From Myxococcales bacterium UBA4248 (GTDB taxonomy: Bacteria; Myxococcota_A; Bradymonadia; UBA4248): a stretch of DNA of 64,000 nt. The position numbers were made by a program, and so were the translations under genes. Of the stretch, positions 1 through 64,000 are shown piece after piece. Where the stretch lies: assembly GCA_002395385.1 (NCBI GenBank), contig DGWW01000147.1:1214-65213 (forward strand), in the 5' to 3' direction. Numbering within the stretch: the first letter of the stretch is position 1; each line of letters opens with the position of its first letter. The notes beneath the pieces are model-generated. The model was given only the letters and a program-made list of their open reading frames with translations. It did no database searches and was not told the DNA's origin.

Positions 1-420
1 ATTCTATCGGGAGAATTCCGAAATGAAAACCATGAATACCGACAGTACTCGCGCCTTATACGGTGGCCGATAGACCCAAAGACGCACCGTCTCGTGACGG
101 ATGACAAGGGGATCGTCACAGCTACGGCAGCCTGGTATACAGGAAAAGGCGGTGTTCAGGGGGCAAGTTCACATACAGAAAATGGAAAAACAACATTCTA
201 TCTCAATGGATTTCACAACAAAGACACTAAAACAGATGGTTTGATTGTCGCTGCCGCCGATGCCAAAACCAACACCAAATATTTAAATAAAGAAGGCAAA
301 TGGGGCTACGCACCACAGGGCATGTACATTACAACGACAGACATGATATGGACTGTCTGTGAAAAAAAAGGAGAGCACCGCATTCTCTTTTATGCAGATC
401 GCAAAGCAGTCAAGCCATAA
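1..420 (+). CDS. hypothetical protein, 5'-truncated by window edge
   Basis: Frame of ORF 94..420 stays open to base 1 (ILSGEFRNENH...). No recognised motif. Confidence 0.6.
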   Translation: MLSGEFRNENHEYRQYSRLIRWPIDPKTHRLVTDDKGIVTATAAWYTGKGGVQGASSHTENGKTTFYLNGFHNKDTKTDGLIVAAADAKTNTKYLNKEGKWGYAPQGMYITTTDMIWTVCEKKGEHRILFYADRKAVKP

Positions 421-433
421 ACCAACAGAACAC

Positions 434-516
434 GTTACTCATTAGTCGGGGCTATGCCCCAGCCCCAGGGTGCACGCAAAGCTCACAGATAGCGCAATAT
501 CTAAAGCACGTAGAAA
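434..516. mobile_element. truncated copy of the MITE at 27316-27557
   Basis: gttactcattagtcggggctatgccc...ggtgcacgcaaagctcacagatagcgcaatatctaaagcacgtagaaa aligns by eye with the left end of 27316-27557. Confidence 0.6.
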
Positions 517-593
517 TCTGTCCTAAAAACTCAGTAAATGAGAAGACAGAACGAAGGTGCGCAATTACCCGTAGTTTGAAAATGCACAATAAA

Positions 594-653
594 AGCCGCC
601 GTATGCAATAGGCGGCTACCGCAAGCGTATTCGCCAAAGGCGAATAGCTGCGG
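594..653 (+). repeat. tandem bulged-hairpin element (G-bulge on +)
   Basis: agccgcc[g]tat-gca-ata-ggcggct and ccgca(a)gc[g]tattcgcc-aaa-ggcgaata-gctgcgg. Confidence 0.8.
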
Positions 654-663
654 AAAAAAGAAC

Positions 664-687
664 AAAAAAAAGCGCCCCGAGGGGCGC
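664..687 (-). terminator. Rho-independent terminator of the gltG-like gene
   Basis: gcgcccc/ggggcgc stem followed by T8 on the minus strand, just past the stop at 706. Confidence 0.75.
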
Positions 688-705
688 CTCTAAACAATCA
701 TCGAA

Positions 706-2730
706 TTAGTTTGCACTTCCGGCTTCGAACACGAACGGGTATTCGATCTGAACGATACCGCCGCCCTTAGGAGCCGGGAATCTCCAGAATTTAATGGAGT
801 TCACGACACAGTTTTCGACGTTTTTATTCTTGATAGTCGATTCTTTTACAAGCGCCTTGGTGACGGCACCCTGTGGTGAAATCAGCCAGACGACGACGAC
901 ACGACCATTAAGACCTTTGATCTTGTTCAATTCTTTTTCGTAGCAGGCACGGAGTTCACCGGAGTGCTGACGGACGACTTTCTGAATAATACGTTTATCG
1001 AGAGCACCGGTAACTTCGGGGTTCTTCATTTTAACCTGAGGACGTGCCTCACCTTTTGCACCGAGGTTAGCGTTGTAGCCCTGGGAAGCGGTACGAATAG
1101 CGCCACCGCCGCCACCGCCGCCGGGGCCGAAGCCGCCAGCACCGAATCCGCCCATACCGGCACCGCCGCCGCCTGTACCGCTGGCACCGAGACCGTAACC
1201 AGCCGATGCAGCCTGAGCAGAAGCATCGAAGCTCGACCAATCGAGGTTATCGAGATCCATCGCATTACCGACAGCCAACATGGAGTTCATGGCGTTGGCC
1301 TGAGCCAAAAGACCGGTTGCCTGAGCAGCGCCGACAGCCTCACCTTTGGACATACCTTTACCCGGTGTAGAAGCATCATTGGCAGCAGTATTTGCAGCAA
1401 AAGGCGTATCGGGAGCATCCTTAGTGAGTTCCTGATCTTCTTCGGGTTCTTCTTCTTCGGGTTCTTCTTCTTCCTGCATTTCTTCTTCGGGTTCTTCGAC
1501 GACGGGTTCTTCAACGACGACAGCAAAACGCGAAGTATTGAGGATACGGTCGACCATCAAAGCATCGACACGGTTTGTAGCGAACAGAATCACGGAGAAG
1601 AGTGCGAAGTGGATGAGGAGGGAGGCGACCAAACCGCCGTAATTGGACGAAGAGAGGCTGAACAGAGGTGCGGCAAAAGGAACGGCATCGACGAAGTGGA
1701 CGAGGATAGAGACTTCACCGAACACAAATTTTGCACGTGTCTCGCCATTTACTTCGCATGCCAGCGATCCCGGAGGAAGTGGCACGGAGCTGCGTGGGGT
1801 ACGGAAATCGGCACTGCTGGCGGATGCGAATGGGATCTTGTTATTGCCAATGAGAACAAACCCTTCATAAGCGTTATTAAAGAGCAGTTCCCATTTTCCG
1901 CCGATGCACTGAGCGACAGCAATTTTACTGGTGTTACCAACAACAACTTTATAATTGCAGGTAGAATCACTGCCTACGGTCACAGTCGTACCGCTCGAAG
2001 CAGGATATTGATCGATACTGAGCACGGTATCGCGCCAAACCATTGCAACTTCCAGTTTACAGTTTGCAGACTTTCCGCGAGCGGAGAGGAAGCGGCGTTC
2101 AAAGCTGACGGGGCGTTTTTTCTTACGAATGATGGTTGTTGCAGGTGCAGATGACTGTGCAAACTTGCCCATACCGGCAGCAGCAGCACCGCCACCGAAG
2201 CCAGCGGCTTTAGCAGCAGGTCTGGCAGCAGCGGGAGCAGTAACCGACGGTGCGGGAGGTGCAGCGGGTGCAGCGGGTGCAGCCGGAGCGGGGGGGGCAA
2301 CGGGAGCAGCCGGAGCCACGGAAGGATCAGCGGCAGCCATTTCCTGCAACACAGGTGTAGGAACGGAGAGCGTCGCATGATCGCCGTCTTCGCCATCCAT
2401 CTCACTCAATTCACTGATGCCCATATTCATCACATCCTCGAGTACGAGACGAACCGAAACCTGACCAAAGCGCAGAATCGCACCATTCGTCACCATGACG
2501 GGTTTTGTCGATTCAACTTTCTGCTGATTGACAAAGGTACCAGTCTGGCTAATGCGATCTGATAATTTATAACCGTTGGAAACTTTCTCGAGTACTGCAT
2601 GTACGCGCGAAACAGAGTCGTCATTCAGGCAGAGTTCGCAGCTCGCATTTTTTCCGATGCGAATGGGATTGGCATTGCTCTCCACTACCTGAAGCACCTC
2701 AAAATTAGGTCCAAGAACCTCAAATTTCAT
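706..2730 (-). CDS. gltG: FHA-domain / TonB-like AgmX-PglI C-terminal domain protein, GltG (PglI) homologue
   Basis: N-terminal FHA (IGK...VSRVHA...GTFVN), Pro/Ala linker, TM helix, acidic and Gly-rich stretches, C-terminal IQKVVRQH..LRACYE...WRFPAPKGGGIVQIEYPFVF. Lies next to a gltF-like gene. Confidence 0.8.
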   Translation of the reverse strand: MKFEVLGPNFEVLQVVESNANPIRIGKNASCELCLNDDSVSRVHAVLEKVSNGYKLSDRISQTGTFVNQQKVESTKPVMVTNGAILRFGQVSVRLVLEDVMNMGISELSEMDGEDGDHATLSVPTPVLQEMAAADPSVAPAAPVAPPAPAAPAAPAAPPAPSVTAPAAARPAAKAAGFGGGAAAAGMGKFAQSSAPATTIIRKKKRPVSFERRFLSARGKSANCKLEVAMVWRDTVLSIDQYPASSGTTVTVGSDSTCNYKVVVGNTSKIAVAQCIGGKWELLFNNAYEGFVLIGNNKIPFASASSADFRTPRSSVPLPPGSLACEVNGETRAKFVFGEVSILVHFVDAVPFAAPLFSLSSSNYGGLVASLLIHFALFSVILFATNRVDALMVDRILNTSRFAVVVEEPVVEEPEEEMQEEEEPEEEEPEEDQELTKDAPDTPFAANTAANDASTPGKGMSKGEAVGAAQATGLLAQANAMNSMLAVGNAMDLDNLDWSSFDASAQAASAGYGLGASGTGGGGAGMGGFGAGGFGPGGGGGGGAIRTASQGYNANLGAKGEARPQVKMKNPEVTGALDKRIIQKVVRQHSGELRACYEKELNKIKGLNGRVVVVWLISPQGAVTKALVKESTIKNKNVENCVVNSIKFWRFPAPKGGGIVQIEYPFVFEAGSAN

Positions 2731-2825
2731 TATTTTATCCTCATCTCTTGCGTCAAAAAAAAGCGCACGCCCACATGATACCTGCTAGGCATTTTTAGTG
2801 GTTTACCAATATTCTTTAATGTCGA

Positions 2826-3062
2826 TTAGAGTTCGTCTACAGTTTTACGCATTTCATCGACGAAATCTTCTCGGGCCTTAATCAGGCTCGACAGCTCATC
2901 GAGTTCTTTGACATTGATGTTCGTCGAATTCGGAACCATCAAGTCACCTTCGATACGGTCATCTTCGAAACTGATTGTCTGCATTTTGGCTTCCTGTGCG
3001 AAAGCTGTACCGCTACCGAAAATGACACCCAAAACGATTGCTGCACCGATTAATTTTTTCAT
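2826..3062 (-). CDS. gltF: small secreted gliding protein, GltF/CglF-like
   Basis: Start reassigned to MKKLIG after an AAGGAGA RBS. Signal peptide, then ISFEDDRIEGDLMVP...SLIKAREDFVDEMRKTVDEL, matching the CglF pattern. Confidence 0.75.
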   Translation of the reverse strand: MKKLIGAAIVLGVIFGSGTAFAQEAKMQTISFEDDRIEGDLMVPNSTNINVKELDELSSLIKAREDFVDEMRKTVDEL

Positions 3063-3179
3063 AATATTTCTCCTTATATGAGACACCCCCAAATATCTCA
3101 TAACATATTTTTGCTCATGTGACAAGACAGACATTTATGGAACCAGAAAGACCAAACAGATGCATGTTCTGGCCCGCCA

Positions 3180-5393
3180 TTATTTGGCTTCGGGCTTTTT
3201 AATGCGATCATAACCGGATTGTTTAAGCGTAAACGTTCCCTTGGCATCGAGTCCAACATCAAATGTGTATTTGCGCGAAGACTGAAGTTCCTGTTCCTGG
3301 CCGCCTCGAACCGGTCGGAGGTTGCCTTCCGTTCCCGTTGCACCGAGAAATTCCCAATCCGGGCCAGAAGGCACGGTGCTTTCCTGCGTCATGTCCGGGC
3401 AAATGAGTTCACCCGCACGGCGAAGGCAAACGCGCAATCCTTCTTCGGAAGAATTGAATTTTACGATCGATTCACCGATCGATTCACGCAAAAGGTTGGT
3501 ATCGAGGTTGAGCGAACCAAAGCCATCGGGAATCACAGAAACCTGGAGCGGCAGACGCTGATCATGGGTAATGTAATACTCGATGATGTCACCAGGCTGA
3601 ACGGTTGCAACAATCGGGCGAACGTAATCCTGACCGCCTGTCGAAATCTTGAGGCCGTAGGGTTTTGAAGAGGGGGCAAACTTTTTGAGTGCACATTTGG
3701 TCCCCATCAGAGCACTGTCTTCCGGGACGAGGGCCGGAATGGTGACCGTCGTGTCCGGATGAACCGGCCAAATGATGTGCATGTGCTTGGCAAAGCCCGG
3801 TTTTTCAATTGTGAGCACGTGCGGCCGGCCGAGCACTACTTCAGAAACGGCCGATGGGAAATTGCCAATGGCACGACCGTCGAGCATGGCTTTGAGGCCC
3901 ACACCCTGATTGCTGATATCCGTCAGACGAAAATCAATCCGGCCTTTGAGATAGAGGGAATCCGGGATCATTTCGATCTCGATGGGACCGGTGACATCGG
4001 TTTTGGAATCGAATGTCTTAAAGAACGGCACCATACCATCCGCATACGCCATAATGGTATTGCGGTGATTGGATACGAATTCAAAACTGCCTGTCGGTGA
4101 AACCTCAACGCCGTTGATGAAAATCGTGCTTGCCCCACCCGTCTTGATATTGACTGGATAGGTGCTGAGATGAACTTTTTCGACGACGGGTTTTGGAACT
4201 TCAACCACCTCTTCCTGTTTTTTCTGCTGCTCAGCCTGAATTTCAGCTTCGGACGGTCCGCTGAACGCCAGGAAATAAAAGCCAACGCCTGCGGCCGCAA
4301 GAACAAGAATAATAATGATCGCCAAAACGGGCCCGCCGGAATTCTTTTGCTGTGTCATACCAGGATTACCGTACATTTCCATCAGCTCCCTTTGTTTTGC
4401 ACGTCGCTGTTCTGCCTCAGCCTGCTGTTGCTGAAGAGAATATTGCTCATATTCAGCTCTTTCTTCGGGGGTCATTGATTCATAAAGTGCCATCAGCTGC
4501 TCTTCATCCGAGAGTTCACGCTGAGGTGCTGCCGGCTGTGCATACCCGGACGGAGTCTGGGGCACCTGAACCGAAGGGGCAGCAGGGGCAGCAGGCGGCA
4601 TCTGGACAGAAGGTGTTGCGGGAGCTGCGGGCGGCATCTGAACAGAAGGTGTTGCGGGAGCTGCAGGCGGCATCTGGACAGAAGGTGTTGCGGGAGCTGC
4701 AGGCGGCATATGAACAGAGGGCGTTGCGGGTGCCGCAGGTGGCATCTGAACCGATGGTGAAGGATGGGGCGCAGACGGCATCTGAGTGGATGGTGTCGCC
4801 GAAGCTGCATTCGAAGCCGCCCCAGTCCCGGGAATCGGAATTGGTTTGGACACCGGCGTTGCTGCAAGTGCCGCTGCCAGTTCTGCATTCATAAACGGGG
4901 ATTCAACCATTTCCGTTTTTGACGAATCGGCAGAAGGCATATCAATCGCCATGGTCTCATCTGTCGCGGCTGCCGCAGGTACGGCCGCTGGTGATGCACC
5001 ACGGATAATGGGTACGCGCTGGGAAGGAATATTAAATTCGGATGCAGGAGTGATCGAAGACGATCGATTGGTCACAGTCGTCATTTCATCATCAAGCGCC
5101 ATCAAATCATCCAGAGACTCCGCAATTGAACGGTTTTCGGATGTCACATACGCTGCACCTGCATCTTCGGGGACATTGTCCCAACCGTCGATCCCTCCCA
5201 CAGCCGCAAGGATATCGTCAGCTGAACGTATATCGGTCGGTTCATCCGATGTCATGAAATCAAGCGATTCCATTTCGGAAATAGCACTCGAGCTTTGATT
5301 GCGATTCAAAGCACCAATTTTAGGAATGCTGGGAAGGCTTGCGCCATGAATACTTGGCATATTCTTACCCGACTTAACTCTATATTCACCCAT
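3180..5393 (-). CDS. single-pass membrane protein with Pro/Ala-rich repeats and PEGA-like extracytoplasmic domains
   Basis: Start at MGEYRV (AGAAGG RBS). Disordered N-terminus, PPAAPATPSVQM repeats, TM segment (VLAIIIILVLAAAGVGFYFL), PEGA-like LGRPHVLTIEKPGF. Confidence 0.7.
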   Translation of the reverse strand: MGEYRVKSGKNMPSIHGASLPSIPKIGALNRNQSSSAISEMESLDFMTSDEPTDIRSADDILAAVGGIDGWDNVPEDAGAAYVTSENRSIAESLDDLMALDDEMTTVTNRSSSITPASEFNIPSQRVPIIRGASPAAVPAAAATDETMAIDMPSADSSKTEMVESPFMNAELAAALAATPVSKPIPIPGTGAASNAASATPSTQMPSAPHPSPSVQMPPAAPATPSVHMPPAAPATPSVQMPPAAPATPSVQMPPAAPATPSVQMPPAAPAAPSVQVPQTPSGYAQPAAPQRELSDEEQLMALYESMTPEERAEYEQYSLQQQQAEAEQRRAKQRELMEMYGNPGMTQQKNSGGPVLAIIIILVLAAAGVGFYFLAFSGPSEAEIQAEQQKKQEEVVEVPKPVVEKVHLSTYPVNIKTGGASTIFINGVEVSPTGSFEFVSNHRNTIMAYADGMVPFFKTFDSKTDVTGPIEIEMIPDSLYLKGRIDFRLTDISNQGVGLKAMLDGRAIGNFPSAVSEVVLGRPHVLTIEKPGFAKHMHIIWPVHPDTTVTIPALVPEDSALMGTKCALKKFAPSSKPYGLKISTGGQDYVRPIVATVQPGDIIEYYITHDQRLPLQVSVIPDGFGSLNLDTNLLRESIGESIVKFNSSEEGLRVCLRRAGELICPDMTQESTVPSGPDWEFLGATGTEGNLRPVRGGQEQELQSSRKYTFDVGLDAKGTFTLKQSGYDRIKKPEAK
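4561..4790. repeat. 36-bp in-frame tandem repeat (about 4 good plus 2 degenerate units)
   Basis: ggcggcatctggacagaaggtgttgcgggagctgca units encoding PPAAPATPSVQM. Confidence 0.85.
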
Positions 5394-5507
5394 AATGACT
5401 AACCTTCTGGAAAAATTTACCAATGAACGTGCAAAGCGTCGTCGCATCATGCCACAAAGCATCATTTCATTCAAGTCGAATGCGATCTCAAAAAAAATGG
5501 TTTTGTT

Positions 5508-5571
5508 GCCGAGGCTATTTGGCATTTGCCAAATACGCCTTCGGCCGCGCCGCTATTGACATACGCGGCGC
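5508..5571 (-). repeat. tandem bulged-hairpin element (G-bulge on -)
   Basis: gccgaggc-tatttggca-tt-tgccaaata[c]gcc(t)tcggc and gcgccgc-tat-tgac-ata[c]gcggcgc. Confidence 0.85.
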
Positions 5572-5784
5572 ATACTTTTTTGACACAGGCTATGTCTGAC
5601 CATCGTGGATAAATATTGTTATTTAGTTTTCGGCATTGCATATTTCAAAATTTTGGGATTAGAACTTTGAGCGGCGAATTCTGTCTCGATGCTCCACCAC
5701 CCAAAATTGCAATTTCCCGTATAAAACCCTCACACCAGGCAGAAGACAGATGAAAATATTCTTTTGGGGAATTGTGTTTTTTTA

Positions 5785-5974
5785 AGCTCTGTTTAACGAG
5801 TGTGGATACACTTGAGCATGTAGCTCATAGCTTATAACTTATAGTTGAGAAATCATTTCATAGGAATCATGCTTTTCCCCACGAGATTTAGATTCCTTCT
5901 ACAAGCTAAAAACGAAAAGCAATAAATAATTGAGTTATCGGAACCAATCATATCCACGGTGGTTAAACACAGCC
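5785..5974. mobile_element. MITE-like element, TIR family B
   Basis: gctctgtttaacgagtgtggata ... tatccacggtggttaaacacagc imperfect inverted termini. Same termini at 63663-63797. Confidence 0.6.
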
Positions 5975-6010
5975 AAAAAAAAGCCCCGGCAATTGCTTGC
6001 CGAGGCTTTT
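5975..6010 (-). terminator. Rho-independent terminator after gltC
   Basis: aaaaaaaagccccggcaa-ttgc-ttgccgaggctttt. Confidence 0.7.
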
Positions 6011-6032
6011 GAACTCGATTTTTTACACGGTA

Positions 6033-7784
6033 TTAACGACCGCAGCGTGAAGAAATATAGTACCAGTAATATCCGAGCTCATCCTTCCAATACTCGCCAT
6101 CAAATGTCCAGAAGAGATGCTCATCATCGGCACCCATAACTTCATCGACTTGACGTTCGAATTCGAGCAGGGCATTGGGATCCTGTTCCATCAACTCGAC
6201 ACGTGCCGCATATTTCTCGGTTGTTTCAATTTCGATATCGAGTGCACGGTTGGAGAGGTCGCGGAGTTCTTCCTGAAGTCTTTCGAGACGTGATTTACCT
6301 TTTTTACCTGCTTCAACGACGGAGAGCATGCGTGCAGCTTCCAATTCCTGAACCATGGTCTGTCCAAGCGAGGATCCCGAAAGCGCAGGATCTTTCTGAA
6401 TGGTAGCTTTTTCATCATCGAGCATATCGATGTAGGCAAGACCACGTCGGAGTTCACGGTCCTGAACAGAGGCTTCGAGGATCAGCTGCAGTGTAGGATC
6501 GTAGGATTCTCTGTCGGCATTCTGAACCATGTGGAGGAAGTCATAAACTTCTTCGGGCTGGAACAGACGGGAAACGAGCGTGTCAACCTGTTTTTTCATG
6601 GGATCGTAGGTAGCTTTGTAATCCGCAAGAATGTCGACGACGCGATCATAGTGGCAGTTGGTGTAGTAAATGGTAGCCTGAAGAAGACGTGCTTCGGGAT
6701 AATATTTATCGCTGAAGTACGGGCTGTTCAGTGTAAGGAGAAGACCGAGTGCCTTCCCGAAATTATCTACACGATAATAAGCCCAGCTTGCTTCAAAGAG
6801 GGCATCGAGCCACATGCGGCTGTCACGTGAGAAAGCATTGTAATATTTGATGGAAGTAGACCAGCTATTGGCAGCCTTTTCACGTTCACCCATTTTCCAC
6901 AGTGTGGAGCCGACCTGATAGAAGACGCGGGCGAGTGCAGCGTATGTGTATTCGCGAAGACGGGATTCTTCTTTTGTGAGGCCTTCAGCAGAGGTAGATT
7001 TTGTATCGAGCCATCGCAAAACCTCTTTGAATGAATCGAGTGCGGGCTGACCTTTATTCTGACGAACATAGGTCACGCCTTCGAGGTAACGCGATTTGGG
7101 ATACAGCGGGCTATCCTGTGCAACCGAGCCGACGAAGAAAACGACATCATCGAGTTTTGACTCGCGGTATGCGGCCATGGCGAGGAGATATCCCACTTCG
7201 GATGTCAGAGCAGCCGGAACTTCAGCAGGGAATTTATCGAGGTAATTCTCATAAATACGGGCATATCTTCTCGGTTCACCGGGAAGAACACGTCCAATCA
7301 GAACGAGGTAATTGAGTGCCAGGTCGAATTCTTTTGAGCTCGGTCCCTGAGAGACGACCATATCAAAATGGTTCAGAGCTGACTGATAGTACTTGGCTTC
7401 ATAGAGGGCGCGTCCCAATTCATAATGAAGCTGTGCGGACATACCGACAGAAGCACTGTCTCCGGCAGCGATCGTGTCATTCAGGAGCTGAGCAGCCTGA
7501 ATGTAATTACCCGATTCGATCATCGCCTGTGCCTGTGTATAGTTTGCATACGCACCTGAACTTGTATCGATCACGGCCGGGGCTGTCGTGGTGGAAGCAC
7601 CGCCACCTTCAGACCCGAAATCGAGCCCGCTTCCGGAGCCCTCAGCTGCCGCAGAGTTCTCAGTGGACCCCTCATCACCAAAATCCAAACCACCATCCTG
7701 AGCCTGTGCACTCAATGGTGCGAACATCATTGCACCAGCGATTAACACTGCACTTAAGCCTAGCTTCCCACTCTTCAGATGCAT
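6033..7784 (-). CDS. gltC: periplasmic TPR protein, GltC homologue
   Basis: Signal peptide, TPR helices, ALFEASWAYY and YYTNCHY motifs, C-terminal WTFDGEYWKDELGYY...SRC typical of GltC. Confidence 0.75.
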   Translation of the reverse strand: MHLKSGKLGLSAVLIAGAMMFAPLSAQAQDGGLDFGDEGSTENSAAAEGSGSGLDFGSEGGGASTTTAPAVIDTSSGAYANYTQAQAMIESGNYIQAAQLLNDTIAAGDSASVGMSAQLHYELGRALYEAKYYQSALNHFDMVVSQGPSSKEFDLALNYLVLIGRVLPGEPRRYARIYENYLDKFPAEVPAALTSEVGYLLAMAAYRESKLDDVVFFVGSVAQDSPLYPKSRYLEGVTYVRQNKGQPALDSFKEVLRWLDTKSTSAEGLTKEESRLREYTYAALARVFYQVGSTLWKMGEREKAANSWSTSIKYYNAFSRDSRMWLDALFEASWAYYRVDNFGKALGLLLTLNSPYFSDKYYPEARLLQATIYYTNCHYDRVVDILADYKATYDPMKKQVDTLVSRLFQPEEVYDFLHMVQNADRESYDPTLQLILEASVQDRELRRGLAYIDMLDDEKATIQKDPALSGSSLGQTMVQELEAARMLSVVEAGKKGKSRLERLQEELRDLSNRALDIEIETTEKYAARVELMEQDPNALLEFERQVDEVMGADDEHLFWTFDGEYWKDELGYYWYYISSRCGR

Positions 7785-7903
7785 ACCTATGTCTCCTTAG
7801 CTATCAGCACCATGCTGATGACCTCATTTCAAAAACTGGTATTAAGCTGCCGTAATTGCTACGTCGCAATTTCTTTTAACATGTAAAGACATTGTTTGTC
7901 AAT

Positions 7904-8680
7904 CTATGCCTTAACGAAATTATCCCTTTCATCTTTCCCGGCTGCAATCAGATTTAGACACTCGGACGCGACCCTGAGTCCGAATGTCCCTGTCACAGTT
8001 ATCAGACTGCCCAGTACCGGACGCGCAATTTTCAGACTTCCGTTATGCGACTGCAGGGATCGATGTGTTTCTTTTTGTGCAGGTTCCCGTGAATAGACGC
8101 ATCCAACCCCCTGTGTGACCCCAAACGCGCGCAGGCGCTTGCGTACCTCCCGCGCCAGAGGACAGATTTCTGTCTCCGAAATATCCGCAAAACACACTTC
8201 GGACGGCTTGGTTTTTCTGGCTGCCCCCATGCTCGAAATGACCGGAATCCCAGCCCTGACGCAATGTACGATCAACTCGATTTTTGCATCAATCGTGTCG
8301 ATCGCATCCACAACGACGTCCGGTTGCCTGCCATCCGCAAACGGGGCATCCACCACACTCACATTGGAAGCATCCACGACAGCATCGACGCATTCCACTG
8401 TTATCCCCGGATGAATCGCGCACAAATGGGATTTTGCAACCAATACTTTTGACATTCCCAAAGTGTGTTCATCCGAACCGAGCTGGCGGTTGATGTGATG
8501 AACCGCATAGACGTCGCCATCTACGAGACGAAAAAAGCCCACGCCGCTGCGGGCGAGCGCTTCGGCAGCAAAGCTGCCAACCGCGCCATACCCCACAATA
8601 CACACGTGAGCATTCGAAAAGCGCGCCAGCATTTCATCACCAACCAGCACGCTTACCCGCGAAAATCTTTCGTCACACAT
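7904..8680 (-). CDS. tcdA: tRNA threonylcarbamoyladenosine dehydratase (ThiF family)
   Basis: VGYGAVGSFAAEALARSGVG, INRQ, VVDAID, ISSMGAA, CPLAREVRKRLR, VYSRE. Confidence 0.9.
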   Translation of the reverse strand: MCDERFSRVSVLVGDEMLARFSNAHVCIVGYGAVGSFAAEALARSGVGFFRLVDGDVYAVHHINRQLGSDEHTLGMSKVLVAKSHLCAIHPGITVECVDAVVDASNVSVVDAPFADGRQPDVVVDAIDTIDAKIELIVHCVRAGIPVISSMGAARKTKPSEVCFADISETEICPLAREVRKRLRAFGVTQGVGCVYSREPAQKETHRSLQSHNGSLKIARPVLGSLITVTGTFGLRVASECLNLIAAGKDERDNFVKA

Positions 8681-9771
8681 TACGGCAGAACGAGGGAGAT
8701 TTCGACGCGATCATTCTTCGCCCTGTTGTCCTTCTGTTTTTCATCATAACGCTGGACATCTTTTCCTTTTGCCGTCGTCATCATGCGTCCGTATTCAACA
8801 CCAAGCGAGACCAGGTAATCACGCGTGGCATCACAGCGCCGCTGGCTGACTTCAAAATAATTTTTCGTGTTTTTCTGTACATGGCCTTCGATCATAACCG
8901 TCTGCACATTATACTTCTTGGCGAGTTCGGCGATGCGCTTTAAAGCCTCCTGTTTGACGGGGAGAATCTCGCTCTTATTCTTTTCGAATGCGCTGGCGAG
9001 TACGATCACGACACTCTTCATATCGGTGAAGACATAGTCAGGTCCAACGATGGCCTGAGCATCGGTAAAGAGTGCTTTTTGACGCTCAGCGGACTGTGCC
9101 TGTGCCTGTTTTTTATCGAAATCGGGCTTAGCCTGTTCATAGGCCTTGGCAAAAAGTTGGCGTGCCTCTTCGGCAGCAGCACCGGCGCCGTCACGGTCAC
9201 CGTGTGAGCTCTTGTCACCGGCTTCTTTCAATTTGGCTTCTGCAGCAGCAAACACATCTTTCTGTGAATCCTGTGCGCCAACACCGGCAGCCTTTTCTCT
9301 TTCTGTCATGGCTGCCTGAATGCGGTTTTCGACATTGGCAATATCTGTATCGGAAATATTTTGTTTAATCAGGCCGACACTCTTGGTCAAGCCTTCATAT
9401 TTTGCATTCAGGGTTTCCATCTGCAATGTGGTTTCTTTGATTTCTTTTTCGGCAGCAGCCTGGCGTTGTTTTGCTTCATTGGCTTTTGCCATAGCACGTG
9501 CCGTCGCATACTGGCGCTGTCCGAGAGCGGCATACGTTTTGGCCTTGCTCTGTTCGCCATCCTGCCATGCATTGAGCGATTTATTCGTCAAATCGGTGCA
9601 AACTTTGTAAGCATCCGGAGCCTGGGTATTGATCTGCGCGGCTTCATCGCTATTGCGGAGCTCTTCGAGCTGTGTCAGCTCGGCGGGTTTATTCTGGGGA
9701 CCACAACCAGACAGAATGCCAAGGGCAGCCACACTACATAATGCCAACTGGAAAATTCTATTCTGTTTCAT
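8680..9771 (-). CDS. lipoprotein with coiled-coil region and C-terminal OmpA-like peptidoglycan-binding domain
   Basis: Lipobox ILSGC; C-terminal IEGH...VSQRRCDATRDYL...NRAKNDRVEI. Confidence 0.8.
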   Translation of the reverse strand: MKQNRIFQLALCSVAALGILSGCGPQNKPAELTQLEELRNSDEAAQINTQAPDAYKVCTDLTNKSLNAWQDGEQSKAKTYAALGQRQYATARAMAKANEAKQRQAAAEKEIKETTLQMETLNAKYEGLTKSVGLIKQNISDTDIANVENRIQAAMTEREKAAGVGAQDSQKDVFAAAEAKLKEAGDKSSHGDRDGAGAAAEEARQLFAKAYEQAKPDFDKKQAQAQSAERQKALFTDAQAIVGPDYVFTDMKSVVIVLASAFEKNKSEILPVKQEALKRIAELAKKYNVQTVMIEGHVQKNTKNYFEVSQRRCDATRDYLVSLGVEYGRMMTTAKGKDVQRYDEKQKDNRAKNDRVEISLVLP

Positions 9772-9782
9772 ATTCCGCACCC

Positions 9783-10238
9783 CTACTTCTTCATGCTGTC
9801 TGCTTTCGATTTAAGAACATCCTCTTCGGCCGTCAGCTGCTGCACCTGAGCTTCGAGCTTGCCGTATTCCGCCTTCAATGCTTTCAGTTTGGCTTCCGCT
9901 TCCATTGCTTTGCCCATTTCAACATCACGCAGCATGGATGCTTCAACGAAATCAATATAGACACCAAGCTTGAGCACGAGCGAGCTGACTTTTTCTTTCT
10001 CTTCTTTACCAATTAAGATGAGAGCTTCATCGATCCAGCTCGAAATCTGGGACATTTCGCTGTTATATCGTGCCGTATCGCCCGTTTTGATCTTTTCTAC
10101 CCGGAGCTGATACTGACGAACATCATCCCTCAACACCTTAATATCCTGAGCAAACACCTGGGAAACAGGGATGCTCATAAAAATGCCCAATCCCAGAAGG
10201 ACTCCTCGTCCTAAGCGCTTCAAATTCTTCTCAGACAT
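9783..10238 (-). CDS. secreted helical/coiled-coil hypothetical protein
   Basis: Start MSEKNL after a GAGGAG RBS. Signal peptide ending VFA; heptad C-terminus; abuts the OmpA-like gene. Confidence 0.7.
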   Translation of the reverse strand: MSEKNLKRLGRGVLLGLGIFMSIPVSQVFAQDIKVLRDDVRQYQLRVEKIKTGDTARYNSEMSQISSWIDEALILIGKEEKEKVSSLVLKLGVYIDFVEASMLRDVEMGKAMEAEAKLKALKAEYGKLEAQVQQLTAEEDVLKSKADSMKK

Positions 10239-10592
10239 CACAATCTCCTCTGCATGATTTATCAGCCTCACCATAAGGCTTTAAACAAGAGACACGGATA
10301 CTTAGCGCGAAATATCCCCAATTTCAACATTTCTCTGCGACCTCCGAAAAAACACACAAATAAAAAGTTATGTACAAACACCGCATAGCCCCCATTTATC
10401 CATGATTCAGATTTTGCAATACCCACTTTTTAGCCCCTATCATTATATATATGCAAATGAGCCAAGCCAGGGTGAAGCAGACGCATGCTCATTCTTGCCG
10501 GGGGAGCAGAAGACTGGCGTTTGGCGCATGCATAACCATGAAAGCAAGAGACGTGAGCAGTCACCCCGGATCCCGAGCCGGCACAGGGGGTA

Positions 10593-10619
10593 GGCGCGTA
10601 TTTGCTTGCAAATAGCGCC
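10593..10619 (+). repeat. bulged-hairpin element (single)
   Basis: ggcgc[g]tatttgc-tt-gcaaata-gcgcc. Confidence 0.75.
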
Positions 10620-10900
10620 GAAGGGGGCTTGCCCCCTACCCAAAACGCAATAAAGCCAAGCTCGTTTGTATGAATCACTGAAAAAAACACGTTCTACCCG
10701 TTCACAGACCATTATTTTTTTGGCATCGCCAAACCCTCATAAAACGAGCATATCATAACGCATTCCCCACATTTCACGCCCTATTGTCCTGTCCCAACGG
10801 GACTTATTCATATTAATTTTGCTTTCGATCATAAAATCACGTATCTTAGAATTAGTTTTTTTGTTTCGGTAACATGTCCGAACCAAGAGGAGCATTTTGA

Positions 10901-11263
10901 ATGCCCAAAGTGATGATTTTAGACAATCAGCTTTCGGATGTTTTCGAGCTGGAAGATATTCTAAAAGCGGCGGGGTACGAAGTATGCTCTCTGACAGGGC
11001 CGTATGGGATTCTTTCGAAATTTGATTTTGAGAAACCCGATATTCTCCTGTTCAACCCGGACATGCCGAACGTCGATACAGATACCGTCCTGTCAACGCT
11101 CATGACGGCTTCAACCATGTCCAAAATGATTGTTGTACTGCTATGCAGCGGTGACGAAGAGGCAATCGAACAGTACTGCAAGCAAATGAACCTTCATGGT
11201 TATTACATGAAGGAGTCAGGCTATGACCAGATCGTCGATTATCTGAAGCTGTTTTATCAATAA
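10901..11263 (+). CDS. single-domain response regulator (atypical receiver)
   Basis: KVMILDNQ, PDILLFNPDMP, YYMK receiver pattern; GAGGAG RBS. Confidence 0.85.
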   Translation: MPKVMILDNQLSDVFELEDILKAAGYEVCSLTGPYGILSKFDFEKPDILLFNPDMPNVDTDTVLSTLMTASTMSKMIVVLLCSGDEEAIEQYCKQMNLHGYYMKESGYDQIVDYLKLFYQ

Positions 11264-11333
11264 AAGAATTCAGTTATTGGTGCGATCTCCGCTCCGTTTT
11301 TAGTTTACCAGCAAAACGAGGCAACCCTAAGTC

Positions 11334-12404
11334 ATGAATGCGCAACGGCTTGGCCCCTATCTTCTGCTCAAACGTCTTGGCATAGGCGGTATGGCTGAGA
11401 CATGGCTGGCTGCGCGTCAGATTTCGACAGATGTGATCAAATTTGTAGCGCTGAAATGCATTCTGAGTGCATACAATGCCATTCCCGACTATATCCGTTT
11501 ATTCTATCGGGAAGCGGCCATCAGCCTTGCCCTTGATCACTCCAATATCATAAACATCTGGGACTGTGACGTCATAGAGGGACGCCATGTCATGGTCATG
11601 GAGTTTATGGAAGGTGTCACGCTCGATGCATTGCTCAAGCGTGCGCCATGTCATCAGCTTACGCCCGAAATTGCATCGTATATTGCGCTGGAAATTTTGA
11701 ACGCCCTGTCCTACCTTCATTCGCTGCAGCAAAGGGATGGCACGCCTCTTCACATCATTCATCGCGACATCAATCCCCAGAATATTTTTATTTATTACGA
11801 TGGAAGGTGCAAGCTATTCGATTTTGGCGTAGCCCGGACAGGATCCTTTGAAGATGATTTGCAGCAGGGCATGCTCGTTGGCAAGCCTGCTTACATGAGC
11901 CCCGAACAATGTTACGGAAATGCGTTGGATCCCCGAAGTGACTTATTCTCACTCGCCACGGTGTTATATGAAATGTCGACGGGGCATTCTGCTTTTGGCA
12001 GTGACAATGACATCAAAACGCTCAATGCCGTCATGACTCAGAATCCCGTTTCACCGTCAGCGCACAACACCATTTTTCCTTCATTTCTCTCGCGCATCAT
12101 CATGAGAGGGCTTGAAAAAGATCCCAGCCATCGCTACGCGGATGCCAATGCATTTATTCAGGATCTGGCGATGTTCCGAAAAGTGACCGGAAATTCCGGC
12201 GGACAGACGATTCTTCAGGGATGGATGTCTGCACTGTTTGCAGATGAAATCTCGCAGTCCAAGGCTTACCTCACCCAGGTTGCATCCGATTTGTCGCAAA
12301 GTGCCCCCACTCTGGATGAACTCATCGCATCATCCCAAATGCTCGACTCATTCTCGGGCACAGGGGGCAGCCTTCAAATAACAATGTCAAAGCTGCCATC
12401 CTGA
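11334..12404 (+). CDS. Ser/Thr protein kinase (cytoplasmic)
   Basis: LGIGGMAETW, VALK, HRDINPQN, DFG, YMSPE, DLFSL. Confidence 0.92.
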   Translation: MNAQRLGPYLLLKRLGIGGMAETWLAARQISTDVIKFVALKCILSAYNAIPDYIRLFYREAAISLALDHSNIINIWDCDVIEGRHVMVMEFMEGVTLDALLKRAPCHQLTPEIASYIALEILNALSYLHSLQQRDGTPLHIIHRDINPQNIFIYYDGRCKLFDFGVARTGSFEDDLQQGMLVGKPAYMSPEQCYGNALDPRSDLFSLATVLYEMSTGHSAFGSDNDIKTLNAVMTQNPVSPSAHNTIFPSFLSRIIMRGLEKDPSHRYADANAFIQDLAMFRKVTGNSGGQTILQGWMSALFADEISQSKAYLTQVASDLSQSAPTLDELIASSQMLDSFSGTGGSLQITMSKLPS

Positions 12405-12420
12405 AAATGAAATACTCGAG

Positions 12421-12624
12421 GTAACCGTTGAGCCCGTATGCTATTTCTAAAGCCTCGAGGTTGAATCATTATAAGGCATGGGGCAGAAGTGGCTCAGACA
12501 CAGAGCTTTAGCGATTGTCGGGATTCATGTTTTTCCCTGAGAATACTTACTGTTGCCTACAGCCTGCTGCCCGGTTGACTCAGCCTCATTCCTTAAGATG
12601 AGATCATAGGGGCTGAACAGAAAC
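12421..12624. mobile_element. degenerate MITE, TIR family A
   Basis: gtaaccgttgagcccgtatg ... cataggggctgaacagaaac termini. Interior 12481-12610 resembles 54215-54340. No TSD seen. Confidence 0.55.
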
Positions 12625-12724
12625 CGGGATTGCTTGAATAATTGCCTCATGCGAGTTTAATCGTTACATTATGTTGCCAATGTTTTTATGGCGCGGTAAA
12701 ATAAATAGCCTTTAACTTTTCGTT

Positions 12725-14944
12725 GTGTTGGATAGTCCCGTGATACAGCCTAAAATTTTTGGAAAATTCATTTTACTTGAGCGAGTCAGCGTCGGTGGCA
12801 TGGCAGAGGTCTACCGAGCCAAACTTCTGGATGCTCCGGACTTTGAACGTTTTTTTGCCATCAAGCGCATCCTGCCGCATCTAGCAGCAGACGAAGACTT
12901 TGTCTCCATGTTTATTAACGAGGCAAAGCTGGCAGTAGAACTTGAGCACCCCAATGTATGCCAAATCTATGAGTTGGGACGTCTTGGCGATTCCCACTAC
13001 ATCGCGATGGAATACATTGCAGGCCGTGATGTCAAAGCCATCCAGGAATACTACCGCAAAAAGAAAAAAATCATGAGTGTCAGTCAGGCATGTTTTATCA
13101 TTGCCCAGGCGGCACAGGGGCTGGATTATGCCCATCGTGCGGTGGATAAAGACGGGCAGCCGATGGGAATCGTCCACCGGGATGTGAGCCCGCAAAACCT
13201 GCTCGTCACTTATGATGGCGTCGTCAAGCTCATCGATTTTGGCGTCTCAAAAGCAGCTCGCAAGACATCCCATTCGATGGATGGCGTGCTTAAGGGCAAG
13301 TACAGCTACATGAGCCCCGAACAGGCGATGAATCAGGAAATCGATCATCGATCCGATATTTTTGCACTTGGTGTCATCTTTTGGGAGCTTCTGACAGGGC
13401 GCAGACTTTTTCAGGCAGAAGCAGAAATCGCCATTCTTGAGATGATCTCCGAATGCGACATTACCCCGCCCACCAAATACAACAAGCTCATACCGGATGC
13501 AGTCGAAAAGATCTGCATGAAGGCACTCTCGAAAGACATTTCAAAACGCTACAAATTTGCGAGTGAAATGGTCGTCGACTTGATTGAATTTATCAGCAGC
13601 TGCAAGACACCTTTTACGCAATGGCACCTTCAGACCTGGATGTGCAAAGCATTTGCAAAGGAATTTGAAGAAGAGTGGGAGAAGATTCCCATCTTCAAGC
13701 AGATCAACACAGTCGAAGATGTCGACAGATACAACCGCGAGCATGCCAGCAGTTATACCAGCGACACAGGTTCAAAGCCCAAAGCAATTGATTCTGCCGC
13801 ATTATCCGAGGCATCACTCGATGAGCTTGAGAATGGCACTGCCCCACTGACAGAGGATGAGCTTGCCAAAGCCTCTTCGGCGAAGCTGTCGACAGTTCCC
13901 GCAGAAGTCATACGGGTCGAGGCCCCCGAAGGCGGCAAAGCCATCCCCATTGTCAAGCCACGAACAGTCAAGGCCAAGGTTCCCGAAGGTTCCGGTCCTC
14001 GCCTCGACATATCCGCAGACTCACTCCATTCCGAAGAAGATGTTGAGCTCATTCCCGAAGGGGTCGCCCCCACGGTGTCCGACCCGAACTATGTGCGCAT
14101 GAAGCGCATCGTAAGACGCGCACGAACCCGCACCGGGCTTGCGATTTTTATTATCGTGCTTTGCATTTGCCTGATGGCAAGCCCACTCATCTTCGTTTTT
14201 GACTTAATACAGCTGCCCAAACCGGAACTGAAACTCCCGACATCGGCAGAAGTCACATTTAATATTGCCCCTACCTCAGAAAAATCAGCGGAAACAGAAG
14301 TATTTCTTTATCGTTTTCCGCGGAATGCGACAGACAAGCCGGCCGAAACAGCCAAAGGCGCCAATGTTACATTTTCATCCCTAGAGGCCGGTTCGTATTC
14401 GGTCGATGTCGTGATGCCCGGGTATGAGCGCGAAACCTTCAACATTGATCTCGAAAACGGCAGGTCCCAGGCACGCCTCGAGCTTTTGCGTCCCAAACCC
14501 GTCCTAACCAAATATACGGTGAATATTTCACCGGAGGACGCCCTTCTCTTTCTCGACGGAAAACGCATTCAGGGAGCAGGAAGCACCAGAATTATTGAAG
14601 GCACCGTGGGGAATAGCTACACCCTCCGAGCCTACAAACCAGGATTTCAGCCGAAGCTGCTTGCAGGAACAATCGAAGCCGACATGAAACTCACAATGGC
14701 ACTCGAACCGGGAAGTCCGGTAACGCTCCACGTAGCATCCTCTCCAGAACATTGCACCGTCATCGTCAGCAGCAACGGCAGCCAGATTGCCAAAGGCGAG
14801 ACGCCATATAAGCTAGAAATCAACCCGCAATTGAGCGACATTCATATCGAGGTATCTCATCCCGATTACGAGAAGTGGACTCAAACAGTGTCCATCAAAG
14901 ATCTCGAAGACCCCAATATCAAACTATTTGCAGACCTGAATTAA
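12725..14944 (+). CDS. membrane Ser/Thr protein kinase with PEGA domains
   Basis: GGMAEVY, AIK, HRDVSPQN, DFG, YMSPE; TM helix; C-terminal PEGA-like repeats. Start codon uncertain. Confidence 0.92.
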   Translation: MLDSPVIQPKIFGKFILLERVSVGGMAEVYRAKLLDAPDFERFFAIKRILPHLAADEDFVSMFINEAKLAVELEHPNVCQIYELGRLGDSHYIAMEYIAGRDVKAIQEYYRKKKKIMSVSQACFIIAQAAQGLDYAHRAVDKDGQPMGIVHRDVSPQNLLVTYDGVVKLIDFGVSKAARKTSHSMDGVLKGKYSYMSPEQAMNQEIDHRSDIFALGVIFWELLTGRRLFQAEAEIAILEMISECDITPPTKYNKLIPDAVEKICMKALSKDISKRYKFASEMVVDLIEFISSCKTPFTQWHLQTWMCKAFAKEFEEEWEKIPIFKQINTVEDVDRYNREHASSYTSDTGSKPKAIDSAALSEASLDELENGTAPLTEDELAKASSAKLSTVPAEVIRVEAPEGGKAIPIVKPRTVKAKVPEGSGPRLDISADSLHSEEDVELIPEGVAPTVSDPNYVRMKRIVRRARTRTGLAIFIIVLCICLMASPLIFVFDLIQLPKPELKLPTSAEVTFNIAPTSEKSAETEVFLYRFPRNATDKPAETAKGANVTFSSLEAGSYSVDVVMPGYERETFNIDLENGRSQARLELLRPKPVLTKYTVNISPEDALLFLDGKRIQGAGSTRIIEGTVGNSYTLRAYKPGFQPKLLAGTIEADMKLTMALEPGSPVTLHVASSPEHCTVIVSSNGSQIAKGETPYKLEINPQLSDIHIEVSHPDYEKWTQTVSIKDLEDPNIKLFADLN

Positions 14945-15156
14945 CCCTTTGGCGATGTTTCATCAGCGTGGACATGAATTCGGCTGAATAGTAAGGATAA
15001 AACATTTCGGACATCTGAATCCACTTGACGCAAGAGATTAAGATGAAGTAAACTACGTAACCGCGTCGGCATCTAAATTTGCCATGTATTTAAAAACAGT
15101 TCGTGCATTTGTAAACAAACAACATGCAAACGACAATTGAGGAAGCTTAGGAGGGG

Positions 15157-16272
15157 ATGTTGAATTCTTTGAACAATAATCCCGGGTATGGAAATTTGGA
15201 CGGTATATCCGAAGAAGAAGTTGTCATCAAGGAAGAGTACGAGCCAGAGCCGGATGACTATAACTATGTACCGCAGATTCACGAAGTAGACGAAGCGGAG
15301 ATTCGCAATCTGTCCGCAATCCGCGAAGAGACCCAGGTAGACACCCGTGTCTACAAAGTCAGTGCGGCATTCCTTGTATTGGCACTCATCGGTGGTGGAA
15401 TTGGTCTTGCTGCGGCATCGCACTCTGCCTCCAAGGCAGACATTCAGCGCAAAGCTTCAATTGCCAAAACAATCAAAAATACGACAGAGACCAAGCTGTC
15501 CGGTTTTGACAAGTTCTATTCAGAATTTTCAAAAGTGGCGCAGGCCAACTACGATGAATCGAGCTTCCAAAGTGTCATTGCACAATACAGCAAGTACAAT
15601 TTTATGCTGGACATGTCGAGCGAGGTCACGTCTGAAGCCGTTTTGCTGGCAGGTGAAGCCCAGAATCCGCTCGAAGGTCTGCGTAAATATTCTGCCGACA
15701 CAATGCTTCTGACGCAGCTTTTGAGTTCCCACGTCAACGAGACACGTGCGGACTCGGATGAAATCCTCGAGCTCCAGAGCAAGAGTGACCATTCGAAAGT
15801 TGTATATGCCATGCAGGTTTTGCCGGATGCCATCCATTATCTTGCAACGGATGCCCCGCGTTCCCAGTATGCCAACGGCGTCATCGGCATCTACACCTAT
15901 CGCAGTGTCATCGAAGACGATGTCGAAGCATCGAGTGCATACAGCCAGTTAAAGGTCGATCAGAGATGGTCAGAGTGGCAGCGTTCGCGCCGCGATTATC
16001 AGCCGGCAAACAAGAAAGAGGCCATTCCAGAAGGTCTCGATCTCCCCAATCACCTGCTGTACCGCGTACTCGACCGACGTGGCAACGAATCCTTGCTTTT
16101 TGCAGACGAAGTCATCCTCGTCGACCGTTCTTTGCTCTTCGGCAAGTCGGCAAATGCCCTCGAACGCTACCAGCAGCGCAATGAGATGATCAAAGCCGTG
16201 CTCGATCGTGCAAAATCAGAAAGTGCAAGCATCGTTTCCCAACTCGAATCGTTTATTCCAAAAGATAAGTAA
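15157..16272 (+). CDS. hypothetical single-pass membrane protein (paralog 1)
   Basis: AGGAGG RBS, TM helix, shares motifs with the next gene. Confidence 0.8.
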   Translation: MLNSLNNNPGYGNLDGISEEEVVIKEEYEPEPDDYNYVPQIHEVDEAEIRNLSAIREETQVDTRVYKVSAAFLVLALIGGGIGLAAASHSASKADIQRKASIAKTIKNTTETKLSGFDKFYSEFSKVAQANYDESSFQSVIAQYSKYNFMLDMSSEVTSEAVLLAGEAQNPLEGLRKYSADTMLLTQLLSSHVNETRADSDEILELQSKSDHSKVVYAMQVLPDAIHYLATDAPRSQYANGVIGIYTYRSVIEDDVEASSAYSQLKVDQRWSEWQRSRRDYQPANKKEAIPEGLDLPNHLLYRVLDRRGNESLLFADEVILVDRSLLFGKSANALERYQQRNEMIKAVLDRAKSESASIVSQLESFIPKDK

Positions 16273-16365
16273 GACCATACGGCACTTCCGTTGCCGTCAC
16301 TCCCTGATATAATCAATTTATTTAGCATTAGACGGATTCGTCCGCCCTTGTTTGCTTAGGAGGGA

Positions 16366-17667
16366 ATGTTGAATTCTTCCAATAACTCAAAGTTCAAGAA
16401 TATCGATGAACTCAAAGCCCGTATGGCTGCCAAAAATAGCGGCGGCGGTGGCGGATTCGGCGGTGGCGCAGGCGGCTTCGGCGGCGGTGGCGGTTTCGGC
16501 GGCGGATTCAGTGGGAAAGTTCCCAAACAATCCAAAGAAATCGTCATTCATGATGAAGATAAAGGCCCAGGGAAAATGTTCGACTTCGATATGGATCAGG
16601 TCGATAAATCCCTCATGCCACCCAAAGATAATACGAAACCTATCATGGTTTGTTTCGTAGGCGTCATCTGCCTCGTTTTCGGATGCTTCATCGGATGGTG
16701 CTGGCAGGGCGTTCTCGCCGATCGCGCGAGCGTTAACGAACGTATCAAAGTCGCAAATGAAGTTGAGGGTCACGTTCAGCCCAAAATCGATGCCTTCCAA
16801 ACTTTTGCACAGGTCTGGAAACAACGCAGCGAATCCCTCGGTGCCGGCGTCCTCGAATACAATCACGACTTCTACAATAACGTCATTAAAACTTATAAAA
16901 GCAAAAACTTTATCCTCGACGTCAGCTCCGACCTGCCCAAAGGTACCATCTCCATGGCCAGCAACTCCGCTCAAAATCCCCTGAGCGACCTCCGCGGCTT
17001 CGGTGCCGGTACCACACTCCTCGGCGCACTCCTCGATTCCCACATTCAGCAGACCGACGCTGATATGGATGAAATCCAGACCCTCCTCGGACAAAGCAGC
17101 GCCACCGACAGACATATCGTCTATGCTCTCAAAGTCGATGCCGCTCAATTGCTCACCCTCACCGAAATGGGCTCCGACCGTTTCCTCAAAGCCTTTACCT
17201 GCACACAAGTTTATCAGGTAAAACGCGCTATCACCGACGATACCGAAGCTAGCAAGATTTTCCAGCAAATGATCGATTCCGGTAAGGTTCCTGCCGATCA
17301 GGTCAAAGCCAGAACTTATTCCGAAGAAGAAGACGTTCAGAAGAAAAAGGCAAAGGAAAAAGCTGCAAAAGCCGCAAAAGCCGGTAAAAAAGTTGACGAA
17401 GTTGCCGAAATCACGACCGATCCCAACCTCGTACTGCCCAAACGTCTCATCTATGAGATCGTCGATAAATCCGGTGCTTCCCAATATGTCTTCGCCGATG
17501 AAGTCATTCTCATCGGACGCGACAAGCTCTTTGCTGAAAGCGCAAACGCCCTTGAGCGCTATCGTAAACGTATGATTCAGATACTGGCCATCCTCGGCGA
17601 AATCGAAAAAACGACCGATGGACTCCAGAACAGACTCCATATCATCGCTACCGAAGAGCCTCTATAA
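16366..17667 (+). CDS. hypothetical single-pass membrane protein (paralog 2)
   Basis: AGGAGG RBS, Gly/Phe-rich N-terminus, TM helix, strongly biased codon usage; QNPL..LR and FADEVIL..R..LF..SANALERY shared with paralog 1. Confidence 0.8.
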   Translation: MLNSSNNSKFKNIDELKARMAAKNSGGGGGFGGGAGGFGGGGGFGGGFSGKVPKQSKEIVIHDEDKGPGKMFDFDMDQVDKSLMPPKDNTKPIMVCFVGVICLVFGCFIGWCWQGVLADRASVNERIKVANEVEGHVQPKIDAFQTFAQVWKQRSESLGAGVLEYNHDFYNNVIKTYKSKNFILDVSSDLPKGTISMASNSAQNPLSDLRGFGAGTTLLGALLDSHIQQTDADMDEIQTLLGQSSATDRHIVYALKVDAAQLLTLTEMGSDRFLKAFTCTQVYQVKRAITDDTEASKIFQQMIDSGKVPADQVKARTYSEEEDVQKKKAKEKAAKAAKAGKKVDEVAEITTDPNLVLPKRLIYEIVDKSGASQYVFADEVILIGRDKLFAESANALERYRKRMIQILAILGEIEKTTDGLQNRLHIIATEEPL

Positions 17668-17675
17668 GCTACCTT

Positions 17676-17702
17676 AAAGCCTCTGGAAACAGAGGCTTTT
17701 TT
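17676..17702 (+). terminator. Rho-independent terminator
   Basis: aaagcctctg-gaaa-cagaggctttttt. Confidence 0.8.
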
Positions 17703-17778
17703 ATTGCCTGTTTCACATCTTTCTCCCCCGCTTCATTACCGATGATACACACCTCATCGCTTTTCTATTAAAGAGTGG

Positions 17779-17841
17779 GGCCGGGTTATTTCGCTGCGCT
17801 CAATACACCACGGCCTTCGACGCTATGATATACGCGTCGAA
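17779..17841 (-). repeat. tandem bulged-hairpin element
   Basis: ggccgggt-tatt...aata[c]acc(a)cggcc and ttcgacgc-tat-gat-ata[c]gcgtcgaa. Confidence 0.8.
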
Positions 17842-17878
17842 TTTTTTATTTGTACCTCGCTCACAAACGGCCAATGCC

Positions 17879-18421
17879 ATGCGTATTCTGTTTTCTGCTC
17901 TCATTTTCCTTACACTTGCCGCCCTATCCCCCGCTATCGCATCTGCACATCCGGATTCTCACGAAATTATTCAGAAAATTGCGCTCGAAGAACTCGCCAT
18001 CACCAATTCCAAACTCCCCATTGCTTTAAAATTGCCCAAAACCTGGAAATCTCAGCCCACCAATGAAAACACACTGATTTTCTGGGTGCCCTACCACAAT
18101 GGTGTGATGGGACATATCGAAAAGAGAGACAATCCCATGTCCTGGAACGATTCAATCTCGTTTCTCTCCGATTTTTTTAAAACCAAATTCAAAGAGGATT
18201 CGAAAGAAACTTTCCAGTTGGAATCGGGGATTCAAGGGGAAAAAGGTACGATTTCCGGCCCCATCGGTGGCGAGGAATACAGGTTATTTGTGTGCGTCGC
18301 CCAATTAGCGGACAACACGGTAATCTTGTATTACGCTTCTGCGCCGATTCTCTGGTTCCAGGCCTACGAACCTTTATTGAATGACATCCTCAAATCTTTC
18401 CAATTGCCCTCTGCCAATTAA
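17879..18421 (+). CDS. secreted hypothetical protein (possible PsbP/DcrB-like fold)
   Basis: Signal peptide MRILFS...ASA; LKLPKTWK start and F..IL.SF-like end resemble PsbP-like proteins. Confidence 0.6.
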   Translation: MRILFSALIFLTLAALSPAIASAHPDSHEIIQKIALEELAITNSKLPIALKLPKTWKSQPTNENTLIFWVPYHNGVMGHIEKRDNPMSWNDSISFLSDFFKTKFKEDSKETFQLESGIQGEKGTISGPIGGEEYRLFVCVAQLADNTVILYYASAPILWFQAYEPLLNDILKSFQLPSAN

Positions 18422-18432
18422 TCTTCTCTGAT

Positions 18433-18533
18433 CAGCTGCGCGTATGCCGCAGGCATAGCGCAGCTGCGCCGGGCGTATTTGGGGCAAAGCCCCAAATAGC
18501 CGGCATGCCGTCGGCGTATGAAATAGCCGCGGC
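18433..18533 (+). repeat. triple bulged-hairpin element
   Basis: cagctgcgc[g]tatgcc-gca-ggcata-gcgcagctg; gccgggc[g]tatttggggc-aaa-gccccaaata-gccggc; gccgtcggc[g]tat-gaa-ata-gccgcggc. Confidence 0.9.
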
Positions 18534-18535
18534 CC

Positions 18536-19000
18536 CTACCATCCAAACGGCTCTCGCAAGCAGTACGCATTGGGATAATACCGAATTCTCGGCATTTTTT
18601 TTCTGGGTACGATCAGTGCGGCAATATCGCAACGATATACAGCTTTGAGCCTTGCATGGTTACCAATCCACTGTCGGATCGTCGCAGACAATTTGCGTTG
18701 TTTTGCAGCTGTGACATTGAGTTCTGGGGATAGTCCTTCTGCATTTGAACGCGATTTGACCTCGACAAAAACGACAGTCGGATAGCCTTTCAAATCAGCA
18801 TGCATCTTACAGGCAATAATATCGACCTCGCCACGCGGCGTTTCATAATTGCGCGCAAGGATGCTCCAACCGCGATTTTTTAAATAATGTATGACCAAAT
18901 TCTCTGCACTGCGACCAACTCGTCTTGCAGCCGTCAAAAAACGATAATGCGGTGTCCAGAATTGCCTCTGATGTAAGTGTTTGTGAGTTTGTTTGTTCAT
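18536..19000 (-). CDS. yraN: YraN family (UPF0102) endonuclease
   Basis: G..AE......L...GW.IL.RNY....GEVDIIA...VFVEVKSR...KQRKL...RCD. Start MNKQTH after GGAGG. Confidence 0.9.
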   Translation of the reverse strand: MNKQTHKHLHQRQFWTPHYRFLTAARRVGRSAENLVIHYLKNRGWSILARNYETPRGEVDIIACKMHADLKGYPTVVFVEVKSRSNAEGLSPELNVTAAKQRKLSATIRQWIGNHARLKAVYRCDIAALIVPRKKMPRIRYYPNAYCLREPFGW

Positions 19001-19012
19001 TCTTTTCCTCCT

Positions 19013-19212
19013 TTGTCCACAAGTTATCCACAGGATTATCACCCCCCTTGTGCAAAATCAGGCGAGTCAAGCAGAAAAACTTCTTTCTCTAAAAATATAT
19101 TTTTCCTTTTAAATACAGTAGTTTACGAAAATTGATTCAATTTTATCCTTGACAGGGTTTTCATCCGTTCATCCACAGTTTAAATTGCCATCCTGTGGAT
19201 AAGTTGTGCACA
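19013..19212. promoter_or_regulatory. DnaA-box cluster (candidate oriC or DnaA-titration locus)
   Basis: Perfect TTATCCACA 19024-32 and TGTGGATAA 19194-202; near matches 19013-21, 19169-77, 19204-12; AT-rich centre about 19075-19146. Confidence 0.65.
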
Positions 19213-19235
19213 TTTGGGGAACTTGTGTACTTTTG

Positions 19236-21173
19236 CTAGGGTAAAAACCGAATATGCAAGCAGGAAATGCCTTGCGACTTCAAAATGGGCGAAGTTTGTT
19301 CAAAGAGTCCCCCGACATCCTCTTCGTGCACCATTTGAGGGAAAACCGCTGCCGTATAAATTTGTCGTACAAAACTGCGCAACACGAGCGAATTGGCTTT
19401 CTTTTTCTTAAGAAGCTCCCACATCCCCGCATAATGTTTTCTCATAGTCGCAACATTGCAGGAAAAAGCAGATTCCATTTTTTGAGAGGTTACAATCACT
19501 CTTGGATTATCCGGAACATCCGCAGGTGAGATGGGCACCCATCTGCCCTGAGTTTTGCCCCATAAATGCGGCATTCCCAATGTTCGACAGATGATCATTT
19601 CGTCCAATCGGAGCACCATTTTGCGCGTTTTCCACGTGTTCTGCAGTTCTTCGCGCGCCTGAATTTTAGATTCAAAATGCGCCTGATAGGTTTCAATTTC
19701 ATCACTCTGATCGCGCGCTCTAAAAGTGACAATTCGTATTTGATCATGCTTCTGCCCCTTTCGAATCAGGCGCCCGTTTCTCTGTTGGATCAGCACCGGA
19801 TTCCATGGCAAATCAAAATGTATGATTGCGCATGCCCTCTGAAAATTTTGTCCGCAGGAAAAGGCATCCGTACAAATCAATATTCGGGCCATTTTCTGCC
19901 CGGTTCTATCCCACCATTCAGGCATCTTCAGGTCGGGGTTGAACATCGCCATGAGCAAATTGGCATCGATTTCGTAATGATTTAACCGTGCAGTTCCCGA
20001 TGTGAGCAGCCCCACACGTCCCAATTCCGAAAGCGACTTCTCTAAAATGCGCGCAGTATCACAGTATTGTGTAAAAATGACGATCTGCTCATCCTCATCC
20101 ATCGTTCGAATCCATGCCTTGAGGCGATGCAGTTTTTCATCCGGTTCATGCTTGCAAATCCATTCCAATTCGTGAACAACAGAACCAATTTGATCCAGAA
20201 TCTCGTTTAGATGAAACTGCCCCGTCTGCACTTCCCGCGTTCCTTTGCCCAAAGGCAAACATAACTGCCTGCCCTCTATGCCCATCATTTTATAAAAAGC
20301 TTTGCGCGTCATCAGACGATCCTCCGGATTGAGCGCACAAATCCTATAAAACCTCGCAATTTTTTTAAGACTGCACAAACAGGCTTCGCGATGACTGAAC
20401 AGACGATGTAACAACAAATTCCGTATGAGATGCAGCTCCACGGCCCCAGTCGATGTCTGAACCAGCCACGGAACGGTCTGGATCTGTTCGATAACCCTTT
20501 GAATTCCTGATTGACATGGGCTGATTGCATACACAATCTCACAATTCTGACATCCGAACAGTCCCTCCGGCATGAGCCTCATCACCAGCGTCTGCGGACG
20601 AATGGCATTGGCAAAACTCCTCAGCCATGCATTATCCTTGATGCAATCGGGAAATCCGCACAATGACATGAGCGCCCTTAGATCTGCCCAGGACAGACTA
20701 ACCGGTGTTGCCGTAATCAGGCACACCCGATGGCGAGCAGTCCAGACGCGCAAATGGCGGTGACGAAGCGTTGCGGGATTTTTTAATAGATGCGCTTCAT
20801 CCAAAATCCATAGGCTGTCCGGCACTTTTGGACAGTCAATCCTCTCAAGACTCACCATCTGATAGGAATAGAATGAAGCTTCAACCCCAAATATCGTCAA
20901 TACCCTGCGCCAGTGATCCTGCAAATGCGCTGGCGCAGCAACGACAATGTGTACGTCCGGATTGGTTTGCATATACCACGCTGCAAGTGCGGACACGACG
21001 AATGTTTTGCCTGTTCCGGTGGACTCATCCACAAGAACTGCACGATGATTGCTCAGGATTTCACAGCATGCCTGTAACGTTCTTTGCTGAGGTACTGTCA
21101 GCAAATCAAGTATTTCTGCCCCAACGGGAGGTGGTGTTTCGCGGTCTTCCAGGTACTGTCGTATGCAATCCAT
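19236..21173 (-). CDS. SF2 (SNF2-like) helicase
   Basis: STGTGKT, DEAH, TATP, GQNFQ...FDLPWNP..QRNGRLIR.GQ. Confidence 0.85.
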   Translation of the reverse strand: MDCIRQYLEDRETPPPVGAEILDLLTVPQQRTLQACCEILSNHRAVLVDESTGTGKTFVVSALAAWYMQTNPDVHIVVAAPAHLQDHWRRVLTIFGVEASFYSYQMVSLERIDCPKVPDSLWILDEAHLLKNPATLRHRHLRVWTARHRVCLITATPVSLSWADLRALMSLCGFPDCIKDNAWLRSFANAIRPQTLVMRLMPEGLFGCQNCEIVYAISPCQSGIQRVIEQIQTVPWLVQTSTGAVELHLIRNLLLHRLFSHREACLCSLKKIARFYRICALNPEDRLMTRKAFYKMMGIEGRQLCLPLGKGTREVQTGQFHLNEILDQIGSVVHELEWICKHEPDEKLHRLKAWIRTMDEDEQIVIFTQYCDTARILEKSLSELGRVGLLTSGTARLNHYEIDANLLMAMFNPDLKMPEWWDRTGQKMARILICTDAFSCGQNFQRACAIIHFDLPWNPVLIQQRNGRLIRKGQKHDQIRIVTFRARDQSDEIETYQAHFESKIQAREELQNTWKTRKMVLRLDEMIICRTLGMPHLWGKTQGRWVPISPADVPDNPRVIVTSQKMESAFSCNVATMRKHYAGMWELLKKKKANSLVLRSFVRQIYTAAVFPQMVHEEDVGGLFEQTSPILKSQGISCLHIRFLP

Positions 21174-21181
21174 AGCTCACC

Positions 21182-24157
21182 TCATGCACAGCGAAGATGG
21201 GCACTTGCCATGTATTTTTCAATCAGCACATCAATCTGCTGTGTGACTGCGCTGCACTCTGACTTCATGGAGTGACATTGCTTAGAAAGTTCAATCATTT
21301 CCTTCACTTCATCGGATTGTGTGTCTTCCCCAAAACACCAGGGCAGCCCCTCAATGACCCAGGCAAAAAATCTTCGGTAATTGTTCTGGGCATGTTCCGC
21401 GCGACGACTACAATAATCACGGGCAAATGAAGAATTCAGATAGGCTGACAGGAGATACCCGACATCGCGCGATCTGACAGCAATGTAATAAACGGTATTC
21501 AATGGAATAATGCCGGATTCCTCCACGAAACACGCTTCAATCGTGTGTGCAATATCGCGCCAGACCACCTTCGGAAAGGCCAAATGATGCGACACACCAA
21601 ACAAAGAATGACTGCATTTGCGCCCAAGTCCCTTTCGTGCAAGCAATCCCTCCCTGTTCTGTTCAAACCAGCGCTCTGCACAAGGAGGCAATTGCCCAAG
21701 TACCTCCATTCCTCGATCAAATGCATGGGTAAACACAATTTCCCTTTCTGTTCGATACCCATACGCCCGAATATCAGCACCTCTCAACGCGGGATGTATC
21801 AGCATTCGCTCGATCTCAATCGGCTCAGAACGAGTTCTCATCCGCGCCAGCACCAAATGACCTGCAGCCATGGTCTCGGCGGGTATGAAGATGTCATTCG
21901 CCCCGGTACAGACACCTCTTTTCACTGTAAAAAAGTCGCCGATCGTACCATTCAGGGAAGACGGGTTCTTCAAAATGAGCTCCGGACGCGGCGATGGCTT
22001 TGTCTTCTGAGATACAAATGTCGGCTGTATTTCGGTCCTGCACAAAATCAAAGTTGTCGGATATGCAGCAGCCGCAAATGTATTGCATTTCGAATGAGAC
22101 AAATCCTGAATGGACATAATCACAGTATGCGAAGCAATATGGTTTCTGAAACTCTCATAGGACGGAGCATTGAATAATTTGTTCGGAACGATCATGGCAA
22201 TCAGTCCATTCGATCGCGCACATCGAATCGCTTTTTCAATAAAAAGCGCACTCACATCGGAGGATTGCGCTTTCGTCCCCCGAATGGGAATCGCCGTCTG
22301 ATAAAGCACACGAAGGGCATTTTGTGCAGAATCGGGCATGGTGTGCAGCGAAAACCACGGAGGATTCCCCAAAACCATATCAAAACCACCCTGCTCGAGA
22401 ATGTCCCCAAAATGAATTTCAAAACTGAATCCCGGAACAAGCCCAAACTCCAGATAATTCCTGAACTTAACCTTTTGTGCTTCGAGTACCGCCAGATGCT
22501 TCTGGTCCCGGACCGAAATCTGTGCTTTTCCAAACAACGCCCCTTGCACACTTCGGTACTGCCGGCATGCATCATCACACTGCGCAATCATCTGCGACAT
22601 CATCTGTGCGCTCATTCGCTGCAGATTCAGTTCGATCTGTTTGGCTAGTTTTTTCTTAGTTGGCCCCGACGAAAGCCGATAACGATGTTTCAGGTGACTG
22701 ATCTCCTGAATACATGGCAAATCGCGTTTAGGTACCCCCAGTATTTTTGCCAGCTGGCCACATTCGACCAGTGCATCACCACACTGAATGTTGACATCGA
22801 GATTTGGTAGTGAAGGAATATCCTCAGTCTTGTCAAAATATTGCATCAGCTCAAGCCATAGCCGCAGTTCACAGATTTGCCTGGCCGCTGGCACAATATC
22901 CACGCCGTACAAATTCCTCGATAAAATCTGCCTGGCTAAACTCCCCGCAGATTCCGCATGAGAATAGCGATTTTGCAATCCCGTTCGAATACGATGCAAA
23001 AGGCTCAGTGAACACTGCAAAAAAGAGCCGCTGCCAGCTGCCGGATCGAGAATCGATAGCTTCGAGAGCCGTTCTTCAATCTTTTGGGCTGCTTCCGGCC
23101 CAATATCACCATACGCATCCCTCAACAGAATCCCATCAATTTGTGCCTCCGACAACGCCGTTTCATTCCGGAACCATTGACGAAAGACATCCAGCACCAC
23201 CTTCCTCGCCATTGGAATCGGCGTATAGTAAGACCCTGTCGCATTTCGATTATCTTTGCGCATCAGGGTCTCAAACACATGACCGAGCATGAGCGGATCG
23301 AGCGACAAAGCATGATTCGACTGTGAATGATGGGTTGTCAGTGCATAACGGCCAAATAATTCCCCCAAAATTTCAATCCAAATCTCATTGGGCGCCGTCA
23401 AATGCGGAGAACGCAATTCATGCCCACCCGGCGTGAACAAACCGCCATTTAAAAATGGGATTTTTCCAAACTTGCGAACGCGCTGGGTACGCCTGTGTGG
23501 GGCACGATTGAGCGTCTCGAAAAAGAGCGGCTGCAAAAAATCACCATAGATGGATCCACCGCCATCCCGGCATTTGCGCGCCTCTGCAACCAAAAAATCC
23601 GATCGATTATCCAAAATCCCGCGAGCCTCAAGGAATGCCGTAAAAAACAACCTCAAAAGGGTATCCAATGCAAGCTGATGCCGGATTTCATGCGTATCAT
23701 TTGTAATATTCTGCCAACTTTCAGCGAGTTTGTGACAATAATGCTTAAAAGAAGCAACAAATTTCTGTTCCAAACGCCGTTTCCCAAATTTGCGATCGAG
23801 CTCAAACACAAATTCCAGATAGGTTGACAAATCTCCTAGTTCAGCCAATTCCTCATTATTTTCCCACGCCACATCGTTGGCCACAATGGGGGATGCATCA
23901 AACACTGACTGTGCATAGATATCGATGACACATTTACCCGGGTAATCGATGATCACAACCGAATCTGGGTGCGTTTGCAGAAATCGGTGAATTCGACTTA
24001 TGACTGGCGCCGCCTCAGCACCAAAGACATAGATCTCCATACACGTCCCAACGGCCTTAAATGCACTGACGACATTCGTAATTTCAGCCTCTGCCAACTC
24101 AACAATACTGGCATGCCATGCATTGCGGACAAAATCGACGAGCCCCTTGTGTTCCAT
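21182..24157 (-). CDS. Eco57I/TaqI-type N6-adenine DNA methyltransferase
   Basis: PFLNGGLF, GSYYTP, ILDPAAGSGSFL, GFDMVLGNPPW, TaqI_C-like KVVWRDIA. Confidence 0.88.
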   Translation of the reverse strand: MEHKGLVDFVRNAWHASIVELAEAEITNVVSAFKAVGTCMEIYVFGAEAAPVISRIHRFLQTHPDSVVIIDYPGKCVIDIYAQSVFDASPIVANDVAWENNEELAELGDLSTYLEFVFELDRKFGKRRLEQKFVASFKHYCHKLAESWQNITNDTHEIRHQLALDTLLRLFFTAFLEARGILDNRSDFLVAEARKCRDGGGSIYGDFLQPLFFETLNRAPHRRTQRVRKFGKIPFLNGGLFTPGGHELRSPHLTAPNEIWIEILGELFGRYALTTHHSQSNHALSLDPLMLGHVFETLMRKDNRNATGSYYTPIPMARKVVLDVFRQWFRNETALSEAQIDGILLRDAYGDIGPEAAQKIEERLSKLSILDPAAGSGSFLQCSLSLLHRIRTGLQNRYSHAESAGSLARQILSRNLYGVDIVPAARQICELRLWLELMQYFDKTEDIPSLPNLDVNIQCGDALVECGQLAKILGVPKRDLPCIQEISHLKHRYRLSSGPTKKKLAKQIELNLQRMSAQMMSQMIAQCDDACRQYRSVQGALFGKAQISVRDQKHLAVLEAQKVKFRNYLEFGLVPGFSFEIHFGDILEQGGFDMVLGNPPWFSLHTMPDSAQNALRVLYQTAIPIRGTKAQSSDVSALFIEKAIRCARSNGLIAMIVPNKLFNAPSYESFRNHIASHTVIMSIQDLSHSKCNTFAAAAYPTTLILCRTEIQPTFVSQKTKPSPRPELILKNPSSLNGTIGDFFTVKRGVCTGANDIFIPAETMAAGHLVLARMRTRSEPIEIERMLIHPALRGADIRAYGYRTEREIVFTHAFDRGMEVLGQLPPCAERWFEQNREGLLARKGLGRKCSHSLFGVSHHLAFPKVVWRDIAHTIEACFVEESGIIPLNTVYYIAVRSRDVGYLLSAYLNSSFARDYCSRRAEHAQNNYRRFFAWVIEGLPWCFGEDTQSDEVKEMIELSKQCHSMKSECSAVTQQIDVLIEKYMASAHLRCA

Positions 24158-24195
24158 GGTTCATTCTCCCTGATGTGTTTTGAGTCACACTCATT

Positions 24196-24223
24196 ATATG
24201 GGCAATTTTTGACAAAAACGGCC
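24196..24223 (-). promoter_or_regulatory. GGCC-N16-GCCCATAT motif
   Basis: atatgggcaatttttgacaaaaacggcc on +, about 39 nt upstream of the methylase start; 3 more copies in the window. Confidence 0.65.
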
Positions 24224-24256
24224 AAAAAAAATGCATCAGGGTACTTTTTTTTATTT

Positions 24257-24326
24257 GCCGGGCTTTTCGGCTTTGCCTCAATACGCCCGGCCGCGTCCGC
24301 TATTGCCGTGGGCAATACGCGTCCGC
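24257..24326 (-). repeat. tandem bulged-hairpin element
   Basis: gccgggc-tttt...aata[c]gcccggc and cgc-tattgcc-gtg-ggcaata[c]gcg. Confidence 0.8.
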
Positions 24327-24371
24327 CACCTTTTTGACTCACAGTTCACGATTTTTAGCCCGGAACAAAAT

Positions 24372-24400
24372 AAAAAAAACGCCCCGATTTGGGGCGTCTT
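24372..24400 (-). terminator. Rho-independent terminator
   Basis: acgcccc-gattt-ggggcgt with an A run on +. Confidence 0.7.
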
Positions 24401-24415
24401 CTCATTCTATTGCGT

Positions 24416-26179
24416 CTAATGAATGGGCTTTTCGGCGACAAAAATATTTTTAGGACTGGTCGCACCAAAGTAAGCACCTGGGAGTGAATAATCACCGCTC
24501 AATTCGACGACGCTAAATCCGGCTCGCATCAGTAATGCACGCATTTCAGTAATCGAGTAGAGCCTGATTTGAATCTTCTGTTCCCAGGGTGGACGCTTAG
24601 GATCATCAAATACGAAGGATCTCTGAACATTGAGGAAACCAGTCAATTGTTCAATATCAATTTCCTCGAGCAGCATGCACTCTTTGCCTTTCCACCATAA
24701 CCGCAAGGGAAGATCATCGACGATGAAATCGCGGTTCATGGTTTCAATGAGAAAGACACCACCCGGTTTAAGTGCATTAAAGATCCCCTGAAGGACTTTA
24801 AAGTTACTCAATTCGTCGAAATAGCCGAAGCTTGTATCGACATTGTAAATTGCATCAAAAATAGCCTTAAACGTCAGCTTTCTCATATCGCCGTGGACAA
24901 ACTTAATGGCTTGTCCTCTTGCCTGAGCATCGGCAAGTGCTTTTTTGAGCATGACCATCGAAAGATCGAGGCCGACCATATCAAACCCCTTCGAAGCCAG
25001 TTCAATGGTATGGCGACCATACCCACAGCACAGGTCGAGGACGCGCGCCCCCGATTCGATACCGAGACGATCGATGATAAATCTGGCTTCCCGGGCCGAC
25101 TGACGCGGCATACTCTTGGGAATAGTCCTGAAGTAGTCTTCATTAAATACTTTAGAATACCAATTATTATCGGGATGCTTAAAGGCAGCGAGATCTTTGC
25201 CTTCATCCAGTTTGCCGCCCGGTAGCAGATCGTTGATCGCATCCACGGTCATGACAAACTCGCCATCCTTAAGTACCCTGGCATTGGGCGCGGGTGCAGC
25301 TGCGACAGGAGGCATCGGCGGAAGCCCGGGCGGGCGTTTATTGGGCCCCGACTGAGGCGCGGCACTCACAGGAACGGACGTTCTTTCGGAAGAAGTTTCG
25401 GCCTCCAAAGCAGGCTTTTCAGAGGGAGCCGCAGGAACCTCAGGTAATCTTTCTGGTTTTTCTACTGGAATCGGTCTGAGTCCAGAATCCGTCTTTGCCT
25501 TTTCTTTCTCTGGCTTCGTTTTTTCCGATTTCGCCTTTTCCTTCAGCGTCTTATCGGTAAATTTCGTATCAAATGGTTTAATGGACGCTATCGGTTTGGC
25601 ATTCGAAATCGGTGTCGTTTCAGGAGCTTTATCGTCAGATGCTGTCGATTGGACTACCTCTTTTGCAGGTGCAGCTTCTTTCGCAGCGACGGGTTCTCTA
25701 ACCTGAATCTCTTTAGCCGTAGCAGCTTCTTCAGGTGTATCCGCCACAGGTTCTGTTTCTGCAAGTACAGTAGCTCTATCGAATCTCTGCGTGACTTCTT
25801 CTTCGATATCCGTATCGTCTTCCTCTTCATCCTCGATCGCAGCTTCGTCAGAGGTATCAGCCAAATCCCGATCGTCGGCTTCAGCTAGGGAGATCTCTTC
25901 CTTATCTGTCTCATTCCCCTTCGAAGCGTAATCCGATGCGCTGGCTGGTTCAAACCCCGGAGGCGGAGCGACAGCAGGAAGCGACGGATACGTTGCCAAT
26001 GCTTCAAAATTACTCGACGAAGTCAATATGTTGACCAGAGAGCGATTGACTGGTGACGAAGCCGTAGGAGGTGGCACAAAATCGTCGTCATCATCCTCAA
26101 GATCTTTAAGCAATTCTGCGGCATCTGGATCGTAAGAAGCATTGCCGGTATTAGCCATATCTTTGTTTTCCTTATCCAT
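24416..26179 (-). CDS. class I SAM-dependent methyltransferase with long acidic/Pro-rich N-terminus
   Basis: RVLDLCCGYGRH, GLDLS, GDMR, TSFGYF, LKPGG; about 330 aa low-complexity N-terminus. Confidence 0.85.
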   Translation of the reverse strand: MDKENKDMANTGNASYDPDAAELLKDLEDDDDDFVPPPTASSPVNRSLVNILTSSSNFEALATYPSLPAVAPPPGFEPASASDYASKGNETDKEEISLAEADDRDLADTSDEAAIEDEEEDDTDIEEEVTQRFDRATVLAETEPVADTPEEAATAKEIQVREPVAAKEAAPAKEVVQSTASDDKAPETTPISNAKPIASIKPFDTKFTDKTLKEKAKSEKTKPEKEKAKTDSGLRPIPVEKPERLPEVPAAPSEKPALEAETSSERTSVPVSAAPQSGPNKRPPGLPPMPPVAAAPAPNARVLKDGEFVMTVDAINDLLPGGKLDEGKDLAAFKHPDNNWYSKVFNEDYFRTIPKSMPRQSAREARFIIDRLGIESGARVLDLCCGYGRHTIELASKGFDMVGLDLSMVMLKKALADAQARGQAIKFVHGDMRKLTFKAIFDAIYNVDTSFGYFDELSNFKVLQGIFNALKPGGVFLIETMNRDFIVDDLPLRLWWKGKECMLLEEIDIEQLTGFLNVQRSFVFDDPKRPPWEQKIQIRLYSITEMRALLMRAGFSVVELSGDYSLPGAYFGATSPKNIFVAEKPIH

Positions 26180-26329
26180 GTCGTAAGCCTATTTGAGCAT
26201 GACGTCGATACGAGAAGTTACGCGAGACACGCACATCCATTCTAATGTGCTTTGGTAATCTAATCCAAAATCGAAAAAGAGAAAATAAATATATGAAAAA
26301 AGAAGGTTTAGCAGTCTTGCGAGCTTACC

Positions 26330-27175
26330 TTATTCCCAATTTCCCAAGGGACTTCCGTACTTGACCGACTCATTGGTATAGAGTTCTGAATTCGGCACAA
26401 AACCATCACTCTCGACCAAAATCACCACCGTGCTGCCAAGTTCAAAACATCCAATCTGATCGCCGGCAGAAATTTGCCACGGCGTAGACAGTTTGCGCAC
26501 AAACGGCGTTTTAAAGAGCGAACAGTTGGATTTGAACTCATCATAGAGAATGGAAATTTTACCCACGCAGGTTGCACCCACTTTGACGAGTGCACAACGC
26601 TTTCCCTTTGCTGTCAGCATAAACGAAGTCAGTCTTTCATTTGCAGGAAGGAGATCTTCTGCAAGCCAATAACCGAGCTTGTTAACGGGCAAAAGCCGCC
26701 CGGGTGCATAGCTCATATGTGTGATACACCCGGATGCAGGTGCATGAATGCGGTGATAGTTGGATGGAGACAGGTAAATGGTAAAGGCATAAGCATCCCT
26801 GAGCCACCCCGTCAATTCCTTGTCCTGAGTTGCCACGAGTTTATTCACATCATAAACCTGGCCCTTGGCCTCCAAAAGAGTGCCCTCACAAATACGGCCG
26901 CAATACGAAAGCGTTCCGTCAACCGGAGACACGAGATCATCCCCCGAGACAAGGCGCGCATGTTCCTTTAAAGGACGAGTAAAAAGCGCATTGAGCGTCC
27001 GGCAGTCCTTAAGAGAAAGTTGTGACTCTTCCATATTGAGCCTTGCGAAACTTGCAAAAGCTGAATTGACCGCATTTTGAATGGGGGCCGGGAAAGCATG
27101 CTCTGCAACGACCCCGAATGCCCTGCTTGCAATGGCAGATGGCAAAATATCCAATAATTTTTGGGCAAATCCCAT
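26330..27175 (-). CDS. psd: phosphatidylserine decarboxylase proenzyme
   Basis: FTRPLK, SPVDG, IYLSPSNYHRIHAP, NER, VGATCVG, FELGSTVV. Confidence 0.92.
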   Translation of the reverse strand: MGFAQKLLDILPSAIASRAFGVVAEHAFPAPIQNAVNSAFASFARLNMEESQLSLKDCRTLNALFTRPLKEHARLVSGDDLVSPVDGTLSYCGRICEGTLLEAKGQVYDVNKLVATQDKELTGWLRDAYAFTIYLSPSNYHRIHAPASGCITHMSYAPGRLLPVNKLGYWLAEDLLPANERLTSFMLTAKGKRCALVKVGATCVGKISILYDEFKSNCSLFKTPFVRKLSTPWQISAGDQIGCFELGSTVVILVESDGFVPNSELYTNESVKYGSPLGNWE

Positions 27176-27315
27176 TTTCGACTCCTGAAGGTATTATACA
27201 TGAACAACATGCCAATACGTAAATTGCAGTTTAATGCGATTTGCATGCAAGTGCAAATTCGTGGACTCACCCTAGCCCAACGAAACAGTTCGGCTGAATG
27301 GTTACCCCGATCATC

Positions 27316-27557
27316 GTTACTAATCAGCCGGGGCTCTGCCCATGGTGTACGCAAAGTTCGCAGATAATGCATTATATAAAGCCCGCAGAAAAAGAATGCG
27401 ACGGCCCTGAGCACCTCCCCCATCTCTCTACGGTATTTGTAGTGACTTTAGCCTCAGCCCTTACAAACCAGCTAACATTCGTACTAAAAAGTGAGCATCG
27501 ATAGATGCGAACAAATCCGTTTGTTAAAACCTACAAGGCTGGCGGCTGAGTAGTAAT
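27316..27557. mobile_element. MITE, TIR family A, with 8-bp TSD
   Basis: gttactaatcagccg ... cggctgagtagtaat; CGATCATC at 27308-15 and 27558-65. Confidence 0.8.
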
Positions 27558-27702
27558 CGATCATCAACGACTGTTCTCAGACACCTTTACAACCCTGTAA
27601 AAGCATGCTATAAAGGGTTGAGTTGGCGTGTGTAGAGCCTGACACACATAAAGTCATTACCAGCAATGAACAGCGAGAATAAAGGTCATTGAGGGAGTCA
27701 AT

Positions 27703-29517
27703 ATGCAGTTAAAGAATAAGTTTTTGGCAGTGGGTTGTATGGCAATTGCAACGATGGCGCTTGTGATTGGCAGTGCATGTAATGAGCATGAGATTGAGCC
27801 TTTTTCAAAATCTCTGAGCTCTGGTAAAAAACAAAGCACGAGCTCCGGTTCTGCCCGAAAGGTCGATATTCTATTCGTGGTTGACGATTCCAGTTCGATG
27901 CGTGAAGAGCAGAAGAGTCTCGACACAAACTTCGGACTTTTCCTTGAGAGGTTGGACGAAGCAGGTGCCGACTATCGTCTGGCCACAGTTTCGACCAGCT
28001 GGAACGGCACCGCAACCATGCCTTTCGTCACCAAAGCCCTCGACACTGGTAAAGACGTTTTGATGACTCCTTCAGCCGATCCCAATGCAGAAGTCATCAC
28101 CGAAGAGATGGTCAATCAAATCAAAAGTGATTGTGCGACCTATTTCAGCGGCGGCGGTAAGAATAAATCCCAAAAACCCAAGAACTGGATTGATTCGTCC
28201 GACTTTGATTCAGTCGATGATATCAAGAATATGTTCCGCTGCGAAGCCATTCTGGGTATTAATGGTAAAGCAACAGAAAAAGGCCTCGCGACGATGAGAA
28301 GTGCACTCGCCGGTGCACGTAATGTCGACAATGTCACGGACGAACTTACAAACTTTAAACGTCCCGGCTCGATTTTGACGATCGTGTTCGTCACCGACGA
28401 AAACGACTGCAGTGCCCTCCCCGGCGCCAACCTCGAACTCGATCTCTGCGAAAGCGATCGCAACATCACGGATAGTTGCGCCATGACCCGTGAAGACCGC
28501 GTCCGCGCAGATACCTCTACCCCCAACGTAACCAGAAGCGAATTGGTCCTGTCCGAAGGCCAGGTGCTTAGCTATAATGGTCAACAAAAGACACTGCGTG
28601 AATGGTGTGTCCAGGGCGACGAAGAAGCTTCCCAAGCCCTGCACGACTGCCTCGAAAAAGGCGAAGAATGCAGCGCAGCCCCTTACATTCTTTGCCCGCC
28701 AATTGAAGGCGATCCAGACGGCAAAACGAATTGCAAAGATAGACTCGAACCTCGAAAATCATTCTATGATTTCCTCATCGATTACGTCTCGACCAGCAAT
28801 GCTACTTATTACTATTCAGAGAATACCAATTCCTTCGCCTCACTGACAACCGGCCAGGAACACAAAGATCTCCTTACCTCAATGGCAAAATCCGATATCA
28901 TTATTGCCTCCATCATCAATCGTGACCAGGGCGTCCGATATAATGCGAAATTGGCTGAAAACTGGTGCGGTATCGGTACACAGGGCTATCGTTACCAGCT
29001 CTTCGCTGAAATGTTTGACAATGAACCCATCTACGCACCTATCTGCTGCAAAAATGAAGAATTCTCTGCAGAAAAGAAAGGTGATGTCTGCGATGCAAAA
29101 GCCAAAATCGGCGAAAACGGCGAATTCGGTCCCGTGCTCTCTGCTATCGGTAAACGAATCGGTGAAGCTGTCAATACCTTGTGTGCTGATGCCATCCCCG
29201 TTACCTGCGAACCCAGCCAATGCAAAGATAACTCCAAATCCTGCCCATGCCTCTATGGATGCAGCGAAAAAGGCTATTTCGCAAATACCGCCAACGAATA
29301 CCATCTCTGCAATGAATTCCAGTTCCTCGTCGGGACGGTTGACAAAGACGGTAACAATTACACAGCGTATCAGGAAGGTACCGAATATACCATCAACTAC
29401 GAATCGGCTTACTGTAAAACACGTACCGGTGCTCCCATTCAGATTAACATGATTAAAACCGAACCCGGCAAAGACCTCGTTTTCGAATATCCGAAACAAA
29501 CAACCGGTGGTAATTAA
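27703..29517 (+). CDS. Cys-rich VWA-domain lipoprotein (CglB/MtsD-like architecture)
   Basis: Lipobox GSAC; KVDILFVVDDSSSM (MIDAS DxSxS), VFVTDENDCS; many Cys. Confidence 0.75.
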   Translation: MQLKNKFLAVGCMAIATMALVIGSACNEHEIEPFSKSLSSGKKQSTSSGSARKVDILFVVDDSSSMREEQKSLDTNFGLFLERLDEAGADYRLATVSTSWNGTATMPFVTKALDTGKDVLMTPSADPNAEVITEEMVNQIKSDCATYFSGGGKNKSQKPKNWIDSSDFDSVDDIKNMFRCEAILGINGKATEKGLATMRSALAGARNVDNVTDELTNFKRPGSILTIVFVTDENDCSALPGANLELDLCESDRNITDSCAMTREDRVRADTSTPNVTRSELVLSEGQVLSYNGQQKTLREWCVQGDEEASQALHDCLEKGEECSAAPYILCPPIEGDPDGKTNCKDRLEPRKSFYDFLIDYVSTSNATYYYSENTNSFASLTTGQEHKDLLTSMAKSDIIIASIINRDQGVRYNAKLAENWCGIGTQGYRYQLFAEMFDNEPIYAPICCKNEEFSAEKKGDVCDAKAKIGENGEFGPVLSAIGKRIGEAVNTLCADAIPVTCEPSQCKDNSKSCPCLYGCSEKGYFANTANEYHLCNEFQFLVGTVDKDGNNYTAYQEGTEYTINYESAYCKTRTGAPIQINMIKTEPGKDLVFEYPKQTTGGN

Positions 29518-29532
29518 TCTTTCACTCGCATG

Positions 29533-29567
29533 AAAAGCCGCACTTTTTAAGTGCGGCTTTTTTTTTT
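29533..29567 (+). terminator. Rho-independent terminator
   Basis: aaaagccgcactt-ttt-aagtgcggctttttttt. Confidence 0.8.
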
Positions 29568-29615
29568 CAAAAAAAATCTTGCATCTGATCTCGAAAATAC
29601 TTAATAACACCTCTC

Positions 29616-29702
29616 GGAGGTGTGGCTGAGTGGTCGATAGCGGCGGTCTTGAAAACCGTTGAACCTTTACGGGTTCCGGGGGTTCGAATCCCTCTGCCTC
29701 CG
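29616..29702 (+). tRNA. tRNA-Ser(TGA)
   Basis: GGAGGTG acceptor, gcggt-cttgaaa-accgt anticodon arm, long variable arm, GGTTCGAATCC; CCA not encoded. Confidence 0.95.
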
Positions 29703-29835
29703 CTCAAAAAACCGGCATGTCAAATGTCGGTTTTTTTTTGCCCTGCTCATTTCCTGCAAAAAGATGAGGCGGATACAGTCGCATCGTGAATTCCTCTCAT
29801 CTGACATACGATGCTTCATCAGGCGGGTAATTCTC

Positions 29836-30705
29836 ATGGATAGTATTAATCACGCTTTTAGTGCCTCTAAAGAACTGCGCCGCATGGCCTTCGAACAATC
29901 GTTGCGGCTCACGGGAAAACAACGTTTTGATTGCGTTGTTGCAATGCTTGCTGCGCCCTATAAAGATATCCGTGAAGCCATTCTCGATAGCTGCAGTGAG
30001 CAGGATATTCGCAGCTGGAAACCAAATTTAATCGAATTCCTGAAATCCTTTGTGCCTCAGGAACACACGCTTCAGACGCAGGGAATTCTCGTCCTCATGC
30101 AGCGACTCGATGAAGATTTCCCAACAGAATTTATCGAGTTTTACCAAAAATGCCTCAAAATACAGGATCCGGATATCCAATATCAGGCTTTTTGCCTGGC
30201 TGAACTTCGGGAAGAATCAACCCCGGATTACCTCAATGATGTCCGTAGCTTTCTTCATTCCGACGACGTTGATTTCAGAATTGTTGCAATTCAGGCTCTG
30301 ACGCGTCTCAAACCGGATTTTGCTTTTGCTGAAATCGAAAAACGGTCCCAATCTGCCAACAGCCTTGAGGCTTTTCATATCCTGTTGGCACTCATCCGCT
30401 TGGGCAATTGTGAACAAAGAACCACACATGTGGTTAAATTGTCGCAATATTTAGAAGATGAACGCTACTGTTTTGCCGCGGCACAGTGCATTTTTGATTA
30501 CGGCATACAGGACAATATTCCTGCACTTTTGCAAGTTGCAAAGAGCTTTTTTGCAGAACCTACCAATCGCGTCATTGCTGCGGCTGCCGCAGCAAAGCTC
30601 GGTTCCGATGAGGGGAAATCACTTTTGCAAAAATTTTCTCAATCTCGGCACGGCAATCCCAATTACGCACGTGAGCTGCTTGAGAAACTCAATCAGCTCA
30701 GTTAG
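29836..30705 (+). CDS. HEAT-repeat protein
   Basis: Start moved to MDSINH because the track start lies inside the tRNA. D.D.R..AI.AL helical repeats. Confidence 0.7.
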   Translation: MDSINHAFSASKELRRMAFEQSLRLTGKQRFDCVVAMLAAPYKDIREAILDSCSEQDIRSWKPNLIEFLKSFVPQEHTLQTQGILVLMQRLDEDFPTEFIEFYQKCLKIQDPDIQYQAFCLAELREESTPDYLNDVRSFLHSDDVDFRIVAIQALTRLKPDFAFAEIEKRSQSANSLEAFHILLALIRLGNCEQRTTHVVKLSQYLEDERYCFAAAQCIFDYGIQDNIPALLQVAKSFFAEPTNRVIAAAAAAKLGSDEGKSLLQKFSQSRHGNPNYARELLEKLNQLS

Positions 30706-30801
30706 ATGATTTGCGACTTCATCGGAAATCATGTATGTTATTATAGTAATTGTCTCTTCTTTGAGTATTCGTTTACTCGACAGCCAATGGAGGAAATTCA
30801 T

Positions 30802-31791
30802 ATGAGAAAGAGCTTAGTTACCATTCTTGCCATTGTTTTCGCCACGACATGCGGCTCTTCTGTTCTGCTGACTTCAAACATCGCCAATGCGGCTCCGCCC
30901 AGCAAGGAAAAAGCAGCCAAGTCCGATGCAAAACCAAGCCTCAACAGTGTGCTTGGCTCTTTAAAATGGGGTATGTCCGCCGATAAAGCCAAATCCATCA
31001 TTGCCGACAAGATTATGGGCGATTTCCGTTCAAAATCCGAAGGAAACTCCGACCTTTCCTACGTCGACAAACTCCGCAGACAGCATACGGATCGCGTCGA
31101 AAACATGCAGAAATCACTCATCAATCTGACCCGTGACAACTCTGCAAGCATGGGCGTTTCCATCATCGGCGAAGAATTTATGCCCGATGCCGGTGAATCA
31201 GTCCTCACTTCACGTGAAGATAATGCAACAAAATATTATTTCTTCAAGAACGATAAACTCTACAAAGTCGCCGTTGTCTATGATTCCGCCTATCTCGGCC
31301 CGGTCGCATTCGACACCTTCTGTGCCACTACCGAAAAGAAATACGGCAAAGCCAATAATGAAGTCTGGGACGACGACGGCAACTTCCTGGCCTCCGTATG
31401 GACCGAAGGCGATACCAAACTGACTGTCAAAAATAAATATGCGGCCTTTAATACCGTTCTGATGGTCTTTGCAAAAGACTCTGTCGAAAAAGAACTGGCA
31501 GCAAAACACAAGGAATATGCGGCTTCTCTCAACCAAGGCCCCGAAGTCAGCTCCGCAATCGATGCTCTGACGGCAGACAGCGGCGGTGGCGAGACGAGCA
31601 GTGTCGATGCCATGCTCGGTAAAACCACAAAAGTTGACCTTCTGGCCGGCCTTTCTCAGGAAGATATCGACATCATCAACGGTGTAACCACCGAGAAAGA
31701 AATCGAAAAGAAGAAAAAAGCAAAAGCCAAGAAAGCTGCCAAAGATCACAAGAAAGACGCCAAAGCCAAAGCTGGTCTGGAAATCTTCTAA
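30802..31791 (+). CDS. secreted hypothetical protein
   Basis: GGAGG RBS, signal peptide, LKWGMS motif, Lys-rich C-terminus, followed by a terminator at about 31826-31850. Confidence 0.75.
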   Translation: MRKSLVTILAIVFATTCGSSVLLTSNIANAAPPSKEKAAKSDAKPSLNSVLGSLKWGMSADKAKSIIADKIMGDFRSKSEGNSDLSYVDKLRRQHTDRVENMQKSLINLTRDNSASMGVSIIGEEFMPDAGESVLTSREDNATKYYFFKNDKLYKVAVVYDSAYLGPVAFDTFCATTEKKYGKANNEVWDDDGNFLASVWTEGDTKLTVKNKYAAFNTVLMVFAKDSVEKELAAKHKEYAASLNQGPEVSSAIDALTADSGGGETSSVDAMLGKTTKVDLLAGLSQEDIDIINGVTTEKEIEKKKKAKAKKAAKDHKKDAKAKAGLEIF

Positions 31792-31871
31792 TTCCCATCT
31801 GGCTTACACCAACAGCGAACAAGATACCGGCCATTCAGGCCGGTTTTTTTGTATGCACATCCCCCAAAAAA

Positions 31872-31981
31872 TGCGCGTCGTATGGCATCGGCAAACGCCG
31901 TCTGCCGATGCCATAGACGCGCAGCCGCAATGCGTATGCCACATGCAAATTGATACAATTTGCACGTGGCATAGCTGCGGC
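31872..31981 (+). repeat. tandem bulged-hairpin element (long arms)
   Basis: tgcgcgtc[g]tatggcatcggca...tgccgatgccata-gacgcgca; gccgca(at)gc[g]tatgccacatgcaaattg-ata-caatttgcacgtggcata-gctgcggc. Confidence 0.9.
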
Positions 31982-31989
31982 CCGTAAAA

Positions 31990-34212
31990 TCACCCACCAA
32001 GTGCACAATTCAATCGATAGGCAAGCCGCGTATAACGCATCGCAGGCCGATCATTCTCAATCGCCATTTTGAGTGTGTAAGAATCCGTAATAAAGACGGC
32101 CGTTTTCCGTGCACGGGTCAGCGCCGTATAAATGAGGTTACGCTGCAGCATAAAGCTCTGACTGCGCAAAAAACAACAAATGACCGCAGGATATTCGCTT
32201 CCCTGCGATTTATGAACCGTGCAGGCATAGGCGAGTGCCAGATTCTCGAGATTCTTTTTCGTATATTCGACCAAGCGTCCGTCGAAATCGACGATAGCCT
32301 TGCCGGATGATTCGGCGACGATTTTTCCGATATCGCCGTTAAAAACGTCATGTTCATAATCGTTTTTAAGCTGCATGACGCGATCACCAATGCGAAAACC
32401 GGCATACGAAAATGCGATGGGATTGCCGGACGGATTGAGCTTATCCTGTAAAATCTGATTGAGATGCTCGACACCGCCTGCGTTCTGTCGCATTGGGCAC
32501 AGTACCTGAATCTCATTCATCGGATCGAGCCCATACCGTTGAGGAAGCTTTTCACAAACGAGCTGCTCAATGAGATGTTCGGCATGCTCTGGCGTTGCGG
32601 CATTAAAAAGGTAAAACTCGCATCCCGGAGAAGCCATTTCTTCACGACTCGGAACAATGGGGTAAGCTCCCTCGTTAATGCGATGCGCATTCTTGACGAT
32701 CAGACTCTGCTCGGCCTGCCGGAAAACCGTCTTTAACCGAATAACCGGCAAACAGTTCGATGAAATCAAGTCTTTAAGTACAGTTCCCGTCCCGACACTC
32801 GGTAGCTGATCGACATCCCCGACGAGAATGATCCGCGCATCGTTGGGCAGAGCAACGAGCAGAGACCGCATCAGTGTCAAATCGATCATCGAGGATTCAT
32901 CGACAATATAAATCCCGGCCGGAAGCGGATTATCTTCATTTCGCGTAAATGCCCCGCGCGAATCTGTGACGTATGCATATTCGAGCAGACGGTGAATTGT
33001 CTTGGCCTCGATGCCCGTCGTCTCATTCAGCCGTTTGGAGGCACGCCCCGTCGGAGCTGCCAAAAAAACGGGAATATCCTGTTCCTGGGCGGCAGCAACA
33101 AAAACTTTGACAAGCGTCGTCTTGCCGGTGCCTGGTCCGCCCGTAATGACCATGAATTTTTCGTAAAGCCCCGTCAAAACTGCCTCTCGCTGCTGAGGGG
33201 CCAACTCAATCCCGAGCCGCGTTTCAATGCGTCGCACGGCCGCCATATCATCTTCATTCGGCTTGCCGTGGGAAGAGGCTTTCACCATGCGTGCAATTTC
33301 ATTGGCCACCGAATGCTCCAGATTCCACATAAACGCACGATAGACGAGCGTCTCACCGGTTTCATCCCGGTCCGTCCGAATCGAACGCCGTTCGATGAGC
33401 GCATCGATATGCTCCTCGATCCGGGCCGGATCGACCTGCAGAAGACGAGCTGCCGTCTCGATCAGCACCTGACGCGGCAAATAACAATGGCCATCCGTAT
33501 TCTCCGCCTCATACAACGCATAATCGATCCCCGCTTCGATGCGCATCGGATTATCCGGCGCAATTCCCATCTGAGCAGCAATCTGATCGGCACGTTTAAA
33601 CCCAATCCCAGTCACCTCTTTCGATAAAAGATAAGGCTGCTGATTCAAAATCGGAATAATCTTTTTGCCATAAAGGCCAATCAGTTTCGAAGACAGTTCA
33701 AAGGACAGACCATGCCCCTGCAGATAAACAAACAGCTGACGATTGCCTTGTTTTTCCGACCATTCTTCCAGGATCAAATCGAGTTTCTTACGCGAAATCC
33801 CCTTCACTTCCAGCAGTTTTTCGGGATCATGATCCAACACATTGACCGTATTCTCGCCAAATTTCTGGATGATCCGTTCTGCCATGCGCAGCCCGATCCC
33901 CGTGAGCTGGGATGACAAAAAACGCGCCAGCCCCACACTCGAAGTCGGCATCGCAATCTCGCACGACTCGACCTTGAGCTGAACACCATATTTCGAATCC
34001 ACCCAAGTCCCTTTGACGCGGATTTCATCGTCTACCTTGAACGCAGCGAGCGTCCCTACGAGCGTAAACGGATGATTTCTGCGCGTCACGGCATCGAGAA
34101 TTGCATAGGAATTCTCGGGATTGACGTAACGCACACGCGTGATCCGAGCCGTCGTCTGGACGGTTTCACCCACTTTTTTTTCAAAAGACGGAAGCTGAAT
34201 CTGAGATGACAT
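31990..34212 (-). CDS. recD2: ATP-dependent RecD2 helicase
   Basis: GIG..A..I, GIGFKRAD, ITGGPGTGKTT, APTGRA, VDESSM, GDVDQLPSVG, LAYACTVHKSQGSEY. Confidence 0.95.
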   Translation of the reverse strand: MSSQIQLPSFEKKVGETVQTTARITRVRYVNPENSYAILDAVTRRNHPFTLVGTLAAFKVDDEIRVKGTWVDSKYGVQLKVESCEIAMPTSSVGLARFLSSQLTGIGLRMAERIIQKFGENTVNVLDHDPEKLLEVKGISRKKLDLILEEWSEKQGNRQLFVYLQGHGLSFELSSKLIGLYGKKIIPILNQQPYLLSKEVTGIGFKRADQIAAQMGIAPDNPMRIEAGIDYALYEAENTDGHCYLPRQVLIETAARLLQVDPARIEEHIDALIERRSIRTDRDETGETLVYRAFMWNLEHSVANEIARMVKASSHGKPNEDDMAAVRRIETRLGIELAPQQREAVLTGLYEKFMVITGGPGTGKTTLVKVFVAAAQEQDIPVFLAAPTGRASKRLNETTGIEAKTIHRLLEYAYVTDSRGAFTRNEDNPLPAGIYIVDESSMIDLTLMRSLLVALPNDARIILVGDVDQLPSVGTGTVLKDLISSNCLPVIRLKTVFRQAEQSLIVKNAHRINEGAYPIVPSREEMASPGCEFYLFNAATPEHAEHLIEQLVCEKLPQRYGLDPMNEIQVLCPMRQNAGGVEHLNQILQDKLNPSGNPIAFSYAGFRIGDRVMQLKNDYEHDVFNGDIGKIVAESSGKAIVDFDGRLVEYTKKNLENLALAYACTVHKSQGSEYPAVICCFLRSQSFMLQRNLIYTALTRARKTAVFITDSYTLKMAIENDRPAMRYTRLAYRLNCALGG

Positions 34213-34339
34213 CTGTAAACAACAGGTTGGAGTGATGTTTAAACGTAATTAGGAATTCTAAAGGTATTATCTAATGTATCGAGTTGCTTTAGCTCTGAGA
34301 ATCATTGAACGATTTGTTCTTCAAATCTGCTCACATTAT

Positions 34340-34367
34340 ATATTGGCAAAAAATCAAAAAAACGGCC
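34340..34367 (-). promoter_or_regulatory. GGCC-N16-GCCAATAT motif
   Basis: atattggcaaaaaatcaaaaaaacggcc on +, about 128 nt upstream of recD2. Confidence 0.5.
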
Positions 34368-34450
34368 GATTTTTTTTATTCAATATCATTTTTTTTTGGC
34401 TGAATTCATCGTTAGCCAAAACATAGCCTTTTTTGTGATGTATGATCAAT

Positions 34451-34513
34451 CGCGCCCGCTATCGCCTGACGGCGATACGCCCGGCGCGCAGCGGCTATTG
34501 CATACGCCGCTGC
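34451..34513 (-). repeat. tandem bulged-hairpin element
   Basis: cgcgcc(c)gc-tatcgcc-tgac-ggcgata[c]gc(cc)ggcgcg; gcagcggc-tat-tgc-ata[c]gccgctgc. Confidence 0.85.
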
Positions 34514-34530
34514 CTGCTTATGGTTTTACC

Positions 34531-35049
34531 TTACGGACGGCAAAGGTTGCATCCATCGTGTACGCGGCCATCCTTGAGCTCATCCTGCGTAGCCTTGCGA
34601 ATGGAAAGTACTTCGACATCAAAGTGAAGTGTCTGACCGGCAAGAGGATGATTCGAATCGACGTAGACATTTTCTTCATCGATAGAAACGATCCAAAGGG
34701 GAAAAGGCTTTCCATCCTCCGATTTGGCAGTCATGCCCGCCCCCACGCGAAACATCGTCCCCTCAGGAAATATCGACTTGGGTACTCTCTGAGGCTCTCC
34801 CTCACGCTCGCCATAGGCATCCTCAGGAGCGACGTCTACATGGAACTGCTTGCCAATCGTCATGCCATCGAGCGCCTTCTCAAGCCCACGAAGTATCGTA
34901 TTATGACCATGCAAATACCGCATGGGATTATCCCGTGTAGCAAGATCGAGAACTTCACCCGCATCATTACTCATGACAAAAATGACCGAGGGCACTGTAT
35001 CCTTTGCAACGACATCTGTTTTCAATGATTCCGGCGTTTCTTCTATCAT
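34531..35049 (-). CDS. slyD: FKBP-type peptidyl-prolyl isomerase SlyD
   Basis: YLHGH..I..GLEKAL.G, PEDAYGER, DSNHPLAGQTLHFDVEV, AT.DEL..G.VH. Confidence 0.9.
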   Translation of the reverse strand: MIEETPESLKTDVVAKDTVPSVIFVMSNDAGEVLDLATRDNPMRYLHGHNTILRGLEKALDGMTIGKQFHVDVAPEDAYGEREGEPQRVPKSIFPEGTMFRVGAGMTAKSEDGKPFPLWIVSIDEENVYVDSNHPLAGQTLHFDVEVLSIRKATQDELKDGRVHDGCNLCRP

Positions 35050-35242
35050 GGTATCAACTCTCATTTGATTTTGCTTAAAACTCCACAACGGAGCGTGGAA
35101 CTTCTAATCCCTGAACCACAAAATTCAAGCGTTTTATGCCTATTAAAATATAAATCCCATCCACAAATCTTGAAGAATCGTGTTTCAGGGTGTAAACTAA
35201 AAGGGGAAATATTATGAATTATTCCCCCTTTTGGAGGTTATC

Positions 35243-37312
35243 ATGAAAAAAATGAATCCATACCTAAGATTATTTCTTACCTCGATAATGGCATGCTCGT
35301 TGGCAGCATGCAGTGATGACGCCGGTGAAAAGAATCATGAAGATCCACCAGCCGAGAACCCGGACGATCCCGGCGGGAATCCCGACGAACATGGTGGCAA
35401 ACAAGACGAACCAGGCAAAAACGATCCCATCGTGGAGCCCGAAAAGCCCGAACAGGGATGGGAAGGACTACTGCTCCCGGCAGGCCCAACCGAAATTGAA
35501 ATTCCCAATTCCGGGTTTTCAAAAATTAGTGCACAGCTCATTTCAACCAAAGAAGGTAATTACGGACTTGGTTTTGTCGGCGAAAAAATAGAATGGGGCG
35601 TCGAAACCGGAGCCGAATCGGTTTCTCTTTCAGCCAAAAAATCGAGCACTTCAGACAATGGTGTCGCCAACATCACGGTCAATGCAACCGATGTTTCGGG
35701 GGATGCGGTTGTGGTGGCCAAAAGCAATATTGCGCCCCAGTTAGTCAGATACAAAATTCATGTGCTCGACAAGCCGACCAGCAATCTCAATGTCAAAACC
35801 GAATACTCAGGAAATGCCCCTGTCCAGAATTATTCCATAAAAATCTACGATGGTTCGGAAGTTCAGTGCGCCCGCATCGATCTCGAATCCGGTGAGATTA
35901 TCAATTCGAAAACAGAAACGCCTGCAGAACCGCTGCTTCCTGCTGTCGATTCTTCAACCGCGCTCTTCGAGAATCTCTCGCTGGAACAGGATTATACCCT
36001 CATCGCTTATGGTTTCTCGCCAGATGGTGCTCGCGTAGCCGCCGGATGCCTCGATTCGGGGATCAATCTCATTGCCAGTCAAACCGTCGATGCTACAATT
36101 CATCTCAATGCGATTGACCTCGATCCCGTGACCACCTACCACGTCCGCAGCTATTTCGACCTCGGCGATGTCGCTTCTGCCCTGGGCAGTGTCGGCAAAT
36201 TCATCGTAACGGTCACTGATTTCGCAAACAATCCTGGCCAATCCCTCTATTCCGCCATCATGGACCTCATTACAGCATCTGTCGGTGGGGCCATCAGTAA
36301 GATTGCCGATGTTGTTCTTTCTGCCACATTTAAGAACGATTTAATCAATAAAATAAATGAATTGGCCAGAGAAAACGATACGGTCAACAAAGTCGGCCTC
36401 TTTGCCTGCCAGTTCAGAAATATCGTCCGCACCATGGAATTCATGGGCGAGCTTGGCGTCGAAAAAGTTGGAGCCGTCGAGCTCAAAGGCACCGATCAAT
36501 ACGATGGTGTAGCCGCCTATTGGCGACTCGATTGCGCAGACAGTAGCGACCCCAATTGCGGACGAATCCCATTGTCCTCGAAACAGCTCGGGCTCGACGA
36601 TACACTCTATTTCCTCGAAGGTACATGGAACGGCTCTATCGCGAATGGCTACGATAAACTCGCCATCGAAGCCCATGAGATGAACCTCTATTACGGCAAA
36701 ATTATCGTTTACCTCATTAACAATTACCTGCTGCCCAAACTCGCCGATGGTGCAACCAGCTTCGATCAGGCACTTATCAATTGGGTGAACTGCAATTCTG
36801 TTGGCAACTGGCTTTCGAATACACTTTCGAGATGCTATGGTGTATCAGTTGCAGGTTCCTGTGTTGGTTTTGAATGGAATGTTGGCAAATCCCAAGCTGC
36901 TGGCTGGTGTGAAACTGCCATTGGTGGACTCGGATCTATCCTCAATTTCGTAGCAGCCTACGAGGAACTCCAAAAAACCGGCTCCGATATCAACATCAGC
37001 GGTACCGCAATGTTTAAAGATACCAATGCCGATAATGTCGTCGATATTATTCATGATGGCGAATGGTCTGGCTATATGACCGTCACAACATCCTCCACAG
37101 ACAGTGATGGCAAAACGACCAAAAACTCCACTTCGACCGGTATCAAAGGTATTTGGAGCGCGTACAACATGAAAAATGTCGATACCGGCAACGGCATGTA
37201 TTGCACTTATCCCAAAACAGAAACCGATTCGAGTGACCAGCAATGCCATTATCCCGAAATTGACTTCCAAAAACTCGCCGGTGATGGCCTGTGCAGTGAG
37301 TATAAAAAATAA
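35243..37312 (+). CDS. large Cys-containing lipoprotein, unknown function
   Basis: GGAGG RBS, lipobox LAAC, Ig-like beta-rich N-half, paired Cys. Confidence 0.8.
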   Translation: MKKMNPYLRLFLTSIMACSLAACSDDAGEKNHEDPPAENPDDPGGNPDEHGGKQDEPGKNDPIVEPEKPEQGWEGLLLPAGPTEIEIPNSGFSKISAQLISTKEGNYGLGFVGEKIEWGVETGAESVSLSAKKSSTSDNGVANITVNATDVSGDAVVVAKSNIAPQLVRYKIHVLDKPTSNLNVKTEYSGNAPVQNYSIKIYDGSEVQCARIDLESGEIINSKTETPAEPLLPAVDSSTALFENLSLEQDYTLIAYGFSPDGARVAAGCLDSGINLIASQTVDATIHLNAIDLDPVTTYHVRSYFDLGDVASALGSVGKFIVTVTDFANNPGQSLYSAIMDLITASVGGAISKIADVVLSATFKNDLINKINELARENDTVNKVGLFACQFRNIVRTMEFMGELGVEKVGAVELKGTDQYDGVAAYWRLDCADSSDPNCGRIPLSSKQLGLDDTLYFLEGTWNGSIANGYDKLAIEAHEMNLYYGKIIVYLINNYLLPKLADGATSFDQALINWVNCNSVGNWLSNTLSRCYGVSVAGSCVGFEWNVGKSQAAGWCETAIGGLGSILNFVAAYEELQKTGSDINISGTAMFKDTNADNVVDIIHDGEWSGYMTVTTSSTDSDGKTTKNSTSTGIKGIWSAYNMKNVDTGNGMYCTYPKTETDSSDQQCHYPEIDFQKLAGDGLCSEYKK

Positions 37313-37480
37313 TTAGCAATAAGCTGTGTGCAATGAGCAATTCAATGACATACACCAATCTATTCCTAAAGAACAGAGTAACAAACACTACCTTAGGCGT
37401 TTATTTGGGTATTGCCATTTCAATTTCAAATTGCTAATTGCACATTGCTAATTCTGAATTACGAGCGCTAATTGAAATAA
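37311..37480. repeat. AT-rich inverted-flank element (AATTAGC/GCTAATT-type), related to 43280-43480
   Basis: aattagcaat...ctaaagaacaga...ggtattgcca...ttgctaatt; similar blocks at 43280-43400. Confidence 0.4.
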
Positions 37481-37511
37481 CCACCTGACACTCGGACAGC
37501 TAATTCATTCC

Positions 37512-39640
<2,129 letters not shown>

Positions 39641-39644
<4 letters not shown>

Positions 39645-39970
39645 GTAAAGTTGTTAAAAACACCGGTTTGAATCAGATTCTCTCCCAGGCTCAGAAACTT
39701 CAGGGCCGTCTTGGTCGTCTTGAAGAAGACATGAAAGCCAAAGTCGTGGAAGCCTCCGCTGGCGACGGCAAAGTCACCGCCGTAGTCAATGGCAATCGTG
39801 AACTCATTGCCCTCAATATCGCCCCCGAACTTCTCAATGGCGAAAATCCAGAGCTCCTCGAAAACCTGATCATCAGCGCAGTCAATACAGCTCTCAACAA
39901 TGTCCGTGAAATGGTCAATTACGAAATGAACCGCGCCACAGGCGGCTTCTCCATCCCCGGTTTGATGTAA
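39641..39970 (+). CDS. ybaB: YbaB/EbfC nucleoid-associated protein
   Basis: QAQKLQ...EASAGDGKVTAVVNG...LENLIISAVN.AL; ATGA overlap with the dnaX stop. Confidence 0.92.
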
Positions 39971-40076
39971 TGAACGCAGAATGCGGAATTGAGTGCCATA
40001 AAGTTCAAGAATAATCCTGAAGGTAAAATGAATATCTGATTTAGGATAGTACTTGAGCACACATGGTTAATTACGC

Positions 40077-40297
40077 ATAACTGTTCAGCCCCTATGTTTA
40101 TTTTCCTCGAAAGCTCAAATCATTCGTTAAATGCATAATGCCTAATTCTGAATGCATAATGAAATGTCATACTCAGAGGATTTGAATGATTCCTTTGGGT
40201 TTACAAAATCATTCAGCATTATGAGTTCAGCATTATGAATTAAAGAGGTTTTAAGTGTTTTGGGAAACAGGTACATACTCTAAAGCTGAATAGTGAC
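40077..40297. mobile_element. MITE, TIR family A, with 8-bp TSD
   Basis: ataactgttcagc ... gctgaatagtgac; AATTACGC at 40069-76 and 40298-305. Interior 40126-40268 also occurs at 58205-58346. Confidence 0.8.
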
Positions 40298-40482
40298 AAT
40301 TACGCATTACAAATTACTAAAAAAACTTGACTTTTATCAGGTAACATGCCAGAAAGCGCCGCGTTTTGTGCCGCCCTGGCACACGGTTTTATGTCAGCAC
40401 AGGGGCAACATAATATGCCTCAAGTTCTGTCTCAAAGAATTTTTGTCAGCCTAAAAGCTGCATACTTATTTCGGAGTAAATT

Positions 40483-40635
40483 ATGAAACGTACATTTCAG
40501 CCGAGCAAAATCAAACGTGCTCATACGCACGGTTTCCGTACCAGAATGTCTACCGCTCAGGGCCGCGAAGTACTCAATCGTCGTCGTGCCAAAGGCCGTA
40601 AACGTCTGGTTCCATCTGTTCCTGCTAAACACTAG
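40483..40635 (+). CDS. rpmH: 50S ribosomal protein L34 (missed by the ORF track)
   Basis: [50 protein letters not shown]. Confidence 0.98.
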
Positions 40636-40647
40636 GATAAGCCCCCT

Positions 40648-41022
40648 ATGAAAATTACCCCGAACCGGACATTCGGATGGGGTAAGGCGGTTCGCCTGCG
40701 AAAGCATGCACAATATTGCCGGGTTCAGTCCAAAGGGCGTCGAGTCGGCGGGAAGTTCCTGTTATTCATCTTCACGCCGTCTTCGCTTGTGAATGCCCGT
40801 TTTGGATTGACGGTTAGCAAACGCGTAGGCAATGCGGTTACCCGTAATAAGGTTAAACGCCGCCTTCGCGAGATTTTGCGCCATCATAAAAATATCCTCA
40901 GCGGCCTGGATGTCGTTGTAATCGCTAAGAATAATGCTGCTTCTGCCAGCTTTGTGTCTTTAAAGCAAGATGTGACCGAGCTCCTGGAGCGCGTACTTCG
41001 GAGTTGCTCATGTCCTCATTAG
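40648..41022 (+). CDS. rnpA: ribonuclease P protein component
   Basis: [25 protein letters not shown]; synteny with rpmH. Confidence 0.96.
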
Positions 41023-41264
41023 TTCATCAGGCTTTTAAAGGCATTTCTAACGCACTTAAAGTCTTGTGCCTTTTCTTGATTCGATGCTACCAAAAAGGCA
41101 TTTCTCCATGGCTTGGAGCTAATTGTAGATTCAGACCTACGTGCAGCGCCTATACTTTTGAAGCCATCGAAAAATATGGCCCCGCCAAAGGTATCTTTCT
41201 CGGAATGAAGCGCATTTTAAGATGCCGACCTGGCGTGCCAGGCGGATATGACCCTGTACCTTAA
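41010..41264 (+). CDS. yidD: membrane protein insertion efficiency factor
   Basis: YQKGISP...[10 protein letters not shown]...RILRC.P...GGYDPVP. Confidence 0.96.
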
Positions 41265-41358
41265 GATTTTCGCCCCATTTGGGGAAACTATCTGTTTTGC
41301 ATAACCATTGCGCATTGCGATTGGCGCTTTGCGAATTTCATATCTACTGGAATTGCTC

Positions 41359-43074
41359 ATGGCGGAGTATTTAAACTACAACGGCTCCAACGATAGCGGT
41401 GGAAAAAGTTCCAATTGGCTCATATTAATGGGGCTCATGATGCTCGCTTTCATCGTGATGCCTTATTTTATGCCCCAGCAAAAACCGGAATCCCTCCCCG
41501 AAAAAACACAAGATACTCAGGAAACCAAAGACGATTCCCTCGTCGTTTCTGTCAAATATCCCATCGAATCACGCGTCCTTGAAAGCGATCAATATCAAAT
41601 CACATGGACAAATGCTGGTGGCGGTCGAGTTCAGGATGTACTTATTAAAGATCCCGATCGCTATTTTGAACACGGCGATTTCATTCGCTCCCAAAAATCT
41701 GAAAATGAAAATCTCGGTGGAATCCTGCCGTTCCGAATGACATTGCCTGCCATGGGCGTGACTGCCGAAACACAGTTCCAAACGGCGTCCCCTGCCGACT
41801 CACATAACGAAGTCAAATACACATACGTCGATCCTGAGGGAAAATTCCAATTCGATAAGTCATTCTCGACCACGGATGTTCCTTATATCGTACACACTAA
41901 AATCGCTCTGACCAATCGGACAGATCAGGCCATCAGCGACAAACTCTCCATCGCTTTCTTTATTAAACAAATCAAAGGCGAAGAACCAGGACTGTTTACA
42001 CCAGGAGCTTATGTCGCCGCCAAATGCTATGCAGATGGCGATCTCGAATACGTCGACGCTACCGACAAAAACGAAACAGAATCCTACCAAAAATCACTTC
42101 AGTGGTTTGGTGTCGATGAATCCTATTATGCCATGATTATGATGACCAATTATGGCGGTTCATGCGAAATCAAAAATGAAGTTAAAAATGAAGAAAGCTT
42201 GCTCAGCAGTACTTATGCGCTGCCCCTCGTACTCAACCCCAATTCGACGACGACTTACGAATTCGATGTCTACATGGGGCCAAAAGAAGCCCGCTATTTG
42301 AGCGCTGCCGGCGAAGATCACAACCTGCCTGCCGTCATCGATTACGGCTGGATGGAAGTCCTGGCCAAACCCATGGCATGGATTCTCGATAAATTCCATG
42401 AACTCACCGGAAACTGGGGATTTGCCATCATCCTGCTCACCATTATCGTACGATTGCTCCTGTGGCCTATTGCACAAAAGAGCCAGCTTTCTATGATGCG
42501 CATGTCCAAAATTGCGCCGCTCATGCAGGAACTCCAGGAAAAATACAAAGACGATCCTCAGACACTGCAACAAAAACAGCTCGAACTCTACCAAAAACAG
42601 GGCATCAATCCCTTCGGCTGCCTGCCGCTCCTGCTGCAAATGCCGATATTCTTCGCGCTCTATCGCTGCATCTTCGTAACCGGCGGTCTCTACAAAGCCG
42701 ATTTCGTTTTCTGGATACACGATCTGTCCGCGCGCGATCCCTTCTTCATTCTCCCCATCCTCTGTGTTGCTCTCCTCATAGTTCAGCAACTCCTCACACC
42801 AACGGCCACCAAAAATAAACAGCAAAAAATCATGATGATCACGATGCCCGCTTTCTTCGGCCTCATGATGCTCTTCTTACCCGCTGGCCTTAATCTCTAC
42901 ATGTTCGTCAGTTCGCTCTTCTCCATGGGGCAAAGCTTCTACGTGCGCCATATCATCGCGCAGGAAGAAGGTGCAAAAGCCGTTGCCGCAGACGCCAATG
43001 GTGTCATCGACATCGAGCCATCCACACTCTCGAGCAAAGAAAGACGCGCCGCTAAAAGACGTGAAGAAAAGTAA
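41359..43074 (+). CDS. yidC: membrane protein insertase YidC
   Basis: GPKE, IDYGW, NWGFAIILLTIIVR, GCLPLLLQMPIFFALY, WIHDLS..DP. Confidence 0.96.
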   Translation: MAEYLNYNGSNDSGGKSSNWLILMGLMMLAFIVMPYFMPQQKPESLPEKTQDTQETKDDSLVVSVKYPIESRVLESDQYQITWTNAGGGRVQDVLIKDPDRYFEHGDFIRSQKSENENLGGILPFRMTLPAMGVTAETQFQTASPADSHNEVKYTYVDPEGKFQFDKSFSTTDVPYIVHTKIALTNRTDQAISDKLSIAFFIKQIKGEEPGLFTPGAYVAAKCYADGDLEYVDATDKNETESYQKSLQWFGVDESYYAMIMMTNYGGSCEIKNEVKNEESLLSSTYALPLVLNPNSTTTYEFDVYMGPKEARYLSAAGEDHNLPAVIDYGWMEVLAKPMAWILDKFHELTGNWGFAIILLTIIVRLLLWPIAQKSQLSMMRMSKIAPLMQELQEKYKDDPQTLQQKQLELYQKQGINPFGCLPLLLQMPIFFALYRCIFVTGGLYKADFVFWIHDLSARDPFFILPILCVALLIVQQLLTPTATKNKQQKIMMITMPAFFGLMMLFLPAGLNLYMFVSSLFSMGQSFYVRHIIAQEEGAKAVAADANGVIDIEPSTLSSKERRAAKRREEK

Positions 43075-43124
43075 TCTTTTCATTGCTGTACCGGTCCTTG
43101 CAGCCTGACGGCTGCTACGTCCTC

Positions 43125-43274
43125 GGGCCACGGCTATTTCGGCTTTACAAAGCCTCAATACGCCGCGGCTCTTTTTTTGTGGGGATTCACACCACAGTGT
43201 GATAAAAAGTGCGCTGTATCAGAAACGCTCAAGTTTCTGATAAGCGCACGCGAAGGGCGTATCGCAGATAGCCC
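43125..43274. repeat. two oppositely oriented bulged-hairpin elements
   Basis: gggccacggc-tatt...aata[c]gccgcggctc (43125-71); gtgcgct[g]tatcagaaac...gtttctgata-agcgcac (43209-49); gggc[g]tatc-gca-gata-gccc (43255-74). Confidence 0.8.
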
Positions 43275-43499
43275 GAAGCAATTAGCAATTATGGTTTTCG
43301 TAAGATTATTTCTAAAAACAGAATGAATCTGAAACTATGAATACAACTTTGTTTTATAGGTATTTCCATAGTTTTGCATTTCAATTGCGCATTGCGAATT
43401 CAAAAGCCAATTTTATGAGCTTTAGATTCAAACTTTAGTATGACACACCAATTGCGCATTATGACTTGCGCATAGCAAATTCATAAAGGAACTCCCAAT

Positions 43500-43982
43500 A
43501 TGATGGATTACATGTACGATGATTACGATGGCGACGTCGTTGACAGAGCGGCAGATTTTCTTGCAGATCTATTGTCCTATATGGGATTTGATGCAGAAAT
43601 TCACACGGAAGTCATCGACAACACAGCAGTGTTCGATATAATCGGCGATGACGTCAAATCTATTTCGCCAGCCATCGATCCATCTGTCGTCAATGCCCTC
43701 TCCTGGATCATTAAACGCGCAAGATTTATTCTCGGTTCTGGCTATCGCTTCGATATCGATGTCAATAGCTACCGCCTGGAGCGCGTCCATAAACTCGAAG
43801 GCGTCGCACAGGAAATGCACGACAAACTCGAAGGCGGACTCAATAAAATCACGTGTTTCGGCATGGATAATGTCGACAGACGTGCGCTCCACCTGCTGCT
43901 CAATGCAGACCCCATGGTCAAAACCGAATCCAACGGTTATGGCAATTTCCGCCATCTCGAAATATCTAAGAATGAGCAATAA
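43500..43982 (+). CDS. jag: Jag/KhpB-like RNA-binding protein (KH + R3H, short form)
   Basis: Position after yidC; IDVNSYR, DRRALH..L, TESNG.G..RH. Confidence 0.8.
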   Translation: MMDYMYDDYDGDVVDRAADFLADLLSYMGFDAEIHTEVIDNTAVFDIIGDDVKSISPAIDPSVVNALSWIIKRARFILGSGYRFDIDVNSYRLERVHKLEGVAQEMHDKLEGGLNKITCFGMDNVDRRALHLLLNADPMVKTESNGYGNFRHLEISKNEQ

Positions 43983-43987
43983 CCGCC

Positions 43988-44344
43988 ATGGCCAGGAAAT
44001 CCAACGATTGGCACGACGAACCCGCTGCGATGCAATCCCCCTTCGGGATGCTTGCTCAGCTCAAAAAAACGAGCGATACAGACGCTCCATCTGCACCCAC
44101 GGCAGTCCAAACCACATCAACTGCCGTCCTGCCTAAAGTAAAATCCACCCGAATCGAACGTGCACAAAGAAGCGGCAAAACCGTGACAGTTGTCAGTTTC
44201 CAGGGTAACCCTACTGACGAAGCAAAACAATCATGGCTTAAAATGGCCAAAACCAAGCTCGGTGTCGGCGGATCCGTCGAAGATGATCATGTGATTTTAC
44301 AGGGCGATCAAAGAGAAAGGTTATGCTCGATTTCAGAAAAATGA
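43988..44344 (+). CDS. SUI1-family translation initiation factor (YciH-like)
   Basis: GKTVTVV...K..LGVGGSV...ILQGDQR. Confidence 0.88.
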   Translation: MARKSNDWHDEPAAMQSPFGMLAQLKKTSDTDAPSAPTAVQTTSTAVLPKVKSTRIERAQRSGKTVTVVSFQGNPTDEAKQSWLKMAKTKLGVGGSVEDDHVILQGDQRERLCSISEK

Positions 44345-44958
44345 AATTCGCGACAAGTGCCGCTTCATACAAGCAATTCCCGACAAATCGCCACCCAGAA
44401 GTGGCTATCGTCGGGCGATCCAATGTCGGGAAATCCTCACTTCTCAATATGCTGTGTGAACATAAGCAGCTTGCCAGAGTGAGCAAAACCCCGGGGCGCA
44501 CACAGCTCGTCAATTTTTTTGATATCGAAGACAAAGCTTACATCGTCGATTTACCTGGATATGGCTATGCCGATGTCCCCGAAAGCATCCAATCCAAGTG
44601 GGATGACATGATGCACGAATATCTCGCCGGACGTGAACAGCTGCTCGGCTTGCTCCTGCTGCTCGATGTGCGCAGATCACCCTCTGAACATGATCACCTC
44701 ATGTTCGATTGGTGCATGGAACGCGGTCTGCCTGTCCTCCTCATATTGACCAAAGTCGACAAAGTCGGCAAAAATGAAGCCTATAATCAGCTCCATAAAA
44801 TTGCAAAGGCATTCGATACATCCCCAAAACAGCTCATTTCAACTTCGACACTCAAACGCATTGGGCTCGAAGCATTGCGCGAATCTCTCAATGACCTGTT
44901 TGATGATTTCTTTGCAATCCAAAAAGAAATTGATATTGCCACGCAAGATAATCCATAA
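44323..44958 (+). CDS. engB: ribosome biogenesis GTPase EngB/YihA/YsxC
   Basis: GRSNVGKSSLLN, SKTPGRTQ, DLPGYGYA, TKVDK. Confidence 0.96.
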   Translation: MLDFRKMKFATSAASYKQFPTNRHPEVAIVGRSNVGKSSLLNMLCEHKQLARVSKTPGRTQLVNFFDIEDKAYIVDLPGYGYADVPESIQSKWDDMMHEYLAGREQLLGLLLLLDVRRSPSEHDHLMFDWCMERGLPVLLILTKVDKVGKNEAYNQLHKIAKAFDTSPKQLISTSTLKRIGLEALRESLNDLFDDFFAIQKEIDIATQDNP

Positions 44959-44985
44959 CCATACGTGCCAAGATAAGTGGGCGAA

Positions 44986-45201
44986 TTACCAATAACTTGC
45001 TGTAGCTTCGCTCGCCTGCTCCCGGGTCAGATTGTACTTTTCAATGAGATAATCTATGGTTTCTGAGCGCGTTTTCCCAAAATCTTTGCAAGCACGAATT
45101 GCTGAGACTTTCTCACCGTTCTCAAAACCGACTTTCTCACCGTTTTCAAAGCCTTCGGCTTTTATCTGACTGACCCATTTATCCCAGATTTCGCACATCA
45201 T
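44986..45201 (-). CDS. stand-alone duplicate of the Rpn C-terminal 71 aa
   Basis: Near-identical to 45224-45439; has its own GGAGA RBS and ATG. Confidence 0.7.
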   Translation of the reverse strand: MMCEIWDKWVSQIKAEGFENGEKVGFENGEKVSAIRACKDFGKTRSETIDYLIEKYNLTREQASEATASYW

Positions 45202-45223
45202 CGTTTCTCCAAACGGCTAACAA

Positions 45224-46129
45224 CTACCAATAAGACGCCATAGCGTCGCTCGCCTGCTCCCGGGTCAGATTGTACTTTTCAATGAGATAATCTATGGTTT
45301 CTGAACGCGTTTTCCCAAAATCTTTGCAAGCACGAATTGCTGAGACTTTCTCACCGTTCTCAAAACCGACTTTCTCACCGTTTTCAAAGCCTTCGGCTTT
45401 TATCTGACTGACCCATTTATCCCAAATTTCGCACATCATCGTTTCTCCCGATTTAAAATCACTGATATCTAAGTTTTTTAAAGCCTCATCTCCTGTCAGT
45501 GATGCAAATAGTGCAAGCATTTCATCGATGTATTTGACTGGCTGTGCAATGCCCGTAATTTTGCCAGTCTCACGTATTTCACACAATACTTCGACCAAAA
45601 TCCTAAAATCCCCGGTCAGTAACGCTCTTTGCGAAGGCGCCAACCAAGCGAGATTTGTCACATCTATTTTATAATCCTGAAAAAAATCTGCAAGCTCTGC
45701 TGGCAGATTTACCAAATCCTTTAATGAAAATGGCCACTGCCACTTCTGACGATAACTGTAATTTAAAACATGCGAAAAAACAGGCGCTATCCTGATGTTC
45801 TGATTGATATGTTCAATGTGATTCAATTGATAGCGATATCTTGAAAAATCATATCCCATCATTCGAATCGGCATGCCAATATCAACAGACATCTGATTTT
45901 CTAAACCACATACAATCAACCCCAGCATAAATCCGTCGTATATTTTTACAACATCGCGCCGGAGTTCTTCTGGTTTGCTATTTTCAATATGCTCATACTC
46001 TGTGGCAGCTTCGTGCAAATGTCCCGGGTCAAGATGTATTTTGTTTTTGAGTGCAAATACGCTGAATACCTCGGCAAACTCATCATTATGATCGAGAAGC
46101 ATCTTTTGTGCTTTATCGAACGCCCCCAT
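45224..46129 (-). CDS. Rpn/YhgA-like recombination-promoting nuclease (putative transposase family)
   Basis: RRDVVK, GLENQ...D..MP.R...YD...Y..Q, FFQDYKI, E/G-rich C-terminus; AGGAGG RBS; low GC. Confidence 0.8.
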   Translation of the reverse strand: MGAFDKAQKMLLDHNDEFAEVFSVFALKNKIHLDPGHLHEAATEYEHIENSKPEELRRDVVKIYDGFMLGLIVCGLENQMSVDIGMPIRMMGYDFSRYRYQLNHIEHINQNIRIAPVFSHVLNYSYRQKWQWPFSLKDLVNLPAELADFFQDYKIDVTNLAWLAPSQRALLTGDFRILVEVLCEIRETGKITGIAQPVKYIDEMLALFASLTGDEALKNLDISDFKSGETMMCEIWDKWVSQIKAEGFENGEKVGFENGEKVSAIRACKDFGKTRSETIDYLIEKYNLTREQASDAMASYW

Positions 46130-46280
46130 TCATCCTCCTGTAATATCACAAGGATCTATTTAACGAATGTGGATATTCGTTTTCACAGATTACTTCCATT
46201 CTAGTGTTTAATTGCATAAATCATAGATATTATTGTCAAAAGAAGCCTGTAGGGCTTCAAGGTAAGTAGCCCACATTAAT

Positions 46281-46341
46281 GTCCCCCTCGCCATTTATGG
46301 AGAGGAGGAATGTCTGCCGCAGGCTGACAAGGGGGTGAGGT
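46281..46341. repeat. REP-like palindromic remnant (CCCCTC...GAGAGG...GGGGTGAGG type)
   Basis: tccccctcgccatttatggagaggagg...gggggtgagg. Confidence 0.35.
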
Positions 46342-46522
46342 CTGACTACCGCAGGAACAATGGAATCCCCCAAAATCGAACTCCGTAGGCGTTCCACAAA
46401 TTATCTCTTACTTTTGCAATTAAACACCAGCTTAGAGCTTAGAGAATGGGTTGACTACTCCAAGCTCAAAGTTCAAAAGTCATCAGAATTCTGGTAATAC
46501 AGAATCAATATCAATAATCTGA

Positions 46523-46897
46523 TTAATACGGAAATGCCTCATCAAGCTGCTGATCATCTGCGTCATGATTAGCATTGGGGGATCTGCGGCTCGATAAGAA
46601 TGTTATTTTTTCCGCAATAATAGATTGGAAATAGCGTTTTTGACCGTCTTTTTCATAAGCCCGATTATCAATGCGCCCCTCGATACAGCATAAGTCGCCC
46701 TTGTGGAGATGATTGTGACACAAAATGGCCTGTTTGCCAAAAGCACAGATACGATGCCATTGAACTTCTTCTTTCCCGTCCCGGAACGTAGAATTACTCA
46801 GATTAAAATTGACATATTCTGTCTTTTTCCCCTGATTTAATTCGGGATCACGAGCGAGTCGACCAATGATAATTGTTTTGTTATAAGTATTTGCCAT
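46523..46897 (-). CDS. ssb: single-stranded DNA-binding protein (short, 124 aa)
   Basis: NKTIIIGRLARDPEL, QWHRICAFGKQA, KGDLCCIEGRI; acidic tail DEAFPY; AAGGA RBS. Confidence 0.92.
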   Translation of the reverse strand: MANTYNKTIIIGRLARDPELNQGKKTEYVNFNLSNSTFRDGKEEVQWHRICAFGKQAILCHNHLHKGDLCCIEGRIDNRAYEKDGQKRYFQSIIAEKITFLSSRRSPNANHDADDQQLDEAFPY

Positions 46898-47303
46898 AAT
46901 CGTATCCTTGTAAAATGCTGGGTATAAATGAAATATAATTAGCGACAAATCCTCAGGTTTTTCTTGTTGCCGAAATACCAATCATTGATATCGGCATATC
47001 CAGAATGAGCCCTGCTAATGATACTCAGACGACTTATACGAATTATTGAATGTCAGGGAGAGTCTCTCATTTTTGTACACATATTCTATTCCTCCAGAAA
47101 AACATCTTTTTTTTTGCATAAAAACATCGGCCGAACGAGGACATGAAATACCAATGACAAGTGATTACAACTCATTTTTTGAGTTCTGAATGCTTCATAA
47201 CCATCGTCCATAGGATATTGAATGCAGATATCCATCCGCCTGAACTGCAGACACATTTGTGTCCCGACGTCGATGCAGCCTTGCGAAATTCTTTTCACCC
47301 TAT

Positions 47304-47331
47304 ATATGGGCAATTTTTACAAAAAACGGCC
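47304..47331 (-). promoter_or_regulatory. GGCC-N16-GCCCATAT motif
   Basis: atatgggcaatttttacaaaaaacggcc, nearly identical to the copy at 24196. Confidence 0.6.
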
Positions 47332-47477
47332 AAAAAAAATGCATTTTTTTCATTTTTTTTTCGCCGAAAGAATTGAGACCGACGAAATCAAATCCACAAT
47401 GGCATATCGCGCATTGCGAATTGCGAATTCAGACAATTTGGGTTATGCTGTAAGCGTTTGTTCTGCGAGGTAAACCG

Positions 47478-48239
47478 ATGGATCAAAAACAGCAACAATC
47501 AAATCAAGACAACTACAATTCCAATTACGATATTCTCGATGGTTCGGCAGACCGGAACCAACCCAAAGAATCAGAAGTCGTTCGGGCAATTGAGCGCGAC
47601 ATTTCGCTGCAGGAATACGAAAACGACAAAGAGTATATTCTTCAGGCAATAAAAGATTACCTCAAGGAACGCAAATATGACGACGCCCAAGAGCTCGTCT
47701 ACAAATACCGCGCAGCGGCCAAAACAGATGAAAATTTTGCAGTCCTCGCGCGCCTCACAGCTCAGGGACTCGAAGCGCACTCTAAGTTCGAAAAAATCGA
47801 TACGGTGCTCGATGCCACGCCCGATGACGATTACCAGACACGCATATCACTGTGCAAACGCGCACTCAAAGTTGAGCCGGGCAATGAAAAATACAAGCAG
47901 GAACTGGAGCGATGCCAACGCGCACTCGGCATTCAGCCGACTCAGAATAAAGCCACCAGCACCCAGTCATCCGCGGATTCAAATCAGTTATTTACGCCTT
48001 CGGCAAAAGCATGGGCCATCGCAAGCGCCCTGTGGACAGGATTATCAACCTGCTTCTTCTTTAGTGAATACGGTTTTCTTTCTGGCTGCCTCGGAATCGC
48101 CCTAATTGTTGCCAACACCTGGCTCTATTCGAACCATCCATCCTCACCGATTCGACAACTTGGTACCGTCGGCAAAGTTCTCGTCAATATTGGCGTGTGG
48201 TGCCTGGCCTTTATCATCATTGCGCTTGTGAGCGTATAA
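47478..48239 (+). CDS. hypothetical membrane protein (TPR-like N-half, 3 C-terminal TM segments)
   Basis: GAGG RBS; CKRALKVEPGNEKY TPR-like motif; hydrophobic C-terminus. Confidence 0.75.
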   Translation: MDQKQQQSNQDNYNSNYDILDGSADRNQPKESEVVRAIERDISLQEYENDKEYILQAIKDYLKERKYDDAQELVYKYRAAAKTDENFAVLARLTAQGLEAHSKFEKIDTVLDATPDDDYQTRISLCKRALKVEPGNEKYKQELERCQRALGIQPTQNKATSTQSSADSNQLFTPSAKAWAIASALWTGLSTCFFFSEYGFLSGCLGIALIVANTWLYSNHPSSPIRQLGTVGKVLVNIGVWCLAFIIIALVSV

Positions 48240-48249
48240 CCGGATGGAT

Positions 48250-48322
48250 GCGCACAGCTATTGGCCTTGCGGCCAATACGCCCCGCGCGCTTTGGCTATT
48301 GCCTGCAGCAATACGCCAAAGC
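48250..48322 (-). repeat. tandem bulged-hairpin element
   Basis: gc-tattggcc-ttgc-ggccaata[c]gc; gctttggc-tattgc-ctgca-gcaata[c]gccaaagc. Confidence 0.88.
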
Positions 48323-48323
48323 C

Positions 48324-49136
48324 CTATTTTTCTGATTTACCGTTCCGAATGCGATCGATAAAATCACAGGTAATTTCAAAAACTGCAGCAGCCTGACAAT
48401 CTTGTCCTAGCTCATGTCCCGAACGTTTCAGCGTATGCATCTCGCAGTAACTGCTGCCTGCTTTTTTAAAGAGCATGCGCGAAGTCGAATAAGTCACAAC
48501 CTGGTCGCGCTTTGAATGTATAATGCACAGGGGTACTTTGACATCCGAAACGAGCATGCGCGACTTGGCTGCATAGTCATAAAGCTCGACGAAAGCTCTG
48601 GTGGGAAAATACTTATAATTTTGGTTCTTTTTCCGGCATTCATCATCCCGAAAGCTTTCCTGCCCCTTCCAATATTTCGAAAAAAAGGCGATAACTTTCG
48701 AGAAGCCTGCCAGTTTGTTCACGAATCCAAGAGCGGCTGCCCAGGTGATGCAGGCACAAATCTTATCGTGATAGGGATGGGCAAGCGCGCAAAGATTAAG
48801 TGCAACCAGTCCGCCCATAGAGAATCCAATGACAACAACGCGATCGACACGTTCACAGAGCGTGCCAAGGGCTTTGAGTGCATCATCGTACCAATCCTGA
48901 GCTTTCACGCCTATTAATGCTTCTGGTGTCGCATTATGCCCGCGAAGGATAGGCATTTCATAGGGTATATTCATCTCTTCAAACTTGGGCAGAATATCCT
49001 GGATACTCGCTGGCGCCGAAGTAAACCCATGCAATAGGAGAACCCCAAGTTTTTCGATTTTGGAATCTGGAAAAGTACCTCGCTTCTCAAATACCGCAGT
49101 ATCTTTTGAGCCATTTAGCTCATGTGTGGCTTGCAT
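48324..49136 (-). CDS. alpha/beta hydrolase (carboxylesterase-like)
   Basis: LLLHGFTS, GFSMGG, HSKRDQVV, RSGH. Confidence 0.9.
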   Translation of the reverse strand: MQATHELNGSKDTAVFEKRGTFPDSKIEKLGVLLLHGFTSAPASIQDILPKFEEMNIPYEMPILRGHNATPEALIGVKAQDWYDDALKALGTLCERVDRVVVIGFSMGGLVALNLCALAHPYHDKICACITWAAALGFVNKLAGFSKVIAFFSKYWKGQESFRDDECRKKNQNYKYFPTRAFVELYDYAAKSRMLVSDVKVPLCIIHSKRDQVVTYSTSRMLFKKAGSSYCEMHTLKRSGHELGQDCQAAAVFEITCDFIDRIRNGKSEK

Positions 49137-49239
49137 GAAACCTCCATTATGTATTAGTATATTGATAAATACAGACTGGTTAAGCCTGTAATGTTCATAT
49201 ACAGGTTACCGTTCAGTCTTCCAAGAAGGATCCGGACGC

Positions 49240-51408
49240 ATGGCAAAGAAAAAATCAGTTTCAAAAGCAGAAGCTTCAAAAACCCCTAATGTTCAAACAG
49301 AATCAACTGAACAAGCCCCAATCGTTCAGGCAGAAACGACTGAACAAGCTCCGATCGGCCAGGCAGAATGCACTGAACAGACGACAGACATCCAGACAGA
49401 AATATCAGCACCCGTTGAATTAGAGAAAACAGAAATTCTCAGTCCTTTGGACACGCTAACAGAAAATACGCCACACGAAGAATCCGGGCACCTTCATTCG
49501 ACGGGGGAATTTTCAGTCGAAGGAGAACTGGAAGATTCCCAGGTATTGGCGCGCCTGAGAGCAGTTGCTTTAACACCATCCGAAATCTATCGGGAAGCGC
49601 AGCTGTTTCAAGCACAGAAATTGGATATTTGCGCACTTTTACAAAGCAGCGAACCCATTCTCGTACAAAATGTGGTGGATATTCTGAGAATGCTCGGCAT
49701 CTGGAACAGCATGGCTTTCAGGCATATTGCCGATGATGATTCCCGGACTGTCGAATGTGTAACGCGCTATATTTCTCATTGTTTTAAAAACGGCCTTGTC
49801 AGTGCCATGGATGTCGCCGATGCACTGTCCCCCATCAAAGATGACAATGCGGCAGCGGTATCTTCATTTGCAGAAAAATTCTCTTCCGTACTTCTGAATG
49901 CCATCTCACAGACCCAAAGACCAGACCAACTTGCGGATGTCATGCCGGCTTTCACCCGACTGTGTGTATATTTGGATGGCAAGACGATCAGCCGTTTGCT
50001 CTACGATCCATTGCCAAGTGTACGCATTGCCGTTCTTCGCAGCTTTGTACTTCGGGGCACGATTGATACCAATGACCTGAGTGTTGCGCTCATATTGCTC
50101 AAAGACAAAGACGAGCAGGTCAATATTGCAGTCATGCGCATGATTTCCCGTTTTGCGGTTTACCCGGAACTCGTCATTCCACAGATTCTTCCCTATGTTC
50201 CAGAAGCCTGCGAAGAATTCCTGAACGAAATTCTGGACGTATTCCGCAGCTACGGCAATGCTGCCGTCGAGCCACTCATCATGTCACTTGCCGACCCACG
50301 GGAAGAAATTTTCCAGGCAGCACGCATCATCATAGCGCAAATGCCGCAGCGTTTTACCGAAGGTTTGTTAAAAGCCTTTATCAGTGTGCGGACGAGAGAG
50401 CTCGTCAAAGAGCGAATTATCCAAATTTTGCGGGAGCATCGCGATCCAGGGCGTCGCGAAGAAATTCTTCAGACGCTGAGTGCCTATCTGGATGCCCCAA
50501 ACGATGACTATCCCGAATGGAAGGCACCGGACACGCGCGTCAAATTCATTCCCAAAGCAGTCGATAATGATGATGTTTATCAGCGTATTTTGGGCGAGGA
50601 TGAACTTCCTGCACTTTCGGAAGTCTGTACCGATGAGGTGCTTGGCCGTCTGCTCGGGGATGCGGAAGATTTTGCGAGAATCAATGCATTGAATGTCATT
50701 CGTTACCGGAAAGAGGCTTCACCGGCAATTCAGTTTGAAATGCTCGTCTGGCTCAAATCTTCATCGCCCGACCTTGCCAGAGCCGCACTCGATGCCTATC
50801 TTTCGGTCGAAAAAGACACCGATAAATCGATCGCCGTCATTCTGGGTGCATTCGAGCATGGAGAAAACGACGAAATCAAGAAAAGCTATTTCAATATATT
50901 GCTCCAACATCAGGATGCCATTGATGCACTGATACGTGCCTACTACCAAACCCCAAAGAAATGCGCCAATTTCATCATAAAATTCCTGGCCATTGGTCCG
51001 AGCGAGGCCACCTTTAAGGGTATTTTAGCAGGCATTGAACGCGACAAATCGGTTGCTTGTATCTCAGAGACCCTGAACGCACTCATGCGGACGAAACACC
51101 AGTTCAATGACAAGGCAATCCGTCCCGATTTAATTCGGCTCATTCGGGAACCCCTTTCCTATGGTCATTATGGTTTTATGACGCGTTTGCTCAGTCTCAA
51201 ACTCCTGCAGCTCTATCTCACCCGGGATGAAGAGAGGGACCAGGAAACCATCAGCCAACTGCAGGCTTTTTACAAAGAATGCAAGAATTCAGACCTTAAG
51301 ACATTAACCAAGACTATTCTTAAGGATATGGGCGAAGAAATCTTTGATTTCGACGATGAAGAGGATGATTTTGAAGATTTAAGAGAAGAAGACGAGGATG
51401 ACGAATAA
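49240..51408 (+). CDS. HEAT-repeat protein with acidic tail
   Basis: LLYDPLPSVRIAVL, LLKDKDEQVNIAV, LLGDAEDFARINAL; short 11-aa N-terminal repeats. Confidence 0.8.
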   Translation: MAKKKSVSKAEASKTPNVQTESTEQAPIVQAETTEQAPIGQAECTEQTTDIQTEISAPVELEKTEILSPLDTLTENTPHEESGHLHSTGEFSVEGELEDSQVLARLRAVALTPSEIYREAQLFQAQKLDICALLQSSEPILVQNVVDILRMLGIWNSMAFRHIADDDSRTVECVTRYISHCFKNGLVSAMDVADALSPIKDDNAAAVSSFAEKFSSVLLNAISQTQRPDQLADVMPAFTRLCVYLDGKTISRLLYDPLPSVRIAVLRSFVLRGTIDTNDLSVALILLKDKDEQVNIAVMRMISRFAVYPELVIPQILPYVPEACEEFLNEILDVFRSYGNAAVEPLIMSLADPREEIFQAARIIIAQMPQRFTEGLLKAFISVRTRELVKERIIQILREHRDPGRREEILQTLSAYLDAPNDDYPEWKAPDTRVKFIPKAVDNDDVYQRILGEDELPALSEVCTDEVLGRLLGDAEDFARINALNVIRYRKEASPAIQFEMLVWLKSSSPDLARAALDAYLSVEKDTDKSIAVILGAFEHGENDEIKKSYFNILLQHQDAIDALIRAYYQTPKKCANFIIKFLAIGPSEATFKGILAGIERDKSVACISETLNALMRTKHQFNDKAIRPDLIRLIREPLSYGHYGFMTRLLSLKLLQLYLTRDEERDQETISQLQAFYKECKNSDLKTLTKTILKDMGEEIFDFDDEEDDFEDLREEDEDDE

Positions 51409-51422
51409 AGGAGTGATATGTC

Positions 51423-51824
51423 ATGACAACATTGGATGAGCTCAAGGAACTGGCCATAGAAGCACAAAAAAAAGCCTACTGTCCCTACTCAAATTTTCCG
51501 GTAGGAGCGGCCCTTGAATGCAACGACGGTACTGTATTTACAGGATGTAATATTGAAAATGCATCCTATCCCATCGGTATCTGTGCCGAAAGGACCGCCA
51601 TGTCCAAAGCGATCAGTGAAGGGCACTACGATTTTAAACGCATCGTCATTGTTGCCAATACAGCGGATTATTGCTCGCCATGCGGCATGTGCCGTCAGTT
51701 CATGTTCGAATTTTCGCCGGAGTTAGAACTGATCTGCCTCAATGCAAACCACGATGCCAAATCATTTTCACTCAATGAACTGCTCGTCCATGGTTTTAAC
51801 GGGAGCAGCATGAGCAACCGATAA
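51423..51824 (+). CDS. cdd: cytidine deaminase
   Basis: AYCPYSNFPVGAAL, GCNIENASY, CAER, SPCGMCRQ. Confidence 0.96.
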   Translation: MTTLDELKELAIEAQKKAYCPYSNFPVGAALECNDGTVFTGCNIENASYPIGICAERTAMSKAISEGHYDFKRIVIVANTADYCSPCGMCRQFMFEFSPELELICLNANHDAKSFSLNELLVHGFNGSSMSNR

Positions 51825-51830
51825 GTAAGT

Positions 51831-51905
51831 CCGGTGCGTATTGTGGCAACGCCACAATAGCACCGGCAAATGACGCGTATTTGGCATCGCCAAAAAGCGG
51901 CATTT
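51831..51905 (+). repeat. tandem bulged-hairpin element
   Basis: ccggtgc[g]tattgtggc-aac-gccacaata-gcaccgg; aaatg.cgc[g]tatttggc-atc-gccaaaaa-gcg.cattt. Confidence 0.88.
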
Positions 51906-51984
51906 CCAAACAAAGATCTTGACAGGCAACGATATTTTAAGTACAAGCCGCGCTCGACATCGATAGTAGTTATCGGGTCGTTAC

Positions 51985-52056
<72 letters not shown>

Positions 52057-52112
52057 TTCAAGCAGCCCAAATGGCTGCTTTTTTTGTTTCAGCCAAAAGC
52101 AAAGGAGGAAAA

Positions 52113-54131
52113 ATGGGACGTGCGCTCACGATTGACGATCTTTTTCACATTGAGCGGCTCTCTCAGATGGCGATTTCTCCAAACGGGCGCTATGCCTGGC
52201 TGACAACCAAAAAAATTGAACTCGCCGAAAACCTTACGACGACACATAATTATAAAATAGATTTGGAAAGCGGCGTTTCTTCAGAGATCGCTTTGCATGA
52301 AAAAGGCGCAAGTGATTTCGCTTTTTCAAACGACGGCAAATGGATATTTTTTGTCGCCGACGGACAGATTTATTGTGCCAATAGCGACGGCTCATGTGTC
52401 AAGGCCATTACGAAGGGACCGGGAGGTGCATCACGTCCGGTCGTTTCTCCCGATGGCAACCGTGTGCTGTTTTCGCGCTCGGTTTATATCGATCCCAACG
52501 TCCAGAGCATTTTTGAAAAAGACGAAAAACAACCCGATTTGGCCACCCTATATCGCGCCAGCCACCCCAAAGCTCAGGTACGCATTGCCGACAGACTCAT
52601 GTACCGTCATTGGGACAGCTGGTGTGAAAACAAACGAAACCACCTGTTTATCGTCGATGTTTCAACAGGCCAAATGACCGATTTGACGCCCATAGATGCC
52701 GATGTTCCGCCGATTGCGCTTGAGTCTGCATGTGATTACGATTTTTCGCCCGATGGGAAGCATGTTGCTTTCGTCATGAATCCGGATCCGGTTGTCGCAC
52801 GTTCGACCAACAACAGCATCTATCTCATGCCGATCGATGGAACAGTCCCCGGCGAAGCCGTCAGAATTTCCGATACCGACGGCTGCGATACTGCCCCACA
52901 ATTCCTGAGTGATACAGAAATTGCCTATTGTACGCTCGTCACGCCCGGATACGAAGCCGATGCCACCCGACTCAAGGTTTTCGATCTCAAAACCCGTCAT
53001 ACCCGCATTTATCTCGAAGATTTCGAACGTTCCATCGATTCATTTGTCCAGACACAGCCGGGTAAACTGCTCTTTAAAGCACAGGATTTTGCACATAGTG
53101 GTCTGTTTGTCCTCGATTTAAAGTCTGGCCATGTACAACAGCTCACTTCGGGGCGCACCTATTCGAAATTTGTGTACGGCGGCGGTAAAATTTTAGTCGG
53201 CCTCGAAGCCCTCAATGCACCGCTCGAATGCGTCGAAATCACAAATCTGCAGGCTTTTGATCCGCTCATTACAATGGGCAGTGAGCGTGTTTCGAACGAA
53301 GAACTCCATTATCTGACACATTTTGGCGATGTTTTGGCTGACGTGGATCTCGACCGCGGCCGGTGTATGCATTACCATTATAAGGAAGATACACTCGAAG
53401 GTTATGTCGTTCTTCCGCCGGGATTCGACGCTAACAAAAAATATCCTTTCATTCTTTTGATCCATGGTGGTCCACAGGGCGCTTTTCTCGACCAGTTCCA
53501 TTACCGCTGGAATGTCGCCATGTTTGCTTCGCAAGGCGCTATTGTCGGTTTTTGCAATCCCCATGGTTCGACCGGTTATGGACATGCCCTGACCAGAGCT
53601 ATCAGCAAACACTGGGGCGATGATTGCCCCGATGCCATCATGGCATTTGTAGATCATGTCCTTGAGGAAATACCGCAGATCGATGAGAACAGGATGTCTG
53701 CCGCCGGCGCCTCTTTTGGCGGATTCATGATCAACTGGCTCATGGGACATACCGACCGATTTAAAGCATTCGTCAGCCATGATGGTATTTTTAATACCGA
53801 AATGTCCGGATATCTCACCGATGAGCTGTGGTTTAATGAATATGAATTCGGCGGCAAACCGTTTGATGAGGATGCTGCAGCACTTTGTCGTAAGTTTTCA
53901 CCACATCATTTTGTTAAAAACTTTAAAACACCGACGCTCGTCATCCAGGGTGAACAGGATTTTAGATGTTATACATCCGAAGGCATTGCGCTCTTCACTG
54001 CACTCCAATACATGGGCGTCAAAAGTCGTTTAATCTATTTCCCAAACGAAGGGCACTGGGTACTCGATCCTGCCGACAGTTATGTCTGGTACACCGAAGT
54101 TTTAAACTGGCTCATGACCGAAATGGGGTAA
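52113..54131 (+). CDS. S9 family peptidase (acylaminoacyl/dipeptidyl peptidase)
   Basis: Start MGRALT after AGGAGG; beta-propeller SPDG repeats, IHGGPQ, GASFGG, QGEQDFR, FPNEGHW. Confidence 0.93.
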   Translation: MGRALTIDDLFHIERLSQMAISPNGRYAWLTTKKIELAENLTTTHNYKIDLESGVSSEIALHEKGASDFAFSNDGKWIFFVADGQIYCANSDGSCVKAITKGPGGASRPVVSPDGNRVLFSRSVYIDPNVQSIFEKDEKQPDLATLYRASHPKAQVRIADRLMYRHWDSWCENKRNHLFIVDVSTGQMTDLTPIDADVPPIALESACDYDFSPDGKHVAFVMNPDPVVARSTNNSIYLMPIDGTVPGEAVRISDTDGCDTAPQFLSDTEIAYCTLVTPGYEADATRLKVFDLKTRHTRIYLEDFERSIDSFVQTQPGKLLFKAQDFAHSGLFVLDLKSGHVQQLTSGRTYSKFVYGGGKILVGLEALNAPLECVEITNLQAFDPLITMGSERVSNEELHYLTHFGDVLADVDLDRGRCMHYHYKEDTLEGYVVLPPGFDANKKYPFILLIHGGPQGAFLDQFHYRWNVAMFASQGAIVGFCNPHGSTGYGHALTRAISKHWGDDCPDAIMAFVDHVLEEIPQIDENRMSAAGASFGGFMINWLMGHTDRFKAFVSHDGIFNTEMSGYLTDELWFNEYEFGGKPFDEDAAALCRKFSPHHFVKNFKTPTLVIQGEQDFRCYTSEGIALFTALQYMGVKSRLIYFPNEGHWVLDPADSYVWYTEVLNWLMTEMG

Positions 54132-54145
54132 ATAGGCCCAAATTG

Positions 54146-54347
54146 GTAGCTATTCAGCCGCAAGCTGCTGACTTGTTTCCATGTTTTTTTTGCACAGTCA
54201 GGCATTAGGCCTCAGGCAGGAGTTTATCAAACACAGAGGTTAGGCGATTGTCGGAAGTCATGTCTTTTTTCAGAGCATACTTACTGTTGCCTTCTGCCTG
54301 GGCTGACTCATCCTTAGTCCTTTAGATGCGACATAGGTACATGAAAC
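54146..54347. mobile_element. degenerate MITE related to 12421-12624
   Basis: gtagctattcagcc terminus; acacagag..gcgattgtcgg...tacttactgttgcct shared with 12481-12610. Confidence 0.5.
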
Positions 54348-54352
54348 ATGGC

Positions 54353-55798
54353 CTAAAGCATAAATGTGCAAATAAACAATACAGCATTTAACAAAACAAT
54401 GCCGACAACGATGGCAAGCCATGAAGTGAGACGTGACTTGCCATCGTTATTTTTTGGCTCATATCGTCCGCTGTTTTGTAAATCCAAATGCATTCCGGTT
54501 TCAATTCTTTGGATATCAGCAATCATATCGGTCGCATTTTTATAACGAAAATCCGGATCTTTATTGAGTGCACGCCGCAGCATATCTCCCATCGGGGATT
54601 GCAGTATCCATTGCGGAATTGGAATCGGTTCAGGTGAGGTCGATAATTTAACAATGGATACGGGAGATTTCGGCAACAATGCCTTCCCCGTCAGCATTTC
54701 GACGAGAATGAGTGCAATCGAATAGAGATCAGTCGAATGCGTTGCTTCATCCCCATAAAGCAATTCCGGCGCCAGATATTGCGGCGTACCCAATATTTTT
54801 CCATTCTCTGTCAGACGAGGCATACCTCTGTATTGAACTTTGGCAATGCCAAAATCGAGAACTTTTACAAAATCCTGTTCACCAATAATATTTCGAATCA
54901 GAATATTCGAGGGCTTGAGATCCCGATGTATAATTCCTCGCTCATGCGCTTCGTGAATGCTTTTAAGTATTTGTTTGGCAATATTAAGAGAACGCAGAGG
55001 ATCGAGTGAGTGCTCGATATCAATGAGCTCCCTGAGGGACTTGCCTTCAATATATTCCATGACATAATATAGGTGATTGTCATCCATACCGGCATCGATC
55101 AATTGTATGGTATTGGGATGCACCAGGTCTTTGATGATATTGGCTTCGAGAAAGAATCGTTTAACATTTGAACAATCATTCTGTGCATGAAGCCGCTTGA
55201 GCGCAACAACGCGATCGAGGCCGATTTGCCTTGCCCGATAAACGATACCAAAACCGCCGCGGGATATTTCGGACAAGATTTCATATCGGTTTCCAATGAC
55301 TTTTCCAATATCGACTTCTCTCGAATCAAGCCTGGTCGATTCTTTGGATGGAGACAATAGCTTATCCTCCGTGAGTTCAACGGTCTCGTCGGCCTGTTTG
55401 CTGGCGAGCGGAAGCATGTGCCGGCAAGTCGGCGTAGCCAATTCGTTGGAAATCGTTCTGTCATCGGTATTGGTCTTTTCATCTGCAGTATTTGAGGATA
55501 TCGCAAAGACCCTCGTTTTTTTATCATTCCCTTTGGGCGCATCCACAAATTGAACCGTTTTTTGATTGCGCCCCGGAACAGATTTAAAACAGGTTTCACA
55601 CTCAGGGTCTATTTTGTCGATATAGCGTGTTACAGCCGTATCCCCAATTCCGTCGCGAATTTCAGAGGCCAAAGAATGCTGTCTGGTTGTTCCTTCTTTA
55701 AGATTCATGCAGCCACTTACGGTATCTGCAAGCCCAATGGAATAACCAGAAATGGTAGTGCGAGCTGTCAAAAGACTAATCGATGCTGAATAATTCAT
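54353..55798 (-). CDS. Ser/Thr protein kinase with C-terminal TM helix
   Basis: GGFGIVY, VALK, HRDLKPSN, DFG, GTPQYLAPE; AAGGAG RBS. Confidence 0.93.
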   Translation of the reverse strand: MNYSASISLLTARTTISGYSIGLADTVSGCMNLKEGTTRQHSLASEIRDGIGDTAVTRYIDKIDPECETCFKSVPGRNQKTVQFVDAPKGNDKKTRVFAISSNTADEKTNTDDRTISNELATPTCRHMLPLASKQADETVELTEDKLLSPSKESTRLDSREVDIGKVIGNRYEILSEISRGGFGIVYRARQIGLDRVVALKRLHAQNDCSNVKRFFLEANIIKDLVHPNTIQLIDAGMDDNHLYYVMEYIEGKSLRELIDIEHSLDPLRSLNIAKQILKSIHEAHERGIIHRDLKPSNILIRNIIGEQDFVKVLDFGIAKVQYRGMPRLTENGKILGTPQYLAPELLYGDEATHSTDLYSIALILVEMLTGKALLPKSPVSIVKLSTSPEPIPIPQWILQSPMGDMLRRALNKDPDFRYKNATDMIADIQRIETGMHLDLQNSGRYEPKNNDGKSRLTSWLAIVVGIVLLNAVLFICTFML

Positions 55799-55845
55799 GG
55801 GTCACTCCTTGACGATACGGGTTATCGAAAATGTGGATATCTATA

Positions 55846-55873
55846 ATATGGGCAATTTTTTCAAAAAAAGGCC
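55846..55873 (-). promoter_or_regulatory. GGCC-N16-GCCCATAT motif
   Basis: atatgggcaattttttcaaaaaaaggcc, about 48 nt upstream of the kinase start. Confidence 0.6.
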
Positions 55874-55965
55874 AAAAAATTGAGAAAAAATAAAAAAAAT
55901 ATACAATAGCTCATTCTAACCGTGAGAAACCGATGGTTTCTTGCGACGATGAAGTGAGGACCGGA

Positions 55966-58104
55966 ATGAAATACAAGGATGTATGCCGCCAATTAAAAAA
56001 TTTTTCCTGGATGCTTGCATGTTTATGGATGGCTTCCGGACACACAGCCGATGCCCAGGAAAGTGAAATCAATGGCGAAACAGAGCCCAGTCAGATACAG
56101 GAAATCCCCGCAGACACTTCAGAATTGCCAACACCAGATCAAAATCTTCAAGCAGAAGAAGGCAGCTCCGAAATCGAACAAACAGACACTTCAGAATTGC
56201 CAACACCAGCTCAAAATCTTCAAGCAGAAGAAGGCAACTCCGAAATCGAACCATCCGATTCCCCAATCAAAACCATTGCAGCTCAAACACAACCATCAGA
56301 CGCAAAAGCACAGAATCAGGCGATCCCGCAACCTCAACCGTCTGCCAAAGGTTCAATCTGCATCGAAGCCGATCTGTCCGATGCTACCCAAAATGCAGAA
56401 TGGATGACGCTGATTGGCCTTGCCCCGACGGAAGAAGAGAATACCTTTGTATCGACCGACAGCACGCACAAGACCATCCATGCATTGTCTAACGATCCTA
56501 AACTCGATCAACTGCTGACGCTGTATGAACAGTATCTCGAACATTCATTCGTAGCAGAACCGTCGATCCTGAATGATGCAATGGATGCCCTGTTCAGTCA
56601 TCCCGATCTGAATCAGAAGGAAAAAATTGCTGTTTTCCTTACGATGAGTCCTTATCTCATAGAACATGCCAGAAGCTCTGGAGATATGGTAACCTGTCGC
56701 AAACTCCAGCAAAATGCCCAATCTATGCAACGGTTGTGGCCAAAGCAATTAAACATCGTATGTGCGGATGATTCGCGCGAAATACGTTTTTCGCTCTCTC
56801 ATCTCGTCCGTGGGCATATTTCACAGGCGAATATGATCAAAGCCTTGCCTTGTATGCCAAATCAGTCCTCCAAACCGCTGAGTTGTCAATCCTATGTCAC
56901 AGATCTATCGAATTGGGGCGCCTCCCTCGATCATCTGCTAGAAGATGCCCTCTGGGCGCTCAACCAAAAAGACAACGAATTTACGATTCAGGCCATGGCC
57001 AACCTCGGACGTGAGCTTAAGCGACTCAATGCTTCTAACGCACAAACGGTGCAGGACGGCAACGCTGCAGACGATGAAAACATTCAAAAAATGCTGTGTC
57101 AAAGTCAGGTCATAGAAATCCTCGCACTCGAGCAGACGCGCTTTGCAGAACTGGCTGCGTTCGAAGCTGACCTTCAAAAAATGACGGGAACGTCCTTTTA
57201 TGATCGACTGAAAAGCCAGAAATCCTGTCAGCTTTCGGGCAACTTTGCGAGTACTTTTGCGCGTCTAAAAACCGATCATGCCAGCACCATAAAATGGTTA
57301 ACGGACAATTTCGATCCCAAGAAGCGAAAAAAACTCGACAAAGCCCTGACCGCCTGGACAAAAAAAGGCACCAAATATGTTCGTTCACAGCGACGTTTAT
57401 GGGCTTCGTGGACAGCCTGGAGCCTAGGAGAATACAACCTGGCAGCCAAAGCAGCCGGCGACGTCATGGACGGCAAAAGCAGGCTCGTCCATCCTCAGCT
57501 GTACTCCTACGATTTGATGCTCAAAGCCATCAAAAGGGAATTTCCTGCCCTTGAGAATCTCCAAACTTACGCGCGACTGATGAACCTCAAGAGTCCGGCG
57601 CTCGTCTACCAAACACTGACTCAATGTGCACGCTGGCTCTCATCATCCGAAAAGAAGGATGTCGTCGAAGCCGTTCGTCCCTATTCGCCAAGCCAGGCCT
57701 CGTATGAAGCTGCCGAATTCTTTATGGCATACAGCGATGAACTTCGTACAAACATGAATGCGGCCCACCGTGTGGCCGTCGACAGCTGGCTCGAAACAGA
57801 GGTCGCCTCGACCGAATCCACCGAGGCCAAACAACAGCGCCGTTTAATCTGGTTAAACGATGCCGTCGAAGCCCAAACCTGGGACGACGCACTTCAAGTC
57901 TCAGAAACTTCAATTGCTTCAGCATCGACCCAAAAAGACGAAGTTTTCTGGTGCCTTTCGGCCAACAACGCACTGCAGGCACTGGGGCGCGACACAGCCT
58001 ACCATTGCGAATCCTGCCCTGATTTAACGGCCTGTGCCACAGAAACCGGAAAATCCTGGTTCAAGGATGCCGTCCAATGTTACGATAAAATTGAATGCCA
58101 ATAG
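55966..58104 (+). CDS. secreted helical hypothetical protein
   Basis: GAGGA RBS; possible signal peptide; 72-bp duplication at 56111-56251 (DTSELPTP.QNLQAEEG.SEIE x2); scattered Cys. Confidence 0.7.
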   Translation: MKYKDVCRQLKNFSWMLACLWMASGHTADAQESEINGETEPSQIQEIPADTSELPTPDQNLQAEEGSSEIEQTDTSELPTPAQNLQAEEGNSEIEPSDSPIKTIAAQTQPSDAKAQNQAIPQPQPSAKGSICIEADLSDATQNAEWMTLIGLAPTEEENTFVSTDSTHKTIHALSNDPKLDQLLTLYEQYLEHSFVAEPSILNDAMDALFSHPDLNQKEKIAVFLTMSPYLIEHARSSGDMVTCRKLQQNAQSMQRLWPKQLNIVCADDSREIRFSLSHLVRGHISQANMIKALPCMPNQSSKPLSCQSYVTDLSNWGASLDHLLEDALWALNQKDNEFTIQAMANLGRELKRLNASNAQTVQDGNAADDENIQKMLCQSQVIEILALEQTRFAELAAFEADLQKMTGTSFYDRLKSQKSCQLSGNFASTFARLKTDHASTIKWLTDNFDPKKRKKLDKALTAWTKKGTKYVRSQRRLWASWTAWSLGEYNLAAKAAGDVMDGKSRLVHPQLYSYDLMLKAIKREFPALENLQTYARLMNLKSPALVYQTLTQCARWLSSSEKKDVVEAVRPYSPSQASYEAAEFFMAYSDELRTNMNAAHRVAVDSWLETEVASTESTEAKQQRRLIWLNDAVEAQTWDDALQVSETSIASASTQKDEVFWCLSANNALQALGRDTAYHCESCPDLTACATETGKSWFKDAVQCYDKIECQ

Positions 58105-58204
58105 GTCTTTGGATTTGCCCCAGGCCTACAGCATTTCACTTTGACATGATTCTGTCGAAAGCCTGTAGGGCTTTTATCGCAACTTTTTAAATGCTGTAAC
58201 CCTG

Positions 58205-58346
58205 GTTAATGCATAATGCATAATCATGAATGCATAATGAAATGCAGCACTGAGAGGATTTGAATGATTCCTTTGGTTTTGCACACGCATTCAGAATTAT
58301 GAATTCAGAATTATGAATTAAAGATATTTTAAGTATTTTGTGAAAC
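58205..58346. repeat. second copy of the 40126-40268 module
   Basis: aatgcataatgaaatg...agaggatttgaatgattcctttgg...attcag.attatgaattaaaga...ttaagt. Confidence 0.8.
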
Positions 58347-58400
58347 GGCTCTTACTCCAGGGCAGAAACGTTGCTTTTATCCAGACTTTTAGCTTCTTTG

Positions 58401-58490
58401 GCGCGTGCTATTTGGTTCCAAACGTGAACACGTTTGAAACCAAATACGCCCTGCGCGCGCTGCTATTTTTTCAAAAAAAATACGCAGCGC
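58401..58490 (-). repeat. tandem bulged-hairpin element abutting the ABC stop codon
   Basis: gc-tatttggttccaaacgtg-aa-cacgtttgaaaccaaata[c]gc; gcgctgc-tatttttt...aaaaaata[c]gcagcgc. Confidence 0.88.
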
Positions 58491-60082
58491 TAATCCCATT
58501 CGGGCATGCGATGGCCCAAATACAGAATACCCATTTTGGGATACTTCTCCCGAATGCGCTCAAAGATTTGCCTGCAGAGTTCCGGTTCGAGCTCGCTGGC
58601 CATTTGATCGATGACGAGCAGCTTCGGATGCGTGACCAAAGATCTGGCGAGCATCACTCTGCGCTGTTCCCCGCCACTCAGGCGTGAGCCCTGATCGCCG
58701 ATAGATTCGGTGCCAAAACGGCGGTCTACTTCTTCGAGTGCGCACACATAGAGGAGTTCATGGTACTGTTCGTCCGTGAGTGTATCCCCCAAAAGTGCAA
58801 CATTATCCCGAACACTGCCATCGAACAGGACATTTTCCTGACAAACAAAGCCAATATTTTTGACATCACCCTCAGGAACATCAATTGCTCCCTGCGCGAT
58901 GGGATAAAGTCCCAGGATACACCTGGCCAATGTGGTTTTTCCCGAACCGGATGGCAGCAAAATCGCTTTCCGCTCTCCCTCAGAGAGTGAAAGATTTTCA
59001 TCTTCCCAGATGACATGATCGCCAAAAGAGAAAGAAAGATGATCGACCAGGAGCAGTCTTGGAGACTGTGCTTTCCCGAAATGGACTTCGGGAGCAGCCG
59101 GAAGGCGCTCAATATCGCAAGATCTGGCGCGGCCTTCGAGGTATTGCTGCCACGCGCTGAAGAGAGAGGTACTGCTCTTTAAAATTGCAAAAAGGCGCGC
59201 CAAATAAACCTGAAAAGCGACCACTGCACCGAGCGTCAAAGCATCCGACATGACAAGATAACCGCCGTACCCAAAGACCGCCACGAGCACAAAAGCTTGT
59301 AAAATATCGAAAAATGGGCCCTGTACAGCCAATCTTTTTTGAAGTGTATAACCGGCCTGGCAACATTGTTCACTCGTCGTTTCGAATTTTGAAGTGAACT
59401 GTGATTCGCGATGAAGCGCACGAATCGAGGTCAAAGCCGTAAAATAATCCGTAAATTCGCGGAACAGAGATTCATGCGTCTCGAATTCTCGCCGTGCAGC
59501 AGGCCGAATCTTGTGTTTGATCCAAAGCCACAAAGCAGCAGAAAAAGGGCATAAGATGAGGCTCAGAATGGCTGTCTGCCAGGAGAGATAAAGCAAAGCC
59601 ACGACTGTGCCCAATCCCGTCACAAGCAGCGCAGCCCCCTGTGTATAGAGTACCTCCATAAAATAGCTTTCGCTCGAGGATGCAAAGAGGATCTGGCCCA
59701 TGGCCTGGCCTCGCACCTGATCGGGCAGTGCACGCATATCGGCATACATGACACGCCTGAACAATGCATTCATGCGCGCCATCTGCAGATTGAGGCGAAG
59801 TTTTGCGATTTGGCAGACGCCCAGATAACGCAATATCCCCGACAGGATCTGAGCCAGCGTGACGATACCAAGCCAGATGGCCAGAATTTGTATATCCCGG
59901 TTTACAATGCCGACATCGACGATTTTGGCAATTCCCCACGGAACGACGAGGGAAAGCAGCGATGCCACAGCAATCCAAATCCCTGCCAGGATCCATCTGG
60001 CACGAGCGAGTTCCTGCAGATGGGGATGGGACGGCTCAAATTGTTCTTCAGATGGAATGGAATGTCCGCCATTGAAAGGCAT
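58490..60082 (-). CDS. ABC exporter, fused TMD + NBD (degenerate Walker B)
   Basis: 6-TM ABC membrane domain; PSGSGKTT, LSGGEQRR, LLVIDQ, GHR. Confidence 0.88.
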   Translation of the reverse strand: MPFNGGHSIPSEEQFEPSHPHLQELARARWILAGIWIAVASLLSLVVPWGIAKIVDVGIVNRDIQILAIWLGIVTLAQILSGILRYLGVCQIAKLRLNLQMARMNALFRRVMYADMRALPDQVRGQAMGQILFASSSESYFMEVLYTQGAALLVTGLGTVVALLYLSWQTAILSLILCPFSAALWLWIKHKIRPAARREFETHESLFREFTDYFTALTSIRALHRESQFTSKFETTSEQCCQAGYTLQKRLAVQGPFFDILQAFVLVAVFGYGGYLVMSDALTLGAVVAFQVYLARLFAILKSSTSLFSAWQQYLEGRARSCDIERLPAAPEVHFGKAQSPRLLLVDHLSFSFGDHVIWEDENLSLSEGERKAILLPSGSGKTTLARCILGLYPIAQGAIDVPEGDVKNIGFVCQENVLFDGSVRDNVALLGDTLTDEQYHELLYVCALEEVDRRFGTESIGDQGSRLSGGEQRRVMLARSLVTHPKLLVIDQMASELEPELCRQIFERIREKYPKMGILYLGHRMPEWD

Positions 60083-60117
60083 GCATCACCCATGTATGTG
60101 CTGTGCATCAAAAAAAG

Positions 60118-60178
60118 GCCGCGACGTATGCAATAGGCGCGGCGCGCATCCTGCAGCGGCCATGCCGCAAAGGTGCGC
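60118..60178 (+). repeat. bulged-hairpin element (second unit degenerate)
   Basis: gccgcg.c[g]tat-gca-ata-g.cgcggc then gcgcatc...gcggc-cat-gccgc...ggtgcgc. Confidence 0.65.
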
Positions 60179-60185
60179 ACAAATA

Positions 60186-60209
60186 AAAAAACATCCGAAG
60201 CGATGTCGG
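60186..60209 (-). terminator. terminator after the RiPP precursor
   Basis: aaacatccga-agcgatg-tcggatgttt stem (extends to about 60214) with a T run on the minus strand. Confidence 0.65.
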
Positions 60210-60238
60210 ATGTTTGAAAAAAACAACGTTCAATTGTG

Positions 60239-60379
60239 TTACGGACGTGTCGAACTCGTATTTGGAAATGAATCTTTGCGCGTACCGGTCGAGCCCTGAA
60301 TCAGGGTACCGAGTTTGCCAAGATGTTCAACTTTCGGTGTTTCGTATATTTTTTTGGATTTTTTAGATGTATCGTTCAT
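60239..60379 (-). CDS. lasso-type RiPP precursor peptide (46 aa)
   Basis: MNDTSKKSKKIYETPKVEHLGKLGTLIQ|GSTGTRKDSFPNTSSTRP: YxxPxV---G leader, core G1 with D8; AAGGAGA RBS. Confidence 0.7.
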   Translation of the reverse strand: MNDTSKKSKKIYETPKVEHLGKLGTLIQGSTGTRKDSFPNTSSTRP

Positions 60380-60389
60380 AAGTGTCTCC

Positions 60390-61223
60390 TTAAACCACAG
60401 ACCGACAGATACTATGGCAGAATTCCGACCAGTCTTCAACAAGTTTTGAGGGAAAAAGTCGCGGATCTGTGCCGGATAACAGTTCCGGATGGTTCCAGAC
60501 AGCATTTTGAGCTTCGAAATAAGTCTCGGGAGTCCCGATATCGGCAAAGAAAGCATCGGTCATGCATGCGTTGATTGGGCGATTTTGCTCAAGCATGCGA
60601 CGATAGATTTCAGTGACGAGACAGATATTTTTGCCGAGTTCGAGTGTTTCGAGGAGGCGATGTTCGATGATGTGAATGCCTGTAAAACAGGCCGGCACTG
60701 GCAATTGGGAAACATCGTAATCCGCCCGGAACCAATCGCGAATCTGGACGATATGATGATTCGAATCGAGGCCAATCATACCGAGTTTTGAGTTCTGGGG
60801 TCGGGGCGCGACGACGAGTGTCACATCACATCCCGACGAATCATGCGACTTTAATGCCGCCCGAAGATCGGCATTACACAAGACATCGCCATGATAAATG
60901 ATATAGCGATCGGCATCGGGAATGAGCGAAAGACACGATCGTGCCCCGCCCCCCGTACCTAGAATTTCACCGTTTTCCCTAAAGATATGCACTTCGGGGA
61001 GCCCAAGATTCTGAGCACATTTTTGCAGGCAATCGGCCATGATGTCGGGCAGGTGATGCACATTGGCAGCAAGCGTCGCAACGCCGGTCTGTTTAAGTGC
61101 GTACATGGCATACCACGCCATCGGCCGCCCCAAAAAAGGAACTGCCGGTTTTGGGATTTTGTCGGTCAAAGGTTTGAGTCTCGTTCCAAAACCCGCAGAC
61201 AGGAGAATGCCATACGTCTTCAT
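60390..61223 (-). CDS. sugar-phosphate nucleotidyltransferase (NTP_transferase family, MurU-like)
   Basis: LLSAGFGTRLKPLT..PKP, ILGTGGG, HGDV, FTGIH, DIGTP. Confidence 0.9.
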   Translation of the reverse strand: MKTYGILLSAGFGTRLKPLTDKIPKPAVPFLGRPMAWYAMYALKQTGVATLAANVHHLPDIMADCLQKCAQNLGLPEVHIFRENGEILGTGGGARSCLSLIPDADRYIIYHGDVLCNADLRAALKSHDSSGCDVTLVVAPRPQNSKLGMIGLDSNHHIVQIRDWFRADYDVSQLPVPACFTGIHIIEHRLLETLELGKNICLVTEIYRRMLEQNRPINACMTDAFFADIGTPETYFEAQNAVWNHPELLSGTDPRLFPSKLVEDWSEFCHSICRSVV

Positions 61224-61231
61224 CGTGCTGT

Positions 61232-62866
61232 TTAGACCTTTACGAACATGAGGGTGATGTCATCATTCTGAGGTGCAGAGCCGCAGAAGTTTACGAAATC
61301 ATTCCACAGGAAACTCATCGCTTCATTGACATCAGAATCGCCGCATTGCCCGATGATTCTGCGCAAACGTTTTTCGCCATATTCCACGCCATTTTCATTG
61401 GCATATTCCGTCAGACCGTCAGTAAAGAGGAAGAACATATCGCCTCTGGAAAGATTAATCTGAATCTTTTCATATCTGACAAATTCCTGATCGCCGAGAC
61501 GTTCCCCGCGGACGACCTGACTGCGTACTTCCCTGTTGTGGATGAGCAGCGGGAAATTGTGACCGGCATTGACGATTTCAGCAAAGCGTCCGTCAGGGCT
61601 AATGCGTATCGCTTGAAATGTCATAAAGAGGGTACGTTTTGCGGCCTGGTAAATCGATGCATTTAAGCTCGACATCAATTGTGTCAGTTCGATGGCGCCC
61701 CCCGAGATATTGAGCAATGTATCGAGTGCACTCTTGGCGCAGGCAGTGATCATGGCAGAGGGAACGCCATGTCCCGTCACATCACCGATGGTGAGCAGGA
61801 CCGAGCCGTCGGCGAGCTGATGATAACTCCAGAAGTCGCCCCCGCATTCGCTGGCCGGTTGGAAAAATCCTGTGAGCTGGACCGGGCCGCATTGCGCATA
61901 GCCCTGTGGCGGCATGAGCGTAGCCTGAATGTCACGGGCGATATCCACTTCCTTTTGGAGCATGGCTTTTTGCTCTGTTTCTGCCATCAATTCCTGGACG
62001 CGGTCAGCCATGACGTTGAACTGTTCACCGAGCTGCCCGATTTCGTCGCTCGATTTGATATCGGAACGAACCTGGAGGTCGCCCCCTGCAATCATATAGG
62101 TAACTTTTGATAGTTTCTTGATATTGCGCGTCACCAATACCGCCTGTATACCGGCGATGACAATTCCGACGATAACGGCGATTAATGCCAGCCAAATCGA
62201 ACGTTGAATGGCTTCTTCCTGTCTGACTTCCCCCTGGGCCCTCACCGAGTCTATCTCCTGCTTGAGCCCCTCGAGCGAGTAACCGACGATCAAAAAGCCC
62301 TGCAATTCGCCATTGCCTTCAATTTTCTGCATGTACTGCCGAATCATGAGGTCAGTTTCTTCACCGGACTTGGTGACGACTTTTTGCAAACCATCTGCGG
62401 TAACGGGCATGCGGCGATCGGCAATATTCTTTTTAAACCAGTTTTCATCGACAGATTCTATGGTCTGCTTTTCCTTACTGCGATCAAAGAATGGCTTATC
62501 CCCCAGTTCGAGCTGCGTATACTCACTATTGACCGTAGCCACCCATACTCTGGCATTGGCATCGATGATGGTCGCAAAGACAGCATAATAGCTGCTTTGC
62601 CCATTCTTATTTTCGACGACGGGATTCAGGAGGCTGGTCAGATCACTGATAGCATTGTCAAACATGAGGCTGGATGCCGGCAAGCTCGTATAATATGTCG
62701 TCTGAGCCCCCAAATGATCGAGCGCCTCATATTGGATTTGCGTAATTCTTCCTGTTTCGCGTTCGACAGACTGCTGTGTATCCGAAATCGTAAACCACGC
62801 ATATACGACGACGACAAGGATAACAATGAGAACCGCGCTGAACGTCCATTTAATACTAATACGCAT
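61232..62866 (-). CDS. membrane HAMP + SpoIIE/PP2C phosphatase
   Basis: Two TM segments, DEIGQL..FN.M HAMP, GGDFW, GDVTGHG, FTDGL, DDIT. Confidence 0.92.
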   Translation of the reverse strand: MRISIKWTFSAVLIVILVVVVYAWFTISDTQQSVERETGRITQIQYEALDHLGAQTTYYTSLPASSLMFDNAISDLTSLLNPVVENKNGQSSYYAVFATIIDANARVWVATVNSEYTQLELGDKPFFDRSKEKQTIESVDENWFKKNIADRRMPVTADGLQKVVTKSGEETDLMIRQYMQKIEGNGELQGFLIVGYSLEGLKQEIDSVRAQGEVRQEEAIQRSIWLALIAVIVGIVIAGIQAVLVTRNIKKLSKVTYMIAGGDLQVRSDIKSSDEIGQLGEQFNVMADRVQELMAETEQKAMLQKEVDIARDIQATLMPPQGYAQCGPVQLTGFFQPASECGGDFWSYHQLADGSVLLTIGDVTGHGVPSAMITACAKSALDTLLNISGGAIELTQLMSSLNASIYQAAKRTLFMTFQAIRISPDGRFAEIVNAGHNFPLLIHNREVRSQVVRGERLGDQEFVRYEKIQINLSRGDMFFLFTDGLTEYANENGVEYGEKRLRRIIGQCGDSDVNEAMSFLWNDFVNFCGSAPQNDDITLMFVKV

Positions 62867-63117
62867 AAACCACCCCTCCGTTAGACAGGCTATGGTGGGT
62901 AAATACTAACACGAGATGCAGTTGTTGCCTAATAAATTGGTTATTTTCCCGTAGAATGTCTATCTATAAAAACTTGAAGCCCAGATATTTCATGGTTATA
63001 TTAATGAATTATGCATACACAGGAAAGCGTTCTCAAAGCTCTCCCGTCGTATCGTCACATGGGATTTGCAATCTTATTGCATAGAATCCAAAGATTTTCC
63101 AACATGGAGGTAGTCAT

Positions 63118-63663
63118 ATGAAGCACTTACACCAAATCATGTCATTGTTGTTGGTTTTTCTTATTTCTGTTTATGCATACGGATGCGCCAATTCATCAAA
63201 AACTACCAGACATGCCGTTCCTCCAGTTGAGACGGCTCCCGCCTCTGCGGCTGCAGAAGCGAATGCAGCCAATGAACTTCGGGAAGTCGAGAATATCATG
63301 GCCCAACAGCAAAAGGAACGAGAGGCCAGACAAGAGAAAGCCAGTGAGCAGGAAGACACTGGGGTGACTTACATCCTGGATAAGGAAATCATACATGCAG
63401 CAGTTGCAGAAAACACAGAAGATCTAAGCAACTGCTATGCAAATGAACTGGAAAATACCAAAGGACTTAAGGGAACAATCACGGTCTCATGGAATGTCAT
63501 GGGGGATGGCAGGGTCTCGGACGCCAAAGTCACCGATACGACCATGAAGAATAAGAATGTCGAAAACTGCATCGTGGAATGTATCAGCAAATGGAGATTC
63601 CCGGCTACCGGAACAAAAGCATCTGTCGACTATCCATTTGAATTTGAATCATCCAAAAAATAG
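63118..63663 (+). CDS. lipoprotein with stand-alone AgmX/PglI (TonB-like) C-terminal domain
   Basis: GGAGG RBS, lipobox AYGC; LSNCY..EL....GLKG.I.V.W...MKNKNVENCIV..I..WRFPA....YPFEF, close to the GltG C-terminus. Confidence 0.82.
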   Translation: MKHLHQIMSLLLVFLISVYAYGCANSSKTTRHAVPPVETAPASAAAEANAANELREVENIMAQQQKEREARQEKASEQEDTGVTYILDKEIIHAAVAENTEDLSNCYANELENTKGLKGTITVSWNVMGDGRVSDAKVTDTTMKNKNVENCIVECISKWRFPATGTKASVDYPFEFESSKK

Positions 63664-63797
63664 GTTCTGTATAACGAGAGTGTGGATAAGCTCTGAGCTT
63701 AGAGCTTAGAGCTTAGAGTGATGAACCCCTTCTCCAAGCGCCAAGCCAGAATGGGGTTATTCGACAGTAAAAAACTCCACACTCGTTAAACCGGGCC
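63663..63797. mobile_element. MITE-like element, TIR family B
   Basis: ggttctgtataacgagagtgtgga ... tccacactcgttaaaccgggcc; internal (gagctta)n. Confidence 0.6.
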
Positions 63798-63801
63798 AAG
63801 C

Positions 63802-64000
63802 CTAAAGTTTAATCGCATATCCCACAGCAGACTCTGTCGTCTGCCCTTCACAATTGGGATCCGCAGAAATGAAGTGTGACCCTGTACTTGGGACATAGCA
63901 GCGGTAAACAGCGGATGTACCAGGTTTTTGTGATTTATAGAGATATCCCATGGGCCCCATATTAAACTGACCTTCACAGTTTACATCCGGGGATATCATG
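63802..64000 (-). CDS. C-terminus of a probable secreted protein with YRC...HF.S..P.CEG repeats (DUF5648-like), truncated by window edge
   Basis: S.DVNCEGQ....MGY and VYRCY...GSHFISADPNCEGQ....VGY repeat units. Confidence 0.55.
   Translation of the reverse strand, partial: MISPDVNCEGQFNMGPMGYLYKSQKPGTSAVYRCYVPSTGSHFISADPNCEGQTTESAVGYAIKL

Follow-up and report, generated by a model that had tools for sequence, protein, structure and literature searches.

A dispersed family of bulged-G hairpins resembles REP elements and likely folds on one DNA strand

The window, the whole 64-kb stretch of DNA analysed here, includes yidC, recD2 and a tRNA gene (51985-52056) and holds hairpins at the 13 loci where an earlier note had described about 25 of them. 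All 13 loci were confirmed, with about 26 units in 14 arrays. A strict descriptor (perfect outer stem of at least 4 bp, bulged G, TAT..ATA and loop of at most 12) recovers 15 of the ~26 units; the others, each with a single mismatch or additional bulge, were identified by eye or came from a relaxed scan. Two units in the window depart from the consensus, at 24257 (TTT for TAT) and 60144-60178 (no TAT). The units are listed by position, strand, description and source.

594..617, +: array 594 unit 1, outer stem 7 bp, bulged G, TAT-GCA-ATA (strict scan, sequence)
619..653, +: array 594 unit 2, head-to-tail, one extra A in the outer stem (read from sequence)
5508..5545, -: array 5508 unit, G strand minus, core 5512-5540 (sequence, strict scan)
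5547..5571, -: array 5508 unit, followed by a T-rich tract on the + strand (sequence, strict scan)
10593..10619, +: single unit in a divergent spacer (sequence, strict scan)
17778..17815, -: array 17779, imperfect unit (read from sequence)
17816..17841, -: array 17779, terminator-shaped unit, + strand T-tract sense to gene 16366-17667 (sequence, strict scan)
18433..18466, +: triple array 18433 unit 1, loop GCA (sequence, strict scan)
18468..18505, +: triple array 18433 unit 2 (read from sequence)
18512..18529, +: triple array 18433 unit 3, outer stem only 4 bp, loop GAA (sequence, strict scan)
24257..24291, -: array 24257, variant unit with TTT replacing TAT (read from sequence)
24293..24326, -: array 24257 unit (relaxed scan, sequence)
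31872..31923, +: array 31872 unit, long inner stem (10 bp perfect) (sequence, strict scan)
31924..31981, +: unit abutting the preceding one, long inner stem, 3' of recD2 (read from sequence)
34451..34487, -: array 34451 unit, G-strand loop GTCA (read from sequence)
34488..34513, -: array 34451 unit, loop GCA (sequence, strict scan)
43127..43169, -: unit 3' of yidC, sense-strand T7 after it (sequence, relaxed scan, species comparison)
43209..43249, +: array 43209 unit 1, preceded by an A-run (sequence, strict scan, species comparison)
43255..43274, +: array 43209 unit 2, short outer stem (sequence, strict scan)
48250..48288, -: array 48250, imperfect unit (read from sequence)
48289..48322, -: array 48250 unit, followed by a T-rich tract on the + strand (sequence, strict scan)
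51831..51866, +: single unit between gene 51423-51824 and the tRNA gene (strict scan)
58400..58456, -: array 58401 unit, long inner stem (read from sequence)
58457..58490, -: array 58401 unit (sequence, strict scan)
60117..60143, +: array 60118, terminator-shaped unit preceded by A7, whose minus-strand complement T7 is sense to gene 60390-61223 (read from sequence)
60144..60178, +: array 60118, degenerate second hairpin without TAT (read from sequence)

Across the 4.6-Mb genome, the strict descriptor with an outer stem of at least 5 bp yields 635 matches with a bulged G and TAT. Changing the bulged base to A, C or T leaves 34, 13 and 21 genome-wide matches, omitting the bulge gives 156, and placing the other 63 triplets in the TAT position gives a median of 8 and a maximum of 64; the form with bulged G and TAT thus lies far above chance. 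The host genome contains about 640-860 copies, and three genera, all in a single Myxococcota-like family, have the hairpins. The host is an uncultured ruminant-gut myxobacterium. Comparison with Rfam, which the earlier note had called for, matched the hairpins to no family.

The sequence-only anchor GCGTAT..ATAGC, which does not require outer positions 3-8, tests covariation without circularity. It has 1002 matches (versus 65 for the reversed pattern), and outer positions 3-8 are paired in 51-84% of them versus 24-36% with shuffled partners, with GC, CG, TA and AT pairs all present at each position. This result confirms that the stems differ between copies yet stay complementary. The junction (outer stem, unpaired G and TAT/ATA) and the GNA loop are constant while the stems covary; the conserved sequence reads C-G-TAT/ATA-G at the junction and C-GCA-G at the loop, and whole arrays have 60-137 nt in common at 75-86% identity, so the original description of a family conserved 'not in sequence' was too strong. 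Inner stems do vary in length, over 0 to 19 bp (mode 3-4) rather than the 3 to 18 bp first described. Outer stems are very diverse (213 different 7-mers among 474), as they would be if GC-rich palindromes already in place, terminator stems for example, had each received a small inner module (G-TAT..ATA plus stem-loop) in the loop. There is a precedent in REPs that sit within GC-rich target palindromes of small size (PMC3733652), and a T-tract adjoins many outer stems. Insertion is nonetheless very unlikely in our estimation: outer-stem length peaks sharply at 7-8 bp, the two outer pairs adjoining the junction are conserved (C 96%, G 76%), units abut head-to-tail as terminator stems would not, the classic terminator stems of the host genome end in CCC/GCC rather than GC, and related arrays have outer-stem sequence in common, with compensatory variants.

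Read on the G-bearing strand, the triloop GCA occurs 177 times and TGC twice. GNA accounts for 227 of 368 triloops, with a C-G closing pair, and the tetraloops include GTCA (21), GCAA (9) and GAAA (7). C-G-closed d(GNA) loops are described as very stable DNA mini-hairpins (PMC3201870, PMC13037366). Single outer-stem mismatches on this strand (n = 250) are purine-purine in 164 cases versus pyrimidine-pyrimidine in 19, and G.T in 49 versus A.C in 18. The G strand is calculated to be the more stable in 715 versus 259 of 1001 cases with DNA parameters, and in 603 versus 382 with RNA parameters. Because GNA loops, GNRA-like loops and G.A pairs are stable in RNA as well, the G-strand signal alone cannot separate DNA from RNA. 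The earlier proposal that a folded single strand is recognized gains support from the C-G-closed GNA/GNNA loops, tandem G.A pairs, purine-purine mismatches and lower G-strand folding energy, and the hairpins likely fold as single-stranded DNA on the G-bearing strand.

With genes called by a simple ORF caller on short contigs, 580 of the 635 strict hairpins are intergenic, at 1.6, 1.1 and 0.5 per kb in convergent, tandem and divergent spacers, respectively, and the median distance from an array to the stop codon upstream of it is 45-62 nt in both orientations. Of the hairpins in tandem-gene spacers, 151 have the G strand as sense and 189 as antisense; the hairpins are therefore not tied to transcription. 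A T-tract (at least 5 T in 8) follows the C-strand form in 252 of 635 hairpins and the G-strand form in only 4 of 635. The lack of U-tails asserted in the earlier note thus holds for the G strand and breaks down for the complementary strand, on which many copies resemble intrinsic terminators (in the window, 17816-17841, 43127-43169 and 60117-60143) and the claim that the hairpins are not terminators is wrong. The hairpins could serve mainly as intrinsic terminators specific to this lineage, or as RNA elements of 3' ends; an RNA-binding protein or a nuclease would read the bulged UAU/AUA hairpin, and the family look would arise from shared constraints or terminator duplication. Such an origin would fit their position past stop codons, the strand asymmetry of the T-tract and its dependence on gene orientation: 96 of 160 arrays with the C strand sense show the terminator form of a GC-rich stem and sense-strand T-tract, compared with 33 of 129 arrays with the G strand sense. 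T-tract carriers comprise 252 bulged-G hairpins versus 81 classic GC-rich perfect hairpins, and the terminator-shaped unit downstream of yidC is kept in 8/8 species with compensatory outer-stem changes. Against this origin, about 60% of hairpins have no T-tract, orientation to transcription is near-random (160 versus 129 arrays, so that 129/289 arrays in tandem-gene spacers point the wrong way), and intrinsic terminators have neither the conserved internal motif and bulge nor any need for head-to-tail stacks of 2-4 units. Moreover, the G strand folds better even at the yidC unit, where it is antisense and the tandem G.A of its inner stem becomes C.U/U.C mismatches in mRNA. T-tracts are rarer in the two relatives sampled (9/58 and 6/39). 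At the yidC spacer, array 43209 unit 1 is absent from the 7 other species, and array size at one spacer ranges from 1 to 4 units, depending on the species.

Units at most 60 bp apart are direct in 175 cases and inverted in 17, and these head-to-tail arrays are polar, running from an A-run through a strong unit to weaker purine-flanked units. Arrays separated by genes show the opposite arrangement: inverted pairs outnumber direct pairs by 58 to 15 at one gene apart, 33 to 13 at two and 28 to 11 at three (119 to 39 in total), and by 58 to 46 at four or more. Within the window, 12 of 13 consecutive array pairs are inverted (p = 0.003), and samples pooled from two other genomes give 22 inverted versus 6 direct. 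Pairs within 100 bp are ordered -+ 18 times and +- once, the order expected of facing terminators. Terminators would, however, be oriented alike along co-directional genes, where we observe 29 inverted versus 12 direct pairs in the strict set (52 versus 26, relaxed), and on balance we regard a primarily terminator or 3'-end RNA identity as rather unlikely. The hairpins associate only weakly with GC skew (odds ratio 1.39, p = 0.047, with clustering uncorrected), so that a strong lagging-strand bias of the IS200/IS605 kind is missing. The strain comparison suggested earlier gave no presence/absence, deletion or inversion joint at 4 array sites on contigs of four independent metagenome runs, strains about 99% identical included, and thus no sign of recent activity.

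A search covering RAYT, Y1_Tnp and integron integrase found no enzyme for the family, in line with the earlier remark that none was visible. The host genome has three Y1_Tnp matches, and the REP on the flanks of its two stand-alone RAYT genes is a different one (GTAG plus a CCCCCGG stem, about 18 copies), with no bulged-G units found beside these genes. Of 15 hairpin-bearing genomes, 5 gave no RAYT, and the hairpin-rich genomes G003 (99% complete), G006, G008, G009 and G012 have no Y1_Tnp match; RAYT therefore does not track the family, and the co-occurrence and flanking that the earlier note had suggested looking for are not seen with it. The hairpins might still be ordinary RAYT-mobilized REPs with a variant tag, the G of GTAT being the first base of a degenerate GTAG, and with cognate enzymes among the genome's RAYTs or among RAYTs missing from draft assemblies. 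Partner hairpins in the same arrays do carry a true GTAG before the stem-loop (about 94-101 copies); GTAG tags are known to degenerate, and T. roseum GTAG-23 REPs lie inside small GC-rich palindromes (PMC3733652). On the other hand, GTAT is missing from the text of the 2013 REP catalogue, which describes the head-to-tail order that is the rule here as 'absent, or under-represented' (PMC3733652). Given this and the distribution of the enzymes, we judge a RAYT-mobilized origin unlikely.

The earlier note also drew an analogy with integron attC sites, on whose folded bottom strand an integron integrase acts; an extrahelical base that marks one strand, conservation of structure over sequence and an orientation footprint are common ground. 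The analogy fails in that the sequence differs and the integrase model exceeds its cut-off only in G024 and G027, both without hairpins. Hairpin-bearing genomes reach weak matches of ~70 bits, below the 265-bit cut-off, which probably represent general, Xer-like tyrosine recombinases. Units of 25-55 nt abut one another, and the 13 window loci contain no cassette array and no attC core sites, judged by what we take to be the core-site consensus. We consider attC-like sites extremely unlikely.

In copy number, size, intergenic location close to the 3' ends of genes and sub-families with compensatory stems, the family is REP-like (PMC3733652). The bulged-G hairpins are an uncatalogued REP-like variant, a dispersed repeat, and the candidate undescribed signal of the earlier note is thus not categorically new. 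As described by Di Nocera et al. (2013, PMC3733652), the GTAG/CGTC REP super-families are likewise small GC-rich palindromes that number in the hundreds and lie mostly in spacers where the genes converge or run in the same direction. They include sub-families whose stems carry alternative, still complementary residues, have G.T and G.A stem pairs, and occur in clusters and dimers; termination and mRNA stability are their proposed roles. The GTAG of the partner hairpins adds to the likeness. Whereas their motif is an unpaired terminal tag, ours is internal, at the junction of outer and inner stem, with only the G unpaired; 175/192 dimers are head-to-tail, and no transposase gene is linked to the units. 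T. roseum GTAG-23 in CCGSSCC(n3,4)GGSSCGG is also a clustered, tagged stem-loop within a 7-bp GC-rich outer palindrome, but it forms large blocks at few loci, with empty target palindromes common (PMC3733652), whereas bulged-G units are genome-wide, with fixed outer-stem length and conserved junction pairs. E. coli REP/BIME and Pseudomonas REPIN with RAYT are similarly high-copy, extragenic and composite, and their hairpins fold as single-stranded DNA read by a structure-specific protein; their units, however, alternate in orientation at 10-100 bp spacing (PMC2817692, PMC3479197), whereas here neighbours are direct, alternation is found only between arrays separated by genes, and RAYT does not follow the family. 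Ends of IS200/IS605 elements and their gene-less derivatives resemble the bulged-G units in having sub-terminal hairpins with an irregular base that are recognized on a single DNA strand; since the two ends share a strand, two like-oriented sites define an excisable segment, and the range of the array orientation effect is of the same order as the 1.5-2 kb or so of single-stranded DNA between Okazaki fragments (PMC5027513). They differ in that no TnpA was found with the family, replication-strand bias is not strong and unit borders showed no conserved cleavage tetranucleotide.

Our preferred reading, held with about even confidence, is that these REP-like repeats likely act as G-strand DNA hairpins and are likely read by a putative structure-specific protein. 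The hairpins would fold on the G-bearing DNA strand, the protein would read the fold, and recombination, transposition or excision may take place at these sites. Selection against losing the DNA that separates two like-oriented sites would have left its footprint in the scarcity of directly oriented arrays at ranges up to a few kb; the loss could occur through an enzyme cutting or joining at folded sites or through replication slippage at stalled hairpins. Arrays in which the C strand is the mRNA strand and a T-tract follows may serve the host as intrinsic terminators, and many bulged-G copies would also stop transcription.

All 13 intergenic loci named in the earlier note, read in the sequence, carry hairpins of one design, in which an outer stem encloses an unpaired G, the triplet TAT, an inner stem-loop and ATA. 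The window holds ~26 of these bulged-G units in 14 arrays. Fifteen pass a strict descriptor (perfect outer stem, bulged G, TAT..ATA, loop of at most 12 nt); the others, recovered by a relaxed scan and by eye, have a single mismatch or an extra bulge. In the 4.6-Mb draft genome (G000; 357 contigs, 47% G+C), the strict descriptor returns 635 matches when the perfect outer stem is at least 5 bp (range for strict descriptors, 635–864), and 597 of the 635 are distinct in sequence. Swapping the bulged base to A, C or T reduces the count to 34, 13 and 21, respectively, removing the bulge leaves 156, and replacing TAT by each of the other 63 triplets gives a median of 8 and a maximum of 64 matches. 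Nine studies have yielded gut metagenomes, from ruminants and other animals, that contain DNA of the organism.

Because the covariation test had to avoid circularity, we used a sequence-only anchor, GCGTAT..ATAGC, that leaves the outer positions beyond it unconstrained. The anchor matches 1,002 times in the genome and its reversal 65 times. The six unanchored outer positions are paired in 51–84% of these matches versus 24–36% with shuffled partners, and GC, CG, TA and AT pairs are all present at each of the six. The hairpin family proposed in the earlier note is borne out both by frequencies far above the controls and by outer-stem covariation. Units are typically ~34 nt long, with an outer stem whose length peaks at 7–8 bp, an inner stem of 0–19 bp (mode 3–4) and a loop of mostly 3 nt. 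TAT pairs with ATA inside the outer stem, leaving G as the sole unpaired base of the G-TAT motif; the pair adjoining the G is C–G in 96% of units and the one after that G–C in 76%.

Loop polarity, mismatch asymmetry and folding energies together establish that the folding strand is the G-bearing one. Read with the G as reference, the triloop GCA is found in 177 cases, against two for its complement TGC. GNA accounts for 227 of 368 triloops, with C–G closure, and 4-base loops are mainly GNNA; two published studies describe d(GNA) loops closed by C–G as exceptionally stable DNA mini-hairpins (PMC3201870, PMC13037366). Among 250 outer stems with a single mismatch, the G strand carries purine–purine oppositions in 164 versus pyrimidine–pyrimidine in 19, and G·T in 49 versus A·C in 18. 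Across 1,001 loci, the G strand folds more stably in 715 and the complement in 259 with DNA parameters (603 and 382, respectively, with RNA parameters).

Units within arrays abut, with gaps of −1 to +4 nt, and those less than 60 bp apart share an orientation in 175 of 192 cases, the other 17 being inverted. Adjacent units are also direct in samples from two other genomes (15/15 in G012 and 14/14 in G003). Apparent singletons usually have a weaker second hairpin immediately 3′ on the G strand, with an outer stem of 3–5 bp and purine-rich arms on its flanks. Likeness from array to array spans 60–137 nt at 75–86% identity, and a common composite, present in ~94–101 copies in the genome, consists, in this order, of an A-run, a bulged-G unit and a second hairpin that has GTAG before its stem and arms able to form tandem G·A pairs. 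Most units (580/635) are intergenic, at densities of 1.6 per kb in convergent, 1.1 in co-directional and 0.5 in divergent spacers. The median distance from the upstream stop codon to an array is 45–62 nt in either orientation, and hairpins in co-directional spacers have the G strand as sense in 151 cases and as antisense in 189.

Genes lying between two arrays were considered as candidate mobile genes. A Pfam scan of 20 of the 53 such genes outside the window (the next-shortest after a 76-aa gene), together with the window gene at 17825–18421, revealed no shared enzyme. The scanned genes are unrelated housekeeping or accessory genes (a sigma factor, phosphoesterase, PAP2, Fic, YhcG nuclease, solute-binding protein, peptidases, TolB and a transporter), and we rejected the mobile-gene reading on the grounds that they are unrelated and ordinary. 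The genome has two further hairpin repeat families, one on the palindrome AACAAATCCGTTTGTT (90 matches, both strands counted) and one on CCGGGGCAGAGCCCCGG (63 matches). The window also contains the following features:

706–7784: GltG-like and GltC-like gliding-motility genes, scoring below equivalog cut-offs, in a gut-dwelling lineage.
19236–24157: an SNF2-type helicase gene (weak likeness to DISARM DrmD) adjoining that of a 991-aa PglX-like adenine methyltransferase; arrays lie to either side of this possible defence locus.
31990–34212: recD2, with facing arrays on either side; its orientation relative to the neighbour gene is opposite in the genomes G002 and G008, and the two genes lie on separate contigs in six species.
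40079–40302: a dispersed ~220-bp repeat with more than 25 other copies in the genome (80–91% identity) and, in four metagenome runs, a contig depth ~25 times that of the sequence around it.
46200–46430: an intergenic repeat with raised depth, which may be a segment that inverts or varies; 46201 is joined to 46429 on opposite strands in contigs of three runs, and 46267–46360/46372 is replaced by 10–24 other letters in three runs (X3, X6 and X8).

From one array to the next, orientation tends to alternate. Pairs of arrays separated by one gene are inverted in 58 cases and direct in 15 (p = 4 × 10−7; 106 versus 34 in the relaxed set), those separated by two genes in 33 versus 13, by three in 28 versus 11 and by four or more in 58 versus 46. 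Of the 13 consecutive pairs in the window, 12 are inverted, and inverted pairs outnumber direct ones in the samples from G012, which belongs to another genus (462 kb; 12 versus 5), and G003 (194 kb; 10 versus 1). The strand of the intervening gene has no effect. Termination of transcription would predict like orientation along co-directional genes and therefore does not explain the alternation: within co-directional runs, counted with ORFs of at least 150 aa between arrays, inverted pairs number 29 versus 12 direct in the strict set and 52 versus 26 in the relaxed set. Pairs of arrays with A/T tracts that face each other are over-represented at distances below 2 kb (56 versus 27; above 2 kb, 108 versus 131; p = 0.0006).

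We infer that the alternation reflects selection against pairs of sites in like orientation on either side of useful DNA; pairs with nothing between them would be tolerated. A passage in one study gives the single-stranded DNA between Okazaki fragments as 1.5–2 kb (PMC5027513). The range over which arrays alternate is of about the same order. Excision of IS608, as Ton-Hoang et al. reportedly found in 2010, drops as the element grows longer.

The hairpins had been described as lacking U-tails. This holds for the G strand, on which at least 5 T in the next 8 nt follow 4 of 635 hairpins, and fails for the complementary C strand, on which 252 of 635 have such a tract and, as read from sequence, the shape of an intrinsic terminator; the remaining hairpins do not have this shape. 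A T-tract follows 96 of 160 arrays with the C strand as sense versus 33 of 129 with the G strand as sense (p = 4 × 10−9). The 252 of the family compare with 81 hairpins of the classic kind, GC-rich and perfect, that have a T-tract; for annotation, most terminator-shaped hairpins in these genomes are members of the bulged-G family.

The yidC spacer provides a comparison across species. The unit at 43127–43169 (minus strand) and its sense-strand T-tract are kept in all eight species of the genus for which the spacer was available, with compensatory changes in the outer stem and an array size that varies from one to four units. The irregular pairs of this unit, G·T in the outer stem and tandem G·A in the inner one, speak for the G strand, which is antisense here. 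In the same comparison, the neighbouring array at 43209–43274 (plus strand) is present in this species alone. A metagenome scan with the gene 3′ of yidC gave six loci. The 8.5-kb metagenome contig L215, from a relative whose gene 3′ of yidC is 81% identical, has ~20 nt between the two genes and no bulged-G hairpin over its whole length.

The anchor pattern is 5- to 20-fold commoner than its reverse across the genus (all 10 other species) and in two more genera of the family to which the genus belongs. Another two genera of this family and 14 genomes from other families show no such enrichment. A cognate transposase, RAYT or TnpA(Y1), flanked by the hairpins and co-occurring with them had been suggested as something to look for, and our search of the genome and 30 relatives speaks against it. 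G000 has three Y1_Tnp matches. Two are stand-alone RAYT-like genes, at 1300–1950 of locus L001 (contig C271; 160 aa) and 1380–2050 of locus L002 (contig C35; 159 aa), each sitting between inverted GTAG-tagged REPs of another type (GTAG plus a CCCCCGG stem, ~18 copies); one bulged-G pair does lie ~170 nt beyond the 3′ end of the C35 gene, apparently by coincidence. The third match falls within a 1,285-aa methyltransferase-like ORF (2699–6556 of locus L004, contig C245), as an embedded domain between repeated peptide segments that are apparently encoded by repeats. Y1_Tnp was not found in five of the 15 hairpin-bearing genomes, namely the hairpin-rich G003, G006, G008, G009 and G012 (drafts 83–99% complete). 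We rejected RAYT as the partner on these grounds. Integron integrase (TIGR02249) was likewise rejected, as it scores above cut-off solely in G024 and G027, neither of which has the hairpins. attC sites carry R/L core sites, and cassettes lie between like-oriented copies; by eye, the window loci from 594 to 43274 showed no such core sites.

REP-type repeats are among the most abundant bacterial non-coding elements, and to our knowledge their spread and maintenance are settled for just a few proteobacterial families. The bulged-G family shares the general nature of REPs: those are palindromic, 20–40 bp long, high-copy and mostly extragenic, and the family has 635–864 copies of ~34 nt, most of them between genes. 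A 2013 survey (PMC3733652) recognizes two REP super-families, defined by the GTAG or CGTC that stays unpaired at the end of the stem-loop, with stems of 5–13 bp and compensatory sub-families. It ties the GTAG families to transposase genes, notes REPs of T. roseum that lie within 7-bp GC-rich palindromes and describes dimers as mainly head–head or tail–tail, the head–tail type being 'absent, or under-represented'. The text of the survey contains neither of the strings GTAT and Myxococc. Literature searches gave no relevant result for REPs in Myxococcota and, among the papers listed for rumen Myxococcota, none on the bulged-G repeats.

Several features set the family apart. Whereas the GTAG or CGTC tag of REPs is unpaired at the end of the stem-loop, the bulged-G motif is enclosed by the outer stem, although the second hairpin type in the arrays does carry GTAG, as GTAG REPs do. 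In contrast to the dimers of the survey, bulged-G neighbours within 60 bp are direct (175 versus 17 inverted), and unlike BIMEs, in which REPs alternate at regular spacing within each cluster, the clustered units are direct and abutting. RAYT–REP systems have a Y1 HUH gene flanked by its own REPs, a link that the bulged-G family lacks. The comparison with IS200/IS605-derived elements is less clear-cut. These have a TnpA that matches the end hairpins; Y1 genes are present in this genome and go with other hairpins. They also favour the lagging-strand template; the bulged-G hairpins show a weak association with GC skew (odds ratio 1.39, on contigs too short to place replication arms), and we did not favour a replication-strand bias. 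Lacking the terminal unpaired tag, the REP dimer type and a linked RAYT, the bulged-G family falls outside the catalogued families, yet it is no new kind of system. The earlier note, which had recognized no matching family, was therefore right in part: two tRNAs are the sole Rfam matches in the window at gathering scores, relaxing the threshold to E ≤ 1 still places no match on a hairpin locus, and no catalogued REP family fits, but the general nature is that of REPs. The family, hosted by an uncultured gut lineage of Myxococcota, combines traits that catalogued families do not: an unpaired base within a double stem, strict head-to-tail stacking and a genome-wide tendency of neighbouring arrays to be opposed across genes.

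At the strain level, presence/absence differences and breakpoints, which active recombination might have left, did not appear. Contigs of four independent DNA runs preserve all four array sites in 30000–49999, with no gain, loss, deletion, inversion or joint at an array; indels in or beside units are of 1–2 nt, at 31860, 43146/43149 and 48322. One metagenome contig spans 30000–37352 with 37 differences. Contigs drop rare variants, so rare events at the arrays remain compatible with these data. We tentatively consider, as a possibility that we hold to be rather unlikely, that an undiscovered enzyme acts on folded single-stranded DNA and has the hairpins as its live, structure-specified sites. 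It would join two like-oriented sites lying within about the length of an Okazaki fragment, with loss of the DNA between. Selection against such losses would then lead alternating arrays to tile the chromosome, harmless like-oriented units would accumulate head to tail in spacers, and one orientation would have been recruited as the main terminator of the host. The alternation of arrays offers a testable population-genetic footprint: if like orientation is a danger, the sites are still being joined by some activity, and the proposal, if true, would indicate a new enzyme that recombines or excises single-stranded DNA.
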